A stretch of DNA of 64,000 nucleotides from Spirochaetia bacterium (GCA_045606105.1 JAZURI010000003.1:128001-192000), one strand, 5' to 3'; numbered from the stretch's first letter, positions 1-64,000 are shown. The notes: generated from the sequence alone by a model not told the origin. Made by a program: numbers and translations.

Positions 1-794
1 GCAGCCGGTGCAGATGCCGAGATTACCAGCGATATCAGCATTGTTTCCCTCAGGCCCAGGAAACACAGGATAAACAGCGACAGAATCGGTGATAATACAA
101 GCCTGAGGATCACAACAAGCATAACCTGTCTGCTTCCGAAAACCGCAAGGGAATTGATTCTTGAAAGATAGAAGCCGATGATTACCATAGGGAGCGGTGT
201 GTTCATGGCAGCCAGTCCCTTTATCGGTATATGAAGTATCTGCGGCAGGGAAAAAGGGGTAAGGAAGAAAAACATTCCGACCAGAATTCCCAGGATTCCC
301 GGATTGAGGGCCAGTCTCTTCAGCTTTATATCCCCCAGATTTCCTCCCATGATTATAAGTCCGTAGGTCCAGGTAAAAAGGGTAAAGACCCCGATAAAGA
401 TGGCACAGTAGAAGACACCATCGCTGCCCAGTATCATATTCTGGATAGGAAGTGACATATATCCGCAGTTTGAAAAAACGGAGGCATATCTCATTACCGA
501 TCTGGCTGATGTATCCTTCTCCCTGATAAAGATATGGGCAAGCGTGATGTTCAATAAATGAACAAGTGCGGCGGCACCGGCAGAAATAACCAGACCCTTC
601 AGCATGGTGCTGTCAAAAGGGCGGTGGAAGGAATCTACTATTACACAGGGAGTTACTACATAAAGGACGAAACGGGAAAGCTCTCCTATGCTCTTTTCTG
701 AAAAAAAGCCTCTTTTGGAACAAAGAAAACCTACTGCTATCAGGATAAAAAGGACAGCGGTCTGGAGAGATATGGTTGAAAAGGTTTCAAGCAT
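1..794 (-). CDS. AEC (auxin efflux carrier) family transporter, 3' end outside window
   Basis: Not in the ORF track because it runs off the edge. Manual translation from ATG at 794 gives MLETFSTISLQTAVLFILIAVGFLCSKRGFFSEKSIGELSRFVLYVVTPCVIVDSF, a typical AEC N-terminus. Confidence 0.8.
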   Translation of the reverse strand, partial: MLETFSTISLQTAVLFILIAVGFLCSKRGFFSEKSIGELSRFVLYVVTPCVIVDSFHRPFDSTMLKGLVISAGAAALVHLLNITLAHIFIREKDTSARSVMRYASVFSNCGYMSLPIQNMILGSDGVFYCAIFIGVFTLFTWTYGLIIMGGNLGDIKLKRLALNPGILGILVGMFFFLTPFSLPQILHIPIKGLAAMNTPLPMVIIGFYLSRINSLAVFGSRQVMLVVILRLVLSPILSLFILCFLGLRETMLISLVISASAPA

Positions 795-900
795 TCTTTT
801 ATTTTATTTTACTGTCGGTACATAGTCAAGGGAAAATAGTATTGACAAACAGTTATCAAAAAATATTAAATTTAACTGCCTGTTTGTGAGGGCAGGCCAT

Positions 901-2220
901 ATGCATCGAAAAATTTTTGCCATCGTCGGAAATCCTGTAGGGAAAAGCATTTATCCATTTATTTTCAGAAAACTTTTCGAACTTGACAAATCGGAAAATA
1001 TATATACACGCATAGCTGCATCCGATGCGGAGGAGGCTCTCTCCACTGCCAGGCTGATATCCCTGTCCGGGCTCAACATAGAGACTCCGTACCGTCATGA
1101 TGCCTTTGACCTGTCCGGCATTACCAGCAGGCATACCGAAAATGTCGGTGCCGTAAACGGAATCCTGTTCGACGGAAACGAAAAAACAGGATTCAATACC
1201 GAATATAAGGCAATAGAAGAGAGTCTGTCCGCCAACTGCAGAAATGGACGGAAAGGTAAGGTGGTCATTCTGGGTGACGGACCTGACGGAAGGGCAGCAG
1301 CCTGCGGCTTCGGTTCACAGGGATGGCAGGTTATAATCCTGGGTAAGGTTCTTGCCAATACAGTGGAAGCTGCCCTGAACCTTGGAGCTGAACCGGGAGA
1401 ATTCGGCAGCCTTAAGAAGCATCTCCGGGGAGCCGACCTGGTGATACTGGCCGGTCCTGAGTGTACGGTGGGGACAGAGGTTCTGGAACTGCTTTCCGGT
1501 TTCAGGGTACTTCTCCTTAACTGCGGCGAGGCCCTCATGAGCCGCTGCATGAATATGGAGCTGGATTTTATCCATCCAAAGGAGCTGGGGGTGCTGAGGA
1601 TTCTGGTTGCTTACCGGAAATTCTTCAACAGAGGTTATCCCGGCAGGTTTTCAGATTATGTTGAAGCCATGGAGTCTGCATATGTTCCGGGAAACATCAT
1701 ATCATTCCACGGCTTTGCCTCCACCGGCAAGAACAGGATCGGCAGGGCTGTTGCCGGAAAGCTGGGTATCCCTTTCATAAGGCTGGATGATGAGATAGAG
1801 AAGGAAACCGGCCGGGAAATAATTGATATCATCGAGGAGGAGGGGACAGAGGTTTTTGTCTCCTGTGAAAGAAAAATCCTTGAAAGAATCATTGAAAGGG
1901 GAGAACGTGTTGTTCTGTCCTGCGGAAGCGATACCCTTTTCTCTTCGGAAAACAGGGAACTGCTGAAGCGTTATTCCTGTCCTGTATGGCTGGTGGCAAA
2001 TTCGGAGCTTATACTCAAGAAAAGATTTTTTCTCTCATACAAGCCTGTGGAGGGGGAAAGCATGATAGATGCGGTAAACAGGCTTTATGAAACCAGACGG
2101 ATAAATTATGCCGGTTTGTCGGAGCTCATTGTCAGGAGCGATATTGCGGATACCGAAAAAACGGCAGAAAAAATTGTAAACGAGCTGTCGGCAATGACCG
2201 AAAAATATTCATCACGATAA
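901..2220 (+). CDS. Shikimate dehydrogenase / shikimate kinase fusion-like protein with degenerate catalytic motifs
   Basis: N-terminal AroE-like segments (IVGNPVGKS, GAVN, GFNTE, VVILG) and a C-terminal AroK-like P-loop domain (GFASTGK, LDDEIEKETG). ATG 901 preferred over GTG 886. Confidence 0.75.
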   Translation: MHRKIFAIVGNPVGKSIYPFIFRKLFELDKSENIYTRIAASDAEEALSTARLISLSGLNIETPYRHDAFDLSGITSRHTENVGAVNGILFDGNEKTGFNTEYKAIEESLSANCRNGRKGKVVILGDGPDGRAAACGFGSQGWQVIILGKVLANTVEAALNLGAEPGEFGSLKKHLRGADLVILAGPECTVGTEVLELLSGFRVLLLNCGEALMSRCMNMELDFIHPKELGVLRILVAYRKFFNRGYPGRFSDYVEAMESAYVPGNIISFHGFASTGKNRIGRAVAGKLGIPFIRLDDEIEKETGREIIDIIEEEGTEVFVSCERKILERIIERGERVVLSCGSDTLFSSENRELLKRYSCPVWLVANSELILKKRFFLSYKPVEGESMIDAVNRLYETRRINYAGLSELIVRSDIADTEKTAEKIVNELSAMTEKYSSR

Positions 2221-2421
2221 TCTCTTACCGTCCAGCAGTCCGAAAAGCTGCCCTCTCCCGCAGTAACGGTTACAGTAGCCCTTTGTTCCCGATACAACGG
2301 AAATGATCAGAGGGACAAAGAAGCATACAAGGCCGGCCCATGCAAAAAGTATATTGAAGAATCCCAGAGTCAGGTAAATCAGCGATACAATCCACAGATA
2401 ATCATACCAATGCTTTTTCAT
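2212..2421 (-). pseudogene. Truncated 4Fe-4S-binding membrane protein (N-terminal fragment, 69 aa)
   Basis: MKKHWYDYLWIVSLIYLTLGFFNILFAW...YCNRYCGRGQLF. Translationally coupled (ATGA) to the upstream ferredoxin; stops just after the first CxxxC where it meets the convergent gene. Confidence 0.6.
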
Positions 2422-2624
2422 ACTGCTGTCTCCTTCAGGGTAATGACACCGGCAGGACATTCCAGGGCACAACGGCCGCATCCTATACATTTTTCATGAT
2501 CTACCTGAGCCATGATCCCTCTGAAAACCTGAATTGCCCCCTTGGGACAGACTTTCATGCAGCATCCGCAGGCAACACACTCTTTCTGATTTACATAAGC
2601 TTTTCTTTTTTTTCTCTCTGCCAT
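2418..2624 (-). CDS. 2x[4Fe-4S] ferredoxin
   Basis: Two CxxCxxCxxxCP motifs (CVACGCCMKVCP, CIGCGRCALECP). Confidence 0.9.
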   Translation of the reverse strand: MAERKKRKAYVNQKECVACGCCMKVCPKGAIQVFRGIMAQVDHEKCIGCGRCALECPAGVITLKETAV

Positions 2625-2680
2625 ATAAGAACAATAACAGGTTTCCGATTTTTTTCAGTGATATTGTTACAAAGCTTCAA

Positions 2681-3304
2681 TCATTGAAAATGGATGAATA
2701 TAAGAACTGAAATAAAGTTGAAAAGGAAGTGAGCTACCGTATTTACTATAATACTGCCGTATTTCCTGAAAAAATATCCTAAAAGCAGTCCCATGATGAA
2801 AATCAGGATAACATTGAAGATACCCTGGTATATGTGTCCGGAGGCAAAGACCAGGGCGCTTGCTGTCATGGCGGGGACAGAGGATATAATCTTTTCAAAG
2901 GACCTGAACATATATGCCCTGAAGAAAAGCTCCTCTGCCAGGCCGGCAACTATGAACATGGGAATCAGCAGGAGTTCCGTATCTCCGGAAACTTTCATAA
3001 AGTCTCCTCCTGTATCGGGAAGAATAAACCGGCCGGCAATACCGGTCAGGTACAATGTTCCCAAGATTAAGGCAGTTCTTTGAATATCCCTGACCTCAAG
3101 AGCTCTGAAACCCATTTCCTTGAGAGTATATTTCTTTATTTTAAAAATAAATATGAAAAGAAGAAGCAGCTGTATCGATGCCACTGCAGTTGCTTTTACT
3201 GCGTATGAGGCATTGATTTCAAGAACCGAACCCGATTTCATGAACGGGTTATAAAGAATGAGAAAAATAATGAGGGGTTCTGCTGCCGGTAATATTTTTT
3301 TCAT
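2681..3304 (-). CDS. CPBP (CAAX) family intramembrane metalloprotease
   Basis: EELFFR, FASGHIYQ and HFLFN motifs; hydrophobic. Confidence 0.9.
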   Translation of the reverse strand: MKKILPAAEPLIIFLILYNPFMKSGSVLEINASYAVKATAVASIQLLLLFIFIFKIKKYTLKEMGFRALEVRDIQRTALILGTLYLTGIAGRFILPDTGGDFMKVSGDTELLLIPMFIVAGLAEELFFRAYMFRSFEKIISSVPAMTASALVFASGHIYQGIFNVILIFIMGLLLGYFFRKYGSIIVNTVAHFLFNFISVLIFIHFQ

Positions 3305-4842
3305 TAAATATCGTATTTCTTATGGGACAACCTGAGCTTGTCGGCACCATCCAGCTTAGGAAGGACATTTTCACTTTTATCCTTGAACTTTTCCATTCTG
3401 CGGAGAATCTTATCAAGCATCTTGATGGCAGTGACGATATATTTTCCCTTATTGAGCATTACACAGGAGGCCCGCTGGGAAAGGGCTGCATCGGTTATTT
3501 CTGCCCTGGTTGGAACTCCGTCCTTGGCCAATGTCTCCAGAACCTGGGTTGCCCAGATCAGAGGAATATTGGCCGCTTCCGCAATCCTGATTATCTCCTC
3601 CTGGATGGTGGCATAGTTTTTCCAGCCTGTCTCAATGGCAAGATCTCCCCGTGCCAGCATGATTCCGGCCGGATATATCTTCATTGCGGAAAGGATGATG
3701 TCAGGAAGGTTTTCAAAAGCTTTTTCAGTCTCTATTTTTACAATTATTCCTGTACTCAGACCCATTTCCTTCAGGTCTGAAATCATTTTGTCCAGTTCCC
3801 CGGCACTGTTTACGAAAGAGAGGTTGATGGCATCTATGTTCCAGCTGTCGCTGTGTCTGATGATGGTTTTTATATCCTGTCTGTCCTTGGCTGTGAAACC
3901 TGACATTTCCATGGAGGTGTCGGGAAAGTTTATTCCCTTGTCCGGCTTGAGCTTGCTTCCTCCGGTCTTGGAGTTTGTTATCCTGATGGTTGCCCTGTCG
4001 CAGGAAACCTCTTCTGTTATCCCTTCTATCTTGCCGTCATCGAAAAAGACCCTTTCTCCCGGCTTCAGGAATCTGAAGATTCTTTTATGGGTACATGAAA
4101 TGGTTGCCGGCTGAAATCCTTCGGCTGTTTCTGCTGCATTTCTTCCCGGTTCACTGTTTTTGGAAAGAACAAGAATATCTCCTGTCTTAAGGAGGATGAA
4201 TTCTCCTTCCACTGAGCCTGTCCTGATTTTAGGGCCTGCGATATCCATGATGACAGAGCATTCACGGCCTGTTTTCTCAGAGGCTTTTCTGATGTTTTTT
4301 ATAATCCTGTCCCAGATACGGCTGTTGTCATGGGCACAGTTTATTCTGGCACAGTTCATTCCTGCATCCAGCATCTCTTCTATTAAGGTGTTGTCTTCGG
4401 CTGCAGCTGCAGGCATTGTAACCATGATCCTGGTTTTTCTCTTTTCCGGTTTTTTCCTGAAAAGATCCCTTGTCCTTTCTTCTATAAGCTTTGCGCTTTT
4501 CCGCGGTGAAAGGAGACTTCCGTCGGGATGGACTGTTTCACGGCCTGTTATTGTATCGGCAATTTCCTTTACCGAAAGCAGGGTATGCATTACATGGGAA
4601 TTGACATTGGAAAGGTCTGAAAAACCGAGCTTCAGCATCTTTCTCTGGAGCTTGTCGATATCAAAGCTTCTGAATGCCAGATAATCGAGAAGGTTAAGGG
4701 CGCTGACCCTGAATTTCGGATTTACGGCCTTTACCTCTTTCCTGTATTTTCTTTCGGTCTTGTAAGCCTTTGTTATTACTTCGTTGAGCTTGTCTGCTAT
4801 AAAAAGGACCTTCTGTTCCAGAGGTTTTCTTTCGGTACTCAT
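3304..4842 (-). CDS. pyk: Pyruvate kinase (long N-terminal extension type)
   Basis: RINCAH, DIAGPKIRTG, KIET, MLARGDLAIE, WATQVLE, PTRAEITD, CVMLNKG. Confidence 0.92.
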   Translation of the reverse strand: MSTERKPLEQKVLFIADKLNEVITKAYKTERKYRKEVKAVNPKFRVSALNLLDYLAFRSFDIDKLQRKMLKLGFSDLSNVNSHVMHTLLSVKEIADTITGRETVHPDGSLLSPRKSAKLIEERTRDLFRKKPEKRKTRIMVTMPAAAAEDNTLIEEMLDAGMNCARINCAHDNSRIWDRIIKNIRKASEKTGRECSVIMDIAGPKIRTGSVEGEFILLKTGDILVLSKNSEPGRNAAETAEGFQPATISCTHKRIFRFLKPGERVFFDDGKIEGITEEVSCDRATIRITNSKTGGSKLKPDKGINFPDTSMEMSGFTAKDRQDIKTIIRHSDSWNIDAINLSFVNSAGELDKMISDLKEMGLSTGIIVKIETEKAFENLPDIILSAMKIYPAGIMLARGDLAIETGWKNYATIQEEIIRIAEAANIPLIWATQVLETLAKDGVPTRAEITDAALSQRASCVMLNKGKYIVTAIKMLDKILRRMEKFKDKSENVLPKLDGADKLRLSHKKYDI

Positions 4843-4846
4843 GTCT

Positions 4847-6079
4847 TTATGTGAATTTCCTTATGTTTATCTCTTTTCTGAGAGATGCCTGATGGGTAAT
4901 CACTGCATTTATGAAGCCCATTACAATAATATCAATCATCACGCTGAAGCTGATGAGCAGGAACATTACAGGCTGTATAGCAAGCCATCCGTTTTCGATT
5001 CCGTGACCGTAGGCGGAACAGAGCATGGTTACGGATACTGCGGTTCCGACTCCAGGAACAGCACCGAGGATGAAGGAAATAAGGAATGTGTTCAGCATGA
5101 GAAAAAAGAAGCTCTCATAGGTGATTTCAATTCCTGTATAGGATCTGATGATGATAATGATGGCAGCACCTGAAACCATGGCTGTACCGCTTCTGCTGAA
5201 TACAGTCAGGAACCCGATGATAGGGGCACTGGCCTTTCTTTTTGCACCTATGTTTTCAAAGGAGCTTTTTACCAGTGTGTTGGCAGCAAAGTAGATATCG
5301 CCGGAAAAGAATGCAGCCATTGCAGGGGCAAGCATGGCGTAGACAGCCTTGAACGGATTTTCAGTTCTTCTGCAGCAGATGAGAAGCCCCAGCGGAATCA
5401 GTATGAAAATCACCACTGCCGAAGCAGCCGCCACAGTTATGAAAAGATAACTGTAAAGTCCCATCTGGGAGTTGTTCATGACATAGGCGGTCATGGATGC
5501 CGAAAGGAAAACTATACCCAGAGGCATGAACTCTATGATGAGGCTGTTTATATCGTACATTATCCTGGACATGGAATCAAAGATCTGGCTTATAGGTCTG
5601 GTATAGAGGTTTGCATAATTCATGCTGAGACCCATGAGTACGGCCAGAACCAGCACCGGCAGCAGATAGTTGCCCGATGAAGTGAATATCTCAAAGAAAT
5701 TATCGGGAAATATCATGGCTATATGGGATGCCAGCGAAGGGAGCACATATCTTGTATCGGTTTCTGCAATAAGGGGGATTCTTCCCTGGAAAACAAGAAG
5801 TGCGGCAGCTCCGCCCAGAAGAGTCAGGATCAGCGATGAGGCAACGGTGAAGGATACAGTCTTGATAAAGATTCCCAGAAGCCGTTTTTCAGTCATCAGC
5901 TTTGAAACCGAAAAGGCTACGGAAAAGAGAATCATCGGGAAAAATGTATATTTTCCTATGCACAGGATTATCCTGTGTCCGGTATCAAAAACAACCGGAT
6001 CGGAGAAGAAATCCTTCATGGTTATCCCCAGGACAGCTCCCACTACAGCTCCCAGAAGATATTTTATCCATATTTTCAT
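4847..6079 (-). CDS. Dicarboxylate/amino acid:cation symporter (DAACS) family
   Basis: Multi-TM protein with IFPDNFF and GAVPGVG segments; divergent family member. Confidence 0.75.
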   Translation of the reverse strand: MKIWIKYLLGAVVGAVLGITMKDFFSDPVVFDTGHRIILCIGKYTFFPMILFSVAFSVSKLMTEKRLLGIFIKTVSFTVASSLILTLLGGAAALLVFQGRIPLIAETDTRYVLPSLASHIAMIFPDNFFEIFTSSGNYLLPVLVLAVLMGLSMNYANLYTRPISQIFDSMSRIMYDINSLIIEFMPLGIVFLSASMTAYVMNNSQMGLYSYLFITVAAASAVVIFILIPLGLLICCRRTENPFKAVYAMLAPAMAAFFSGDIYFAANTLVKSSFENIGAKRKASAPIIGFLTVFSRSGTAMVSGAAIIIIIRSYTGIEITYESFFFLMLNTFLISFILGAVPGVGTAVSVTMLCSAYGHGIENGWLAIQPVMFLLISFSVMIDIIVMGFINAVITHQASLRKEINIRKFT

Positions 6080-6194
6080 ATAAAAAATGATAACTTATAT
6101 TAATTGCATAGTCAATAATAAGGTTTTTTCGAGTCTTGAAACTTTCGTGTAATTTTGTTTTAATAAAAAAAATTTTCCACTTCAGGAGATTAAA

Positions 6195-7490
6195 ATGATT
6201 GTATGCAAGTTTGGCGGAAGCTCTGTAGCAGATGCCGTACAGATTTCCAAGACACAGAATATCGTGAAGGGCAATCCTGACAGAAAGATTGTTGTTGTAT
6301 CGGCTCCCGGCAAAAGGGATAAGGAAGATGACAAGATTACGGATCTGCTTTATAAATGTCACAATCTTGCAAGCAATGACAAGCCTATAGATTCCGCATG
6401 GGAAAAGATCAGGAACCGCTATCTCCAGATTGCGGCAGTTCTCGATATCACATGGGATCTGAAGGAGGAGCTTGATTATATTGAAAACAAGCTTGCCGGA
6501 AAATGCAGCTCAGACTATGCAGCAAGCCGCGGGGAATATCTTAATGCCAAGCTTATCTCACTTTATTTCGGATTTGAGTTCCTGGACAGTGCAGAGGTGA
6601 TAAGACTGGGGGACAGAGGTGAGATTCTTCCTGAGACCTACGACCTTATAAGGGAGGCTGTGGATCCTGACAAATATTATGTGGTACCTGGCTTCTACGG
6701 ACTGGGACCTGACGGAGAGATAAAGACCTTCTCCAGAGGCGGCTCCGACATTACCGGAAGTATCTATTCAAAGGCCCTTGAAGCGGATATATATGAAAAC
6801 TGGACCGATGTTTCGGGTATCTATACCACAGACCCTAGAGTTGCAGAGGCCGCAAGACCTATCGACGACATTACATACAGGGAAATGAGGGAGATGGCAT
6901 ATCTCGGAGCAAACGTGTTCCATGAAGAGGCCATTGCACCGGCCCGCCAGGCAGACATTTCCATCAATATCAAGAATACAAACGCACCCGGGGACAGAGG
7001 AACCTTCATCAATTCCGTCAGGGATGCATCAAAGCAGGCGGTAGCAGGAATTGCCGGCAAGAGACATTTCCGCCGTATTACTGTTGAAAAATATAAGCTT
7101 GAGGACATGCACGAGCTTCATTTTGAGCTCAAGAAGGCACTTGGTGCTCTCGGTCTTATCATTGCATTCGAGCTTAAGGGAATTGATACCCTCAATTTCT
7201 ATGTTCAGGATGAAAAGATGATTGACTGGGATTCCTTCGGTGAAAAGCTCAAGGCTGATCTCGATGTGGAGAAGGTGGTATATTCCGAGGACCTGGCTGT
7301 AATCGGAATAATCGGCGAAGGACTTGCCGTTTCATTCTCACATGTGCTTGAGATTCTCAATGCTGTCGGAAAAGAGGGCATCAACATAGAAAACATCAAC
7401 TGCGGTGGTTCACCTATTTCTGCCGTTCTTGTTATCCGTGACGAGGACTATGTAAAGGCAATGAATGTCATTGCTTCCGTTATTGCCTGA
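6195..7490 (+). CDS. lysC: Aspartate kinase
   Basis: KFGGSS, VVVSAPG, FSRGGSDITG, WTDVSG, C-terminal ACT-like domains; SD AGGAG. Confidence 0.92.
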   Translation: MIVCKFGGSSVADAVQISKTQNIVKGNPDRKIVVVSAPGKRDKEDDKITDLLYKCHNLASNDKPIDSAWEKIRNRYLQIAAVLDITWDLKEELDYIENKLAGKCSSDYAASRGEYLNAKLISLYFGFEFLDSAEVIRLGDRGEILPETYDLIREAVDPDKYYVVPGFYGLGPDGEIKTFSRGGSDITGSIYSKALEADIYENWTDVSGIYTTDPRVAEAARPIDDITYREMREMAYLGANVFHEEAIAPARQADISINIKNTNAPGDRGTFINSVRDASKQAVAGIAGKRHFRRITVEKYKLEDMHELHFELKKALGALGLIIAFELKGIDTLNFYVQDEKMIDWDSFGEKLKADLDVEKVVYSEDLAVIGIIGEGLAVSFSHVLEILNAVGKEGINIENINCGGSPISAVLVIRDEDYVKAMNVIASVIA

Positions 7491-7497
7491 ACCTGAT

Positions 7498-8742
7498 ATG
7501 AAAAAAACAGCTGCAGCCATACTGTTTCTGCTCATGCTTGCGGTTTTTCCCACATGGGGGGACGGTATCATGCCGCCTGAGCCGGTGCTCAACTGCAGGG
7601 CTGCTGTCCTTATGGACTATGATACGGGGACAGTGCTTTTCAGCAAGAACCCCTCGGCTGAAATTCCCCCGGCCTCAATGACAAAACTCATGACCTCCTT
7701 TCTCCTTTTCGAAAAAATAGAGAGGGGAGAGCTTTCACTTGATGATATCTATACCGTTTCCGAAAAGGCCGATTTCAAGAATGCACCACCCAGGTCGTCA
7801 CTGCTTTTTCTGGAACGGGGACAGAGGTTGACAATAAAGGAGCTGGTTACAGGGCTTCTTGTGGTTTCCGGCAATGATGCGGCCACGGCAGTGGCAGAGC
7901 TGGTTGCAGGGGGACGGGAGGAGTGTGTCGCCCTGATGAACAAACGGGCCGCGGAGCTTGGGTTTCCTTCCTTTCATTTTGAGGATGTATCCGGGTACGA
8001 CAGCCGCAACAAGGTCAATCCCCTTGATTTCTGCCGTTTCTGCAGGCTCTACATAAAAACCTGCTACGATTATTTTGCCGACATAGTGGGAATCGAAACA
8101 TTGGGATATCCCGAAAGAAAGCATCTGGCAGGGACCAAGCCTACCTACGGAAAAATTGTCCAGAACAATTCCAACGAGCTGATAGGGCGGTACGACGGAG
8201 TCGATGGCATTAAAACAGGTTATATAGATGAATCCGGCTATAATGTGGCCCTGACAGCCCGGAGGGACGGAATGAGGCTTGTGGCCGTGATAATGGGAAT
8301 CGATGCCTCCAAACCTTCGGAGGGAAAGCTTCTCAGGGGAATAGACGGATCTGCCCTGATTACCTATGGCTTCAGCACTTTCAGAACCTTCAGACCGGCT
8401 ATGGGTGAAAAGCTTGAGATTCCGGTTTATCACTGCAGCAGCAAAAAAGCGGAAATAGTTCCGGTAATAGATACACCTGTCACTGTCCCTTACAGCCGTC
8501 TCGGAGAGCTGGTTTTCAATGTGAGCATGAAACAGGATATGAAGGGGGAAATGGCTGCGGGGACAGAGGTTGGCCGCTATACCCTGACTCTCGGGGACAG
8601 AGGTTTGGCAGAAGGTCCCATGGTTCTCAGTGAAGGGACAGAAAAATGTTCACCTTTGCAGAATATCCCCGAATTCTTCCGCTTCCTGTTTAAAAAGTCA
8701 GTTGCAGAAAGGAAAATATCTGCTATAATATCACAGTTATGA
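7498..8742 (+). CDS. D-alanyl-D-alanine carboxypeptidase (peptidase S11)
   Basis: Signal peptide; SxxK (PASMTK), SGN and KTG motifs. Confidence 0.9.
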   Translation: MKKTAAAILFLLMLAVFPTWGDGIMPPEPVLNCRAAVLMDYDTGTVLFSKNPSAEIPPASMTKLMTSFLLFEKIERGELSLDDIYTVSEKADFKNAPPRSSLLFLERGQRLTIKELVTGLLVVSGNDAATAVAELVAGGREECVALMNKRAAELGFPSFHFEDVSGYDSRNKVNPLDFCRFCRLYIKTCYDYFADIVGIETLGYPERKHLAGTKPTYGKIVQNNSNELIGRYDGVDGIKTGYIDESGYNVALTARRDGMRLVAVIMGIDASKPSEGKLLRGIDGSALITYGFSTFRTFRPAMGEKLEIPVYHCSSKKAEIVPVIDTPVTVPYSRLGELVFNVSMKQDMKGEMAAGTEVGRYTLTLGDRGLAEGPMVLSEGTEKCSPLQNIPEFFRFLFKKSVAERKISAIISQL

Positions 8743-8993
8743 CACGGGAAGATTTTATTTTTACGATAGGTTTTGACGGAGACGGTCCTGTAGTTGACAA
8801 GCTGAATGCAAAAAAATTCGGAAAACTGGGGACAGAGGATTTATTCAGGGAAGGTTTTTACAAGTCGGCAGTATGCTCTGCGGTCTTTTCAGGCAGTGAA
8901 GCGCAGGAAAAGCTGATTCTTGATCTCTACAATGAAAAATCGGACAGAAAGGTAGGTTCCTTTGCCGAACTGAAGGCTGTTTTCGGAGTCTGA
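8739..8993 (+). CDS. Small hypothetical protein
   Basis: 84-aa ORF overlapping the upstream stop (ATGA); fills the gap before the yajC upstream region. Confidence 0.65.
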   Translation: MTREDFIFTIGFDGDGPVVDKLNAKKFGKLGTEDLFREGFYKSAVCSAVFSGSEAQEKLILDLYNEKSDRKVGSFAELKAVFGV

Positions 8994-9068
8994 ACTTTCT
9001 TTATTGACTAGAGACTTATTTAGTGATAATTATTATAAGATAATTAATTTTTTCTTAAAGGAAACAAC

Positions 9069-9443
9069 ATGAACAGTATTCTTATGGACATGCCTGTACT
9101 TCAGGGCGCAGGAAACGGACTTACAACTTTGTTCACCTTTGGTGGTGTAATCCTCATTTTCTACTTCTTTATTATTCGTCCTCAGAACAAGAAGAATAAA
9201 GAGACACAGAAGATGCTGGCCGGACTCAAAAAATTTGACAAGGTTGTAACAATCGGCGGTATCAGAGGGGTTGTACAGACAGTCAAGGAGCAGAGTGTTA
9301 TTGTCAAGGTTGACGATAATGCAAAGATTGAGTTCACAAAGGGTGCAATTGCACAGGTTCTTGAAAGTCACGAGGCAAAACTTGACGGTGACGGAAAAGA
9401 GATCGAAAGCGACAAAGAAAAAAATAAAAAAGAAGATAAATAA
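9069..9443 (+). CDS. yajC: Preprotein translocase subunit YajC
   Basis: FYFFIIRPQ, DKVVTIGGIRG; upstream of secD. Confidence 0.95.
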   Translation: MNSILMDMPVLQGAGNGLTTLFTFGGVILIFYFFIIRPQNKKNKETQKMLAGLKKFDKVVTIGGIRGVVQTVKEQSVIVKVDDNAKIEFTKGAIAQVLESHEAKLDGDGKEIESDKEKNKKEDK

Positions 9444-9463
9444 AACACCGGAGAAATGATTTT

Positions 9464-11191
9464 ATGAGTAAAAGAGCCAGATTTTTCATAGTACTTCTGG
9501 TTGTAGGTATTGCTTCTGTTTTTCTCTATCCTACCTTCAAGTGGTATTTCGGAACAAGTGAAGACAGCAAGGCAATTGCAACAGGCTCAAGAGAGCAGAT
9601 CAGAACCTATTCACAGGCCAAGGCAGCAGAGGATTTGGAATATCTCGAATCCCTGGTAAAGCAGAACCCGGGCCAGACAATTCCTGAAAAGTACAATTTC
9701 CTCAGGGATATGGCTGCAGCAAACTACAAGCTGATCAAGAAAGATGCACCGTCATCCTGGTCGGTAGAAAGTGTTCTGAGCAGTTTCAAGAACAAGAAAC
9801 ACCTTTTTAACAGTATTGAAGGTTATTACAGAGACAATGTAATGGCACTCAAGGAACAGAGCAAGAATATCCTCCAGCTGGGTCTCGACCTTTCCGGCGG
9901 TATGAATGTACTGCTTGAAGCTGACATGAACAGCCTCGGTGAAAAGCTGGGCAGAATTCCAAGTGCAGAGGACAAGAAGGGGGCCATTGACAGAGCCATC
10001 GAAATCCTCAATAACAGAATTGACAGATTCGGTATCACAGAGCCTCAGATCAGAAGACAGGGCGAAACAGGCATTACAATTGAAATTCCGGGTGCAGCCG
10101 ATCCTGAAAGGGTAAATGCATTCCTCATGGGAAAAGGCAAGCTCAATTTCCATATCGTTGATGATGATGCCACAATGGCACTCAGGGATTATATCGACAG
10201 GAATCCGGGAAAAGCTCTTGATGCAGAGGGTCAGCCTGTGGACAAGTCACTTCTTCCTGCAGGAACAGTATGCAGACGCTTTGTACAGAAGGACAGATAC
10301 GGTATTGACTATACAGCAAACTATATAGCTATCAGGGAAGAGGTTGGACTTGACGGTTCACATATCGTTGATGCACAGGTTGGAAACGATCCTGTAACCG
10401 GCCGTCCTGTTATCAACTTCACACTTGACAAGGAAGGTTCTGATATCTTCTTCAAGCTTACAGCTGCCAATGTAAACAAGACCCTTTCCATCGTTCTTGA
10501 TGACAATGTAAAGGCCGGTGCCACAATTCAGGAAGCTATTTCCGGAGGACAGGTCAGAATGTCAGGACTTGACAAGCAGGAAGCACAGGATATCGCTCTC
10601 GTTCTCAGAACAGCAGCCCTTCCTGTAACACTTGAAATTTCCAACCAGCAGGCTGTAGGTGCTTCCCTCGGTGAAGACTCCATTCGTCAGGGTGTAAGAG
10701 CCATGCTCCTCGGACTTCTTCTTGTAATTATCTTCATGGCTATCTATTATAAGGGTGCAGGTCTTATTGCAGACTGTATGTTGCTTCTCAACCTTTTCCT
10801 CATGGTAGGTATCCTTTCAGCATTCAACCTTACACTTACCCTTACAAGTATTGCAGGTCTTATCCTTAATATCGGTATGTCAGTGGATGCAAATGTCGTA
10901 ATCTTCGAAAGAATCAAGGAAGAGTACAGACTCGGTAAGACAGCGGCAGCAGCAGTCAAGTCAGGTTTCAAGAAATCATTCTGGGCAATCATGGACTCAA
11001 ACATTACAACCTTCATAGTTGCAATCTTCATGTCTCAGCTGGGAACAGGTCCTATCCAGGGCTTCGCCTATACACTGGCTGTAGGTATCGTAACATCCAT
11101 GTTCTCTGCAATCTTCGTTTCAAGATTGGTTTTTGACTTCTGCATTGATGTGGGCAAAATGAAAAAATTAAGCATCGGATGGGGGAAATAA
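9464..11191 (+). CDS. secD: Protein translocase subunit SecD
   Basis: LGLDLSGG, RIDRFGITEP, DANVVIFERIKEE, IMDSNITT. Confidence 0.97.
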   Translation: MSKRARFFIVLLVVGIASVFLYPTFKWYFGTSEDSKAIATGSREQIRTYSQAKAAEDLEYLESLVKQNPGQTIPEKYNFLRDMAAANYKLIKKDAPSSWSVESVLSSFKNKKHLFNSIEGYYRDNVMALKEQSKNILQLGLDLSGGMNVLLEADMNSLGEKLGRIPSAEDKKGAIDRAIEILNNRIDRFGITEPQIRRQGETGITIEIPGAADPERVNAFLMGKGKLNFHIVDDDATMALRDYIDRNPGKALDAEGQPVDKSLLPAGTVCRRFVQKDRYGIDYTANYIAIREEVGLDGSHIVDAQVGNDPVTGRPVINFTLDKEGSDIFFKLTAANVNKTLSIVLDDNVKAGATIQEAISGGQVRMSGLDKQEAQDIALVLRTAALPVTLEISNQQAVGASLGEDSIRQGVRAMLLGLLLVIIFMAIYYKGAGLIADCMLLLNLFLMVGILSAFNLTLTLTSIAGLILNIGMSVDANVVIFERIKEEYRLGKTAAAAVKSGFKKSFWAIMDSNITTFIVAIFMSQLGTGPIQGFAYTLAVGIVTSMFSAIFVSRLVFDFCIDVGKMKKLSIGWGK

Positions 11192-11194
11192 GAG

Positions 11195-12154
11195 ATGAAA
11201 AACAAGATTTACGAATTCATAAAACTCAGATATATTGCTCCTGTAACTTCCGTTGTTATCATAGTTATCCTTTTTGCAATCACAGGCGTAAAGGGTGGTT
11301 TTAACCTGGGAATCGACTTCCTGTCAGGTCTCAACATGCGTGTTCAGATTGCTCCGTCTGCAGTAAAGACTGATATTTCAGATATGAGAAATGTTCTTTC
11401 AGCAGCAGGTGCCGCTCAGATTCAGGTAATCGGAGATGCGGCTGATCAGGAATTCAGCATCAGGGTAAGAGAAACCGGAGAGCAGACCGGTGCTGCGGTA
11501 TCCGGCAAGGTTACAGACCTTCTTGAGAAGAAATTCGGTGCTGCAAACGTTACAGTAAAACAGTCAGAGTTTTCAGGTCCTAGATTTTCACAGGCTTTGA
11601 GTCTTCAGTCTGTTTCACTTATCTGTTTCTCACTGGCACTCATGCTTGTATACATCTGGATCAGATTCAGGCTTGCATATGGTATATCCTCAATCCTGGC
11701 CCTGACACACGATGCCCTGATTATGGTTGGTGTAATCGGTGCACTTCAGCTTGAAGTTGATGTAACAACAATTGCGGCCGTGCTTACAATTATCGGTTAT
11801 TCCCTCAATGCTACAATCGTTATCTTTGACAGAGTAAAGGAGAATGTTATACTGCTCAAGGGAAATCCGCTCAAGCATATCCTTAACACAAGTATTTCAC
11901 AGTCACTTTCAAGAGGTGTCATCACATCCCTGACCACATTGATTGCAGTACTTGCCATTTATCTGTTCGGTGTGGGAGTTATCAAAAACTTCGCATTCAA
12001 CCTGATAATCGGTATCTGTGTGGGAACCTATTCCTCATTCTTCATCGCCCCTTCTATCCTCTATATCTGGATGGCTAAGGTTCAGAAGATCAAGTTCGAG
12101 GGAGATGCCGCTCCTGTACAGGCTCAGCCTGAGACAGCAGCAGAAACAAAGTAA
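11195..12154 (+). CDS. secF: Protein translocase subunit SecF
   Basis: LGIDFLSG, IIGYSLNATIVIFDR, GTYSSFFIA. Confidence 0.96.
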   Translation: MKNKIYEFIKLRYIAPVTSVVIIVILFAITGVKGGFNLGIDFLSGLNMRVQIAPSAVKTDISDMRNVLSAAGAAQIQVIGDAADQEFSIRVRETGEQTGAAVSGKVTDLLEKKFGAANVTVKQSEFSGPRFSQALSLQSVSLICFSLALMLVYIWIRFRLAYGISSILALTHDALIMVGVIGALQLEVDVTTIAAVLTIIGYSLNATIVIFDRVKENVILLKGNPLKHILNTSISQSLSRGVITSLTTLIAVLAIYLFGVGVIKNFAFNLIIGICVGTYSSFFIAPSILYIWMAKVQKIKFEGDAAPVQAQPETAAETK

Positions 12155-12177
12155 TCTGATAATTAAGGATTATCCGG

Positions 12178-12207
12178 TCCCGCGGTTCAAGCCGCGGGAT
12201 TTTTTTT
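12178..12207 (+). terminator. Rho-independent terminator after secF
   Basis: TCCCGCGG-TTCAAG-CCGCGGGA hairpin followed by a T run. Confidence 0.85.
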
Positions 12208-12209
12208 AC

Positions 12210-12237
12210 TTGACAAAAATGTTGCTATAAATATAAT
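12210..12237 (+). promoter_or_regulatory. Sigma70 promoter of the tRNA
   Basis: TTGACA (12210-12215), 16-nt spacer, TATAAT (12232-12237), 10 nt before the tRNA. Confidence 0.85.
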
Positions 12238-12247
12238 TATCACAAAC

Positions 12248-12321
12248 GGGCCTATAGCTCAGTTGGTTAGAGCCCTCGACTCATAATCGAGTGGTCCCTG
12301 GTTCAAGTCCATGTGGGCCCA
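12248..12321 (+). tRNA. tRNA with CAT anticodon, most likely tRNA-Ile2 (lysidine-modified)
   Basis: Cloverleaf GGGCCTA/TGGGCCC-A, anticodon arm CTCGA-CTCATAA-TCGAG, T-loop TTCAAGT. G1-C72 rules out fMet, and the GGGCCTATAGCTCAG start is Ile-like. CCA is not encoded. Confidence 0.9.
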
Positions 12322-12322
12322 G

Positions 12323-12354
12323 AAATCTCCTGTCTTGCAGGAGATTTTTTTTTT
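12323..12354 (+). terminator. Rho-independent terminator after tRNA
   Basis: AAATCTCCTG-TCTTG-CAGGAGATTT followed by poly-T. Confidence 0.85.
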
Positions 12355-12360
12355 GCTCTT

Positions 12361-12421
12361 TTGCGGTGAGTTGCGTGGGGACAGAGGATATTGCTTGGTG
12401 ATTGCTTGGGGGACAGAGATA
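12361..12421 (+). repeat. Imperfect tandem duplication (~31-bp unit) carrying GGGGACAGAG upstream of the RAYT
   Basis: TTGCGGTGAGTTGCGTGGGGACAGAGGATA followed by TTGCTTGGTGATTGCTTGGGGGACAGAGATA; motif copies at 12377 and 12409. Confidence 0.8.
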
Positions 12422-12472
12422 TTTGAAGCAGAACTTCATTAATTTTGTTTAACATTGTTAAAGGAGAAAACA

Positions 12473-12946
12473 ATGGGAAGAAGAAACAGAATCACCGTTG
12501 ATGGCGGAACCTACCATATTATTAACAAAATTAATGAAGAAAAGATGCTTCTTGAATCGTCATTGATCAAGACTTTGTTCATGAAAATAATCAAAGAGGC
12601 AAAATTTCGTAAAAAATTTAGGTTTAGTCTCAAAAATATTACAATTATGGACAATCATATTCATATGATTATAAAAATGGAACAAGGAGAAAGCTTATCC
12701 AGGTTGATGCAGTGGATTTTTTCTGTCTTTGCCCTTCGTTATAATCGAAGATTTAACAGAAAAGGTCATCTTTGGATTGATAGATTCAAAAGTAAGCTTA
12801 TAGAAACTTTATCTGCATATAGGGCAATATTTGAATATATCTGTAATAATCCGGTTAAGGCAGGTATTGTAAAAAGTGCTGAGGATTATATTTTTGGGTT
12901 CTGGCAATTGAGAGGCAACAGCGAATTTCAGGCACTTTTTACTTGA
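12473..12946 (+). mobile_element. REP-associated tyrosine transposase (RAYT / Y1 HUH transposase), 157 aa
   Basis: MGRRNRI..GGTYHI, HUH motif IMDNHIH, RYNRRFNRKGHLW..RFKS, catalytic Tyr in EYICNNPVKAG; SD AAGGAG. Confidence 0.9.
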
Positions 12947-12977
12947 AAATCTGACATGGATTAATTAAATTAAAGTT

Positions 12978-13769
12978 ATGAACCGATTGGAGCTTCTTGA
13001 TAAGGTTTATAATGAATATCATCGGGAGGAGTACATATATCCTGATCCTCTGTCCCCGGTATTATCCTATAAAAACGCCGATGACAGGGAAGTTGCAGCT
13101 ATTATTGCATCTTCTCTTGCTTTAGGACGGGTTGATCTTATCCTTAAAGCGGTAAATTCTGTGCTTTTACCACTCGGCTCTCATCCGGCTTCTGAACTTG
13201 ATTCTCTCTCGGTGTCGGATTTGAGAGAAATTTATCATGATTTCGTTTATAGATTTTTTAAAACCGATGAAATAACCGGTTTTTTATATGCAATTAAGGT
13301 GATACGCGGGGACAGAGGAAGCCTCCAAGCCCTTTTTACCACAAATTACACCCAAGGAAAGGGCATTACAAGCGGTATTACAGCTCTCAGCAATGAAATT
13401 GCCAGGATTTCAGAGGGTAAATCGGCTATGTTGCTCCCATCTCCTGAAAAAGGCAGTGCCTGTAAAAGGGTTAATCTTTTTCTTAGATGGATGGTCCGGC
13501 ATGATAACATTGATCCGGGAGGATGGTCTGATATAAATACCTGTGATTTGTTGGTTCCGGTTGATACCCATATGTATGATATTGCAAAACGTCTCAGGTT
13601 TACATCCAGAAAGACTGCAGATTTCAAAACAGCAGTTGAAATTACTGCCGGTTTTGCAGAAATTGTTCCTGAAGACCCTGTAAAATATGATTTTTCACTT
13701 ACAAGATTGGGAATACATCCTGATCTTGATAAGGAAATATTTAAAAATCTTGATTTTAAAGGAGAATAG
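12978..13769 (+). CDS. TIGR02757 (DUF2400) family protein
   Basis: PDPL..., [32 protein letters not shown] motifs. Confidence 0.88.
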
Positions 13770-13770
13770 C

Positions 13771-13926
13771 ATGAAGTATATCTGTAATCTTTGCGGCTAT
13801 ATTTACGATCCTGCAACAGGAGATCCTGACAGTGGAGTCAAAGCTGGAACAAAATGGGAAAATGTTCCTGCCGATTGGTGCTGTCCTGTTTGCGCAGCAT
13901 CAAAAGACCAGTTCAGCCCGGCATAA
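13771..13926 (+). CDS. Rubredoxin
   Basis: [14 protein letters not shown]...WCCPVCA; SD AAGGAG before ATG 13771. Confidence 0.95.
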
Positions 13927-13938
13927 GCTGCTTTAACC

Positions 13939-13973
13939 GGGGACAGAGGTTTATCTGATAAACCTCTGTCCCC
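13939..13973. repeat. Perfect 17-bp inverted repeat (REP-like palindrome; may double as a terminator)
   Basis: GGGGACAGAGGTTTATC-T-GATAAACCTCTGTCCCC, 12 nt after the rubredoxin stop. Confidence 0.9.
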
Positions 13974-13998
13974 ATGCCTTTCTTTCCCCTTATCTTTG

Positions 13999-14027
13999 TT
14001 GACATTCCCATTCCTTTACTCTATTAT
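13999..14027 (+). promoter_or_regulatory. Sigma70 promoter of the gap operon
   Basis: TTGACA (13999-14004), 17 nt, TATTAT (14022-14027); SD AGGAG before gap. Confidence 0.75.
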
Positions 14028-14033
14028 ATATAA

Positions 14034-15071
<1,038 letters not shown>

Positions 15072-15090
15072 TAAAGCTAAGGGTAGGATA

Positions 15091-16272
15091 ATGGTACTCA
15101 ATACAATCAGGGATGCAGATCTGACAGGTAAACGTGTTCTCATCCGTGTCGACTTCAATGTGCCTCTCAAGGATGGTATAGTCAAGGATGATACAAGAAT
15201 CCGTGCGGCTGTTCCTACTATTGAATATATTCTTTCTCAGAAGGGAACTTCTGTTGTGGTCATGAGTCATTTCGGTCGTCCTAAGGGACAGAAGAATCCG
15301 GAATTTTCCATGGCTCCTATCGGAAAGAGATTCCAGGAGATCATCGGGCGTCCCGTAAAGGTTGCTTCAGATGTCATCGGTGATGCCGTAGCAGCAGAGG
15401 CTTCTGCTCTCAGAGAGGGAGAAATCCTTCTTCTTGAAAATGTCCGCTTCTATCCTGAAGAGGAAAAGAACGGTACAGAATTTGCCAAGGCACTTGCATC
15501 TCTCGGAGATGTTTATGTGAACGATGCTTTCGGTACTGCCCACAGAGCCCATGCCTCCACAGAGGGTGTTGCCCATTTCCTCCCTGCATATGCCGGATTC
15601 CTCATCGAGAAAGAGGTAAAGTTCATGGCTCCTCTTCTTGAGAATCCGGCTCATCCTTTTGTCGCCATCATCGGCGGTGCAAAGGTTTCCTCCAAGATCG
15701 GAGTTCTTCAGTCGCTTCTCAGAACCTGCGATACAATGGTTATCGGCGGGGGTATGGCCTATACATTCCTCAAGGTACAGGGATACAGTGTAGGTAAGTC
15801 TCTCGTGGAAGCTGACTATATCGATACAGCAAAGGCTTTCCTTGAAGCTGCAGCTGCCAAGAATGTAAAGGTAATCCTCCCGGTTGACCATGTGGTTGCC
15901 GCTTCATTTGCAGAGGATGCCGCACCTGAGCTTATCAGCTCTCCTGACATTCCTGAAGACAGGATGGGAATGGATGTGGGACCTGAAACCATTGCCCTTA
16001 TCAAGGAGGCTCTGGCTTCAGCAGCAACTGTTGTATGGAACGGACCTCTCGGTGTATTCGAGTTTGACAGCTTCGCAAAGGGAACTCTTGAAATTGCCAG
16101 ATCTGTTGCTGAATGCAGCGGCATTACTGTTGTAGGAGGGGGAGATTCTGTAGCGGCTGTAAACAAGTTCGGCCTTGCAGACAGACTCAGCCATGTTTCT
16201 ACCGGCGGCGGTGCTTCATTGGAATTCCTTCAGGGACTTCCGCTTCCGGGAATTGTTGCTTTGGAAAAATAG
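15091..16272 (+). CDS. pgk: Phosphoglycerate kinase
   Basis: [27 protein letters not shown]. Confidence 0.98.
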
Positions 16273-16280
16273 GGGGATTT

Positions 16281-17036
16281 ATGTCCAGAATCAGATATAT
16301 CGCAGGTAACTGGAAAATGAACAAGCTTTCAGGCGAAGCAGTTACACTTGCAAAGGAAATAGCAGAAGGTGCAAAGGATCTCGGATGCAGAATCATGATC
16401 GCACCTCCTTTTACAGCTCTCTCTGAAGTGAGCAAGGTTGTCAGGGGAACAAATGTTCTTCTCGGTGCCCAGAATATGTCAAATGCCGTTTCAGGTGCAT
16501 ACACCGGAGAGGTTTCACCGGACATGCTTATCGATCTCGGTGTTTCCGTTGTTATTCTCGGTCATTCCGAAAGACGCACCCTTTACGGAGAAACAGATGC
16601 TTTCATCAATTCAAAGGTGAAGCTTGCCCTTGAAAAGGGTCTTGATGTGATTCTCTGCGTAGGTGAGACTCTTGCTGAAAGAGAAGCAGGAAAAGCTGCG
16701 GAAATTGTATCTTTTCAGGTTGAAAACGGTTTGAAAGATATAAGTGTTGATTTTATTGAAAAAATTACGGTTGCCTATGAGCCTGTATGGGCTATCGGTA
16801 CCGGAAAGACAGCAACTGCCGAAGATGCAGAGGCTGTTCATAAGGTTATCAGGGAAAAGCTTGCTGAAATGTACAGTTCAGAGGCTGCAGAAAAGGTACT
16901 TATCCAGTACGGCGGTTCCATGAAGCCTGAAAATGCTGCCGGTCTTCTTGCAATGCCTGACATTGACGGCGGACTTATCGGCGGTGCAGCCTTGAAAAGC
17001 GAAAGCTTTTTGGCTATACTGAAATGTGCTGAATAA
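16281..17036 (+). CDS. tpiA: Triosephosphate isomerase
   Basis: AGNWKMN, GHSERR, AYEPVWAIGTG. Real start is ATG 16281, not 16113. Confidence 0.97.
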   Translation: MSRIRYIAGNWKMNKLSGEAVTLAKEIAEGAKDLGCRIMIAPPFTALSEVSKVVRGTNVLLGAQNMSNAVSGAYTGEVSPDMLIDLGVSVVILGHSERRTLYGETDAFINSKVKLALEKGLDVILCVGETLAEREAGKAAEIVSFQVENGLKDISVDFIEKITVAYEPVWAIGTGKTATAEDAEAVHKVIREKLAEMYSSEAAEKVLIQYGGSMKPENAAGLLAMPDIDGGLIGGAALKSESFLAILKCAE

Positions 17037-17050
17037 TTAAAGAGGTAAAT

Positions 17051-17377
17051 ATGGGAATTTTAAGTATTATTTTGCTTGTTTTGTTTGTTATTGCATCACT
17101 TCTGCTTATTCTTCTTGTTCTTGTGCAGGATGATCAGGGTGACGGTATCGGAGGGATCTTCGGAGGCGCAAGCTCAACTCCTTTCGGTTCAAAATCAGGA
17201 AATGTCCTCACAAAGTTTACATCTATTCTGGCGGCATTCTTCCTTATCCTTTCTCTCGGTCTGGCATGGGTCAACAGAAGTACTGAACAGGACGACCTTC
17301 TCGGTTCTGTAAAAAGCGCTGAAGCAGCTGAAGCAGCTGAATGGTGGAATGAATCTGCCGAACAGGGAAATAAATAA
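17051..17377 (+). CDS. secG: Preprotein translocase subunit SecG
   Basis: LVLVQ..GDGIGGIFGG...FG...NVLTKFT; follows tpiA. Confidence 0.93.
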   Translation: MGILSIILLVLFVIASLLLILLVLVQDDQGDGIGGIFGGASSTPFGSKSGNVLTKFTSILAAFFLILSLGLAWVNRSTEQDDLLGSVKSAEAAEAAEWWNESAEQGNK

Positions 17378-17392
17378 TCCGGGGTTTCTGTC

Positions 17393-18409
17393 ATGAAAAA
17401 GTTTCTTCTTGCGGTTTTCCTTACATTAGTGTGCCTCGGTGACGGTTTTGCTCAGGAATCCCTTGATTCAAAGGTTGCCATAGTAAATCTCACCAAGCCT
17501 GAAATCATATCCAGAAAACAGCTGGATCAGACTGTCAAGCTTCTGCAGGCTACCGGAATCAACAAAAGCGAACAGGAAATTCTTGAAGTCATGATTGACG
17601 ATGTTCTTCTTAAACAGGGAACAGAAAAAGAAGGAATTAATATTTCAGAGGCTGAGATTATTTCAGCTCTCAGAAAGGAAGTAGGAGCTTCAGGCCAGGC
17701 TGCAACCGATGACCAGCTCAAGCAGTTCGTTGAACAGCGGATGCAGGTAAGCTGGAACGTTTATGCCGACAGAAGCAAGACTACTCTGGGAATCCAGAGA
17801 TATATCAGGAAGGTAAAGGGAAGCAAGCTTTCCAATATCCCTGCACCGTCTCAGCCTGAAATCCAGCGTTTCTACGACAGCAACTCAAAGCAGTTCTTCG
17901 TTCCTAAGACAGTTACACTGGACCATATCTATGTGGACACCAGATCCCTTACTGCCGACGAAAAGGCAAAGGCACTGGAGCGTATAAATGAATACAGCAC
18001 CAAGATAAAGAAGGATTCAAAGGAATTTGACAAATATGTTGAATTCTCCGATGATTCCGCTTCCAAGTACAACAACGGAAGATTCGGTACTCTCCGTATC
18101 GACGATGTCAACAGGAAGAAATTCATGGGCGAAGATTTCTTTACTGCAGTTTTTGCAATGAACAAGGGCGATATCAGCTCTGTCATCACATCCAATGTAG
18201 GATATCACATTGTAAGGGTTGCAGATGTTTCCGAACCAAGACTTCTCGGTATCCATGAAAAGATTTCCGAAAATCAGAAGCTTACCGTAAGCGATACAAT
18301 CAAGCAGTATCTCACAGCCCAGAAGCAGGACATGATTTTCAAGGAATGTGTAAAAGAGGTCACAGAAGATCTCAGAAAAAAAGCTGACATCAAATATTTT
18401 CTGAAATAA
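17393..18409 (+). CDS. SurA/PrsA-like parvulin peptidyl-prolyl isomerase
   Basis: Signal peptide; HIY...SDD..S..NNGRFG and GDISSVITSNVGYHIV rotamase motifs. Confidence 0.85.
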   Translation: MKKFLLAVFLTLVCLGDGFAQESLDSKVAIVNLTKPEIISRKQLDQTVKLLQATGINKSEQEILEVMIDDVLLKQGTEKEGINISEAEIISALRKEVGASGQAATDDQLKQFVEQRMQVSWNVYADRSKTTLGIQRYIRKVKGSKLSNIPAPSQPEIQRFYDSNSKQFFVPKTVTLDHIYVDTRSLTADEKAKALERINEYSTKIKKDSKEFDKYVEFSDDSASKYNNGRFGTLRIDDVNRKKFMGEDFFTAVFAMNKGDISSVITSNVGYHIVRVADVSEPRLLGIHEKISENQKLTVSDTIKQYLTAQKQDMIFKECVKEVTEDLRKKADIKYFLK

Positions 18410-18412
18410 GCT

Positions 18413-18832
18413 ATGGGTGCAATGCATAAGGCAAGGGTTCTTGCATTTCAGATAATTTTCAGCTGGGATTTTGAGAGGCGGGCTGTACCCGAAAATCTTT
18501 TTGACTCGGTAAGGAATCTTTCCAACGAGGAGTTTGATATTGCTTCCGAAACATATGTCAAGCTTACTGTCTGCGGTACTATTGAAAATATCGATAAAAT
18601 AGACAGCATGATCAGGGAGCATCTCCGTAACTGGAAATTCGACCGTATTGCCAAGGTAGATCTGGCTATTCTCCGTCTCAGCGTATACGGGCTTCTTTTC
18701 CAGAAAGATACGGATGGGAAGATTATTATCAATGAGGCCGTGAAGATTGCCCAGGAATACGGAAATGATGATTCCTATAAATTTATAAACGGTCTTCTGG
18801 ATTCTATTTACAAGAAAAATGATAAGACTTAA
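18413..18832 (+). CDS. nusB: Transcription antitermination factor NusB
   Basis: WKFDRIAKVDLAILR, INEAVKIAQEYG, FINGLLD. Confidence 0.95.
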   Translation: MGAMHKARVLAFQIIFSWDFERRAVPENLFDSVRNLSNEEFDIASETYVKLTVCGTIENIDKIDSMIREHLRNWKFDRIAKVDLAILRLSVYGLLFQKDTDGKIIINEAVKIAQEYGNDDSYKFINGLLDSIYKKNDKT

Positions 18833-19565
18833 ATCAAAGAAAGATATTTCCGGTATCAGGGATGCCGGTGCCATTCTTGCAGAAACACTGGACAAGATAA
18901 AAAAAGAGCTTCAGGCTGGAATGAAGACCTCTGACATTGATGATATTGCCAGGGAGTATATCATTTCCAGAAAGGCCAGACCGGCTTGTCTCGGTTATAT
19001 GGGCTATCCTGCCAGTATCTGTGTTTCGGTTAACGAAGAGGTAATCCACGGTATTCCCGGTAAAAGGGTAATCAGGGAAGGTGATATTGTAAGCTGCGAT
19101 CTCTGTGTGGATCTCAAAGGTTATATTGCTGACAGTACCGTTACCATTCCTGTTGGAAAAATCTCTCCTCAGGCCGAAAAGCTTCTTAAGGTTACCGAAG
19201 AGTCCCTTTATCTGGGTATCGAGAAGGCAGTGGCCGGAAATCGTGTCATGGATATTTCCAGATCGGTTTTCATTCATGCCAAGAAACATGATTTAGGTGT
19301 TGTTCGTGATTACTGCGGTCACGGAGTAGGCTTTGATATGCATGAGGAGCCTGCTGTTCCCAACTACATTTTCAGAGGGGCAAATCCTCATCTCAGGGAA
19401 GGAATGGTTATTGCCATCGAGCCTATGATTACATTGGGATGTGACGATATTGATGTTCTTGATGATGACTGGACCGTAGTTACAGCTGACGGTTCCCTTG
19501 CAGCTCATTTTGAACATACCGTAGCCATCCACGACGGTTATGCCGAAATACTTACAAAACTATGA
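18819..19565 (+). CDS. map: Methionine aminopeptidase type I
   Basis: SVNEEVIHGIP, GHGVG..MHEEP, AIEPM, AHFEHT. Confidence 0.97.
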   Translation: MIRLKSKKDISGIRDAGAILAETLDKIKKELQAGMKTSDIDDIAREYIISRKARPACLGYMGYPASICVSVNEEVIHGIPGKRVIREGDIVSCDLCVDLKGYIADSTVTIPVGKISPQAEKLLKVTEESLYLGIEKAVAGNRVMDISRSVFIHAKKHDLGVVRDYCGHGVGFDMHEEPAVPNYIFRGANPHLREGMVIAIEPMITLGCDDIDVLDDDWTVVTADGSLAAHFEHTVAIHDGYAEILTKL

Positions 19566-20167
19566 AAGAATTCCTCGATTACTATGTTGTCAGAAACAAT
19601 GCCATAAAGCTTGCTCACAGGATGTTCAGTGAGGGCTTTGTTCCCGATATCATCTATGTACCTCTCAGAGGAGGTGCCTATCTGGGAAATGTCATCAGCG
19701 AATACTACAAGATAGCTCTCAGGAATACAGACCATAAGCCGGTCCGTTATGCTGCTCTGGTGGCAGGCTCCTATTCCGGAGTAAAGAACCACGGCGATGT
19801 TGTTATACAGGGCTGGACCTATCCGCCCGAAAAAGTGAATCCTGACGAAAAGATTCTTTTTGTGGATGATATCTTTGATTCCGGAAGGACCATCAATTTC
19901 ATTATAAAGCATCTTATTTCTCTGGGGCTGAAACGGGAAAATATCGTCATTGCTGTCCATGACTACAAGATTCAGGAATATAAGAACGAAATGCCTGAAA
20001 TTCTTCCCGACTATTACTGCAGAAAGCATGTCATCAAGAGGGAAGAGGACGAAATCTGGATCAATTATCAGAGCCACGAGCTTGTGGGGCTTTCAAAGGA
20101 TGAGCTTGAAAACCATTTCTATAATGAAGATCCTACTCTCCGGGAAGCTCTTTCGATTCTGGAATAA
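19562..20167 (+). CDS. Phosphoribosyltransferase
   Basis: LRGG and the PRPP-binding motif ILFVDDIFDSGRT. Confidence 0.88.
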   Translation: MKEFLDYYVVRNNAIKLAHRMFSEGFVPDIIYVPLRGGAYLGNVISEYYKIALRNTDHKPVRYAALVAGSYSGVKNHGDVVIQGWTYPPEKVNPDEKILFVDDIFDSGRTINFIIKHLISLGLKRENIVIAVHDYKIQEYKNEMPEILPDYYCRKHVIKREEDEIWINYQSHELVGLSKDELENHFYNEDPTLREALSILE

Positions 20168-21507
20168 ACCATTTTTTTCATCGTGATTATGAAGCACACA
20201 TACAGGGCCAGGAAGGTTATGGTCCAGGATATGCTGTATACTGCATAAATTGTCTCCAGCTTATGGAATGCCGGTATCTGAAACACGGTAAAAACCCAGA
20301 GAATCCTGAAGGCACAGGCTCCCAGCAGCGATGTTACGGTAGGGATTATGGAGTGGCCCATTCCCCTCAGTGTACCTGATATGATTTCCATCATTCCACA
20401 CAGGAAATAAGGAAGACAGAGATATTTCAATCTCATCATTGCAGATGATATTACATCCGGATCTGTGGAATAGAGTCCTGCTATCTCGTTTCCGAAGAAT
20501 ACCACCGCCCCTCCCACCGAGGCACCTGTCACTATTACACAGGCCAGAGCCGTAAGCTGTACCCTGATTATCCTTCTGAAGTTTCCGGCTCCCATGTTCT
20601 GGCCCGTAAAGGAGATGGTGGCCTGATAGAAGGCGTTCATGGCAAAATAGACAATATATTCGATATTCATGGCAGCTGCGTTTCCTGCCACCACTATTGC
20701 TCCGAAAAGATTGATTGAGGAGAGGATAACCACATTGGAGAGGGAAAATACCATGCCCTGGATTCCGGCCGGTATTCCTGTTCTCATTATCATGTAAAGC
20801 TGGGCTCTGTGGAATCTGATTCTGCTGATAACCAGGTTTACGGCTCCTTTGTCCCTGATCATGCAGCTGACTATGAGACAGCTGGCTACAGCCTGGGAAA
20901 TGACTGTGGCCAGGGCAACTCCTGCCACATCCCACCTGAACTTTATTACGAAAAGCAGGTTGAAAAGAACATTGATGATTCCGGCAATGATAAGGAACAT
21001 GAGAGGTCTTCTGGTATCGCCTACAGCTCTCAGCACAGCGCTTCCGAAATTATATACGATGGTGGCTATTATTCCGAGGAAATAGATACGGAGATAGAGG
21101 GTTGCAAGATCGAGAATCTCTTCCGGAGTGCTCATCCATATGAGAAAAATCCTGGCAAACAGCGTACCGAAAACGGTAAGTATGATACCGCCCGCAATAC
21201 TGAGGGCCATGGTGGTATGTATTGTCCTGCTGAGCTCTTCACTCTTTCTTGCGCCGTAATATCTTGCAGTGACTATATTTGCACCGATGGAGAGACCTAC
21301 GAACAGATTGACCATCAGGTTTATGAGGGAGGAATTGGCACCTACGGCTGCCAGGGAATTGCTTCCTGCAAAGCGTCCTACCACTATGATGTCGGTGGCA
21401 GTGAAGAGTAACTGAAGGATGGATGAACACATCAACGGTAAAGCAAACAGGATTATTTTCTTTAAAATCGGACCATTGCACATGTCGATTTCATAACTTT
21501 TTCCCAT
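20119..21507 (-). CDS. MATE family efflux transporter
   Basis: IDMCNGPILKKIILFALP, LRAVGDTRRPL, GVALATVISQ, FTGQNMGA. Start ATG 21507 preferred. Confidence 0.92.
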   Translation of the reverse strand: MGKSYEIDMCNGPILKKIILFALPLMCSSILQLLFTATDIIVVGRFAGSNSLAAVGANSSLINLMVNLFVGLSIGANIVTARYYGARKSEELSRTIHTTMALSIAGGIILTVFGTLFARIFLIWMSTPEEILDLATLYLRIYFLGIIATIVYNFGSAVLRAVGDTRRPLMFLIIAGIINVLFNLLFVIKFRWDVAGVALATVISQAVASCLIVSCMIRDKGAVNLVISRIRFHRAQLYMIMRTGIPAGIQGMVFSLSNVVILSSINLFGAIVVAGNAAAMNIEYIVYFAMNAFYQATISFTGQNMGAGNFRRIIRVQLTALACVIVTGASVGGAVVFFGNEIAGLYSTDPDVISSAMMRLKYLCLPYFLCGMMEIISGTLRGMGHSIIPTVTSLLGACAFRILWVFTVFQIPAFHKLETIYAVYSISWTITFLALYVCFIITMKKMVYSRIERASRRVGSSL

Positions 21508-21579
21508 AAGAAAATTTTCCAACTAACTTTCTGATTTGTCAATAGTTGTATAATAAAGTATTTGATGATATTTTAAGGT

Positions 21580-22341
21580 ATGGAAAAATATGCTGTTGTC
21601 GGCAGCGGCTCTTGTGGTAATTCATACATTTTCAAAACGGCGGAGTCAGGCTTTGTTGTGGATAACGGCTATTCCTTTTCAGAATTTTCCCGCCGTATAA
21701 AGTCCATGGATTTTGATATCAGAGATATAAGATACATTTTTCTTACCCATAATCACAAGGATCATATATCAGGTATGGAAATTCTTTCCAGAAAGCTGCA
21801 GATTCCGGTTTTCGTAGCTGAAAATCTTGATCTTTCAAGCAGTCTTAAGGAGGGCTTTTTCAGGACTGTAGAGGTCACTCCGGGCAATACCTACAGGGTG
21901 GACGATTTTACATTTACCGTTTTTTCCACTACTCATGATGCACCCTGTTCCGTGGGATACAGCTTTGCCACATCGGAATCCAGATATACTATAATTACAG
22001 ATACGGGAAAAACCTCCGAGCTCATGAGAAGCCTTGCGGATCAGTCAGATGTGCTTTTCCTGGAGGCAAACTATTGTCCCGAGATGCTGAAAAAAGGTCC
22101 CTATCCCTATTTCCTGAAAAAAAGGATTTTTTCGGATCACGGCCATCTTTCAAACCATGATGCGGTCGATTTTATCAAAAAACTTGATTCAGGTAAAAAA
22201 AGAAGTATATACTTATGTCATATATCAGATAAGAATAATTCTCCCGAAAGGGTAAAGGAAGTCTTTGACTCTGAATTTTCGGGAGATCTGGATTATCATA
22301 TTTGTAAACGAGGTATTCCCGTTTTGGGAAAAAGGAGTTGA
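21580..22341 (+). CDS. MBL-fold metallo-hydrolase (YycJ/WalJ-like)
   Basis: SGSCGN, THNHKDH, HD, TDTG, LEANY, GHLSN. Confidence 0.88.
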   Translation: MEKYAVVGSGSCGNSYIFKTAESGFVVDNGYSFSEFSRRIKSMDFDIRDIRYIFLTHNHKDHISGMEILSRKLQIPVFVAENLDLSSSLKEGFFRTVEVTPGNTYRVDDFTFTVFSTTHDAPCSVGYSFATSESRYTIITDTGKTSELMRSLADQSDVLFLEANYCPEMLKKGPYPYFLKKRIFSDHGHLSNHDAVDFIKKLDSGKKRSIYLCHISDKNNSPERVKEVFDSEFSGDLDYHICKRGIPVLGKRS

Positions 22342-22901
22342 TCATGGATAAAAGAATTCTTGTTCTTCTTGCAGAGGGCTGCGAGGAAATGGAGGTTGTG
22401 ATTCCTTCCGATCTGGCTGTAAGGGCAGGTCTTGATGTTGTAATGGCAGGAATAGAAGGAATCGATATAACAGGTTCCCACGGGATTTCCCTTATTGCAG
22501 ATTGCGAGATCGTTGATATTGCAGATGAAATCTTTGATGCCGTAATCATTCCGGGAGGAATGCCGGGTGCCGAGAACATTGCAAACAATGAGGTTGCCAT
22601 GGAGGTAATCCAGAGGCATGCAGACAAGGAGAAGCTTATCTGTGCCATCTGTGCCGCGCCCGGTGTAGTTCTGGGAGATACCAGAATTCTTGATGACCGT
22701 ATGGTTACCTGCTATCCAGGCTTTGAAAAGCATTTCAACCGTACTGTAACCTATATCGAGGATAAGGTTGCTGTCAGCGGAAATGTCATTACTGCAAAGG
22801 GCCCGGGAGCAGCTTTCCTGTTCGGCCGTGAAATTCTCAAGGCTCTTCTGGGAGAGGTTGTGGCAGACAAGGTTCTGCAGGGAACTTTCTATTCATGCTG
22901 A
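22338..22901 (+). CDS. DJ-1/YajL/PfpI family protein
   Basis: EEME, PGGMPGA, AICAAP. Confidence 0.9.
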   Translation: MIMDKRILVLLAEGCEEMEVVIPSDLAVRAGLDVVMAGIEGIDITGSHGISLIADCEIVDIADEIFDAVIIPGGMPGAENIANNEVAMEVIQRHADKEKLICAICAAPGVVLGDTRILDDRMVTCYPGFEKHFNRTVTYIEDKVAVSGNVITAKGPGAAFLFGREILKALLGEVVADKVLQGTFYSC

Positions 22902-24334
22902 GTATAAACGGCAAAAGCTTTTATCTTGTTGGGATAAAGGGTACAGGGCTTTCTGCCTTTGCCGAGCTTCTGCTTAAATCGGGAGCCAAGGTTACGGGAA
23001 GCGACACAGCGGAGAAATTCTATACCGACGAGGTGCTCCGTTCCCAGGGGATAAGCTTCAGGGAGGGTTTTTCTTCCGAAAATATCCCTGCCGGTATCGA
23101 TTATGTAATTTATTCCTCTGCCTATAATCCGGCTGAGAATCCTGACCTTGCGGAAGCGGTCAGGAGAGGTATTCCCATTATGGAGTACACAAAGGCACTG
23201 GGGGCTTTTTCTGAGGCTTACGATGCCGGGGGAATTGCCGGTGTCCATGGCAAGACTACAACAACTGCAATTACTGGAACACTGCTGAAGGCCCTTGATG
23301 CACCGGCTGCAGTTCTGGCCGGTTCTGCGGTATCCAACTTCGACGGCCGTTCCACCTTTGTGAACGGAAACCGTTTTTTTGTGGCTGAAACCTGCGAATA
23401 CAAGCGCCATTTCATGTCATTCCGGCCGTCCAGGATAATAGTTACAAGCATCGAGCCGGATCACCTGGATTTCTTTCCCACATATGCCGATATTTTCAGC
23501 GCATTTGTGGATTATGCCTTGCTGCTGCCGGAAAACGGGGAGCTGATTTACTGTGCCGATGACAGCGGATGCCGTGAGCTGGCTGCCGTTATCAGGGAAA
23601 AAAGAGCCGATATAGTACAGATTCCTTACGGATTCACTGCAGAAGGGGATTACAGGATTACATCTTCCGGAATCAGGGAAAGCCGTAACTGCTTTACATT
23701 GGCAGGCTTTGATACGGAATTTGCCCTGAGGATACCGGGAGAGCATATTGTTCTTGATTCTGCCGCCGCATTGGCCATGACAGTTTCCATCCTTAAGAAA
23801 TGGAAAGGGGAGCCGGGGACAGAGGAACTGGAAAAAATAAGGAACGGCTTTGAGGAGTTCAGAGGAAGCAAGAGACGCAGCGAAATTCTCGGTACTGCCG
23901 GAGGAATCCTGTTCATGGACGATTATGCCCATCATCCCACAGCCATAAGACTGACACTTGAGGGAATCAGGAGCTTTTATCCGGGAAGGAAGCTGGTGGT
24001 GGATTTCATGTCCCATACCTATTCCAGGACCGAAGGACTTCTTGAGGAATTTGCCTCTTCTTTCGGGGCTGCGGATGAGGTTATCCTGAACAATATATAT
24101 GCTTCGGCCCGTGAAAGGAATACGGATTCCGATCTGGACAGCCGTTTTTACCGGGCCCTGTGCCGGAATCACAATAATGTAAAGTATTTTCCGAAGCCTG
24201 CCGACGGCTTTGATTATCTTAAAACACATTTACAAAGGGACCACATATTCATTACTATGGGTGCTGGAGATAACTGGACTGTGGGAAAAATGCTGTATGA
24301 CTATTTTTCCTGCAAAAAAGAGGCTTTAACATGA
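22895..24334 (+). CDS. murC: UDP-N-acetylmuramate--L-alanine ligase
   Basis: GIKGTG, GVHGKTTTT, DHLD, DDYAHHP, MGAGD. Confidence 0.93.
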   Translation: MLSINGKSFYLVGIKGTGLSAFAELLLKSGAKVTGSDTAEKFYTDEVLRSQGISFREGFSSENIPAGIDYVIYSSAYNPAENPDLAEAVRRGIPIMEYTKALGAFSEAYDAGGIAGVHGKTTTTAITGTLLKALDAPAAVLAGSAVSNFDGRSTFVNGNRFFVAETCEYKRHFMSFRPSRIIVTSIEPDHLDFFPTYADIFSAFVDYALLLPENGELIYCADDSGCRELAAVIREKRADIVQIPYGFTAEGDYRITSSGIRESRNCFTLAGFDTEFALRIPGEHIVLDSAAALAMTVSILKKWKGEPGTEELEKIRNGFEEFRGSKRRSEILGTAGGILFMDDYAHHPTAIRLTLEGIRSFYPGRKLVVDFMSHTYSRTEGLLEEFASSFGAADEVILNNIYASARERNTDSDLDSRFYRALCRNHNNVKYFPKPADGFDYLKTHLQRDHIFITMGAGDNWTVGKMLYDYFSCKKEALT

Positions 24335-25197
24335 AAAGTATGACTGGGTACAGCTTCGGTGAATTTCAGGATGAAACCATCAAGCTGGCTGCTGAACTTA
24401 AATCCTATAACAACCGTTTTCTTGACATAAACGTAAATGCTCCCTCATCGCTTCAGGGTTGTGAGAATGCCATAAGAAAATTTCTTGGAGAAAGGATTGC
24501 CCGCGGAAAGATTGAATTTTATCTCAAGATAAAGGAGCTTAAATCCGATGTTGCCATTCAGGTTGATGAAAATGCAGTAAGAGGTTATGTGGATGCAATC
24601 AACAGGGTGCGTGAGATTGCCGGAATCAAGGAAGAGATAAAGATTTCCAACATAATCAGGGAGGAGGGTGTTCTGTGCAGGAACAGCGAACCGGATCCCG
24701 AAATCTATGACAAATATGTTCTTCCGCTCCTTAACAAGGTTTTTGCAGGCTATGAGGCCACATGTATTGCCGAGGGGGAAAATACGAAGAAGGATATTCT
24801 CCGTCATCTTGCGGTGATTGAAGAAAACGTAAGCCGGGTAGAGGCCTGTGCCGGGCGTTTTGAGGAGCTTATAAAGAAAAATATTCAGGAGCGGTTCTAT
24901 CAGCTTCTGGGAGACAATGCGGACGAAGGTAGGGTTTATGCCGAAACTGCCGTCATGCTGGTAAAATATACAATCAACGAGGAGCTGGTGAGGCTCAGAT
25001 CCCATCTTCAGGCCTTCCATGAAGCAGTGGAGTCGGATGAGCCGGTGGGAAAGAAGCTGGATTTCATCTGTCAGGAGCTGAACCGGGAAATAAATACCAT
25101 CGGTTCCAAGAGCATGATGGTGGAAATCGACCAGTCTGTTATCAATCTCAAGGATGCCCTTGAAAATATTCGTGAACAAGTGAGGAATGTTGTCTGA
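24331..25197 (+). CDS. yicC: YicC/YloC family endoribonuclease
   Basis: MKSMTGY, EELVRLRSH, GKKLDFICQELNREINTIGSK, IREQVRN. Confidence 0.92.
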   Translation: MKSMTGYSFGEFQDETIKLAAELKSYNNRFLDINVNAPSSLQGCENAIRKFLGERIARGKIEFYLKIKELKSDVAIQVDENAVRGYVDAINRVREIAGIKEEIKISNIIREEGVLCRNSEPDPEIYDKYVLPLLNKVFAGYEATCIAEGENTKKDILRHLAVIEENVSRVEACAGRFEELIKKNIQERFYQLLGDNADEGRVYAETAVMLVKYTINEELVRLRSHLQAFHEAVESDEPVGKKLDFICQELNREINTIGSKSMMVEIDQSVINLKDALENIREQVRNVV

Positions 25198-25718
25198 TGA
25201 TAATTGCAATTTCAGGAAAAAGCGGATGCGGTAATACTACCGTAAGTACAATGCTTGCAGAAAAGCTTAATCTTACCTTGGTGAATTATACATTCAGGAA
25301 TCTGGCACAGGATACGGGAAAGGATTTCAAGGAAATCTGTCAGGCTGCAAAGAGCGATCCCTCCTACGACCGTTATATAGATAATCATCAGGTGGAGCTT
25401 GCCGAGAAGGGAAACTGTGTTCTTGGTTCAAGGCTTGCAATCTGGATGGTAAAGAAGGCTGATCTCAAGGTTTTTCTTACAGCCTCCACCGAGACAAGGG
25501 TAGGGAGAATCCACAACAGGGAGGGTGGTGATATCAATGATGTCCGTGAGGCCACAATCCGCAGGGATGCTTCCGATTCAGCCCGTTATATGGAGCTTTA
25601 TTCCATTGACAACAGCAAATATGATTTTGCCGATCTGGTGGTGGATACCGAAAAGTACAGACCGGAACAGATAGTTGAACTGATAATCGAAGAGCTTAAA
25701 AAAAGAAATATCAGCTGA
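25197..25718 (+). CDS. cmk: Cytidylate kinase (short archaeal/spirochaete type)
   Basis: IAISGKSGCGNTT, GSRLAIW, RDASDSARY. Confidence 0.82.
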   Translation: MIIAISGKSGCGNTTVSTMLAEKLNLTLVNYTFRNLAQDTGKDFKEICQAAKSDPSYDRYIDNHQVELAEKGNCVLGSRLAIWMVKKADLKVFLTASTETRVGRIHNREGGDINDVREATIRRDASDSARYMELYSIDNSKYDFADLVVDTEKYRPEQIVELIIEELKKRNIS

Positions 25719-26706
25719 AAGGGGAGATTACCCTTATTCCCGGAAACATTCCGGTTATGACATTTTCGTCTTTTTTCTCGAAAATAAGCTTTACATTGGC
25801 TCCTGCATCAATGGTCACATAGCAGGAGAGACCCTCGTTTCTTGCTTTTGAAACAGCTTTGATTACAGCCAGAGTTTCAGGTTCCCAGTATATGAGAGGC
25901 GGATTTGAGGAAAGCATGCATGCATGCATGGAAAGGGCATTGTTTTCAGAGGTTTTTCCAAGCAGCTCAAAATTCTTTTCATTCAGGGCCTTCAGAATAA
26001 GCTCCATATCTCTTTCAACCTGGGAAGGCCATCTTTCGTAAAGGATTGATGTGCCGGCTGTATGTTCCATTCCCTTTCCGGAGCTCATGCATTTTTTTTC
26101 CGACGAAACAGTAACCAGTCCCAGCCTCAGCTCAGGCCATTCATAAGGGAGCTTTTCCGAGAAGGCATCCATTCCGTCAATCCTCTGTCCCCGATGGTTA
26201 TAAACAAATCCTGTAAAAATACTTCTTGAAGCACTGCGGCTCCCTATTCCGGCCAGCATTGAAAGCTCCCTGCTTCCCAGACCGTATCCGTAAAAGCTGT
26301 CCAGCGCCAATGTCAGTGCGGCAAAGCCTGAGGCTGAGGAGGCTGCTCCGGCTGCAGTAGGTATATTGTTTTCAGTAGCAATTTCCAGGGCAGGTCCTTT
26401 GTCCGGTTTCATGAGAGCGGCAAATCTGTTTATTTTTTCTGCAAAAGGGGAATCTGCCGGAAGCCGGGATCCGTTGAATATGATTATGTTTTCCTTGCCT
26501 GGTGCAGCCTTGACCGATGTTAATGTTCCGCAGTTTCCCATGGATACAGAAAGGCTGTCGGTGAGGGGCAGATTCAGCTCCTTGTCCCTTTTTCCCCAAT
26601 ATTTGCAGAGTGCTATGTTGGCAGGGGCAAAGGCTTCCGATTGGTTCTGTATATCAGCTTTCTTTCCATTGATTATTTTTTCGGCATATTCCTTTCTTGT
26701 CAGCAT
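25711..26706 (-). CDS. mvaD: Diphosphomevalonate decarboxylase
   Basis: NIALCKYWGK, PTAAGAASSASG, MHA, TIDAGANV. Start ATG 26706 overlaps the upstream stop. Confidence 0.92.
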   Translation of the reverse strand: MLTRKEYAEKIINGKKADIQNQSEAFAPANIALCKYWGKRDKELNLPLTDSLSVSMGNCGTLTSVKAAPGKENIIIFNGSRLPADSPFAEKINRFAALMKPDKGPALEIATENNIPTAAGAASSASGFAALTLALDSFYGYGLGSRELSMLAGIGSRSASRSIFTGFVYNHRGQRIDGMDAFSEKLPYEWPELRLGLVTVSSEKKCMSSGKGMEHTAGTSILYERWPSQVERDMELILKALNEKNFELLGKTSENNALSMHACMLSSNPPLIYWEPETLAVIKAVSKARNEGLSCYVTIDAGANVKLIFEKKDENVITGMFPGIRVISPFS

Positions 26707-27611
26707 GTACAGATTCCCTCCTTTGTTATCCTGACCGGAATGTTCAGGAAACCCTCCGGCTTTTTTTCGGGTATTCCCAGCGACAGGACACAATCTCCCA
26801 GACCTGAGCCTGAAATCTTTGCTCCGAGTACATTTCTCTCTTTTCTGAGAGCTTCCGTCATGGTTCTGAGCGTATCATCGCAGACTCCCAGTTCCTCCAT
26901 AAGGGCATTATATTCATCAAAAAGCTTTCCTGTAAGGAAAAAATCCCCTTTTTCCAGGGCAATGGCTGTCTTTTCCGAAACAGAACCCATTTTCCTGTAC
27001 AGCATTTCATATTTTTCCGGATCAGCTTCCGCTTTTTTGTTTACCAGGGCAATGACCTCAGGGGTTTTCATTTTATATCCTGAATAATAGAGATCTATTT
27101 CAGGAAACCAGGCGCAGGGCAATGGAGAAGGTTTTCCGTCCATTTTTATGATACCTCCGAAAACAGAGGCTGCCAGATCGCTTCCGCTTCCTGTTTTCTG
27201 TACACATCGGACCACATCAAGGGCCTGTCTGAAAAGCTCGGAATCAGATAATTCTTTTTCGTATAATAAGTTAAGAGCCTTGCAGATGCTGACTGTAACA
27301 GCGGCTGATGAGCCGAGGCCTGTTTTATGGGAAAACTGGGATTCCGTAGAAATTTTTATTCCGTACTGTGGATTGAAGTTTCTTACAGCTTCGGTGATAA
27401 ATGTGAAATCGGTGCTTCTGACAGGACTGTCCAGATCTGCTTCATAGTTTCCCAAGGCAGATTCTATAATCAGCTTTCTCTTGTTCAGGAGCTCTCCCTT
27501 CAGAAAAATCCTTTTGTCAACGGCACAGGCACAGGCTGAATATCCGTGAAGCACCGCATGCTCCCCGGTCAGCATGAGAGAGCCGGGAGCTGAAACCCTT
27601 ACAACAGACAT
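26700..27611 (-). CDS. Phosphomevalonate kinase (GHMP family)
   Basis: SAPGSLMLTGEHAV, GLGSSAA, GSGSDLAAS, KISGSGLGDC; position in the operon. Confidence 0.85.
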   Translation of the reverse strand: MSVVRVSAPGSLMLTGEHAVLHGYSACACAVDKRIFLKGELLNKRKLIIESALGNYEADLDSPVRSTDFTFITEAVRNFNPQYGIKISTESQFSHKTGLGSSAAVTVSICKALNLLYEKELSDSELFRQALDVVRCVQKTGSGSDLAASVFGGIIKMDGKPSPLPCAWFPEIDLYYSGYKMKTPEVIALVNKKAEADPEKYEMLYRKMGSVSEKTAIALEKGDFFLTGKLFDEYNALMEELGVCDDTLRTMTEALRKERNVLGAKISGSGLGDCVLSLGIPEKKPEGFLNIPVRITKEGICTC

Positions 27612-28522
27612 TCCACCCCTCCGTCGTGAATCCTCACATTGAAAATTGTGTATCCGGCCCTGTCACAGAGCTCTTTAAGCTGCAAACCTCTGTCCCCCAT
27701 ACCGAAAACCAGCCCGATTCCGGCACCGGTTCCTCTTATTGCTCCGGCTCCGCTTATCTTGAATGCACCACCCAGGGCTTCCACCTTTCTTGAGAATTCG
27801 GCAACGGGAGCCGGTACTACCCCGATTTTCTCCAGGAGCCGTTCATTTTCCGTTATGCTTTTCAGGAGCAGGGCTTCGTCGTTTTCCTGCAGGGCTGTCT
27901 CTATGTTTTTTTCTGCTTCGGTAAATTTCTGAAGAAGCTCAGGTGTAAACAGCTTTTTTGTATGGCTGACTGCCTCACCGGTGGTACAGGAGGGTCTGCC
28001 GGTAAAGATTATCGAAAATTCTGGTCCGTTCCCAAGGGTAATGGCAGGTCCGGGAAGTATTTTCCCCTTTTCCAGCTTTACCGTTCCCCCTGAAATGACG
28101 GCAGCAGGATCAAGTCCGCTGGAAGTGCCGTGTACCAGGTTTTCGCAGTCCCGGATGACTTCAACCATTTCATTTTTAGGTATTCTGATACCGTGAAGAA
28201 TACAAAGACCGGCAAATACCGATGTTATGGCAGCGGCCGAGGAGCCCATTCCCGAGCCGGTGGGGACAGAGGATGATATTTCCATATCAGCCCCTTTTGT
28301 CAGTCCGAATCTTTCTTCAAACTTCCTGACGGCATAATAAAGGGGATCGGTATTTTCATTTTCTTTTGATTTTATAGAAATATTTTTTCCGTTATTTTCT
28401 CTTATATGATTTTCCACATAGAGAGTACATGCCGCAGCCAGGGCAGGTGCACCCATGACAACAGCGTGTTCACCTGATATTATAACTTTTCCGGGAACCT
28501 TTATTCTGTACTCTGCTGGCAT
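27599..28522 (-). CDS. mvk: Mevalonate kinase
   Basis: PGKVIISGEHAVV, PTGSGMGSSAA, HGTSSGLD, KISGAG. Confidence 0.9.
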   Translation of the reverse strand: MPAEYRIKVPGKVIISGEHAVVMGAPALAAACTLYVENHIRENNGKNISIKSKENENTDPLYYAVRKFEERFGLTKGADMEISSSVPTGSGMGSSAAAITSVFAGLCILHGIRIPKNEMVEVIRDCENLVHGTSSGLDPAAVISGGTVKLEKGKILPGPAITLGNGPEFSIIFTGRPSCTTGEAVSHTKKLFTPELLQKFTEAEKNIETALQENDEALLLKSITENERLLEKIGVVPAPVAEFSRKVEALGGAFKISGAGAIRGTGAGIGLVFGMGDRGLQLKELCDRAGYTIFNVRIHDGGVECLL

Positions 28523-29691
28523 TTTTCATACATCCTGCAATGATTCTTAATTCCGGAAAATCTGAAAAGTCCGGTGGTTACGGCAGGGTTTACACAGTTG
28601 CCTGAATCTTCGGCAAGAATATCCGAGAAACTGTAGAATTCAAGATATGTGTCAAAATCTATTTCCTTCCTGTTCTTCAGCATGTTTTCATGGAAAGCGG
28701 TACGGAGTCTCTCTCTGTAGCCAGGTACAAATCTTCCGGTAAAGAATTCTCCGGCACACCCCGATCCGTAGCTGAAAAGGGCAATGCTCCTGTCGGTAAG
28801 ATCCTCTGTTTCATGATCAAGAAGGGAGCAGAGGGCAAAATATACCGATGCCGAATAGCAGTTGCCGATCTGTCGGCTGTAGGCAAGAGTAGGGGCAAGC
28901 TGATTTTCCAGCTCTTCCTTGGATTTGAGGCTTCCTGCCTCCTTTGCAAGCTTTCCGTGGGCCTTTATTCCCATTGATGAGAATGGAAGGTGGTAGCAGA
29001 ACCTGAATATTTCATCAAAGGTGATACCTGTATTCCGGACAAGCTCCTTCCAGGATTCCTTTGCAGTCTTGACATAGTTAATCATGGAAAACTTTCCGTC
29101 AAGGATAGGATTGGAGCAATAGTTAGGTCTCCAGAAATCCCATGTGCTGGCACAGTAACATCCGCTTTTTTCATCGATTATCATGAGCTTTGGATCAGCC
29201 TTTACAATCATGGCAACAGCACCGCAGCCCTGAGTTGCTTCACCCGGTGAATCAAGCTCGTATCTGGCAATATCGGCAGAAATTACAAGGACACTTTTTT
29301 CAGGGTTCCTGGCAGCAATGGCACAGGCGGCCTGAAGTGCTGCGGTGGAGGCATAGCATGCCTGCTTAAGCTCGGCAACACGACAGTTCGGAGAAAGTCC
29401 CAGCAGATCATGGACAAATACAGCCGCCGATTTTGACTGGTCGGTACCGCTTTCGGTTGCAAACAGCAGAGTTCCGATATCTGACGGATCTGTTCTTTCC
29501 AGAAGGGCCGAAGCTGCATTGGCTGCCATGGTAATGATATCTTCATCAGGTGCCGGAATTCCGATTTTCTCTATTCCGATTCCATCTTTGAATTTGTTGT
29601 AGTCCGTATTCCTTTCATCTGCAAGTGTGTGTAAATCCAGGTAGAAAGGAGATGTATAAAAAGCTATATCATCAATGCCTGTCTTAATCAT
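28501..29691 (-). CDS. mvaS: Hydroxymethylglutaryl-CoA synthase
   Basis: ATESGTDQSK, ELKQACY, GEATQGCGA, YHLPF, SYGSG. Confidence 0.94.
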   Translation of the reverse strand: MIKTGIDDIAFYTSPFYLDLHTLADERNTDYNKFKDGIGIEKIGIPAPDEDIITMAANAASALLERTDPSDIGTLLFATESGTDQSKSAAVFVHDLLGLSPNCRVAELKQACYASTAALQAACAIAARNPEKSVLVISADIARYELDSPGEATQGCGAVAMIVKADPKLMIIDEKSGCYCASTWDFWRPNYCSNPILDGKFSMINYVKTAKESWKELVRNTGITFDEIFRFCYHLPFSSMGIKAHGKLAKEAGSLKSKEELENQLAPTLAYSRQIGNCYSASVYFALCSLLDHETEDLTDRSIALFSYGSGCAGEFFTGRFVPGYRERLRTAFHENMLKNRKEIDFDTYLEFYSFSDILAEDSGNCVNPAVTTGLFRFSGIKNHCRMYEKCQQSTE

Positions 29692-30709
29692 TTTTTATCC
29701 TTAAATCACTGTTTCCGATAATCCCGCCTACATTTTTCTTTCCGAGCAGAAACATGGTAAGCTTGAATTCTGTATGTATTTTTTCAATAAGCCTCACGAC
29801 TTCATCCGGAGATGAAAGGGCTGCTTTCAGGAACGGCAGGGCTGCTGCCCCCATTCCGGCACCCAGTGTCATTGCTTTCACAATGTCGGTTCCCGATCTT
29901 ATTCCTCCTCCGGCTATAAGGAACAGATCCTTTCTGTATTTTCCGGCCTGAATCAGGGATTCCGCTGTTGTCAGACCCCAGTCCTGGAATTTCAGTCCCG
30001 ATGAAGCCTCCTCTCCGCTGCAGAGATACTCTATCCTGCTCCAGGAGGTACCGCCCCTGCCGGCCACATCAATATATCTTATTCCGCAATTTATTAAAAG
30101 GGCATAATCATCGGATGAAAGACCGCAGCCGGTTTCCTTGATCATGAGAGGAACGGGAAGCTCCCATCTTATCTCCCTGATTTTTTCACACAGTCCGGCA
30201 AAGTTTCTGTTTCCGTTTTTCTGAATCATCTCCTGAAGGGGATTCAGATGGAGAAAAAGGGCATCTGCATCCATTATTTCTGCAGCTTCCCGGCACTCCT
30301 TCAGTCCGAAGCCGTAATTGAGCTGAACTGCTCCCAGATTTCCTATAAGGGGAACTGTAGGTGCATATTCCCTGAGTCTGAAGCTTTCCTCCGCATTTTT
30401 GTCGGAGAACATTATTCTCTGGGAACCGACAGCCATGGCAACACCGCATTTCTCCGCAGCTGTGGCAAGATTCCTGTTTATCCTGATGATTTCAGGGTCA
30501 GAGCCACCTGTCATGGAGGAAATCATGAACGGAAACGAAAGCTTTTTTCCGAGAAACATGACAGATGTATCAATATCATCAAAATCGGTTTCCGGAAGGG
30601 CCCTGTGAATCAGCCTGATTTCGTCAAGTCCGGAGCATTTCCTGTCGGCATCACTGTCGGAAAGACATTTTTCTATATGTGCCAGCTTTCTTCTGAGTAT
30701 TTCGCTCAT
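29684..30709 (-). CDS. fni: Type 2 isopentenyl-diphosphate isomerase
   Basis: RRKLAHI, SSMTGG, VGSQR, HLNPLQE, KETGCG, GRGGTSW. Confidence 0.95.
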   Translation of the reverse strand: MSEILRRKLAHIEKCLSDSDADRKCSGLDEIRLIHRALPETDFDDIDTSVMFLGKKLSFPFMISSMTGGSDPEIIRINRNLATAAEKCGVAMAVGSQRIMFSDKNAEESFRLREYAPTVPLIGNLGAVQLNYGFGLKECREAAEIMDADALFLHLNPLQEMIQKNGNRNFAGLCEKIREIRWELPVPLMIKETGCGLSSDDYALLINCGIRYIDVAGRGGTSWSRIEYLCSGEEASSGLKFQDWGLTTAESLIQAGKYRKDLFLIAGGGIRSGTDIVKAMTLGAGMGAAALPFLKAALSSPDEVVRLIEKIHTEFKLTMFLLGKKNVGGIIGNSDLRIKND

Positions 30710-31740
30710 CTGGTTTTATTTCCCCTTTCAATTCTGATATGGGCCTTCATGAGCTCTCCGGGATTGGCTTCTGCAGCCATAAGTGAAAGCTCTCCGCACA
30801 GTACTGCCGCACCGCATATTGCAGCCAGCCTCATGCTGTCGGCTCCCGGTTCATCACCGGAGCTGCATCCCAGATCTGTAAGATTCTTTTCGGCATAAGG
30901 GGCATTTTTTCCGTTTCCTACCGTTCCCAGTATGAGATTAGGCATGGTGCACGAGAAATAAAGTGCTCCGTTCCTGACCTCTGCATAGGTAATTCCCTGA
31001 GAGCCCTCTACTATGTTTGCCGCATCCTGTCCCGTTGCCAGATAAAAAGCCAGAAGCATGTTGGCATAATGGGCATTGGCGCTGCAAAGGCTTCCTGCCA
31101 GTATGGAGCCCAGAAGATTTTTTCTGTTGTTGAGGGAAACAATCTTTTCCGGTGTGGTATTGAGATATTCCCTGCATATTTCTTCCGGTACGGTTATTTC
31201 GGCAATTACATTCTTTCCTCTGCCGAGAATGCTGTTTACAGCCGATACTTTTTTATCGCAGCAGAAGTTTCCCGAAATAGAGCAGTAGGTAAGGGTGGTG
31301 AATTTTTCAAGGATCCATCCGAAAACCCTGTCTGCCGCATTGGTAACCATATTGTGTCCGGATGCATCTCCGGTAAAGAATTCAAGTCTGAGATATATGA
31401 GATTGGCTGCCAGCCTGTAGTTTATATCCTTCAATCTGGCAAATCTGGAGCTTTTGGATACTATTTTCTGTATTTCCTCTGCAGAATCCTTAATTTCTCC
31501 GGCACATCTCAGTGCTTCTGTCCCGTCAGGTGCCTCGAGGATGATGCTTCTGGTCATTCTGCTGTCTGTTACGGTAATTCCTATTCCTCCGGAAAGCCGG
31601 CTGATCCTGGCTCCCCTGGAGACCGAAAACCAGAGAGGTGTTTCAAGGGTTGCCAAAGGAACACTTATTTCCTCACTGAGAGCCCCTGTTATTTTTATCG
31701 GTCCTACATTCCTCATGGGAATCTGGGCAAATGTTTGCAA
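30706..31740 (-). CDS. mvaA: HMG-CoA reductase (short bacterial class I-like)
   Basis: PLATLETPL, TGDASGHNM, SGNFCCDKK, ATGQDAAN, GELSL. TTG start with SD AAGGAG. Confidence 0.92.
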   Translation of the reverse strand: MQTFAQIPMRNVGPIKITGALSEEISVPLATLETPLWFSVSRGARISRLSGGIGITVTDSRMTRSIILEAPDGTEALRCAGEIKDSAEEIQKIVSKSSRFARLKDINYRLAANLIYLRLEFFTGDASGHNMVTNAADRVFGWILEKFTTLTYCSISGNFCCDKKVSAVNSILGRGKNVIAEITVPEEICREYLNTTPEKIVSLNNRKNLLGSILAGSLCSANAHYANMLLAFYLATGQDAANIVEGSQGITYAEVRNGALYFSCTMPNLILGTVGNGKNAPYAEKNLTDLGCSSGDEPGADSMRLAAICGAAVLCGELSLMAAEANPGELMKAHIRIERGNKTR

Positions 31741-31750
31741 TATATTCTCC

Positions 31751-32824
31751 TTAAGTCAGATCCTGTCTGCCGTTTTCCCTGATCAATCCGAGAACATCCC
31801 TCAGTTTCTGGGATGAACCTTTTTTACATACCAGAGCTTTTCCGTTCTTTATTACAACAATTATATCATCAACATCGCACAAGGCAACAGGAATATCTGA
31901 AAAAACAGTACTGTTTTCAGAATTTACCCTGAAAATATCATCTTCCTTCCGCCCCTTCAGGAGGGTCTCGAACTGGTCCCAGCTTCCTATGTCGTTCCAG
32001 TCAAAATCTGCAGAAATGACTGCCGATGAGCTGCTCTTTTCCATTACGGCATAATCTATGGATATGGAAGGGGTTTTTCCGTAGGCCTGTGATACCTGAG
32101 CTGTATCCATGGCAATCAGGGCACCCTTTTCAGTGCGGGCTTCCCCGTTCTCTACCGATGAGAGTGCGGTGTATATTTCCGGTGCATGCTTTTCCAGCTC
32201 CCTGAGATAGGTATCTCCCCTGAAGCAGAACATTCCGGAGTTCCAGAGGCATCTGCCTGAGTCTATGTATTTCCTTGCCGTTTCCCCGTCAGGTTTTTCC
32301 CTGAAGGCCCTGATCCTGTATCCCGGCTCCTCCTTCTCTCCCTGCTCGATATATCCGTATCCTGTTTCGGGATAAAGGGGCTTGATGCCGAAGGTTACCA
32401 GAAAACCTTTTCTTGAAAGGATATCAGCCTTTTCCACACAATCTGTGAACAGGGCGGTATTGCTGATCATGTGATCCGCCGGAAGTACCAGAAGCGAACT
32501 GTCTGCTTCTCCCGAAAGCTCCATGTATCTGGCCGCAAGACCTATGGCCGGAGCTGTGTTCCTGGCTTCCGGCTCCGGTATGACGGCAATTTTTCCTCCC
32601 GGCAGAAAATCCCTGCATTCCTCAAGGACTGCCTCCATCTGCTTCTTAAGGGTAATGATGTAAATCTTTCCCCTGATATCCAGCTCCAGTGCTCTTTTTA
32701 CCGTAAGCTGAAGCAGTGAAAAATCATCCTGTACCTTGATGAACTGTTTGGGAAATTTTGAAAGGGATGCGGGCCAGAGTCTGGTTCCCGAACCGCCGGC
32801 CAATATCAGGACATTGTCTATCAT
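31751..32824 (-). CDS. manC: Mannose-1-phosphate guanylyltransferase
   Basis: LAGGSGTRLWP, EPEARNTAPA, PETGYGYI, SIDYAVME, WNDIGSW. Confidence 0.9.
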   Translation of the reverse strand: MIDNVLILAGGSGTRLWPASLSKFPKQFIKVQDDFSLLQLTVKRALELDIRGKIYIITLKKQMEAVLEECRDFLPGGKIAVIPEPEARNTAPAIGLAARYMELSGEADSSLLVLPADHMISNTALFTDCVEKADILSRKGFLVTFGIKPLYPETGYGYIEQGEKEEPGYRIRAFREKPDGETARKYIDSGRCLWNSGMFCFRGDTYLRELEKHAPEIYTALSSVENGEARTEKGALIAMDTAQVSQAYGKTPSISIDYAVMEKSSSSAVISADFDWNDIGSWDQFETLLKGRKEDDIFRVNSENSTVFSDIPVALCDVDDIIVVIKNGKALVCKKGSSQKLRDVLGLIRENGRQDLT

Positions 32825-32934
32825 ATTTATATTATCTTATTAATATAAATAAAATGCAAGACTCTTTATATTGCAAATATCTACAAGAAGGGATATAGTT
32901 AATATGACTTTTTTTGACTATTACGGAGGATATT

Positions 32935-35900
32935 TTGTATAAACCAGTCGATCCAAAAGTAGAATTTCCTAAAATGGAGGAATCTGTCCTCAGATTCTGG
33001 GAAGAAAACGATATCTTTAAAAAATCTCTTGAACAGCGTCAGGGCTGTGATGAATATGTATTTTATGACGGACCTCCTTTTGCAACAGGACTTCCTCATT
33101 TCGGACATTTCGTTCCTTGTACCATCAAGGATATCTATCCGCGTTACATGACCATGAAGGGAAAGCTTGTTGACAGACGCTTCGGATGGGACTGTCACGG
33201 ACTTCCTGTTGAATATGAAATGGAAAAGGAACTCAAGATTTCCGGTAAGAAGGAAATCGAGGATTACGGAATTGCAAAGTTCAACGAATCCTGCCGTTCC
33301 ATCGTACTCAGATACACCGGTGTATGGCGCAATACAATCACAAGACTGGGCCGCTGGGTCGATTTTGACAACGATTACAAGACCATGAATCCTGATTACA
33401 TGGAATCAATCTGGTGGGTTGTAAAGCAGCTCTGGGACAAGGGCCTTATCTACGAGGGCTCCTACATTCTCCCTTATTGTCCGAGATGCTCCACAGTTCT
33501 CTCAAACCATGAGCTTAACCTGGGAGGCTATCAGGAGGACCAGGATCCGGCAATCACCATCAAGTTCAGAATCAGAAACGAGGAAAACACATTTATCCTT
33601 GCATGGACCACAACTCCGTGGACTCTTCCTTCAAACCTTGCCCTTGCAGTAAATCCTGAAATCGAATATGTGAAGGTTAAGGATGGAGATGAGTGCTATA
33701 TCCTTGCAAAGGAAAGACTTGTATCATATTACAAGAACGAGGCCGATTACGAGCTTATCTGGACAAAGCCGGGCAAGGAGCTTGTAGGTACAGAATATGA
33801 ACCTATGTTCCCTTATTTTGCCGAGCTTGCCGAAAAGGGTGCCTTCAAGGTTTTCCCTGCAGAATATGTAACTACAGAGGACGGTACAGGTATCGTTCAT
33901 ACAGCCAACGGTTTCGGTGAAGATGACTATAACACACTGAAGGGAACAGGTATTCCTGTTGTATGTCCTGTGGATGCTGAATGTAAGTTCACCGCCGATG
34001 TGCCTGATTATCAGGGTCGTTTCGTAAAGGACTGTGACAAGGATATCATTGCAAGACTCAAGAGTGAGGGCAAGCTTGTTCTCCGTCAGCAGTATGTACA
34101 TAACTATCCTCACTGCTGGAGATGTCATTCTCCTCTTATCTACAGAGCCATTTCCTCATGGTTCGTTGATGTTCCTAAGATCAGGGAAAAGCTTCTTGCC
34201 GCAAACAGCCAGATCGACTGGGTTCCTGCCCACCTCAAGGAGGGAAGATTCGGAAAGTGGCTCGAAGGGGCAAGAGACTGGGCTATTTCCAGAAACAGAT
34301 ACTGGGGTAACCCGATTCCGGTCTGGAAATGTGACAAATGCAAGCATACCGACTGTATCGGTTCAAGGGCTGAGCTGGAAGAAAAGTCCGGCGTAAAGGT
34401 TGTGGATCTCCACAAGCACTTTGTTGATGACATTACATACAGCTGCTCCTGCGGCGGTACAATGAAGAGAATCCCTGAGGTTCTGGACTGCTGGTTCGAA
34501 TCCGGCTCCATGCCTTATGCACAGGTTCACTATCCGTTTGAGAACAAGGAGCATTTTGAACAGCATTTCCCTGCAGACTTCATCTGCGAAGGTCTCGACC
34601 AGACAAGAGGATGGTTCTATACACTGGTAATTCTCGGTGCAGCACTTTTCGACAAACCTGCATTCAAGAACGTTGTGGTAAACGGTCTGGTTCTTGCAGA
34701 GGACGGAAGAAAGATGTCAAAGAGCCTCAGGAACTACACAGACCCTGTAGAGGTTATCGACAAGTTCGGTGCCGATGCCCTCAGATTCTTCCTGGTTAAC
34801 TCTGCCGTAGTAAGAGCCGAAGACCTCCGCTATTCCGACAAGGGTGTAAAGGAAGTACTCAAGACTCTTATCCTTCCGCTCTGGAATGCATACAGCTTCT
34901 TTGTAACATATGCAAACATCGATAACATCACAGTTACACAGGCTCCTGAAAATCCAAAGAATCCTTTGGACCGCTGGATCCTTTCAGCTGTTGAATCCTT
35001 CATTCTTGAGGTTACCGAAAACTTCGATTCCTACAATATCCAGAAGGTAAATACAGCTTATCTTGATTTTATCGATACACTCAACAACTGGTATGTAAGA
35101 CGTTCCCGCCGCCGTTTCTGGAAATCGGAAAGCGACCAGGACAAGGAACAGGCATATCAGACCCTTTATACAGTACTGATGAAATTCATCAAGGCTGCAG
35201 CTCCTGTTATTCCGTTCACAACAGAAGAGATCTACAGAAACCTCCGCACAGAGGACATGCCTGTATCGGTTCATCTCTGTGATTTTCCTGTGGCTGACAA
35301 GAGCCTTATCGACAGGGATCTGGAAAACAAGATGGAGGTAACCAGAAAGGCAGTTTCTCTCGGAAGAGCCCTCAGAAGCGCCCATTCCATCAAGACAAGA
35401 CAGCCGCTCCATGCAGCATATCTTGTTACAAGAAACCAGACAGAAAAGGTTATTCTCCAGGAAATGGAAGGAATTATCGCAGAAGAACTCAATGTAAAGG
35501 AAATCAGTCTCCGCGACAACGAGGAAGAGCTGGTTGAATATTCCTGCAAGGCCAATTTCAAGATGCTGGGAAGCATTCTCGGAAAGGATATGAAGGCCGG
35601 TGCTGCTATTATTGCAGGCTTCGGAAACGATGAAATCCGTTCACTTCTCGACGGTGCCACACTCTCCATCGAGGTAGGGGGACAGAGCTACGATATCAAA
35701 GCAGATGCAGTAATTGTTAACAGAACCGAGAAAGGAAACCTGAAGGTAATGAACGAAGGTTCCCTTACAATCGGTCTTGAAACCACAATCACAGAGGAGC
35801 TCAAGCAGGAAGGTATCATCAGGGACCTTATCAGAAATATCCAGAATCTCAGAAAGGAATCGGGATATGAGGTTACCGACAGGATCAGCATTTCCATTGA

Positions 35901-36054
35901 CGGTGATGAAGAGATCAGAAAAGCAGTTGAAAGCTTCGGAGATTATCTCTTTGCCGAGACTCTTACTGAAAAGCTCAGCTGGGAAAAAACCGACGGCATG
36001 ACAGAATGCGAATGCGGCGACTACAAATGTTCCGTAGCAGTTGCAAGAAACTGA
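32935..36054 (+). CDS. ileS: Isoleucine--tRNA ligase (type 2)
   Basis: DGPPFATGLPHFGH, WTTTPWTLP, KMSKS. TTG 32935 follows SD GGAGG. Confidence 0.97.
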   Translation: MYKPVDPKVEFPKMEESVLRFWEENDIFKKSLEQRQGCDEYVFYDGPPFATGLPHFGHFVPCTIKDIYPRYMTMKGKLVDRRFGWDCHGLPVEYEMEKELKISGKKEIEDYGIAKFNESCRSIVLRYTGVWRNTITRLGRWVDFDNDYKTMNPDYMESIWWVVKQLWDKGLIYEGSYILPYCPRCSTVLSNHELNLGGYQEDQDPAITIKFRIRNEENTFILAWTTTPWTLPSNLALAVNPEIEYVKVKDGDECYILAKERLVSYYKNEADYELIWTKPGKELVGTEYEPMFPYFAELAEKGAFKVFPAEYVTTEDGTGIVHTANGFGEDDYNTLKGTGIPVVCPVDAECKFTADVPDYQGRFVKDCDKDIIARLKSEGKLVLRQQYVHNYPHCWRCHSPLIYRAISSWFVDVPKIREKLLAANSQIDWVPAHLKEGRFGKWLEGARDWAISRNRYWGNPIPVWKCDKCKHTDCIGSRAELEEKSGVKVVDLHKHFVDDITYSCSCGGTMKRIPEVLDCWFESGSMPYAQVHYPFENKEHFEQHFPADFICEGLDQTRGWFYTLVILGAALFDKPAFKNVVVNGLVLAEDGRKMSKSLRNYTDPVEVIDKFGADALRFFLVNSAVVRAEDLRYSDKGVKEVLKTLILPLWNAYSFFVTYANIDNITVTQAPENPKNPLDRWILSAVESFILEVTENFDSYNIQKVNTAYLDFIDTLNNWYVRRSRRRFWKSESDQDKEQAYQTLYTVLMKFIKAAAPVIPFTTEEIYRNLRTEDMPVSVHLCDFPVADKSLIDRDLENKMEVTRKAVSLGRALRSAHSIKTRQPLHAAYLVTRNQTEKVILQEMEGIIAEELNVKEISLRDNEEELVEYSCKANFKMLGSILGKDMKAGAAIIAGFGNDEIRSLLDGATLSIEVGGQSYDIKADAVIVNRTEKGNLKVMNEGSLTIGLETTITEELKQEGIIRDLIRNIQNLRKESGYEVTDRISISIDGDEEIRKAVESFGDYLFAETLTEKLSWEKTDGMTECECGDYKCSVAVARN

Positions 36055-36830
36055 TAATACCGTTTCTCCTCTGTATTTTCCTGCTGTCCGGTTGTACCAC
36101 TGCGGGAAAGGGGGAGAAATCAGACATCAGCCCGGAGGAGCTTCTTCCGGGAGGATGCTCCATGTATATCGGCGGAAGGGTTGATACTCTTCCTGCCGGA
36201 TTTACGGATATGCTGGAGGAAAACGGCATTCCGTCCCGTATCATTAAAAAAACGGAAAGAATCTATATTGCCTCAGATGACAATGACAGGCTTTCTGTCC
36301 TTTTAAGGGGCGATTACAGGCGTATCAGTGTCAGGGGTATACTGAATATAAAAAACAGGTTCGCCGAATCGGAAGAAACCGAACATCTCTATCACGACAG
36401 GGAGACCGGCAGCCACATCTATGTTCCCGATTACTTTACCATTGTTTTCACCCAGGATAAACCTGAAGCAATCCTGAACGGCAGCTTTCTGTCGGAAAAC
36501 AGTGATACCCGTTTTTCGGCAATGTTTACGGATGATATTTTTATCTACAGTGAAACAGGAGATTTTTCTGCCTTTACCTCTGCCGGGAAGGTTGGTGAAA
36601 ACTACCTTTTCAACTCGGTGCTGGATTTCGGTTCGGGAAGAAAGGCCAGGATTTTTTCCTCTTTGATAAGGCTTTATGTTGTTGACCTGATCAACAGGAA
36701 CAATCTTGATACAGATATCAGATGTGTTTCTGTGGATGGAGATTTCATACGAATCAGCAATATAACTGTTCCGGAAGATAAACTGGGAATAATTTTTAAC
36801 TTCTACAGATCGGAGATAACAGGAAAATGA
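36027..36830 (+). CDS. Hypothetical lipoprotein
   Basis: Lipobox LLSGC after a hydrophobic stretch; stop overlaps the hisH start. Start position uncertain. Confidence 0.7.
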   Translation: MFRSSCKKLIIPFLLCIFLLSGCTTAGKGEKSDISPEELLPGGCSMYIGGRVDTLPAGFTDMLEENGIPSRIIKKTERIYIASDDNDRLSVLLRGDYRRISVRGILNIKNRFAESEETEHLYHDRETGSHIYVPDYFTIVFTQDKPEAILNGSFLSENSDTRFSAMFTDDIFIYSETGDFSAFTSAGKVGENYLFNSVLDFGSGRKARIFSSLIRLYVVDLINRNNLDTDIRCVSVDGDFIRISNITVPEDKLGIIFNFYRSEITGK

Positions 36831-37432
36831 AAATAGGTGTTGTGGATTATAAGGCAGGTAACCTGAGAAGCGTTGAGAACCTTCTCCGTTATCTTGATGC
36901 AGATTATATAATTTCAGGCAGAGGGGAGGAGCTTATCAAATGTGACAAGCTTCTTTTTCCGGGTGTCGGAGAAGCCTCCTATGCCATGAATCAGCTTAAG
37001 AGCTCCGGTCTTGATACCATGATGCGTGAGTTCTGCAAATCCGGTAAGCATATTTTCGGTATATGTCTCGGATGTCAGATTATTCTGGAGCACTCCGAGG
37101 AGGGTGATGTAGATTGTCTGGGGCTTATTCCGGGAAAGGTAAGGAAATTCCCTTCCGGCAGGCTCAAGGTTCCTGAAATAGGCTGGAACAATATCCGCAG
37201 GCTGCAGGACAATTATATCCTGAAGGATGTTCCCGACAATGCCGATGTCTATTTCGTCCATTCATACTATCCTGACGTGGAAAGCAGATACGGTGTTACC
37301 GAAACAGAATACATGCTGAAATTCAATTCCGTAATCAGCTGCGACAATGTTACTGCCGCACAGTTCCATCCTGAAAAATCGGGCCGGATCGGAATACAGA
37401 TCATGAAAAACTTTATCGAGTACGGAGCCTGA
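36827..37432 (+). CDS. hisH: Imidazole glycerol phosphate synthase, glutaminase subunit
   Basis: GNLRSV, PGVG, GICLG, YFVHSY, QFHPEKS. Confidence 0.96.
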
Positions 37433-37434
37433 AC

Positions 37435-38202
37435 ATGCTGAAGAAAAGAATAATCGTATGTCTTGATGTAAGAGACGGAAAGACTACAAAAGGGATAAAA
37501 TTCAAGGGAAACGTCGATATCGGCGATCCTGTGGAAATGGCTGAAAGATACTATGAGGCCGGTGTTGATGAGCTGGTTTTCTACGATATTACAGCCTCTG
37601 CCGAAAAGCGGGGGATAATGATTGATGTTGTGGAAAAGGTAGCCTCCAGAATATTTATTCCGTTTTCCGTAGGGGGAGGAATCTCCTGTGTTGATGACAT
37701 GAGAAGGGTCCTTCTTGCAGGGGCTGAAAAAATAAGTGTCAATTCCCAGGCTGTAAAGAATCCTTCAATCATAGAGGAGGGTGCCTCTATTTTCGGAAAG
37801 CAGTGTATTGTTCTGGGAATGGATGCTGCAAGGGATCCTGATATGCCTTCCGGTTACAGGGTGGTAATCAACGGAGGAAGGACTCCTACCGATCTTGATG
37901 CTCTGGCCTGGGCAAAAAAAGCGGTTGACCTCGGCGCCGGTGAGCTTGTTCTCAACTCCATCGATGCAGACGGAACAAAGAACGGTTACGAGCTTAACCT
38001 TACCAGAATGATTTCAGATAATGTTTCCGTACCGGTGGTTGCATCCGGAGGTGCGGGAAAGCCGGAACATCTCAGGGATGTGTTTATCCGCGGAAATGCA
38101 GATGCCGCACTGATTGCATCAATGGTTCATTACGGTGATTATACAATAGAAGGGATAAAGAAATATCTTGCCGGCGAAAAGGTGGATATCCGCCTTTCAT
38201 AG
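37435..38202 (+). CDS. hisF: Imidazole glycerol phosphate synthase, cyclase subunit
   Basis: [26 protein letters not shown]. Confidence 0.97.
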
Positions 38203-38203
38203 G

Positions 38204-39058
38204 TTATTCTACAAGCTTCTCCGTATACTGGGTTATCAGCATATCCTCTTCTCCGTAGGGGAGGAATGCTGTAGGGGTGGAGGTGCCTCTTTTCATTGTT
38301 ATTATTCCGAGATAATGCTGCTCAGTTTCATTTTCACGGTATGTCAGTTCATAGCAGTCTGAGCCTGTGACACGGCCCTCCTTGTCAAGGTACCTGAGCT
38401 CAAGGATATTTTTCCCGTTATAGATGTACACAGAAAAGATACCATTTTTTTTCTCTCCGTTTATTTCAGCCTTAAATTTTTCATCGGAAAAATGGAATCT
38501 GATATTGTTTCCCGTAAAAATGCCGGAAAGGTATATTCTTTCTGTTGGTTCCGTTGTTTTTTCGGAATCTGCGTATCCCGTCATCCTTACATAGCTTCCG
38601 GTCCATATTACCTTTTCATTCTTGATGCCTGATTCCTTTACCGTTATCCAGCATTTGTCATCCGGGAAAAGCTGAATGGTGAAATTCATCCTGATGAACG
38701 GAATCATGTCATTTGTTCCCACCATGTAGAAGGTATTTGGCTGTCTGGTTTTGGAGAAGGCGGAGCATTTATATACCTCCTGAAGGTTTTCACTGCGGTC
38801 ATACATGATTATTTCATTTTCATCCTTGTTGTAATTGACTATGCACAGTGAGGTCTTGTCGCGCTTTATCCAGGTTCCGTCAAGACTGTCCGTAAAAAGA
38901 TCGGCAGCATCGGGCTCGGAATCATCGGCAACTATCTTCATTTCCGGATTTTCCAGGTTTGTGAACGGTGCCGGCTGGGTGTAGATGATTTCCTCTTCCG
39001 TTTTCTTTTCGGTACATGAGAATAAAAGGAATATGACAAGAATGAACCAAAATTTCAT
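38204..39058 (-). CDS. Hypothetical lipoprotein
   Basis: MKFWFILVIFLLFSC lipobox; 284 aa; no function supportable from the sequence. Confidence 0.7.
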   Translation of the reverse strand: MKFWFILVIFLLFSCTEKKTEEEIIYTQPAPFTNLENPEMKIVADDSEPDAADLFTDSLDGTWIKRDKTSLCIVNYNKDENEIIMYDRSENLQEVYKCSAFSKTRQPNTFYMVGTNDMIPFIRMNFTIQLFPDDKCWITVKESGIKNEKVIWTGSYVRMTGYADSEKTTEPTERIYLSGIFTGNNIRFHFSDEKFKAEINGEKKNGIFSVYIYNGKNILELRYLDKEGRVTGSDCYELTYRENETEQHYLGIITMKRGTSTPTAFLPYGEEDMLITQYTEKLVE

Positions 39059-39076
39059 ATCTGTTGAAATTATATA

Positions 39077-39445
39077 TCAAGGTCGGGTGTATTTCAACTC
39101 TTTATGCATGAAGTGCTCGATAAGCTTCTCCGTATCCTCTCCTGCAGGAAAGAGGAATGCAAAGTTCTTCCCAAGCTGTGGTGCTGCCTCGTATCTGAAG
39201 GGCTCTGTGATGTTTTTCCTGGTTTTTCTTATCTTTCCTTCAGCTTCCGGTTCCAGGGTTATGACAGTGCAGGAGGAAAATTCCAGGCTGAGAGTTCCTT
39301 TCCCTTCCTCTGTCCCCATCAGACCGTTGTAGATTACTACATCATACAGAACATTGCCTCCCGGGGTAAAACGACCGCAGAGAATATATCCGTTTTCCGG
39401 TATACAGCCAAGGGCTGCCGCCTCATAGATATCGATTCCTTTCAT
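39077..39445 (-). CDS. Hypothetical protein
   Basis: 122-aa ORF 4 nt downstream of the KamA-family gene, same strand. Confidence 0.6.
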   Translation of the reverse strand: MKGIDIYEAAALGCIPENGYILCGRFTPGGNVLYDVVIYNGLMGTEEGKGTLSLEFSSCTVITLEPEAEGKIRKTRKNITEPFRYEAAPQLGKNFAFLFPAGEDTEKLIEHFMHKELKYTRP

Positions 39446-39449
39446 TCTG

Positions 39450-40520
39450 TCACTCCGCAGGATACCTGTATCGGTTTCCCAGATAGTTTTCCAGTACTAT
39501 TTCACTCTCATCCTTTGATATCACATAGTTGTGGCTTATAGGAACCTTTCCCCCACCGCCGGGTGCATCGATCACATACTTAGGTACCGCATATCCCGAT
39601 ATGGCGCCTGTAAGGTCATGCATTATTTCTATTCCCTTCTCGACAGGAACTCTGAAATGGCTTATTCCCACGCTAAGATCGCACTGATGGATATAATATG
39701 GGCGGACCCTGGCCTTTACCAGCTTCAGGAGCAGTTCCTTCATTACAGGTGTGGAATCGTTTATTCCTTTAAGAAGCACGCTCTGGTTTCCCAGCGGAAT
39801 TCCTGCATCCACCAGCTTTTCACAGGCCTTTACAGCCTCTTCGGTAAGCTCCTTAGGATGATTGAAATGGGTATTTATCCAGATAGGATGATATTTTTTC
39901 AGCATGTTCACCAGCTCATCGGTTATTCTCATGGGAAGTGTCACCGGAGTCCTGGTTCCTATTCTTATGATTTCCACATGCTCTATTGCCCTTATGGAAG
40001 AAATTATCTCTTCCAGCTTTTCTGTAGGAAGTACAAATGGATCCCCGCCGGAAATAAGGACATCCCTGATTTCGGGGGTACGGGAGATATAGTCAACTGC
40101 ACATTCTATCTCCTTTCTGCCCACCACCGAGCATTCGTCGGAGCCCACGATTCTTCTTCTTGTGCAATGTCTGCAGTAGGAGCCGCACTGTACCGTAACG
40201 ATAAACAGAGCCCTGTCCGGGTACCGTCTCACCACATTGGGTACCGGATTGAAATGGACCTCTCCCAGAGGATCATCCAGGTCGGACTTGTCTCTTACGG
40301 TTTCCTTCAGCGAAGGGACAGCCTGAAGCCTTATGGGACAGTTTCTGTCATACCTGTCCATCAGCGAGGCGTAATAGGGGGTAACAGCCATCCTGAAGCT
40401 GCCCAGACATTTTTCTATATCCTCTTTTTCTTCTGCAGAAAGGGAAATTATCTTTTCTAGCTCTCCGGCTGTGGTTATCCTGTTAGCCAGTTGCCACCGC
40501 CAGTCCTGCCGGTTATCCAT
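39450..40520 (-). CDS. KamA family radical SAM aminomutase (lysine or glutamate 2,3-aminomutase-like)
   Basis: WRWQLANR, RYPDR, CGSYCRHCTRRR, SGGDP, HFNHP, NQSVLL, PGGGGK. Confidence 0.9.
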   Translation of the reverse strand: MDNRQDWRWQLANRITTAGELEKIISLSAEEKEDIEKCLGSFRMAVTPYYASLMDRYDRNCPIRLQAVPSLKETVRDKSDLDDPLGEVHFNPVPNVVRRYPDRALFIVTVQCGSYCRHCTRRRIVGSDECSVVGRKEIECAVDYISRTPEIRDVLISGGDPFVLPTEKLEEIISSIRAIEHVEIIRIGTRTPVTLPMRITDELVNMLKKYHPIWINTHFNHPKELTEEAVKACEKLVDAGIPLGNQSVLLKGINDSTPVMKELLLKLVKARVRPYYIHQCDLSVGISHFRVPVEKGIEIMHDLTGAISGYAVPKYVIDAPGGGGKVPISHNYVISKDESEIVLENYLGNRYRYPAE

Positions 40521-40521
40521 G

Positions 40522-41130
40522 TCAGACCCCGCTTATTTCGAAAAGGGCTTCCTGAGTGTTGGAACCCTTGAAGTTTATATTTTCCAGCTGTGAGAACACG
40601 AAGCTTGCCTTCTTGATGTTGCAGTTGCCGAAGTTTATGTTTTTCAGGTCTGCATTCAGGAATGCTGAAAAATAGAAGTCGCTGTCACTGAAATCACAGT
40701 TGTAGATCTTGCATCCGTTGAAGTTTGAATGGAATATATCCGATTCGTTGATGTTTCCGTAGATAAAAGAGGAAACTGCAAAGGAGGTGGATTTTACCCT
40801 GCTGCGGAAGAAACGGCATCTCTTGAAACTGGAAAAATCGAAAAAGCACTGCTTGATGCTCATTTCGGAAAAATCACAGTTTATGAAGGTACATTCCTTG
40901 AAGAAGGATGATGAAAGATGCTTGTTTCTGAAGGAAATATTCTCAAAGGTCATGAACTGGAAATTCAGATCCTCGATTTTTTGGTTTTTTTCTATGAATT
41001 TCAGGGTTGCCTTCATTGTCTCCTGCTGATTTTCGCAATGTCTGAGACAGTAACGGCCCCCGTTGAAGATAAAATTGTGACACCCTTTGATTTCACATCG
41101 CTTAAAGGAAAACATGGAGAAATTATACAT
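40522..41130 (-). CDS. Pentapeptide repeat protein with N-terminal Cys/His motif
   Basis: Periodic F/L-x4 repeats (CDFSDSDFYFSAFLNADLKN); N-terminal CxxxxC...CxxH. Confidence 0.8.
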   Translation of the reverse strand: MYNFSMFSFKRCEIKGCHNFIFNGGRYCLRHCENQQETMKATLKFIEKNQKIEDLNFQFMTFENISFRNKHLSSSFFKECTFINCDFSEMSIKQCFFDFSSFKRCRFFRSRVKSTSFAVSSFIYGNINESDIFHSNFNGCKIYNCDFSDSDFYFSAFLNADLKNINFGNCNIKKASFVFSQLENINFKGSNTQEALFEISGV

Positions 41131-41190
41131 TAAAATTCATTATTTTGGTAGTGGTTGAAGATAAGAGAAAAAAAAAGTATCATATCAGGT

Positions 41191-42069
41191 ATGAAAATAC
41201 TTGAAAACGAACCTATGTCATTGCATACCACATTCAAGGTCGGAGGTAATGCCCGCCTCTTCATGATGCCGGAAAACAGGGATGAGCTTGTTGCGGCCCT
41301 GGACACAGCCCGGGAGAAGGGGATGAAGCATTTCATACTCGGCGGGGGAGCCAATGTCCTTTTTCCCGACGAGGGATACGACGGTATTGTCATTTCCACC
41401 GAGGCCATGAAAAGGATATGGACAGGAGATGACGGACTTCTGCATGCAGAATGCGGTGCGGCTGTCAGTGATGCTGCATTTTTCTCATGCCGTGAGGGTT
41501 ATTCCGGACTCCATGTGTTCTATTCCATGCCGGGCTCCGTAGGTGGTGCCGTTTTCATGAATGCCAGATGCTACAATGTCTCGGTTTCCGATATTCTCCG
41601 CAGTGTGGTTTATCTCAGCCGTGAAGGGGAAATCAGGACAGCAGAGAAAAAAAATGAAGAATTTGGTTATAAAATCAGCCCATTTCAGAAAAACGGTGGT
41701 ATAATACTTGAGGCTGTTTTCGGACTGCAGAGTGTTTCCGGTGAAAAGGAGCGGGAAGAGCTTGAAAAGGAAATGAACAGCTACAAGGAGGACAGGACCT
41801 CCAAGGGGCATTTTCTCTATCCGTGTGCCGGATCTGTTTTCAAAAACAACAGAAATTTCGGTGAACCGACAGGAAAATTGATAGACAGCCTGAATCTGAG
41901 GGGTTATACTGTAGGAGGTGCCGGAATTTCCGAGCATCATGCCAATATTATCGTAAACAGGGGCAATGCCACAGCTTCGGATATCAAGACTTTGGTTGCC
42001 TATGTTGAAGAAAGGGTGAAGGGAGCCCTTGGTTTTACTCTTGAAAGGGAAATAATCTACGTTGAGTAA
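41191..42069 (+). CDS. murB: UDP-N-acetylmuramate dehydrogenase
   Basis: HTTFKVGG, GGGANVL, PGSVGGAVFMNA, GSVFKN, HANIIVN. Confidence 0.95.
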   Translation: MKILENEPMSLHTTFKVGGNARLFMMPENRDELVAALDTAREKGMKHFILGGGANVLFPDEGYDGIVISTEAMKRIWTGDDGLLHAECGAAVSDAAFFSCREGYSGLHVFYSMPGSVGGAVFMNARCYNVSVSDILRSVVYLSREGEIRTAEKKNEEFGYKISPFQKNGGIILEAVFGLQSVSGEKEREELEKEMNSYKEDRTSKGHFLYPCAGSVFKNNRNFGEPTGKLIDSLNLRGYTVGGAGISEHHANIIVNRGNATASDIKTLVAYVEERVKGALGFTLEREIIYVE

Positions 42070-42083
42070 GGGGATAATCAACG

Positions 42084-43436
42084 ATGACAACTCTGGAATC
42101 AATAAGAGAATATCTGGAAATCTTCAATCAGACAGATCTGCGCAATAACCTGAGCCAGATTACTACCCAGGACCTTATCGAGAACTGGGAGATGCTGAGC
42201 GAGGAAGAGGGAAGGATAATTTTCCGCAATCTTCCGCTGGATATGAAGATAGATCTCATGAATTCCCTTTCCGCCATAGATCAGGAAGCAATAATAAAGG
42301 ATCTCACCGACGGCGGCTTTACCGGAATCAAGCAGCTTCTCAAGGAGATGGAGCCGGACGACCTTGCCGACATCATCCAGTGCGCCGCCCCCGACGTACG
42401 CAAGTCTGTATGGGAAAACCTCGGCGATGACGTGAAGAGAGAGATGATCTTTCTCCTGAAGTTTGACGAGGATGATGCAGCGGGACTCATGACCACCCGT
42501 TACATTGCCATCAGATCCAATATCACCGTAAATCAGGCCATAAGATTCATCAGAAGCCACAAGACAAAGGATGTTGAAACTCCTTACATCATATATGTCG
42601 TAGACCAGTTCAAGCGGCTCATCGGGGTTCTTTCCCTGAGGGAGCTTCTGGAATCGGAAGATGACGATACCATCAAGGATATAATGACCACCGATGTAAT
42701 TTCGGTAAACGAGAAGACCGACCAGGAGGAGACAGCAAAGATTCTCACCACCTACGGCTTTCTTGCCCTTCCTGTCGTGGATGATGACAACGAGCTTTTG
42801 GGTATCGTAACCTTTGACGATATCATCGACGTTATCGAGGAGGAGCAGACCGAGGATATCTACAAGATGGGTGCCATCAGCGGTAAGGTAGTTCCGTATC
42901 TCGATACCTCAATATGGGGTATGGTAAAGAAAAGGGTGCCGTGGCTGGTTATCCTTCTTTTCCTGGGTACTGTAACCACCAACGTCCTTTCTCATTATGA
43001 ATCCATAGTAATGGGTGCAGCATTCCTCTTTATCTTCATGCCTGTAATCACACAGACCGGAGGTAATGTCAGCAACCAGTCCTCCGCCCTCATGATCCGC
43101 GGTCTTGCCACCGGCGAGATTTCCACCGGCGATACCTTCAGGATCCTTCTCAGGGAAATGGCCATAGGACTCATTATGGGTATAATCACGGGAATAGCAA
43201 TCTTTCTCAGGGGTATCATTTTTCCTCCGGAAATAACCTTGTACCAGGCCTGTGCCATCTCTATGTCCCTCTGCTTCGTTGTTATATTCTCAGGGATAGT
43301 AGGTGCCCTGGCTCCCCTCTTTATCCACAAGCTGGGAATGGACCCTACAGTCATGTCGGGACCTCTTCTTTCCACCGTTATCGACGTATGCGGACTCTCG
43401 ATTTACTTTGAGCTGGCTAAATTTTTCCTCAGGTAA
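42084..43436 (+). CDS. mgtE: Magnesium transporter MgtE
   Basis: AAGLMTT, CBS pair, RVPWL, TGGNV, MDPTVMSGP. Confidence 0.94.
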   Translation: MTTLESIREYLEIFNQTDLRNNLSQITTQDLIENWEMLSEEEGRIIFRNLPLDMKIDLMNSLSAIDQEAIIKDLTDGGFTGIKQLLKEMEPDDLADIIQCAAPDVRKSVWENLGDDVKREMIFLLKFDEDDAAGLMTTRYIAIRSNITVNQAIRFIRSHKTKDVETPYIIYVVDQFKRLIGVLSLRELLESEDDDTIKDIMTTDVISVNEKTDQEETAKILTTYGFLALPVVDDDNELLGIVTFDDIIDVIEEEQTEDIYKMGAISGKVVPYLDTSIWGMVKKRVPWLVILLFLGTVTTNVLSHYESIVMGAAFLFIFMPVITQTGGNVSNQSSALMIRGLATGEISTGDTFRILLREMAIGLIMGIITGIAIFLRGIIFPPEITLYQACAISMSLCFVVIFSGIVGALAPLFIHKLGMDPTVMSGPLLSTVIDVCGLSIYFELAKFFLR

Positions 43437-43529
43437 AATAATTTACAAAACAATCCTTAAAAGGCTTTTAAATTTTTTTTCTTTATTGTATAACAATCTA
43501 ACATATTTATTTGTTTGAGGAGAAAAAAC

Positions 43530-44645
43530 ATGTTAAAGGTAGGTTTTGTCGGTTATCGCGGCATGGTCGGGTCCGTTCTCATGCAGAGAATGGTAGAAGA
43601 AGGTGATTTCGGTGGTTTTGAGAAGGTTTTCTTTTCTACATCACAGGCTGGAAAAAATGACAGATATGCAGGCGGTGAAACGGGAATTCTTGCAGATGCA
43701 TTTGATATCAGTAAACTCAAACAGATGGATATCATAGTTACGTGTCAGGGAGGAAGCTATACAGAGAAGGTTTATCCTGAACTTATGGCAACCGGATGGA
43801 AGGGATACTGGATTGATGCGGCATCCACTCTCAGAATGGAAAAGGACAGCATTATCGTTCTTGATCCTGTAAACCGTCACGTTATCGACAAGGGACTCTC
43901 AGAGGGAATCAGATGCTTTGTAGGCGGTAACTGTACAGTCAGCCTCATGCTCATGGGAATCGGAGCCCTTTTCGCAAACAATCTCGTTGAATGGCTTACA
44001 AGCATGACATATCAGGCTTCATCCGGAGCAGGAGCAAAGAACATGAAGGAGCTCCTTGCACAGATGAACTATCTGGGACATTCCGCAGGAGAAGCAGTCT
44101 ACGATCCTGCATCTGCAATCCTTGATGTGGACAGGACAGTTACAGCAGCCATGAGATCCGAAGGGATGCCTGTGGACAATTTCAAGGTTCCTCTGGCCGG
44201 TAGCGTTATTCCATGGATTGACAAGAAGCTTGAAAACGGACAGTCAAAGGAAGAGTGGAAGGGAGTTTCCGAAACAAACAAGATTCTCCAGACCTCAAAG
44301 ATTATCCCTATCGACGGTCTTTGTGTAAGAATCGGTGCCATGAGATGTCACAGCCAGGCTATTACAGTAAAGCTCAACAAGGATGTTCCGCTGGATGAAA
44401 TCTATGGAATGATCCAGAGCTCCAACGACTGGGTAAAGGTTATTCCTAACGAGGTTGAGGATACAATCAAGTACCTTACACCGGCAGCAGTTTCAGGTAC
44501 ACTTACAGTCCCTGTAGGAAGAATGAGAAAGATGAACCTTGGACCTGAATATCTCACACTGTTTACAGTAGGTGACCAGCTCCTCTGGGGTGCTGCAGAG
44601 CCTATCCGCAGAATGCTTAAGATTGCCCTGGAATATCTGGGCTGA
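43530..44645 (+). CDS. asd: Aspartate-semialdehyde dehydrogenase (gammaproteobacterial-type)
   Basis: [40 protein letters not shown]; SD GAGGAG. Confidence 0.96.
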
Positions 44646-44649
44646 TATT

Positions 44650-44952
44650 TTATTCAACGGCTTCGATCAGGAAACTTACCGGTCTGAAGCCGTCATTACA
44701 TGAAATCATGGCTGAATGGGGATTCTTCATCCAGCCGTCATAAAAATTTCCCCCGCCGTTACACAGTTCCTTTACAAAGCTTTCCATGGTTTCCCATGCA
44801 CTCTGACACAGTCCTTCAGGTTTTTCACCGTTGACGGAAACAAAAACCGAGCCTGTTTCCATATCGCAGGGAGTTTCCAGAAAATTTTCATACTTTTCAG
44901 ACAGATCGGGATACGATGCCTTTCTCATTACAGTAATTCTGCAGTTTTTCAT
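44650..44952 (-). CDS. TIGR04076 family protein
   Basis: KPEGLCQSAW, ISCNDGFRPVSF. Confidence 0.85.
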   Translation of the reverse strand: MKNCRITVMRKASYPDLSEKYENFLETPCDMETGSVFVSVNGEKPEGLCQSAWETMESFVKELCNGGGNFYDGWMKNPHSAMISCNDGFRPVSFLIEAVE

Positions 44953-44999
44953 TGCATTATATTTTACAAGATGATTATAATATTTTTAAGAGGTAATTT

Positions 45000-45512
45000 A
45001 TGAATATTTTGATTTTGAACGGAAGTCCCAGAACTTCCGGAAATACGGCAGCCCTTGTAAAAGGCTTTGAGGAAGGGGCTCTTTCAAAGGGGCATCAGGT
45101 TAATGTAATAAATGTGGGAAAACTCAGGCTCAACGGATGTGTGGCCTGTGAATACTGCCATGAAAAAGGAAACGGGAAATGTGTTTTTGAGGATGACATG
45201 AAGCCTGTATACGATGCCCTCGATACAGCGGACGTGGTTGTGTTTGCCAGTCCTGTATATTACTGGGGATTCAGCGGCCAGCTTCAGTCTGCCATTACCA
45301 GATTCTACGCTCCGAATGTTCCTAAGGCCCGTAAATATGCACTGCTGCTCAGTTCCCAGTCTCCGGGAGTATACGACGGAATCATTTCCCAGTATCGGTC
45401 CATGCTGGGCTATTTCGGAGCCGAAAGTGCGGGTATAGTTACTGCAGCCGGAGATGAGAACAAATCTCCTGCCAAAATAAAAGAGGCCTGCACGCTGGGC
45501 GCAAGCCTCTGA
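45000..45512 (+). CDS. Flavodoxin family / iron-sulfur flavoprotein
   Basis: GSPRTSGNT, CVACEYC...C..EDDM, ASPVYY. Confidence 0.88.
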   Translation: MNILILNGSPRTSGNTAALVKGFEEGALSKGHQVNVINVGKLRLNGCVACEYCHEKGNGKCVFEDDMKPVYDALDTADVVVFASPVYYWGFSGQLQSAITRFYAPNVPKARKYALLLSSQSPGVYDGIISQYRSMLGYFGAESAGIVTAAGDENKSPAKIKEACTLGASL

Positions 45513-45529
45513 AACTGATCTGATCTGTA

Positions 45530-46978
45530 TCAGATTTCCGGGTGGCGGTCAAAGAAATCCTTTGTGCATTTTGCAACAACTCCGCTCAGAACTATAAGCG
45601 AAACACAGTTTGGAATAGCCATGAGGCCGTTGAAAATATCCGCAATTGTGAAAACTGCATTTACGGTGAAGAAAGGTCCGATTGCAACAGCCAGGATAAA
45701 GAGCCATCTGAAAACCAGAACCGGTCCCATTTTTCCTTTTGTCAGGTATTCAAGACATTTTTCGCAGTAATAATCCCATCCGAGAATGGTTGTGAAAGCA
45801 AAGAACATGAGACACAGCATAAGGAAGAACTGAAGACTCTGACCGTCTCCTCCGAGGTTTCTTGCAAAAGCGGCTGAAGTAAGAGCTACTCCCATGAGCC
45901 CTTTGCCGCCGAGAGCTTCGGATGTCCAGAGATCTGCTCCGCCGATAACGATTGCAAGACCTGTCATTGTACAGATGATAAGTGTATCGATAACTGTTCC
46001 GGTCATGTTTACAAGACCCTGTTCAACAGGTTCGTCTGTCTGTACTGCTGATGCAGCTATAGGTGCGGAACCGAGACCTGCTTCATTGGAGAAGATACCG
46101 CGGGCAATACCTTTCTGCATGGAGTCTGTGATCTGCTTGAGAACAAATCCGCAGGCACCGCCGGCAACTGCTGTAAATCCGAATGCATTCTGGATAATAA
46201 GTACAAAAGCGTCCGGAATCTTTGTAAGGTTCATTACAATAACGCTGAGACCGATGAAAACGTAGAGGGCAGCCATGAAAGGAACAACTACGGATGCAAC
46301 TTTTGCAATACGCTTGATTCCTCCGATGATTACGAATGCCACGCAGAGTGTGACAAAGATACTTCCGATAACTGTAGCCCAGGAGTAAGAGTTTCCGGAG
46401 AATGTGAATGCAATATTCTGGTTGTTAGGGTCAAAAACATTGTTGATGGCGGAAGTGATACCGTTGATCTGTGACATTGTTCCGATACCCATAAGTCCGG
46501 CCAGTGCTCCGAAAACGGCAAATGTTACAGCAAGCCATTTCCATTTCTGTCCCATACCTTTCTCGATTGTGTAGAACGGACCTCCGAGGATATGACCGTC
46601 GGCAGGATTGATTTCCCTGTATTTGATTGCAAGCATACATTCTGCATATTTTGTCGCAGTACCCAGGATTGCGGCAATCCACATCCAGAAGAGGGCACCG
46701 GGACCGCCGGCTGCAATTGCTGTTGCTACACCTACGATGTTTCCTGTACCGATAGTTGCCGAAAGAGCTGTACAAAGTGCGGCAAACCCTGAAAGTTCAC
46801 CCTGGCTCTTATTGTCCTGTTTCTTGAAAATAGATTTGAAAGCATAGCTAAGCTTTGTAAACTGAATTCCCCTGCATCTTACAGTGAGAATGATACCTGT
46901 TGCCAGAATAAGGATAATTGTAGGGAGACCCCATACAACATCATCTACAGCAACCAGAAAAGATTCAAATTCTTTCAC
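45530..46978 (-). CDS. Alanine/glycine:cation symporter (AGCS)
   Basis: ATIGTGNIVGVA, GGPGALFWMW, RGIFSNEAGLGS, DIFNGLMAIPN. GTG start. Confidence 0.93.
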   Translation of the reverse strand: MKEFESFLVAVDDVVWGLPTIILILATGIILTVRCRGIQFTKLSYAFKSIFKKQDNKSQGELSGFAALCTALSATIGTGNIVGVATAIAAGGPGALFWMWIAAILGTATKYAECMLAIKYREINPADGHILGGPFYTIEKGMGQKWKWLAVTFAVFGALAGLMGIGTMSQINGITSAINNVFDPNNQNIAFTFSGNSYSWATVIGSIFVTLCVAFVIIGGIKRIAKVASVVVPFMAALYVFIGLSVIVMNLTKIPDAFVLIIQNAFGFTAVAGGACGFVLKQITDSMQKGIARGIFSNEAGLGSAPIAASAVQTDEPVEQGLVNMTGTVIDTLIICTMTGLAIVIGGADLWTSEALGGKGLMGVALTSAAFARNLGGDGQSLQFFLMLCLMFFAFTTILGWDYYCEKCLEYLTKGKMGPVLVFRWLFILAVAIGPFFTVNAVFTIADIFNGLMAIPNCVSLIVLSGVVAKCTKDFFDRHPEI

Positions 46979-46992
46979 CTTGTTTCTCCGGT

Positions 46993-47598
46993 TTAATATT
47001 TTTCAAGCTGATTCAGAAGCGAATCAAGCTTTTTGCCATAATTTCTGTCCACAGACCATGTTCCTGTCAGTTTCCATACGGTAGGAGCCTTGCCTCTGGG
47101 CTGTACATAGCTGTAACGCTTGTCGACCAGCCTGTTCTTTAATTTTTTCCCGGCAGGTGTTGCATATGCATGCAGATGCTGGATGTGAGCCCGTACCCCT
47201 ATGACTTCAGACGGAAACCTGTCCCCCGGATTTTTCCTGCCGGTGGAACCGAGTCCGCAGTAATTGTGCATCCACGGCTTTACCAGACCGCCGAAGCGGA
47301 GAAAGCCTGTTTCCAGACACATCTGCACAAAAGCTATGTCTGAATTTATCCCTTCCAGGCGTGCTTCGGAAACATAGTAACCTGCAAGACGCCTTACTTT
47401 CTTATTATCGGCTTTTGGATTGTTGGCCATAAAGAATTTTTCCAGTTCATATGAATCTTTTACCCCGAGAGCATAGATATTTCTTGAACATTTCTTCGAG
47501 GATGAAAGATAATTTCTGTCTTCCGGTGTATAAAAAAAAGTAGAGCATGATGAGAACAGCAGAAGAATCAGAATGAACGGAATAAATTTTTTCATCAA
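46993..47598 (-). CDS. Glucosaminidase (GH73-like) domain lipoprotein
   Basis: Lipobox FSSC; EGINSDIAFVQMCLETG, HNYCGLG, LTGTW...YG. Confidence 0.8.
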   Translation of the reverse strand: MMKKFIPFILILLLFSSCSTFFYTPEDRNYLSSSKKCSRNIYALGVKDSYELEKFFMANNPKADNKKVRRLAGYYVSEARLEGINSDIAFVQMCLETGFLRFGGLVKPWMHNYCGLGSTGRKNPGDRFPSEVIGVRAHIQHLHAYATPAGKKLKNRLVDKRYSYVQPRGKAPTVWKLTGTWSVDRNYGKKLDSLLNQLEKY

Positions 47599-48818
47599 AG
47601 CTGTCCGTTCCTCAGAAAATCCAGGGCATTTATGCTCTTTATTCCCGATTCTTCAAGTCCCTCCGGCTTGTCCAGGGAAATGAGAATCCTTGGATAGTAA
47701 TCCCTTATAAGCTTGAAGGATTTGATTTTCTTTGCAAGAACCTTGCTGTCCTTGGTGAAGCACTCTACCTGGATATAGCGGGTTTCACCGTTCTTTACTG
47801 CCATGAAGTCGATTTCATGGGTTCCGATCTTTCCGGCATATATTTCATAATCCTGCTTTGCCAGCTCAAGGAAAACCATATTCCTTAGGATTGAGTTCAT
47901 GTCCGGCTTTGTGGCTGTAAGCACCCGTCCTATACCCATATCCGCGGTATAGTACTTGGAAAGACTTTTAAGATGTTCCTTGTTTCTGATATCGTAGCGG
48001 TCCACCCTGTAGAACAGAAAGCATTCCTCCAGATAGTGCAGGTAGTGCTCGGCTGTAGGCTGTGTGGTTTTTATTCCCACCATGGTAAGTATATCGCTGA
48101 GCTTCTTTGAAGAAACCGAAGTTCCGGTATTCCTTAGAAGAAACCTTATTGCGGAATCCAGGACATTTATCTCCTTTATCGGATGTCTTGCCGCAATATC
48201 CTTCACTATCACGGTGTTGTAAAGCCCGGTAAGGTAGTGGGCTATGTTCCTGTCGTTTCTGGCCAGCTGTACCGTAAAAGGGAAGTTGCCGAACTTGGCA
48301 TAATCCAGGAAGCTGTGATCTATTGAGAGCTCGGCTGTGGAGCCCCTGTGGAGAAGCTGCTTCTTTGCCTCCAGGTATTCCCCGAAGGAGAAAGGCATCA
48401 TTTTCATGATATAAGGCTTTTCCTTTATTGCTGCCATCAGCTTTCCCGAAAGAATGGATCTGTTGGAGCCCGAAATGTAGATGTCGGTATTTTCCATGTT
48501 GAAAAGATTGTAGATGACCTTGTGGAAATCGGGACACTGCTGAGCCTCATCGATAATGATATAGTTCATTCCCTCTTTTTTGAGTTTTGATACTATATGC
48601 TGAAAGAGTGACCTGCAGTTACGGAGATTGGAATATTCCGGCTCCTCCAGCTGTATGAACTGTGTGAAGCTTTCCTCTGTCCCCTTGCTGATAAGTATTT
48701 TCCTGAACTGTTCAAGAAAAACTGATTTTCCGCATCCCCTGACACCGGTGATTATCTTGACTTCTTTCTTATCCTTATGAGCAATAAGCTGCTTAAGGTA
48801 ATCCATTCTAACAATCAT
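47595..48818 (-). CDS. ATP-binding protein (AAA_14 + DUF4143 type)
   Basis: ITGVRGCGKS Walker A, IIDEAQ, SGSN, C-terminal EIDF..YIQV. Confidence 0.85.
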   Translation of the reverse strand: MIVRMDYLKQLIAHKDKKEVKIITGVRGCGKSVFLEQFRKILISKGTEESFTQFIQLEEPEYSNLRNCRSLFQHIVSKLKKEGMNYIIIDEAQQCPDFHKVIYNLFNMENTDIYISGSNRSILSGKLMAAIKEKPYIMKMMPFSFGEYLEAKKQLLHRGSTAELSIDHSFLDYAKFGNFPFTVQLARNDRNIAHYLTGLYNTVIVKDIAARHPIKEINVLDSAIRFLLRNTGTSVSSKKLSDILTMVGIKTTQPTAEHYLHYLEECFLFYRVDRYDIRNKEHLKSLSKYYTADMGIGRVLTATKPDMNSILRNMVFLELAKQDYEIYAGKIGTHEIDFMAVKNGETRYIQVECFTKDSKVLAKKIKSFKLIRDYYPRILISLDKPEGLEESGIKSINALDFLRNGQL

Positions 48819-48922
48819 AATAATTATTATATTTTAAGAACCCTGAAAAATCAATGTATTTTTAAACCGAGCTTTGAGAAAATATTATTGAAACAGTAGC
48901 CCCGGAGTTGTATTATTCCGGT

Positions 48923-50251
48923 ATGAGAAACGAAGCAAAAGGAATCGGACTTTTTTCCTGTGTAATGATCATTGCAGGAGGGATGGTGGGAAGCGCCATT
49001 TTTTCCCTTTCCGGCCTTACGATATACATGGCCGGGCCGGCTGCCCTGATTTCCTGGGTTATAGGGGGTCTTCTCATGCTTTTCTACGGTCTGGTATGTA
49101 CCGAGCTTGCCCTTTATTATCCGAAATCGGGCGGTGTATTCGTGTTTCCCGCCATGGCTCTGGGAAAGGATGGCAGGAGAGGAATATTCTGGGGATGGGT
49201 CTCTACCTGGGGATACATTTATTCAAACATTGTTGCAGTTTCCTTTTCAGCCATGTATGTAGGTATTTATCTGAGCGCCGGCTTTGATATCGGCCGTGAT
49301 ATCCAGATTCCCGCCGCCCTGGCTGCCGTTCTCATCTGTACCCTTGTAAATATATTCAGGTTTTCCCTTACCTCAAGGATAGATGCCGTCATGGTTATTT
49401 TTCTGGTTCTGGCCCTTTCCGTATATGTCATTTCCTGCTTTGCGGGGGGCGGCTGGGATCCGGACAGCCTTAAGCCTTTCTTCTCTCAGGGTGCCCTCGG
49501 AAAAAGCGGCTTCCTGGCGGCAACACCTACAGCCATGATAGGCTACAGTGCGGTGGTGGCCATGGCATTCATGGTTTCCGAGGTACTTAATCCCGAAAGA
49601 AATATTGTCAGGGGCGTCTTCATTGCCATGGCTCTGGTAATGGTTCTATACCTGTCTGTTATTGCCGCCACCGTGGGGCTGGTTTCCGCCTCCTACCTGG
49701 AAGAGAATCCCGGCATGAGGTTCATCCCTCTCTATGCAGCCTGCTTTACCCGTCTCTCTGCCTATCCCTGGATGGCCAGGATAATTTCCCTTGCTGCCGT
49801 GCTGGCGCTGCTGACCACCACCATTGCTGTTATGGCCCTTAACGGAAGGACAATCAGGGCAGCTGCTGAAAAGGGTCTTTTTCCCGGGGTTTTCGCAGGG
49901 GAAAGCAGCAGCGGTTCACCGGTGCTTCCTATATGCCTTTCATCGGCTCTTTCTGCCGTCATTGCCTGTTTTCCGGGGCTTGTAAGCTATATTGTCAGCT
50001 TCGGTGTACTTCTTACCACAGTTACCGTATTCATAAACATCATATCCCTGATTGCTGCCAGAAAAATGGAGAAGGGACAGGGGAGGCATTGCTTTCTTCC
50101 CGGCGGGAACTGGGTTCCTATTGCCCTTATCCTGGTTCTCATGGGGTGCTATGTTCCCGAAATTATTTCAGGCGGATGGAAGGTCTGGGTTTTTACTGCT
50201 GTATGGTATGCGGTGGGAATTGTCATATATCTTGCAAAGAAAAGAAATTAA
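48923..50251 (+). CDS. APC family amino acid permease
   Basis: GGMVGSAIF, EL..YPKSGG, SEVLNPERNI; many TM segments. Confidence 0.88.
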   Translation: MRNEAKGIGLFSCVMIIAGGMVGSAIFSLSGLTIYMAGPAALISWVIGGLLMLFYGLVCTELALYYPKSGGVFVFPAMALGKDGRRGIFWGWVSTWGYIYSNIVAVSFSAMYVGIYLSAGFDIGRDIQIPAALAAVLICTLVNIFRFSLTSRIDAVMVIFLVLALSVYVISCFAGGGWDPDSLKPFFSQGALGKSGFLAATPTAMIGYSAVVAMAFMVSEVLNPERNIVRGVFIAMALVMVLYLSVIAATVGLVSASYLEENPGMRFIPLYAACFTRLSAYPWMARIISLAAVLALLTTTIAVMALNGRTIRAAAEKGLFPGVFAGESSSGSPVLPICLSSALSAVIACFPGLVSYIVSFGVLLTTVTVFINIISLIAARKMEKGQGRHCFLPGGNWVPIALILVLMGCYVPEIISGGWKVWVFTAVWYAVGIVIYLAKKRN

Positions 50252-50266
50252 TTGTACCATAAGGAC

Positions 50267-51598
50267 ATGGAAAAAAATATTACTGACCAGGGAAAAGGAC
50301 AGATTCAGGTGCAGACAATCAGGGAAGTTTTCCAGTACATGCACCAGTTCAGAGGAAAATGCTTTGTTATCAAGATTGACTGCAGTATCGTAAGCAATCC
50401 GGACTTCACTCTTCTTGTACGGGATATCGTGAAGCTTCAGGAGTCGGGAATCAGGATTGTACTCATTCCGGGCGCCAAGGAGCGTATTGACGAGGTTCTC
50501 TCCGATTACGGCTTTGCTCCTCAGTGGTCTGACGGAGTCCGCATTACAAGCTCCGATATCATGCCTTTTGTCAGAATGGCTGCATTTGATGTGGCTACCA
50601 GAATCATGACCAGCCTTTCGGCCTACGGATGCAAATCTGTTATAGGAAACTGGGTACGGGCCAGGGGAATAGGTGTGGTTGACGGTATTGATTTCCAGAG
50701 GACCGGTTTTGCCGAAAAGATTCTTACCCAGGATGTGCTTACCATTCTCGATGAAGGCTTTATTCCTATTCTTCCCTGTGTCGGATGGAGTACAGTGGGA
50801 AGACCTTATAATATTGCCTCCAACGAGCTTGCGGTAATAACAGCCTCCAGACTCGGTGCGGACAAGCTTTTTTTCCTTACCTCCAGACCTAAGTTCATGG
50901 CAGAGGATTTTGTCCTTCCGGAAGGGGTTGTTCTTTCATCCGAAGGCCGGATAAGCAACTTCAGTCTGGCAGACATACAGCAGTTTTTCCGTCTCAACAA
51001 ATATGATGAATCCCTGGAGCTCCTCGAAAAAGCAAAGAGAGCATGTGAAGCGGGAGTTCCCCGTGTACATATCCTTGAGGGATGCACCGACGGTGTTCTT
51101 CTTCAGGAAATATTCTCCAATCTCGGTTCCGGAACCATGGTATATTCCAACCAGTACAGCGGTATCCGTCCTATGAGATATGACGAGGTAGGGGATGTTC
51201 TCCGTGTCATGAAGCCTTTTGTCAAGAATGATATCCTTCTTCCCCGTACCGAGGAGATGATAGAGGAAACTCTCAATGATTATATCGTTTTCGAAATAGA
51301 CGGTGCGGTACATGCTGCCTGTGCTCTCCATGTTTTCCCTGACGGAGCGGGAGAAATTGCAGGTATAGCGGTGGATGAAAACTATTCCCATCTCGGTGTC
51401 GGACCGAAAATGGTGGAATATCTTGTGGAAAGGGCCAGAAAAATGGGTCTGAAAAGGGTTTTCGTCCTGACCACCAGAACTGCCGACTGGTTCCTCAGCC
51501 ACGGCTTTGAGGAAGGGGTGGTTTCCGAGCTGCCGGAAAAAAAACAGACTGCATACAACTATCTCAGGAACAGCAGGATATTTATCAGAAATATCTGA
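50267..51598 (+). CDS. argA: Amino-acid N-acetyltransferase (N-acetylglutamate synthase, AAK + GNAT)
   Basis: FRGKCFVIK, GVVDGIDF..TG, LLQEIFS..GSGT, GNAT domain with FVLTTRTADWF. Confidence 0.92.
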   Translation: MEKNITDQGKGQIQVQTIREVFQYMHQFRGKCFVIKIDCSIVSNPDFTLLVRDIVKLQESGIRIVLIPGAKERIDEVLSDYGFAPQWSDGVRITSSDIMPFVRMAAFDVATRIMTSLSAYGCKSVIGNWVRARGIGVVDGIDFQRTGFAEKILTQDVLTILDEGFIPILPCVGWSTVGRPYNIASNELAVITASRLGADKLFFLTSRPKFMAEDFVLPEGVVLSSEGRISNFSLADIQQFFRLNKYDESLELLEKAKRACEAGVPRVHILEGCTDGVLLQEIFSNLGSGTMVYSNQYSGIRPMRYDEVGDVLRVMKPFVKNDILLPRTEEMIEETLNDYIVFEIDGAVHAACALHVFPDGAGEIAGIAVDENYSHLGVGPKMVEYLVERARKMGLKRVFVLTTRTADWFLSHGFEEGVVSELPEKKQTAYNYLRNSRIFIRNI

Positions 51599-51640
51599 CA
51601 TTTTTATTGTTTTTTAAATATTTGGTGATATATTTTATAT

Positions 51641-53140
51641 ATGAATATCATTGTCAAGCTGAAGGAAACCTGTATATCTGTCATCCCTATAATGATTATA
51701 GTGGTGCTTCTCAACTTCACGATTGCTCCGCTGGGAGCGGAGTCTTTAATCAGATTCCTTTCCGGAGGAGTTCTTGTTATTATCGGACTTACCCTTTTTC
51801 TTGTCGGTGCAGATATCGGTATCATTCCTATCGGTCAGAAGGTGGGTGCAGCCCTTACCGCAAAAAGAAATCTTCTTATCCTTATGACCGTCTCCTTTGC
51901 CATCGGTTTCTTCATAACCGTTGCAGAGCCTGATATCCAGGTTCTGGCGGCCCAGATAGTAGGTGTCAATCCTGCTGTACCAAAAACACCTCTCATATTC
52001 ATGATAGCTTGCGGAGTAGGATTTTTCATTGTAGTCGGTCTCCTGAGAATAGTATTCAATATTTCGTACCATTGGCTCCTTATTCTTTTCTATGCCATAG
52101 TCTTTACTTTTGCTTTCTATACCGATCCCGATTTTCTCGGAGTAGCCTTTGATTCCGGCGGTGCAACCACAGGCCCTATGACAGTGCCTCTTATCATTGC
52201 TCTCGGAGTGGGTGTGGCCTCCTCAAAAGGGGGCGGTGTAATGAACCGTGACAGCAGCTTCGGTCTTACGGGAATGGCTTCAATAGGACCTGTTCTTGCT
52301 GTCCTTATTCTTGGTCTTATCTGTTCCGGATCCGGAGCCGTACCCGGCGCGGCGGATATTGCTGCAGACGGAGAAACCCAAGGTTTTATCTCCCTGCTTC
52401 CCCATGTCATAAAGAATATGGCTGCTGCTCTCATGCCCCTTGCCGTCATGTTTGCCTTTTTCCAGATATTTCTTATCCATATGCCTCCTCACCAGGTGAG
52501 AAGGATGATCAAGGGACTTGTCTATACCTTTGTGGGGCTGGTTTTCTTCATGACCGGAGTTGAAGGGGGCTTCATGCCTGTAGGCTCAATGATCGGAGGT
52601 ATCATCGGTTCACTCCCTTATAACTTTATCCTTATCCCCATCGGACTTGTACTGGGGGCTGTGGTAGTATGTGCAGAACCTGCCGTATGGGTTCTCAACG
52701 AGCAGATAGAGGAGATTTCGGGAGGCCATATCAGGAAACGTCTTATGCTTGTTTCCCTTTCTGTGGGTATTTCCATTTCAATCGGAATTGCAATGCTCAG
52801 GGTGATTACCGGACTCAGTATCTGGTATTTTCTGATTCCCGGATATGCGGCTGCCCTTATCCTGACCTTCTTTACCCCTAAGCTTTTTACCGCCATTGCC
52901 TTTGATTCGGGAGGAGTTGCATCAGGTCCCATGACCTCCACCTTTATCCTTTCGTTTACACTGGGCGCTTCTTCCGCAGCGGGAGGAAATCCCATAACTG
53001 ACGCATTCGGTGTTATTGCCATGGTTGCAATGACCCCTCTTATAACCATCCAGCTTCTCGGACTCCTTTTCGGAATGAAGGAAAAAGAGGTTCTCGGACA
53101 GAAAGTAACAGATGAGGGAGTAACAGATGGAAAAATGTAA
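51641..53140 (+). CDS. DUF1538 domain membrane protein (two fused repeats)
   Basis: Two copies of the AEP..VL and AFDSGG(A/V)(T/A)(T/S)GPMT motifs. Confidence 0.88.
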   Translation: MNIIVKLKETCISVIPIMIIVVLLNFTIAPLGAESLIRFLSGGVLVIIGLTLFLVGADIGIIPIGQKVGAALTAKRNLLILMTVSFAIGFFITVAEPDIQVLAAQIVGVNPAVPKTPLIFMIACGVGFFIVVGLLRIVFNISYHWLLILFYAIVFTFAFYTDPDFLGVAFDSGGATTGPMTVPLIIALGVGVASSKGGGVMNRDSSFGLTGMASIGPVLAVLILGLICSGSGAVPGAADIAADGETQGFISLLPHVIKNMAAALMPLAVMFAFFQIFLIHMPPHQVRRMIKGLVYTFVGLVFFMTGVEGGFMPVGSMIGGIIGSLPYNFILIPIGLVLGAVVVCAEPAVWVLNEQIEEISGGHIRKRLMLVSLSVGISISIGIAMLRVITGLSIWYFLIPGYAAALILTFFTPKLFTAIAFDSGGVASGPMTSTFILSFTLGASSAAGGNPITDAFGVIAMVAMTPLITIQLLGLLFGMKEKEVLGQKVTDEGVTDGKM

Positions 53141-53822
53141 TATTGCAGGATACGACAGGCTGATCATTTCCGTTGTCTCCAGGAACTCCGGTGAAAAACT
53201 GGTCGAAGCAGCCAGGAATGCCGGTGCAAAAGGGGCAACTATTGTGCAGTGCAGGTGCAGCTCGGATAATGCTCTTCTGCAGTTTCTCGGAATTGATGAA
53301 AGCGACAATGACATGGTTCTTATTCTGGTGGACAGCAGCAGCTTTGATACAATTTTTTCAGCAGTTCTTAATTATTCGGAGGAGCACAGGCTTTCAGGCT
53401 TTTCGGTTGTTCAGAGGCTTTCCTCTGTAATGAAATGTATTGTATCGGAAACAGGAAGCAGGGTGGAAAATATTGAAACAGGAGCAGAAAAAATGGAAAA
53501 CAGACCTTCTCATGAGATGATAACCGTAATAGTGAATTCAGGCTATGCCGAGGATGTCATGGCTGCGGCCCGCAAGGCGGGAGCCAAGGGGGGAACCATT
53601 CTCAATGCCAGGGGAACCGGAAAGGAGGAGGATGTTAAATTTTTCGGTATTTCCATAGTACCTGAAAAGGAGGTGCTCCTTCTGGTTACCGAAAAGGAAA
53701 AATCGGCGGAAATTATCGGATCCATAAAGGACCTGGTCTGTTTCTCCACTCCGGGAAGCGGAATATGCTTTACCTCCGATGTTGAAAACTTTACAGTTCT
53801 CGGAAAGAACCGGAACAAATAA
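53127..53822 (+). CDS. Tandem PII-like nitrogen regulatory protein
   Basis: Two repeats: AARNAGAKGATI and AARKAGAKGGTI..ARGTG...PEKE...PGSGICF. Confidence 0.85.
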   Translation: MEKCNIAGYDRLIISVVSRNSGEKLVEAARNAGAKGATIVQCRCSSDNALLQFLGIDESDNDMVLILVDSSSFDTIFSAVLNYSEEHRLSGFSVVQRLSSVMKCIVSETGSRVENIETGAEKMENRPSHEMITVIVNSGYAEDVMAAARKAGAKGGTILNARGTGKEEDVKFFGISIVPEKEVLLLVTEKEKSAEIIGSIKDLVCFSTPGSGICFTSDVENFTVLGKNRNK

Positions 53823-53835
53823 ACAGGGTGGGGAT

Positions 53836-54690
53836 ATGGAAAAAAAAGCAGGCAAAGTACTTCTGATCTGTAATTACAAGAGACACGGCGTCAGGGAAAT
53901 TGCCGACGAGATGTGTTCATATCTTTTATCCAACGGCTATGAGGCGGTGGCCATGAGCAACTGTCAGCTGGATGACTTTACCGTGGATACGGAATATTCT
54001 CTTTTCATAGTTCTGGGGGGAGACGGAACCGTTCTTTCCACAGCCCACAAGGTGGCCAGGGAAGATGCCCCGATTCTTGCAGTGAACTTCGGCACCATCG
54101 GATTCATGATGGAGGTGGAGAAGGAGGACTGGAAAAAGGCCCTGGACAGCTTCATTGACGGCAGCTATACATGCGAAAAGCACATGATGCTGGATGTTAC
54201 CGTCATGAGAGGGGATAATGTAATCGATAAATCCACCGTCCTCAATGAAGGGGTCATAAACTGTCCCGACTGTAAGCTCATGAAGCTTTCTGTAACATTG
54301 GGAAAGGATGTTCTGGGATATTATATGGCAGACGGGCTTATCATAGCCACAAGCACAGGCTCCACAGCCTATTCCTCCTCTGCGGGAGGCCCTATAGTCT
54401 CACCGGAGCTGGAAACCGTCATTCTTACCCCTATATGTCCTTATTCCTATATTGTAAGGCCTGTGGTGGTATCTCCTGACAACAGGATAACTGTAAGCAT
54501 GGAGAGCAGGAGCAATTCCCGTATCATGCTGGTTCTGGACGGACAGCGAAAGATCCTTCTTCAGGGAGACGAGACAGTGGTATTTGAAAAAAGCAGCTGT
54601 CAGGTGAAAATTATCACCATTCCCGGCAGTGATGAGCTTTTCTATGAAAAGCTTCAGGCCAGAATGTGTCTTCAGGGAGCCGAGGAATGA
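53836..54690 (+). CDS. nadK: NAD(+) kinase
   Basis: GGDGT, NFGTIGF, NE, DGLIIATSTGSTAY..SAGGP; upstream of recN. Confidence 0.92.
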   Translation: MEKKAGKVLLICNYKRHGVREIADEMCSYLLSNGYEAVAMSNCQLDDFTVDTEYSLFIVLGGDGTVLSTAHKVAREDAPILAVNFGTIGFMMEVEKEDWKKALDSFIDGSYTCEKHMMLDVTVMRGDNVIDKSTVLNEGVINCPDCKLMKLSVTLGKDVLGYYMADGLIIATSTGSTAYSSSAGGPIVSPELETVILTPICPYSYIVRPVVVSPDNRITVSMESRSNSRIMLVLDGQRKILLQGDETVVFEKSSCQVKIITIPGSDELFYEKLQARMCLQGAEE

Positions 54691-56345
54691 TTGACGAAAT
54701 AAATATCAGGAATTTCGCACTGGTAGAAAAGGCTACCCTCAGCTTCGGAGAGGGCTTTAATGTCATTACCGGAGAAACCGGTGCCGGAAAATCGCTTATG
54801 GCAGCCTCCCTTTCACTTCTCAGAGGGGGAAAGGGTGAAGCCGGAATGGTCAGGAACGGAACCGAGGAATGTGAGATTTCGGGATATTTCTATACAGAAA
54901 ACAGGGAGGCTCTGAGCTGGCTTTCAGAGCGTGGAATAGAGCCCGACGAAGGAGCTGTCCTTATCAGGCGTACCGTGAAAAAAAGCGGCCGTGGCTCCAT
55001 TCAGATTCAGGGACACAGTGTTACAAGGGATGAGCTTGCAGCCTTTACCGGCATTATCTTCGATGCCCACGGCCAGCATGAGCAGTATACCCTGGTAAAC
55101 AGCCAGCATCAGCTGAAAATGGTGGACAGCTGTGCAGATATCGGTTCTGAGCTCTCTGAAATGAAAGCTGCCTTTGACCGATATTCAAATCTCAGAAGGG
55201 AGCTGGAGGCCCTTGATTCCTCCTCCATGAGCCGGGAACGGGAGGCCGATATTCTTGCCTATGCCGTAAAGGAGATAAAGGATGCAGGCTTCAGCGACGG
55301 TGACGAGGAGGAGCTTGAAAGAAAGCAGAAGGTGCTGTCGGGGCACGACCGGTTATGCAATCTTCTGAAAGAGGTTTCAGATGCCTTCGGAGCCGGAGGT
55401 CTTTCCTCCCTGAGAACTGCCCGCATTTCACTGGAGCAGTGCGGCGATATTGATCCTGATCTTGCCGGTTATGCAAAAAGAACCGAGGAGCTCTGTTACG
55501 AGGCAGAGGATATTGCAGAAGGAATAAGGGATTATATTTCCGGGATGTCCTATTCTCCTGAAGAGCTTGAGCTCTGCCAGGAAAGACTGTGGCTTCTCGG
55601 TCGGCTGAAGAAAAAATACGGAAAAAGCATAAAGGAGATTCTGGATTATGCGGCAGAAGCAGAGGCCAGATATCAGCTCCTTTCAAACTATACCGAAAAC
55701 CGCGAGAAGCTGGTTCAGGATACCGAACAGGCAGGTGAGGCTGTACGTAAGCTTGCAGCCCTGATTTCCGAAAAAAGAAAGAAATGTGCCGCTGTACTGG
55801 AAAAAAATATCGAAGGAATCCTCCGGGAGCTTGGTATGCCCAAGTCCTCATTCCGCATTTCCGTGGAGCAGGGGGCTGAAATCACATCATCCGGCAGCGA
55901 TATCGTAAGCTTTCTCATATCACCTAACCAGGGAGAACCTCTCCGGCCTGTTTCCCAGGCTGTTTCGGGAGGGGAGCTTTCCCGTATCATGCTGGCTGTA
56001 AAGAGCGCTTTTTCAGGCTCGGATCCTGTGGAAAGCATGCTTTTTGATGAGATTGATGCAGGAATCGGCGGAGAGGTTGCGGTGCAGCTGGGAAAATATC
56101 TTTCCGGACTTTCAGTGAAGAAGCAGGTTATATGCATAACACATCTTGCCTCCATAGCGGTAAAGGGAGACAATCATATCAGGGTTGTAAAGAAGGTATC
56201 GGGAGAAAGGACCTGTTCCGAGGCTGCTGTCATTACCGGCGAGGATAGGGTGAACGAGATAGCAAGAATGCTTTCAGGTACGGAAAGCACCATTTCTGCA
56301 GCCCACGCAAGAACCCTTCTGGAAGAGAATTCTAGAACTCGTTGA
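54687..56345 (+). CDS. recN: DNA repair protein RecN
   Basis: ITGETGAGKS, HGQH, SGGELSR, FDEIDAG, ITH. Confidence 0.95.
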   Translation: MIDEINIRNFALVEKATLSFGEGFNVITGETGAGKSLMAASLSLLRGGKGEAGMVRNGTEECEISGYFYTENREALSWLSERGIEPDEGAVLIRRTVKKSGRGSIQIQGHSVTRDELAAFTGIIFDAHGQHEQYTLVNSQHQLKMVDSCADIGSELSEMKAAFDRYSNLRRELEALDSSSMSREREADILAYAVKEIKDAGFSDGDEEELERKQKVLSGHDRLCNLLKEVSDAFGAGGLSSLRTARISLEQCGDIDPDLAGYAKRTEELCYEAEDIAEGIRDYISGMSYSPEELELCQERLWLLGRLKKKYGKSIKEILDYAAEAEARYQLLSNYTENREKLVQDTEQAGEAVRKLAALISEKRKKCAAVLEKNIEGILRELGMPKSSFRISVEQGAEITSSGSDIVSFLISPNQGEPLRPVSQAVSGGELSRIMLAVKSAFSGSDPVESMLFDEIDAGIGGEVAVQLGKYLSGLSVKKQVICITHLASIAVKGDNHIRVVKKVSGERTCSEAAVITGEDRVNEIARMLSGTESTISAAHARTLLEENSRTR

Positions 56346-56925
56346 TAAAGTTTTCGGCAAATTTAAAGATATACCACTCAATGTTCTTCTTGTAGAGACG
56401 AAGGGAAAAGAAGGCTCTTGCCAGTCCCTTCAGTCTGCATTTTCCCGTATACAGGATAAGGTCATCCTCCAGGGACAGGGTGTATACCAGATTCTCCAGG
56501 AACTTATTGCTCTTGTGGGTCTTGTCCGCCTCAAGCTTGATTCCCTTTATTTTTCCCGATTCATCATATTCTATTTCCTTGATCAGGAAAGGCAGTGTAT
56601 ATTCCTTGTGCTTCAGGAAGAATATATTGAATGAAAAACTTACCTTGAAGGTTTTTTCCTCCGGGTAATAGCGGAGATCGTTCAGTGTGCAGGTAAGCTT
56701 CCTTGCTTCGGGATCATCCTTCCGGAGACCTTCCAGAAGCCAGTTTTCATAATCCTCGAAATCTGCCATTATCTCCCTGGCTCTCTCCCTGTTGCCGTGA
56801 AATTCCACAAAGCCTACGGTGGTGTATCCCTCATTCTCGCTGTAGGTGGTAAGGGGCCCGGTAATATCAGCCTGAAGCAGGGCAGAGACAAACAGGAATG
56901 TTATCAGGAAAAATTTTTTAGGCAT
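56332..56925 (-). CDS. Hypothetical exported protein
   Basis: Signal peptide MPKKFFLITFLFVSALLQA; coupled to the upstream ORF. Confidence 0.65.
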   Translation of the reverse strand: MPKKFFLITFLFVSALLQADITGPLTTYSENEGYTTVGFVEFHGNRERAREIMADFEDYENWLLEGLRKDDPEARKLTCTLNDLRYYPEEKTFKVSFSFNIFFLKHKEYTLPFLIKEIEYDESGKIKGIKLEADKTHKSNKFLENLVYTLSLEDDLILYTGKCRLKGLARAFFSLRLYKKNIEWYIFKFAENFINEF

Positions 56926-57533
56926 CAGGAAAGAAGCTTGCTCCTTATTTCCTCCCTTATTTCTTCAAGAACCCTTTCATACTGATCCAGCAGCTCCTTT
57001 CCGGCCTTTCTCAGAGCTTTCTGGAAATCGGGGTCGCTTTCGGGATTTATTTCCACTTCCATTCCCAGCTTTTCGGCAACAGCAGCCCTTTTTTCCATGA
57101 GCTGGGGCTCTATCTGTTTTTTAAGAGCCTCCTTCAGCTCCTCCTTGTTGCTTTTGTACTGGTTGAAGAAGCTTCCTATCTGGTCGAAGATTTCCTGCAG
57201 ATACGGGGCAAAATCCCTGTCACCTGCACAGAGCATTCCCAGCTCTCCGATTCTGCCGATTCTTTCGGTGCTGTAATCGCTGCTTTCCGGCATAACCAGA
57301 TTTGCGGTAATTACCTTGACAATTCCTTCTGTATATCTGTTTCCGTCGGCAGTCTGGTACTTTTTTACCATCACTCCGATCTCTTCAAGGGATATTCCAT
57401 CCTGTTCGATATATCTGAAGGCAGCCTTTCTTCCTTCATCCGTTATATTCTTGTCCGTTACTCTGGATTTTTCAGCCCGGATGTCGCTTACCCTTTCCAG
57501 AGCCTTTTCCAGTGCAGATTTTATTTCTCCCAT
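56925..57533 (-). CDS. Conserved hypothetical helical protein
   Basis: MGEIKSALEKALER N-terminus; SD AGGAG. Confidence 0.75.
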   Translation of the reverse strand: MGEIKSALEKALERVSDIRAEKSRVTDKNITDEGRKAAFRYIEQDGISLEEIGVMVKKYQTADGNRYTEGIVKVITANLVMPESSDYSTERIGRIGELGMLCAGDRDFAPYLQEIFDQIGSFFNQYKSNKEELKEALKKQIEPQLMEKRAAVAEKLGMEVEINPESDPDFQKALRKAGKELLDQYERVLEEIREEIRSKLLS

Positions 57534-57542
57534 TTTTCTCTC

Positions 57543-58391
57543 CTATACCGCTTTGATCAGGAACAGTCCTGCGGTAATAAGCAATATTCCCGATATTTTA
57601 TAAAAAGAAATTTTTTCCTTGAGAAAGACAAAGCCCAGGACAGATGCGATAACCACCGAGAATTCCCTGAGGGCTACAATATAGCTGGCCTGATCCGAAA
57701 GACTGAATGCAAAAAGGATGATCAGGTAAGTTCCCAGGGAGCCCAGGCCGATTATGGGGCCGTATTTCAGATGCTCCAGATTTTCTGCAATTGCAGCCCT
57801 GAAGCCTTTTCTGAATGCAAAAGGGGTAACCATGAGAAGTGAAATGGTGCTCATGAGGTTAAGTACGACTATAGGATGATTGTATAAGGAGCTTCTGCTG
57901 TCTGCCAGGGAATATCCGGCAACTGCTAAACCCGTAAGTATGGCATAGATATAGCATTCAAGATTCTTTTTGGAGAAGCCTGAGGAAAAGCCCATGATAA
58001 GTATTCCTGAAACAATGGTCAGGATTCCGGCCAGACCGTAGCCTGATACCTGCTCGTGGAGAAAGGCTATGGAAACAAAGGCGGCGGCTCCGACACCTGT
58101 TCCCCTGGAAATAGGATATGCGGTTGATATATCACCGAACTTGTATGAATCGAAAAGGGTAAGATAATAGAATGCATGGAAAAAGCAGGAGATAAATATC
58201 GGGATAAAGCCTTCGGGATTGATCCCCTCCCGGAAAATCAGTACTGCCGTAACCGGAAAAAGGACAATGTTTATGCTCATGGAACCGAGCCAGTATACTG
58301 TAAGGTTTCCTTTGATTTTTTTTGAACAGAAGTTCCAGCCGGCATGGGTAAACGCCGCCATTATCACCAAAATAAATACCAGTGTAGTCAT
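57543..58391 (-). CDS. DMT/EamA family transporter
   Basis: HAGWN, YKFGDISTAYPISRG, LREFSVV...LKE. Confidence 0.88.
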   Translation of the reverse strand: MTTLVFILVIMAAFTHAGWNFCSKKIKGNLTVYWLGSMSINIVLFPVTAVLIFREGINPEGFIPIFISCFFHAFYYLTLFDSYKFGDISTAYPISRGTGVGAAAFVSIAFLHEQVSGYGLAGILTIVSGILIMGFSSGFSKKNLECYIYAILTGLAVAGYSLADSRSSLYNHPIVVLNLMSTISLLMVTPFAFRKGFRAAIAENLEHLKYGPIIGLGSLGTYLIILFAFSLSDQASYIVALREFSVVIASVLGFVFLKEKISFYKISGILLITAGLFLIKAV

Positions 58392-58505
58392 TTTAACAAT
58401 CCCCTGTCCTTAAAATATTACTCCAAACCTTCTTCGGTGTAAAGGCAATATTGCAAAATATAGGATTTGGGAGTATTCTGTAAATTGGGAAAATACAGGT
58501 GTAAA

Positions 58506-61331
58506 ATGGATAAGATTATTATTAAGGGTGCCAGGGAGCATAATCTCAAGAATATCGACATAGAACTGCCGAGAGACAGGCTTGTTGTCATTTCGGGACT
58601 AAGCGGTTCGGGAAAATCATCCCTTGCCTTTGATACCATCTTTGCAGAGGGACAGAGACGCTATGTGGAATCCCTTTCCTCCTATGCCCGTATGTTCCTG
58701 GGACGCATGGAAAAGCCTGATATTGATTATATCGAGGGACTTTCTCCTGCCATCTCCATAGAGCAGAAGACGACTCACCGGAACCCACGTTCCACGGTGG
58801 GAACCGTAACTGAAATATACGATTATTTCCGTCTTCTTTATGCCAGGATCGGTACGGTTCACTGTCCCGAATGCGGCAGGGAAATCCATGAACAGTCGGT
58901 GGACCAGATACTGGATGTGGTCTATTCGTTTCCGGACCGGGCCAGGATGACCTTCTTTGCCCCTATGGTGTACGGCAGGAAGGGAGAGCATGAAAAGCTG
59001 ATTGCCGATGCCGCAGATATGGGTTTTGCCAGGGTCAGGATAGACGGCGAAATCAGGGAACTTACGGAAAAAATCGAGCTGGACAAGAAGAAAAAGCACT
59101 CCATAGACATTGTTGTTGACCGTATAAGGAAGTCGGATGAGAACAGGAGCAGAATCAGCGAGGCGGTGGAAACTGCGGTAAGTACCAGCGGCGGACGGGT
59201 CATTGTTTCGGTAATGGATGACAACGGCGTTTCTGAAGACTACTATTTTTCGGAAAAGAACTCCTGTCCCGACTGCAATATCAGCATACCGGAGCTTCAG
59301 CCAAGACTTTTTTCCTTCAATAATCCTTACGGTGCCTGTCCTTCATGCTCCGGCCTGGGAATGACCATGGAATTTGACCCGGCACTGATAATGCCTGACA
59401 AGTCAAAATCATATAACGAAGGGGGAATAGCCCCTTACAACCCGAAATCGGAATGGTACAGAAGCTGGTTCCAGGCGCTGGCCGACCTGTACGGATTTAC
59501 CCTGGATACACCGGTAGGGGAGCTTTCCGACGAGATAATCCGTATTCTCTATTACGGCTCTGACAAGGAGATAAAATTTTCTTACAAAAACCAGCAGGGG
59601 GACAAGACCTCGGAATATAACAGGAAGTTCCCCGGCATATATAAGGACCTTCAGCAGAGACACAAGGAGGCTTTCTCCCAGACCATGAGGGAATGGATAG
59701 AGAGCTTCATGAGCCAGAAGGAGTGTACCTCGTGTCATGGCTCCAGGCTGAGGAAGGAGAGCCTTGCCGTTACAGTGGGAGATCTGAATATTAACTCCCT
59801 GACAGCCCTTTCCGTAAACGAACTGGTGGATTTTTTTGACAGGCTGGTTCTCTCTGAAACCGAAAAGCAGATTTCATACCAGATAATGAAAGAAATAAAG
59901 TCAAGACTTCAGTTCCTGGCTTCGGTAGGTCTTGGATATCTTACACTGGACAGAACCGCAGTAACACTTTCGGGAGGTGAGGCACAGCGTATCCGTCTTG
60001 CAACCCAGATCGGTTCCTCCCTGGTGGGAGTCCTTTATATCCTGGATGAGCCTACCATAGGACTTCATCAGCGGGATAACGAGAAGCTTATCGAAACCCT
60101 GTGCCATCTCAGGGATATCGGAAATACCCTGATTGTGGTGGAGCATGACGAGCAGACCATCCGTGCTGCAGACCATGTGGTGGAGCTGGGACCGGGGGCC
60201 GGAATCCACGGCGGAAACATAGTTGCCCAGGGTACTGTAGAGGAGCTTCTTAAAAACGAGAACAGCATTACGGCCCGTTTTCTTAACGGTACGGAAAAAA
60301 TAGAACGGACAATAACGGAACGTGTGGAGAATCCCCATTTCATTTCCATAGAAGGGGCTTCCGAGCACAATCTCAAAAATATAGATGTAAAAATACCTCT
60401 TGGTAAGCTTGTGGTGGTGACCGGTGTTTCAGGCTCCGGAAAATCGAGCCTGGTAAACGATATCCTGTTTCCTGCCGCCCATAACCGGCTGAATCACGGA
60501 TCCATGCCTGAGGGTGCCTGCAGAAGGGTATCGGGACTGGAACACATTGACAAGGTCATCAACATAGACCAGTCTGCCATAGGCCGTTCCCCTAGATCCA
60601 ATCCTGTGACCTATGTGGAGGTATTCTCCCATCTCAGACAGCTTTTTGCAGAGCTTCCGGATGCCAGAGCCAGAGGTTATACACCCGGACGTTTCTCCTT
60701 CAATGTAAAAGGGGGAAGATGCGAGAACTGCCAGGGTGGCGGAACAATAAAGATAGAGATGCATTTCCTTCCTGATGTATACATAACCTGTGATGTCTGC
60801 GGCGGAAAGCGTTTCAACAGGGATACCCTTGAAATCAGATACAAGGGAAAGAACATTTACGATGTGCTTGAAATGACTGTTGAGGAGGGATGTGAATTCT
60901 TCAGGACCAACTATGCTATCAGCCGTAAGCTGGGGGCTCTCCGTGATGTGGGCCTCGGCTATATCAAGCTGGGACAGTCGGCGCTTACCCTTTCGGGAGG
61001 AGAGGCCCAGAGAGTAAAGCTTGCCTTTGAACTTTCAAAGGTCAGCACCGGAAAGACCCTGTATATTCTGGATGAGCCTACCACAGGCCTTCATTCCGCC
61101 GATGTAAAGGTGCTGATGGAGGTAATAGAAAAACTGGTAGCCAAGGGAAATTCTGTTGTAATCATCGAGCACAATATGGATGTCATCAAAATGGCCGATC
61201 ATGTCATTGATCTGGGACCCGAAGGGGGAACCGGCGGAGGAATGCTGGTTGCTGTCGGTACACCTGACGAAATTGCGGAATGTGAAGGCTCCTATACCGG
61301 AAAATTCCTCAGGGAGATGCGCGGACTCTGA
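58506..61331 (+). CDS. uvrA: Excinuclease ABC subunit A
   Basis: GAREHNLKN, two GxSGSGKSS P-loops, LSGGEAQR twice, zinc fingers. Confidence 0.98.
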
Positions 61332-64000
61332 TGATAAGGAAACTTCTGACCTTACTTTTTATTGTCTCATTTCTGCTGGTTTGTCCGGTGCTGTTCGGTC
61401 AGGAGGAGGATTCCCTTTATTACAAGACTATTGAAAAGGATATCAGGCTTGCAGGCTATTCGGAGCTGGTGGAGTGGTGCCGTACAGTGGGAATTGCCGA
61501 GAACGGAAGCATAGAGGAGCTTCGTAAGAGGCTTCTTGCCCATTTCAACGCAGAGGAAGAAACTGTTACCGAAAAGAAGGGTGATACCTTCATTATCCGC
61601 AGTGCAGACAAGACCAGATACTTCAATATAGAAAATAATGATGAAAATTATATCACCATCAGCGGCAATATAATCCTGGAGGTAAACGAAGAGGAAAAGA
61701 AAATCTCCCATGAGATCCAGGCCGACAAGCTGATATACAACCAGAAGCAGCAGCTTATGACTGCAGATGGAAATGTAATATATTCAAGAAAGACCGGAGA
61801 AAAGGAAGAAAAATATTTCGGAGACAAGCTTACCTTCAACCTGGAGGACTGGAGCGGGGTATTTTTCAACGGTATATCCGAGAAGAACATAGAAATGAAC
61901 CAGAACGAGGTTACCTTCTTCTATTCCGGAGAGCGTATCTTCAAGTCGGGCAAGGATGTTTCGGTCATGGAGAATGCAGTCATCACCTCCTCGGAGGACC
62001 CGGACAACTCCTACTACCGTCTCAAGGCCAGGAAGATATGGCTCATGGCTCCCGGTGAGTGGGGAGTCCGCAATGCGGTGCTGTATGTAGGAAATGTTCC
62101 TATGTTCTATTTCCCGTTCTTCTTCAAGCCGGGAGACAGGTTTGTAATGAGACCTTCCATCGGATATCAGGAGCCTAGAGGTCATTTTCTTCAGACCACC
62201 ACCTATTTCTACGGTGAGCCTTCCGGGGAAGAGGAAAATCTCTCCTTCCTGGCCGCCTCCGATGCCGAGGACCGTCTGTATGAAAAGGAGCTGAACGGTC
62301 TTTATCTCAGGAGAACCGACAGGCTCAAGGAAAACCCTGATGATACCTCCTATGTCAAGCTTCTTCTCGATGCCTATTACAATCTGGGTCTCTACGCAGC
62401 CCTTCAGGGAGATATTTCTGCCAGAGGCTATGTGGAGGATACAGACTTCTATTTCGGTCTGGCCAGAACCAGAAATGTATATAATCAGGGGGGGCTTTAT
62501 ACACCGTTCTATGAATACGAGGACGGCAGCCATGATGACTACTGGAACCGGGCTTATCTGGGAAGCCATGAGATTCCTTTCAGATTCGGTCTTGAGTTCA
62601 ATACCGGCTTTGAGTTCGGATTCTTCAAATCCGATGTCTCCTTTAACTTCTATTCAGACCCGTTTCTCCTGGACCTTCAGGAAAACAGAAGCGAAAACAT
62701 GAACTGGGCCAAGCTGCTCGGTATGGAGGATGAGGTTGAAGAAAACGAATCCTACGATTTTTCCGGTGTGAGAGAGCGTCTCTACTGGCTTATCCATACT
62801 GAAATGAAGCCTGAAATCGATTTTCTGGAGCCTTATTTCAACATCAATGTGAAGAAATTCGACTTTTATATGAACTGGAAAAGCAAGGAGCGGGATTTTA
62901 CCGGAATCAGGGGATTGGATTCAGGCATGAATCGTTATATAACAAGCTCTGCCTCCACAGACCATTTTTTCCCGGAATCCCATTTCTACTATCCTGAAAA
63001 CTATGTACTTCCCGACCTCTCCTTTACTGTATCGGGAACCATATTTGACCGTACCTATAACGGAAGCGACAGCCGCAACAATTTAAAGAGCGAAAAGGAA
63101 GATAAGGAGAAAGAGGAGATTGAAGAGGATACCGACAGACAGGAAAACAAGATGAAGGATCCTTTTGAGGAGGAACGGGACAAGGAGCCTTTTGAAGAGG
63201 ATAACCACGACACCCTGATTTTCCCGGCTATGCTCAGCGATATCCCTATAACCCTTTATTCCGACAGGAACACCTTCTCGCACAACTTCAGCTATACGAT
63301 TTCACCGAATTTCATCGTGGACCACAGAATGGAGGAAACTAACGTAAAAGCTCCCGAAGAGGTGGATTTCGAGCGTTATTATACTATCATGAGAACCTAT
63401 GGAGAGGGAAAGCTTTCCTATGAAGCCAATGTGTTTGATACCCTTTTCTCTTTCAATAACGATATCATTTTCAAGGGAGAATACAGGAAGCATACCGACC
63501 GTTCCGATACCATTACAGATGCGGAATGGGACAGTTTCAAAAATCAGGATTATACATCTTCCAAATACAACATAGAAAATGATTTCATCTTCAAGACCAT
63601 GCCTCTGTACATGTTCGACAAGATTTCACAGAGCTATATTTCCTACCGGCTTGATACCATCCTGCTGAAGAAGGAATTCACCAAGATAGACGAGAATGAC
63701 GATCCGATATACAATGACTATTATTTTGAATGGGAAAAGGAATTTTTCAAACATAACGAAGGGGAGGTTTTCCTCAGTTATCTCTCTCCGTGGAACCAGT
63801 TCCAGACCAGCCGTGTAAAGACAGTATTCGGCCCTCTGAACAGGGAGCTGGAAAACGAGAATATTTTCAGGACCGGCCTTTTCACCACCAGCACATTCTT
63901 CAGGATGATGGAGAACGACAACAATGATATCACCTACGAGCCCTTTATCCTTAAGGAGAGACTGGCATACAACGACAGCTATCTTCAGGCCCTGATGAAA
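61331..64000 (+). CDS. lptD: LPS-assembly protein LptD-like outer-membrane protein (spirochaete type), 3' end outside window
   Basis: Not in the ORF track. ATG 61331 overlaps the uvrA stop. Manual translation gives [14 protein letters not shown]...ELVEWCRTVG...EELRKRL and KARKIWLMAPGEW.VRNAVLYVGNVPMFYFPFF. uvrA-lptD adjacency matches Treponema and Borrelia. Confidence 0.8.
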   Translation, partial: MIRKLLTLLFIVSFLLVCPVLFGQEEDSLYYKTIEKDIRLAGYSELVEWCRTVGIAENGSIEELRKRLLAHFNAEEETVTEKKGDTFIIRSADKTRYFNIENNDENYITISGNIILEVNEEEKKISHEIQADKLIYNQKQQLMTADGNVIYSRKTGEKEEKYFGDKLTFNLEDWSGVFFNGISEKNIEMNQNEVTFFYSGERIFKSGKDVSVMENAVITSSEDPDNSYYRLKARKIWLMAPGEWGVRNAVLYVGNVPMFYFPFFFKPGDRFVMRPSIGYQEPRGHFLQTTTYFYGEPSGEEENLSFLAASDAEDRLYEKELNGLYLRRTDRLKENPDDTSYVKLLLDAYYNLGLYAALQGDISARGYVEDTDFYFGLARTRNVYNQGGLYTPFYEYEDGSHDDYWNRAYLGSHEIPFRFGLEFNTGFEFGFFKSDVSFNFYSDPFLLDLQENRSENMNWAKLLGMEDEVEENESYDFSGVRERLYWLIHTEMKPEIDFLEPYFNINVKKFDFYMNWKSKERDFTGIRGLDSGMNRYITSSASTDHFFPESHFYYPENYVLPDLSFTVSGTIFDRTYNGSDSRNNLKSEKEDKEKEEIEEDTDRQENKMKDPFEEERDKEPFEEDNHDTLIFPAMLSDIPITLYSDRNTFSHNFSYTISPNFIVDHRMEETNVKAPEEVDFERYYTIMRTYGEGKLSYEANVFDTLFSFNNDIIFKGEYRKHTDRSDTITDAEWDSFKNQDYTSSKYNIENDFIFKTMPLYMFDKISQSYISYRLDTILLKKEFTKIDENDDPIYNDYYFEWEKEFFKHNEGEVFLSYLSPWNQFQTSRVKTVFGPLNRELENENIFRTGLFTTSTFFRMMENDNNDITYEPFILKERLAYNDSYLQALMK

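Follow-up and report, generated by a model that had tools for sequence, protein, structure and literature searches.

Introduction

In the TIRYT/TIRtron systems, RAYT-like genes are flanked by non-hairpin terminal repeats that share GGGGWSAS, and in some genomes these TIR repeats make up moderately abundant families, present as singles, dimers and groups, according to the text of Di Nocera, De Gregorio & Rocco (2013, BMC Genomics 14:522, PMC3733652). The same text presents intragenic REPs and Rickettsia palindromic elements as insertions adding 20-30 or more residues. The part of Quentin et al. 2018 (bioRxiv 10.1101/279083 / PMC6006769) that deals with these genes equates subclass 2.1 of TnpA_Y1 with the TIRYTs and gives the flank consensus GGGG[AT][CG]A[CG]. 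The mechanism by which REPs and REPINs disseminate is acknowledged, in the relevant passage of PMC8266576, to be poorly understood. Here we analyse a window of 64 kb from a gut bacterium of the Spirochaetia, in which a short word flanking a RAYT gene recurs inside intact genes. Positions are those of the window unless a contig is named.

Results

A RAYT gene bracketed by inverted copies of a short word

At 12473..12946 (+) the window carries a RAYT/TIRYT-type Y1 HUH gene of 157 aa (Pfam PF01797, E 3.8e-15), the only Y1 gene of this genome (denoted G000). The protein scores 85.9 bits against NCBIfam NF047646 (REP-associated tyrosine transposase; cut-off 80), passing this family model, and 32.6 bits against NF033573 (IS200/IS605), below the cut-off of 55. 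Its HUH motif is HIH at residue 62 and its catalytic-tyrosine region is YRAIFEY at 116; these align to HMH and Y..DY of the best PDB match, 4ER8 TnpArep (E 1.2e-5). The Pfam search detected Y1_Tnp alone (residues 10-126) and no C-terminal HTH-like domain (Bac_DnaA_C, HTH_23, HTH_28) of the kind expected for subclass 2.1. In the congeners G002-G004 and G006-G008 the RAYT is absent from this locus and the DUF2400 gene follows the tRNA.

The gene is bracketed by two copies of GGGGACAGAGGAT. The upstream terminal copy at 12377..12387 (+) lies 96 nt before the RAYT start, right after tRNA-Met(CAT) and its terminator, and an inexact tandem copy, GGGGACAGAGA, follows 32 nt downstream at 12409..12419 (+). 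The inverted copy at 13047..13057 (-), 98 nt past the RAYT stop, serves as the right-hand inverted repeat of the RAYT unit and falls within the DUF2400 gene (codons 24-27, PLSP); this site reads CC. CTG GC. CC. in RAYT-less congeners, with about 8-9/11 bases already matching, and CCT TTA TTC CC. in the RAYT-bearing congener G005. The start of the word, GGGGACAG, fits GGGGWSAS. An upstream copy in the same orientation was found at a similar distance, 26-137 nt before the gene, in 16 of the 27 RAYT homologues examined from across the class, and is present for all homologues of G000, G001, G005, G022, G192, G216 and G228. As untagged, non-palindromic 11-13-mers, the flanks do not have the form of a classical REPtron, with its high-copy extragenic REP hairpins of 20-40 nt bearing a GTAG or CGTC tag.

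Directly 3' of the rubredoxin gene, an inverted pair (GGGGACAGAGGTTTATC / GATAAACCTCTGTCCCC, 13939..13973) forms a perfect hairpin with a 16-17-bp stem and an MFE of -17.6 kcal/mol (DNA parameters), probably a terminator. Contigs of runs X18 and X19 carry indel variants at 13936-13958.

The word is enriched in intact genes beyond codon usage

Counting on both strands detected 20 exact copies of GGGGACAGAGG in the window, 14 on + and 6 on - (1470...48674), against a mean of 0.04 in 100 dinucleotide-preserving shuffles, none of which got to 20. The next base is A/T in all 20, and in 19 of them the base after that is A/T too, the copy at 6609 having TG instead; nothing beyond ~13 bases is kept among the copies. 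The first-pass annotation, made from the sequence alone, had reported these same numbers as far above chance, and had placed 17 copies inside intact ORFs in all three sense frames and antisense. Our analysis bears this out: the 17 use three sense frames (GTE, GDR and GQR) and two antisense frames (SSVP and PLSP), and 15 of them fall in genes with a Pfam match (aroE/aroK-like fusion, CAAX protease, lysC, dacA, DUF2400, murC, mvaD, mvk and AAA_14/DUF4143 ATPase), the other two being in small ORFs (8739-8993 and 39077-39445), both found in congeners by tblastn. The three intergenic copies are 12377, with its inexact tandem partner at 12409, and the hairpin pair 13939(+)/13963(-).

Genome-wide (1.46 Mb), G000 has 32 exact copies, 25 of them in ORFs of at least 100 aa by our own ORF calls, in addition to one in the conserved 84-aa ORF at 8739-8993. 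For the region C3:84-196 kb, whose borders, like those used for the mismatch counts and density bins, were chosen post hoc with the data already seen, we held all proteins fixed and redrew synonymous codons from genome usage, approximating genes by greedy longest ORFs of at least 100 aa. This codon-preserving null predicts 0.47 sense and 0.06 antisense copies (about 0.5 in total), with maxima of 3 and 1 over 200 resamplings, against 22 + 3 = 25 observed. The loss of enrichment under a codon-preserving background, named in the first-pass annotation as a refuting outcome, is thus not seen. Exact copies in the region number 29 against 0.25 expected (117-fold), and no enrichment of copies with 1-3 mismatches was found there, the seen and expected numbers being 3 vs 2.2, 27 vs 32.9 and 249 vs 281 for one, two and three mismatches.

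The copies cluster around the RAYT gene

The copies had been described as spread across the window; their distribution is in fact uneven. Twenty-nine of the 32 lie within C3:84.8-195.4 kb, 7.6% of the genome, and 25 of these 29 are genic; the remaining three, in 1.35 Mb outside C3:84-196 kb, are at about chance level. Density per kb falls with distance from the RAYT gene, from 2.0 (0-1 kb) through 0.70 (1-6 kb), 0.45 (6-16 kb) and 0.11 (16-56 kb) to 0.002 beyond. The word is concentrated in a local cluster around the RAYT gene, and the other 92% of the genome has hardly any copies. A second dense patch is found 53-56 kb away from the RAYT gene, at C3:84.8-87.8 kb, where the shikimate operon has five copies in 3 kb; it is not predicted by a simple distance rule. 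With dnaA on C10 and a monotonic GC skew along C3, in which no switch was found, the cluster coincides with neither the origin nor the terminus.

Copies replace codons without changing gene length

Codon alignments were made against six congeners without the RAYT gene. At 18 of the 19 G000 genic sites aligned, the copies are multi-base replacements that alter amino acids and leave the length unchanged, the clustered multi-nucleotide substitutions that the first-pass annotation had suggested looking for in orthologues. The exception is C3:84818, with six extra codons. Identity to the RAYT-less congeners dips from ~0.62 to ~0.46 over positions -6 to +12, and the region is collinear with them, the copies being patches within otherwise orthologous genes.

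In lysC, all six RAYT-less congeners have GEHG where the copy at 6609..6619 (+) gives GDRG, and PEESG/PDEAG corresponds to PGDRG at 6990..7000 (+), where ~6/11 bases changed and the neighbouring codons are conserved; both GDR copies are exact in G005. The dacA gene has a GQR copy at 7817..7827 (+), also exact in G005, a GTE copy at 8559..8569 (+), placed by codon alignment with congeners, and a GDR copy at 8593..8603 (+), where LDGSP became LGDRG. In the DUF2400 gene, LRQYG of the RAYT-less congeners is RGDRG at 13308..13318 (+), again exact in G005. The GTE copy at 8828..8838 (+) lies in the 84-aa ORF, which aligns in seven congeners at 49-62% identity. Two further GTE copies are found in the aroE/aroK-like fusion gene (886-2220), at 1470..1480 (+), an exact word in a Pfam gene, and at 1842..1852 (+), where G005 has GAC GGA TTT GAA G instead. 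The GTE copy of murC at 23815..23825 (+) is missing from G005 and from three RAYT-less congeners, and that of the 122-aa ORF 39077-39445, at 39307..39317 (-), from G005 and G001; the ATPase gene (47595-48818) carries an exact GTE copy at 48674..48684 (-). Pfam and alignment place a GQR copy in mvaD (diphosphomevalonate decarboxylase) at 26182..26192 (-). The GHMP kinase gene mvk has a GDR copy at 27687..27697 (-), where G005 holds the C-variant GGGGACAGAGC, and an antisense SSVP copy at 28262..28272 (+), exact in G005, where congeners have SS/TLP. The other SSVP copy, at 2873..2883 (+), is antisense to the CAAX-protease gene (2681-3304, - strand), in which congeners encode GKKA.

The favoured sites are those that already match 5-9/11 bases in the congeners. 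The sense:antisense ratio of exact copies is 22:3, and that of two-mismatch sequences genome-wide is 292:91. G005 holds the exact word at 8/15 aligned G000 sites, and synonymous third positions compared between these two related, hence not independent, genomes are kept at 22/24 inside the word against 845/1479 outside (Fisher p = 5e-4), showing that the copies are conserved beyond neutral expectation.

The word accompanies the RAYT in other genomes

Among the nine genomes of the genus (g1), the RAYT was found in G000 (32 copies), G001 (33) and G005 (14), and only these are enriched; the other six, in which it was not found, have 0-2 copies each, all these counts coming from related genomes that are not independent. 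RAYT homologues also adjoin copies in all five further word-rich genomes tested. The co-occurrence of RAYT and motif, raised as a check in the first-pass annotation, thus holds, and links the word to the RAYT. The word type is clustered on the RAYT tree, changing 8 times against 13.9 in shuffles, none of the 200 being as low. Other RAYT clades bear a sister word, GGGGACGGAGG, and a looser pattern search adds GGGGACGG types, deviating at position 7.

G001 has five RAYT copies, each with a local cluster (on C4, C6, C12 and C2), and the unit on C4 is bracketed by copies at 11520(+) and 12074(-). The variant of the word, ending in AGG or AGC, agrees with the flanks of the neighbouring RAYT: at 0.2-10 kb, copies near G-flanked RAYTs are 9 G:1 C and those near C-flanked ones 0 G:5 C (Fisher p = 0.002). 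In G005 the copy upstream of the RAYT is a C-variant, though its in-gene copies are mostly G. At none of 18 aligned orthologous positions of G001 copies does G000 hold the exact word; the G000 site 84843 occupies the very codon at which G001 carries a copy of the alternative variant, and therefore not all sites of the two genomes are independent. Length changes occur at 3/18 G001 sites in one comparison and 6/14 in another, including seven extra codons at C12:62424, and G192 carries in-frame tandem arrays, with periods of 14, 21 and 36 nt, within a 1245-aa ORF. All five RAYT units of G011 are bracketed by inverted GGGACGGAGG, ~780 bp apart, and this genome has few solo copies, 26 against 14 for the reversed control. 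The highest count among 401 sampled genomes was 104 copies in 3.4 Mb.

Discussion

The reading we favour, with a probability of roughly 0.55, is that a TIRYT-type RAYT, a Y1 HUH enzyme acting on single-stranded DNA, recognises GGGGACAGAGG(W)(T) as its cognate end or word, and that this word is copied in place by cis-acting local replacement. One copy lies at a fixed upstream distance from the gene and an inverted copy downstream, as in TIRtrons, and the copies in lysC, dacA, murC, mvk, mvaD and other genes would be solo copies made in place, ~11-19 bases of coding sequence being swapped at unchanged length. Targets would mostly be sites that partly resemble the word and tolerate G-D-R, G-T-E or G-Q-R. 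The process would be strongest near the RAYT gene, the protein acting close to where it is made or bringing its own end into synapsis with near-cognate DNA that is single-stranded in the vicinity, and the copies would then be kept exact. The role of the RAYT protein as the driver of the conversion, in place of ordinary mutation and selection, is our inference from the sequence comparisons. We know of no HUH reaction that swaps a short patch at constant length. Several observations sit awkwardly with this mechanism: the 157-aa RAYT lacks the C-terminal HTH of the subclass equated with TIRYTs; some copies change length (G000 84818, some G001 sites, the G192 arrays); G011 has five RAYT units yet few solo copies; and there are the second dense patch 53-56 kb away, the shared codon at 84843 and the upstream C-variant of G005.

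The first-pass annotation had proposed that the RAYT either deposits or selects patches without breaking frames, an either-or that fits the co-occurrence, the G001 clusters, the replacement patches and the codon null. One form of its second arm, rather unlikely in our judgement, holds that copies arose by point mutation and were selected as putative RAYT-binding sites, advantageous only when linked to the RAYT gene, with those inside its recombination tract favoured and kept exact. Such sites might, for example, promote nicking or recombination and thereby raise the rate at which the RAYT segment passes from strain to strain, or they might serve to titrate a protein that acts in cis; to our knowledge they have no known function, which counts against the proposal. 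It would explain the conservation between G000 and G005, the scale of tens of kb, the preference for sites with 5-9/11 bases already matching and the sense bias of 22:3, near that of the two-mismatch near-cognates. It has to accommodate several copies that needed ~6 changes per 11 bases amid conserved flanking codons (lysC 6990, DUF2400 13308), and expected intermediates with 1-3 mismatches that are not enriched, the latter not being decisive, as very large populations could shorten their life.

In-frame insertion of a RAYT-mobilised miniature element would match the extra codons at G000 84818 (6) and G001 C12:62424 (7), the G192 arrays and the insertional nature of intragenic REPs in the text of PMC3733652. 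At 18 of 19 G000 sites, with 84818 the exception, the copy adds no residues relative to the RAYT-less orthologues, which largely refutes insertion as the main route in G000; moreover, nothing is conserved past ~13 bases, and 11-13 is not a multiple of three, leaving this account quite improbable. Sites of chromosome-organising proteins such as parS are known to be clustered, inside genes and exactly conserved. A ~110-kb cluster of exactly conserved genic words could accordingly mark the site of a host segregation protein (parS-, matS- or Ter-like), with the RAYT merely among such sites or borrowing them; this is very improbable for a non-palindromic word that lies at neither origin nor terminus, has 0-2 copies in RAYT-less congeners, and in G001 forms separate clusters of matching variants at several RAYT copies. 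A DNA-uptake or Chi-like signal, the alternative raised in the first-pass annotation, or a segment imported from a donor with the word genome-wide, would suit a short, exact, strand-biased word in coding DNA. We regard it as the remotest explanation: the word is not over-represented chromosome-wide, with 29/32 copies in 7.6% of the genome and three in the remaining 1.35 Mb, a distribution that refutes it for G000; the RAYT-less congeners are collinear over the region, where each copy is a patch inside an otherwise orthologous gene; and none of the 401 sampled genomes comes near the density required.

A broader proposition, that TIRYT-type RAYTs overwrite nearby single-stranded DNA with their own word, preserving length and without insertion, we hold as tentative. 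If true, the word would spread through essential genes round the gene of its enzyme with none broken. This would be a mode of repeat dissemination that is new, and the RAYT a natural multi-base editor that is local and directed by protein; it could also be the missing seeding step in the origin of REP and TIR families. Exact words replacing codons in housekeeping genes out to ~55 kb are unlike the accepted spread of such repeats.

With IS200/IS605 TnpA the protein shares the HUH/Y1 fold family (PF01797), but it scores below the NF033573 cut-off, is single-copy in G000 and has neither subterminal hairpins nor tnpB. Like the REP/REPIN-RAYT systems (E. coli TnpArep, PDB 4ER8; Pseudomonas REPINs), the locus pairs a single-copy HUH/Y1 enzyme, one that passes NF047646, with a cognate short repeat family. 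Classical REPs are hairpins of 20-40 nt with a GTAG or CGTC tag, extragenic, in hundreds and genome-wide, whereas here a 12-13-nt non-palindrome has 25/29 clustered copies in genes and nearly all within 56 kb of the RAYT gene. Intragenic REPs and Rickettsia palindromic elements, as that text presents them, likewise lie in intact protein genes and are tolerated in frame; unlike them, the copies here leave length unchanged at 18/19 tested sites. Members of TnpA_Y1 subclass 2.1 are described in the relevant part of Quentin et al. as long, with a C-terminal HTH-like domain, whereas this 157-aa protein has the Y1 domain alone. The first-pass annotation had placed the locus outside the standard REP/REPIN picture, and this holds in part: non-hairpin GGGGWSAS flanks were already described for TIRYT/TIRtrons, but codon overwriting, a density gradient round the gene and exact-only enrichment are not described in the text of PMC3733652, whose supplementary tables might list intragenic TIR copies. 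In that text the repeats are units that either flank the gene or are dispersed. As in the TIRtrons it describes, a Y1 gene here lies between inverted short non-hairpin repeats that start with GGGGWSAS, in the form GGGGACAG, and whose distance from the gene is roughly constant across genomes. The word is thus a RAYT-linked repeat of the known TIRYT type, and its new part is the codon overwriting clustered round the gene, by a mechanism that we infer.

The word clusters around a single RAYT gene

The 64-kb window contains 20 copies of the 11-13-base word GGGGACAGAGG, placed as claimed in the first-pass annotation, whereas dinucleotide-preserving shuffles held a mean of 0.04 copies and none of 100 reached 20. 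As had been described, each of the 20 copies has A/T as its next base, in 19 the base after that is also A/T, and 17 lie within ORFs, where they are read in the sense frames GTE, GDR and GQR and antisense as SSVP and PLSP. Fifteen of the ORF copies fall in genes with Pfam matches (an aroE/aroK-like fusion, a CAAX protease, lysC, dacA, DUF2400, murC, mvaD, mvk and an AAA_14/DUF4143 ATPase), and the other two in small ORFs, both conserved among congeners. Among the three intergenic copies, the inverted pair at 13939/13963, the palindrome of the first-pass annotation, forms a perfect hairpin 3' of a rubredoxin gene; the reported tandem pair reduces to one copy 5' of the transposase-like gene, at 12377, with an inexact partner at 12409. 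The mevalonate-pathway genes (mvaD, mvk and neighbours) form a minus-strand block at 25711-32824 that overlaps 28-32 kb, the one part of the window where GC skew is negative. Positions 38204-39058 encode a 284-aa protein with a pallilysin beta-barrel domain (PF18663, E 1e-6), which points to a spirochaete resembling Treponema.

The transposase-like gene (window 12473-12946, 157 aa; Pfam Y1_Tnp, E 3.8e-15) is the sole Y1 gene in the genome. Its protein scores 85.9 bits with the NCBIfam model for REP-associated tyrosine transposases (RAYTs; cut-off 80) and 32.6 bits with the IS200 model, under the cut-off of 55; among solved structures E. coli TnpArep (4ER8) is its best match, and it carries HIH at residue 62 and a tyrosine region at 116. 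The word flanks the gene as an inverted pair, 12377(+)/13047(-). In six congeners the DUF2400 gene directly follows tRNA-Met(CAT) with no RAYT between them; therefore, the RAYT unit is an insertion, common to this genome (G000) and the RAYT-bearing congener G005. The tRNA alone was matched by Rfam near the RAYT, and alignment of six upstream regions revealed no conserved hairpin or other element beyond a 10-mer. At 13771-13973, between the DUF2400 gene and gap, lie the 51-aa rubredoxin gene and then the two-copy perfect palindrome. Since DUF2400 almost abuts gap in the RAYT-less congeners and in G001, another RAYT-bearing congener, these constitute a second lineage-specific insertion beside the RAYT. 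Indel variants of the palindrome (13936-13958) were among the differences listed for contigs of four runs from roughly 99%-identical strains.

The window spans C3:128001-192000 of the genome (1.46 Mb, 11 contigs, 46% G+C), which holds 32 copies in total, 29 of them within C3:84,818-195,431. Measured from the Y1 gene (C3:140473-140943), copy density is 2.0 per kb at 0-1 kb, 0.70 at 1-6 kb, 0.45 at 6-16 kb, 0.11 at 16-56 kb and 0.002 in the rest of the genome, a drop of ~1000-fold with distance. This genome-wide count and distribution rule out a DNA-uptake or Chi-like signal, one of the two alternatives in the first-pass annotation, as 29 of 32 copies are confined to one region. The GC skew of C3 shows no sign change and dnaA is on a different contig; thus, the cluster is at neither origin nor terminus. 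A KOPS- or Ter-like convergence of copies toward the palindrome was also considered and dropped, as the skew of C3 does not switch and orientation tracks the gene strand. An imported donor segment is ruled out as well: the region is collinear with RAYT-less congeners and none of the 401 genomes sampled has the required density.

Only exact copies are enriched

Protein motifs and codon bias had been dismissed as explanations at first reading, and a codon-preserving background had been proposed as a test. We kept the proteins and resampled synonymous codons by genome usage 200 times, taking as genes the greedy longest ORFs of at least 100 aa, which cover 92% of the genome. In the ORFs of C3:84-196 kb, 0.47 sense copies (maximum 3) and 0.06 antisense copies (maximum 1) were expected, versus 22 and 3 observed. 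The enrichment thus persists, and the five reading frames together with the synonymous resampling rule out both explanations. The ratio of 22:3 is not far off that of two-mismatch near-cognates genome-wide (292:91), and a transcription-strand or R-loop cause of the sense bias was therefore dropped; in our view the bias reflects tolerable residues and a coding strand rich in purines rather than transcription.

The same region was compared with an expectation taken from the rest of the genome. We counted 29 sites with no mismatch to the word (0.25 expected), 3 with one mismatch (2.2 expected), 27 with two (32.9 expected) and 249 with three (281 expected), so that enrichment is limited to exact copies.

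Genic copies replace existing codons

Codon alignments showed that the genic copies of this genome are REPLACEMENTS, not insertions. They covered 21 genic sites (11 + 5 + 5), 19 of which could be aligned to RAYT-less congeners, a comparison suggested in the first-pass annotation. It showed multi-base replacements with length unchanged at 18 of the 19 sites; the exception, C3:84818, has six extra codons. Insertions do occur as a minor route of copy gain. The patches alter amino acids. In lysC, PEESG/PDEAG became PGDRG, with ~6 of 11 bases changed and the flanking codons conserved, and GDRG stands where GEHG is invariant in all six RAYT-less congeners; in DUF2400, LRQYG became RGDRG. The ancestral match to the word was a mean of 7% to 76% of the 11 positions, and across 13 sites identity to RAYT-less congeners was ~0.62 in the flanks versus ~0.46 at positions -6 to +12. 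According to these data, a new copy can take the place of sequence already present, even at residues that are conserved in essential enzymes, and accumulation is confined to exact copies.

G005 is 74-88% identical to G000 at the protein level in motif-bearing genes. At 15 aligned sites it has the exact word in eight and the C-variant (ending ...AGC in place of the ...AGG of the G-variant) in one; the other six sites are found in G000 only, so gains continued after the two split. Synonymous third positions are identical between them at 22 of 24 positions inside the word versus 845 of 1479 outside (p = 5e-4).

A second patch, outside the window, holds five exact copies in 3 kb of the shikimate operon (C3:84818-87838; three in aroA, one each in an aroE/aroK fusion and aroQ), 53-56 kb from the RAYT. 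A second or decayed Y1 gene was sought at this operon and none was found. Part of the patch is common to G005, and one codon position is common to G001, whose orthologous operon (contig C36) carries three G- and five C-variant copies, one at the codon of 84843. The genome has two aroE/aroK fusion paralogues (window 886-2220 and C3:86483-87706), both with motif copies; among the congener loci compared, the window paralogue aligns only to G005 (47% identity). In G001 a lysC-dacA-secDF block (C50:41-50 kb) adjoins sequences that flank the aro operon of G000 (C50:52 and 57-58 kb), which hints that rearrangement may have separated the two patches in G000.

Word and RAYT occur together across genomes

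Among nine genomes of the genus, G000, G001 and G005 (74% complete) hold 32, 33 and 14 copies of the word and the other six hold 0-2; in the co-occurrence test proposed in the first-pass annotation, a RAYT homologue was found in exactly those three. In the wider class, GGGGACAGAGS reaches at least 18 copies in ~20 of 401 genomes, against a usual 0-9, and these rich genomes come from many different families. RAYT homologues with adjoining copies were present in each of five additional rich genomes that were tested. An upstream copy in the orientation of the gene, at 26-137 nt, accompanies 16 of the 27 RAYT homologues examined; other RAYT clades have GGGGACGGAGG in place of the word. Word type clusters on the RAYT protein tree, with 8 changes versus 13.9 in shuffles, none of 200 of which was as low. 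Together these comparisons show that the word belongs to the RAYT unit. A search of genome contigs with the RAYT protein returned 17 loci, the close ones being relatives already in the comparison, and a SecF search of metagenome contigs for the locus returned one match, a distant one.

Two further genomes show other arrangements. A closed 3.8-Mb relative (G011:C1) has five RAYT units, each between two inverted copies of GGGACGGAGG spaced ~780 bp; this sequence differs from the word by one base and has few solo copies there. The high-GC genome G192 has tandem arrays of the C-variant with periods of 14, 21 and 36 nt (C1:85-165, 83736-84152 and 85877-87335; C19:19248-19438), some of which, within a 1245-aa ORF, are read as repeated ...SSVP... 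peptides; the initial 103 kb of one contig carries 44 of the 104 copies in this genome.

G001 serves as a natural replicate, with five RAYT copies, 33 G-variant and 53 C-variant copies of the word. A single duplicated unit with G-variant flanks accounts for the RAYTs on C4 and C6, GGGGACAGAGC flanks those on C2 and C50, and the RAYT on C12 has both variants in its flanks. Counting copies at 0.2-10 kb from a RAYT, with those within 200 bp of the RAYT ORF excluded, we found nine G and one C near G-flanked units, and zero G and five C near C-flanked units (Fisher p = 0.002). Most of the G-variant copies of G001 are in housekeeping genes (21 sense and 5 antisense among 29 sites). At none of 18 aligned orthologous positions of G001 copies does G000 have the exact word, and the lysC, dacA and DUF2400 sites of G000 lack it in G001; therefore, the clusters follow the RAYT gene, not the neighbourhood. 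The duplicated unit carries its own word inside the RAYT coding sequence (C4:11682 and C6:25698), reading LLGTEE where G000 has LLESSL.

Possible mechanism and comparison with known systems

These results show that copies arise near the gene, replace existing bases, match the variant of the neighbouring unit and stay exact. The RAYT itself may drive the conversion of single-stranded near-cognate DNA in the vicinity of its own gene; we infer such conversion from the sequence comparisons, because the changes are multi-base and length-preserving, intermediates are not enriched and the variants match. The main rival is ordinary mutation together with selection for linked binding sites. RAYT-driven conversion predicts that the protein would bind or cut a 12-13-nt linear word (GGGGACAGAGGWT) sequence-specifically, and that multi-base conversions would be found near the RAYT gene. 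Should the enzyme prove to be the agent, its 157 aa would make a compact, site-directed activity for rewriting DNA. The locus is a clean natural experiment on how REP- and TIR-type repeats multiply, with one enzyme gene, a steep density gradient, RAYT-less sister species that keep the ancestral codons, and a congener whose five enzyme copies have clusters of matching variant. Dissemination mechanisms are called poorly understood in the abstract of PMC8266576, and whether repeats still form de novo is a question posed in the cited part of PMC3733652.

In a literature search with the 11-mer and its complement, the matches listed were all eukaryotic primers or sites, none of them in a bacterial context. 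In the cited sections of Di Nocera et al. (2013, PMC3733652), RAYT-like genes with terminal inverted repeats are termed TIRYTs, residing in TIRtrons; GGGGWSAS recurs in many TIRtron repeats, placed about equally far from the gene, and some genomes have moderately abundant TIR repeat families. The present unit is alike in that GGGGACAG fits GGGGWSAS and G000 has the inverted pair around its RAYT. TIRYTs are equated with TnpA_Y1 subclass 2.1, long proteins with a C-terminal HTH-like domain, in the portion cited from Quentin et al. (2018, 10.1101/279083); in contrast, the 157-aa protein has no such domain. The first-pass proposal that the RAYT deposits or selects patches in coding DNA agrees with the RAYT link and the replacements; its placement outside the known picture is borne out only in part, since the finding is real and RAYT-linked but of the known TIRYT kind. 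The intragenic REPs described in the cited section of PMC3733652 are insertions that add residues, and what is new relative to the TIRYT kind is the in-place, gene-proximal overwriting of codons.
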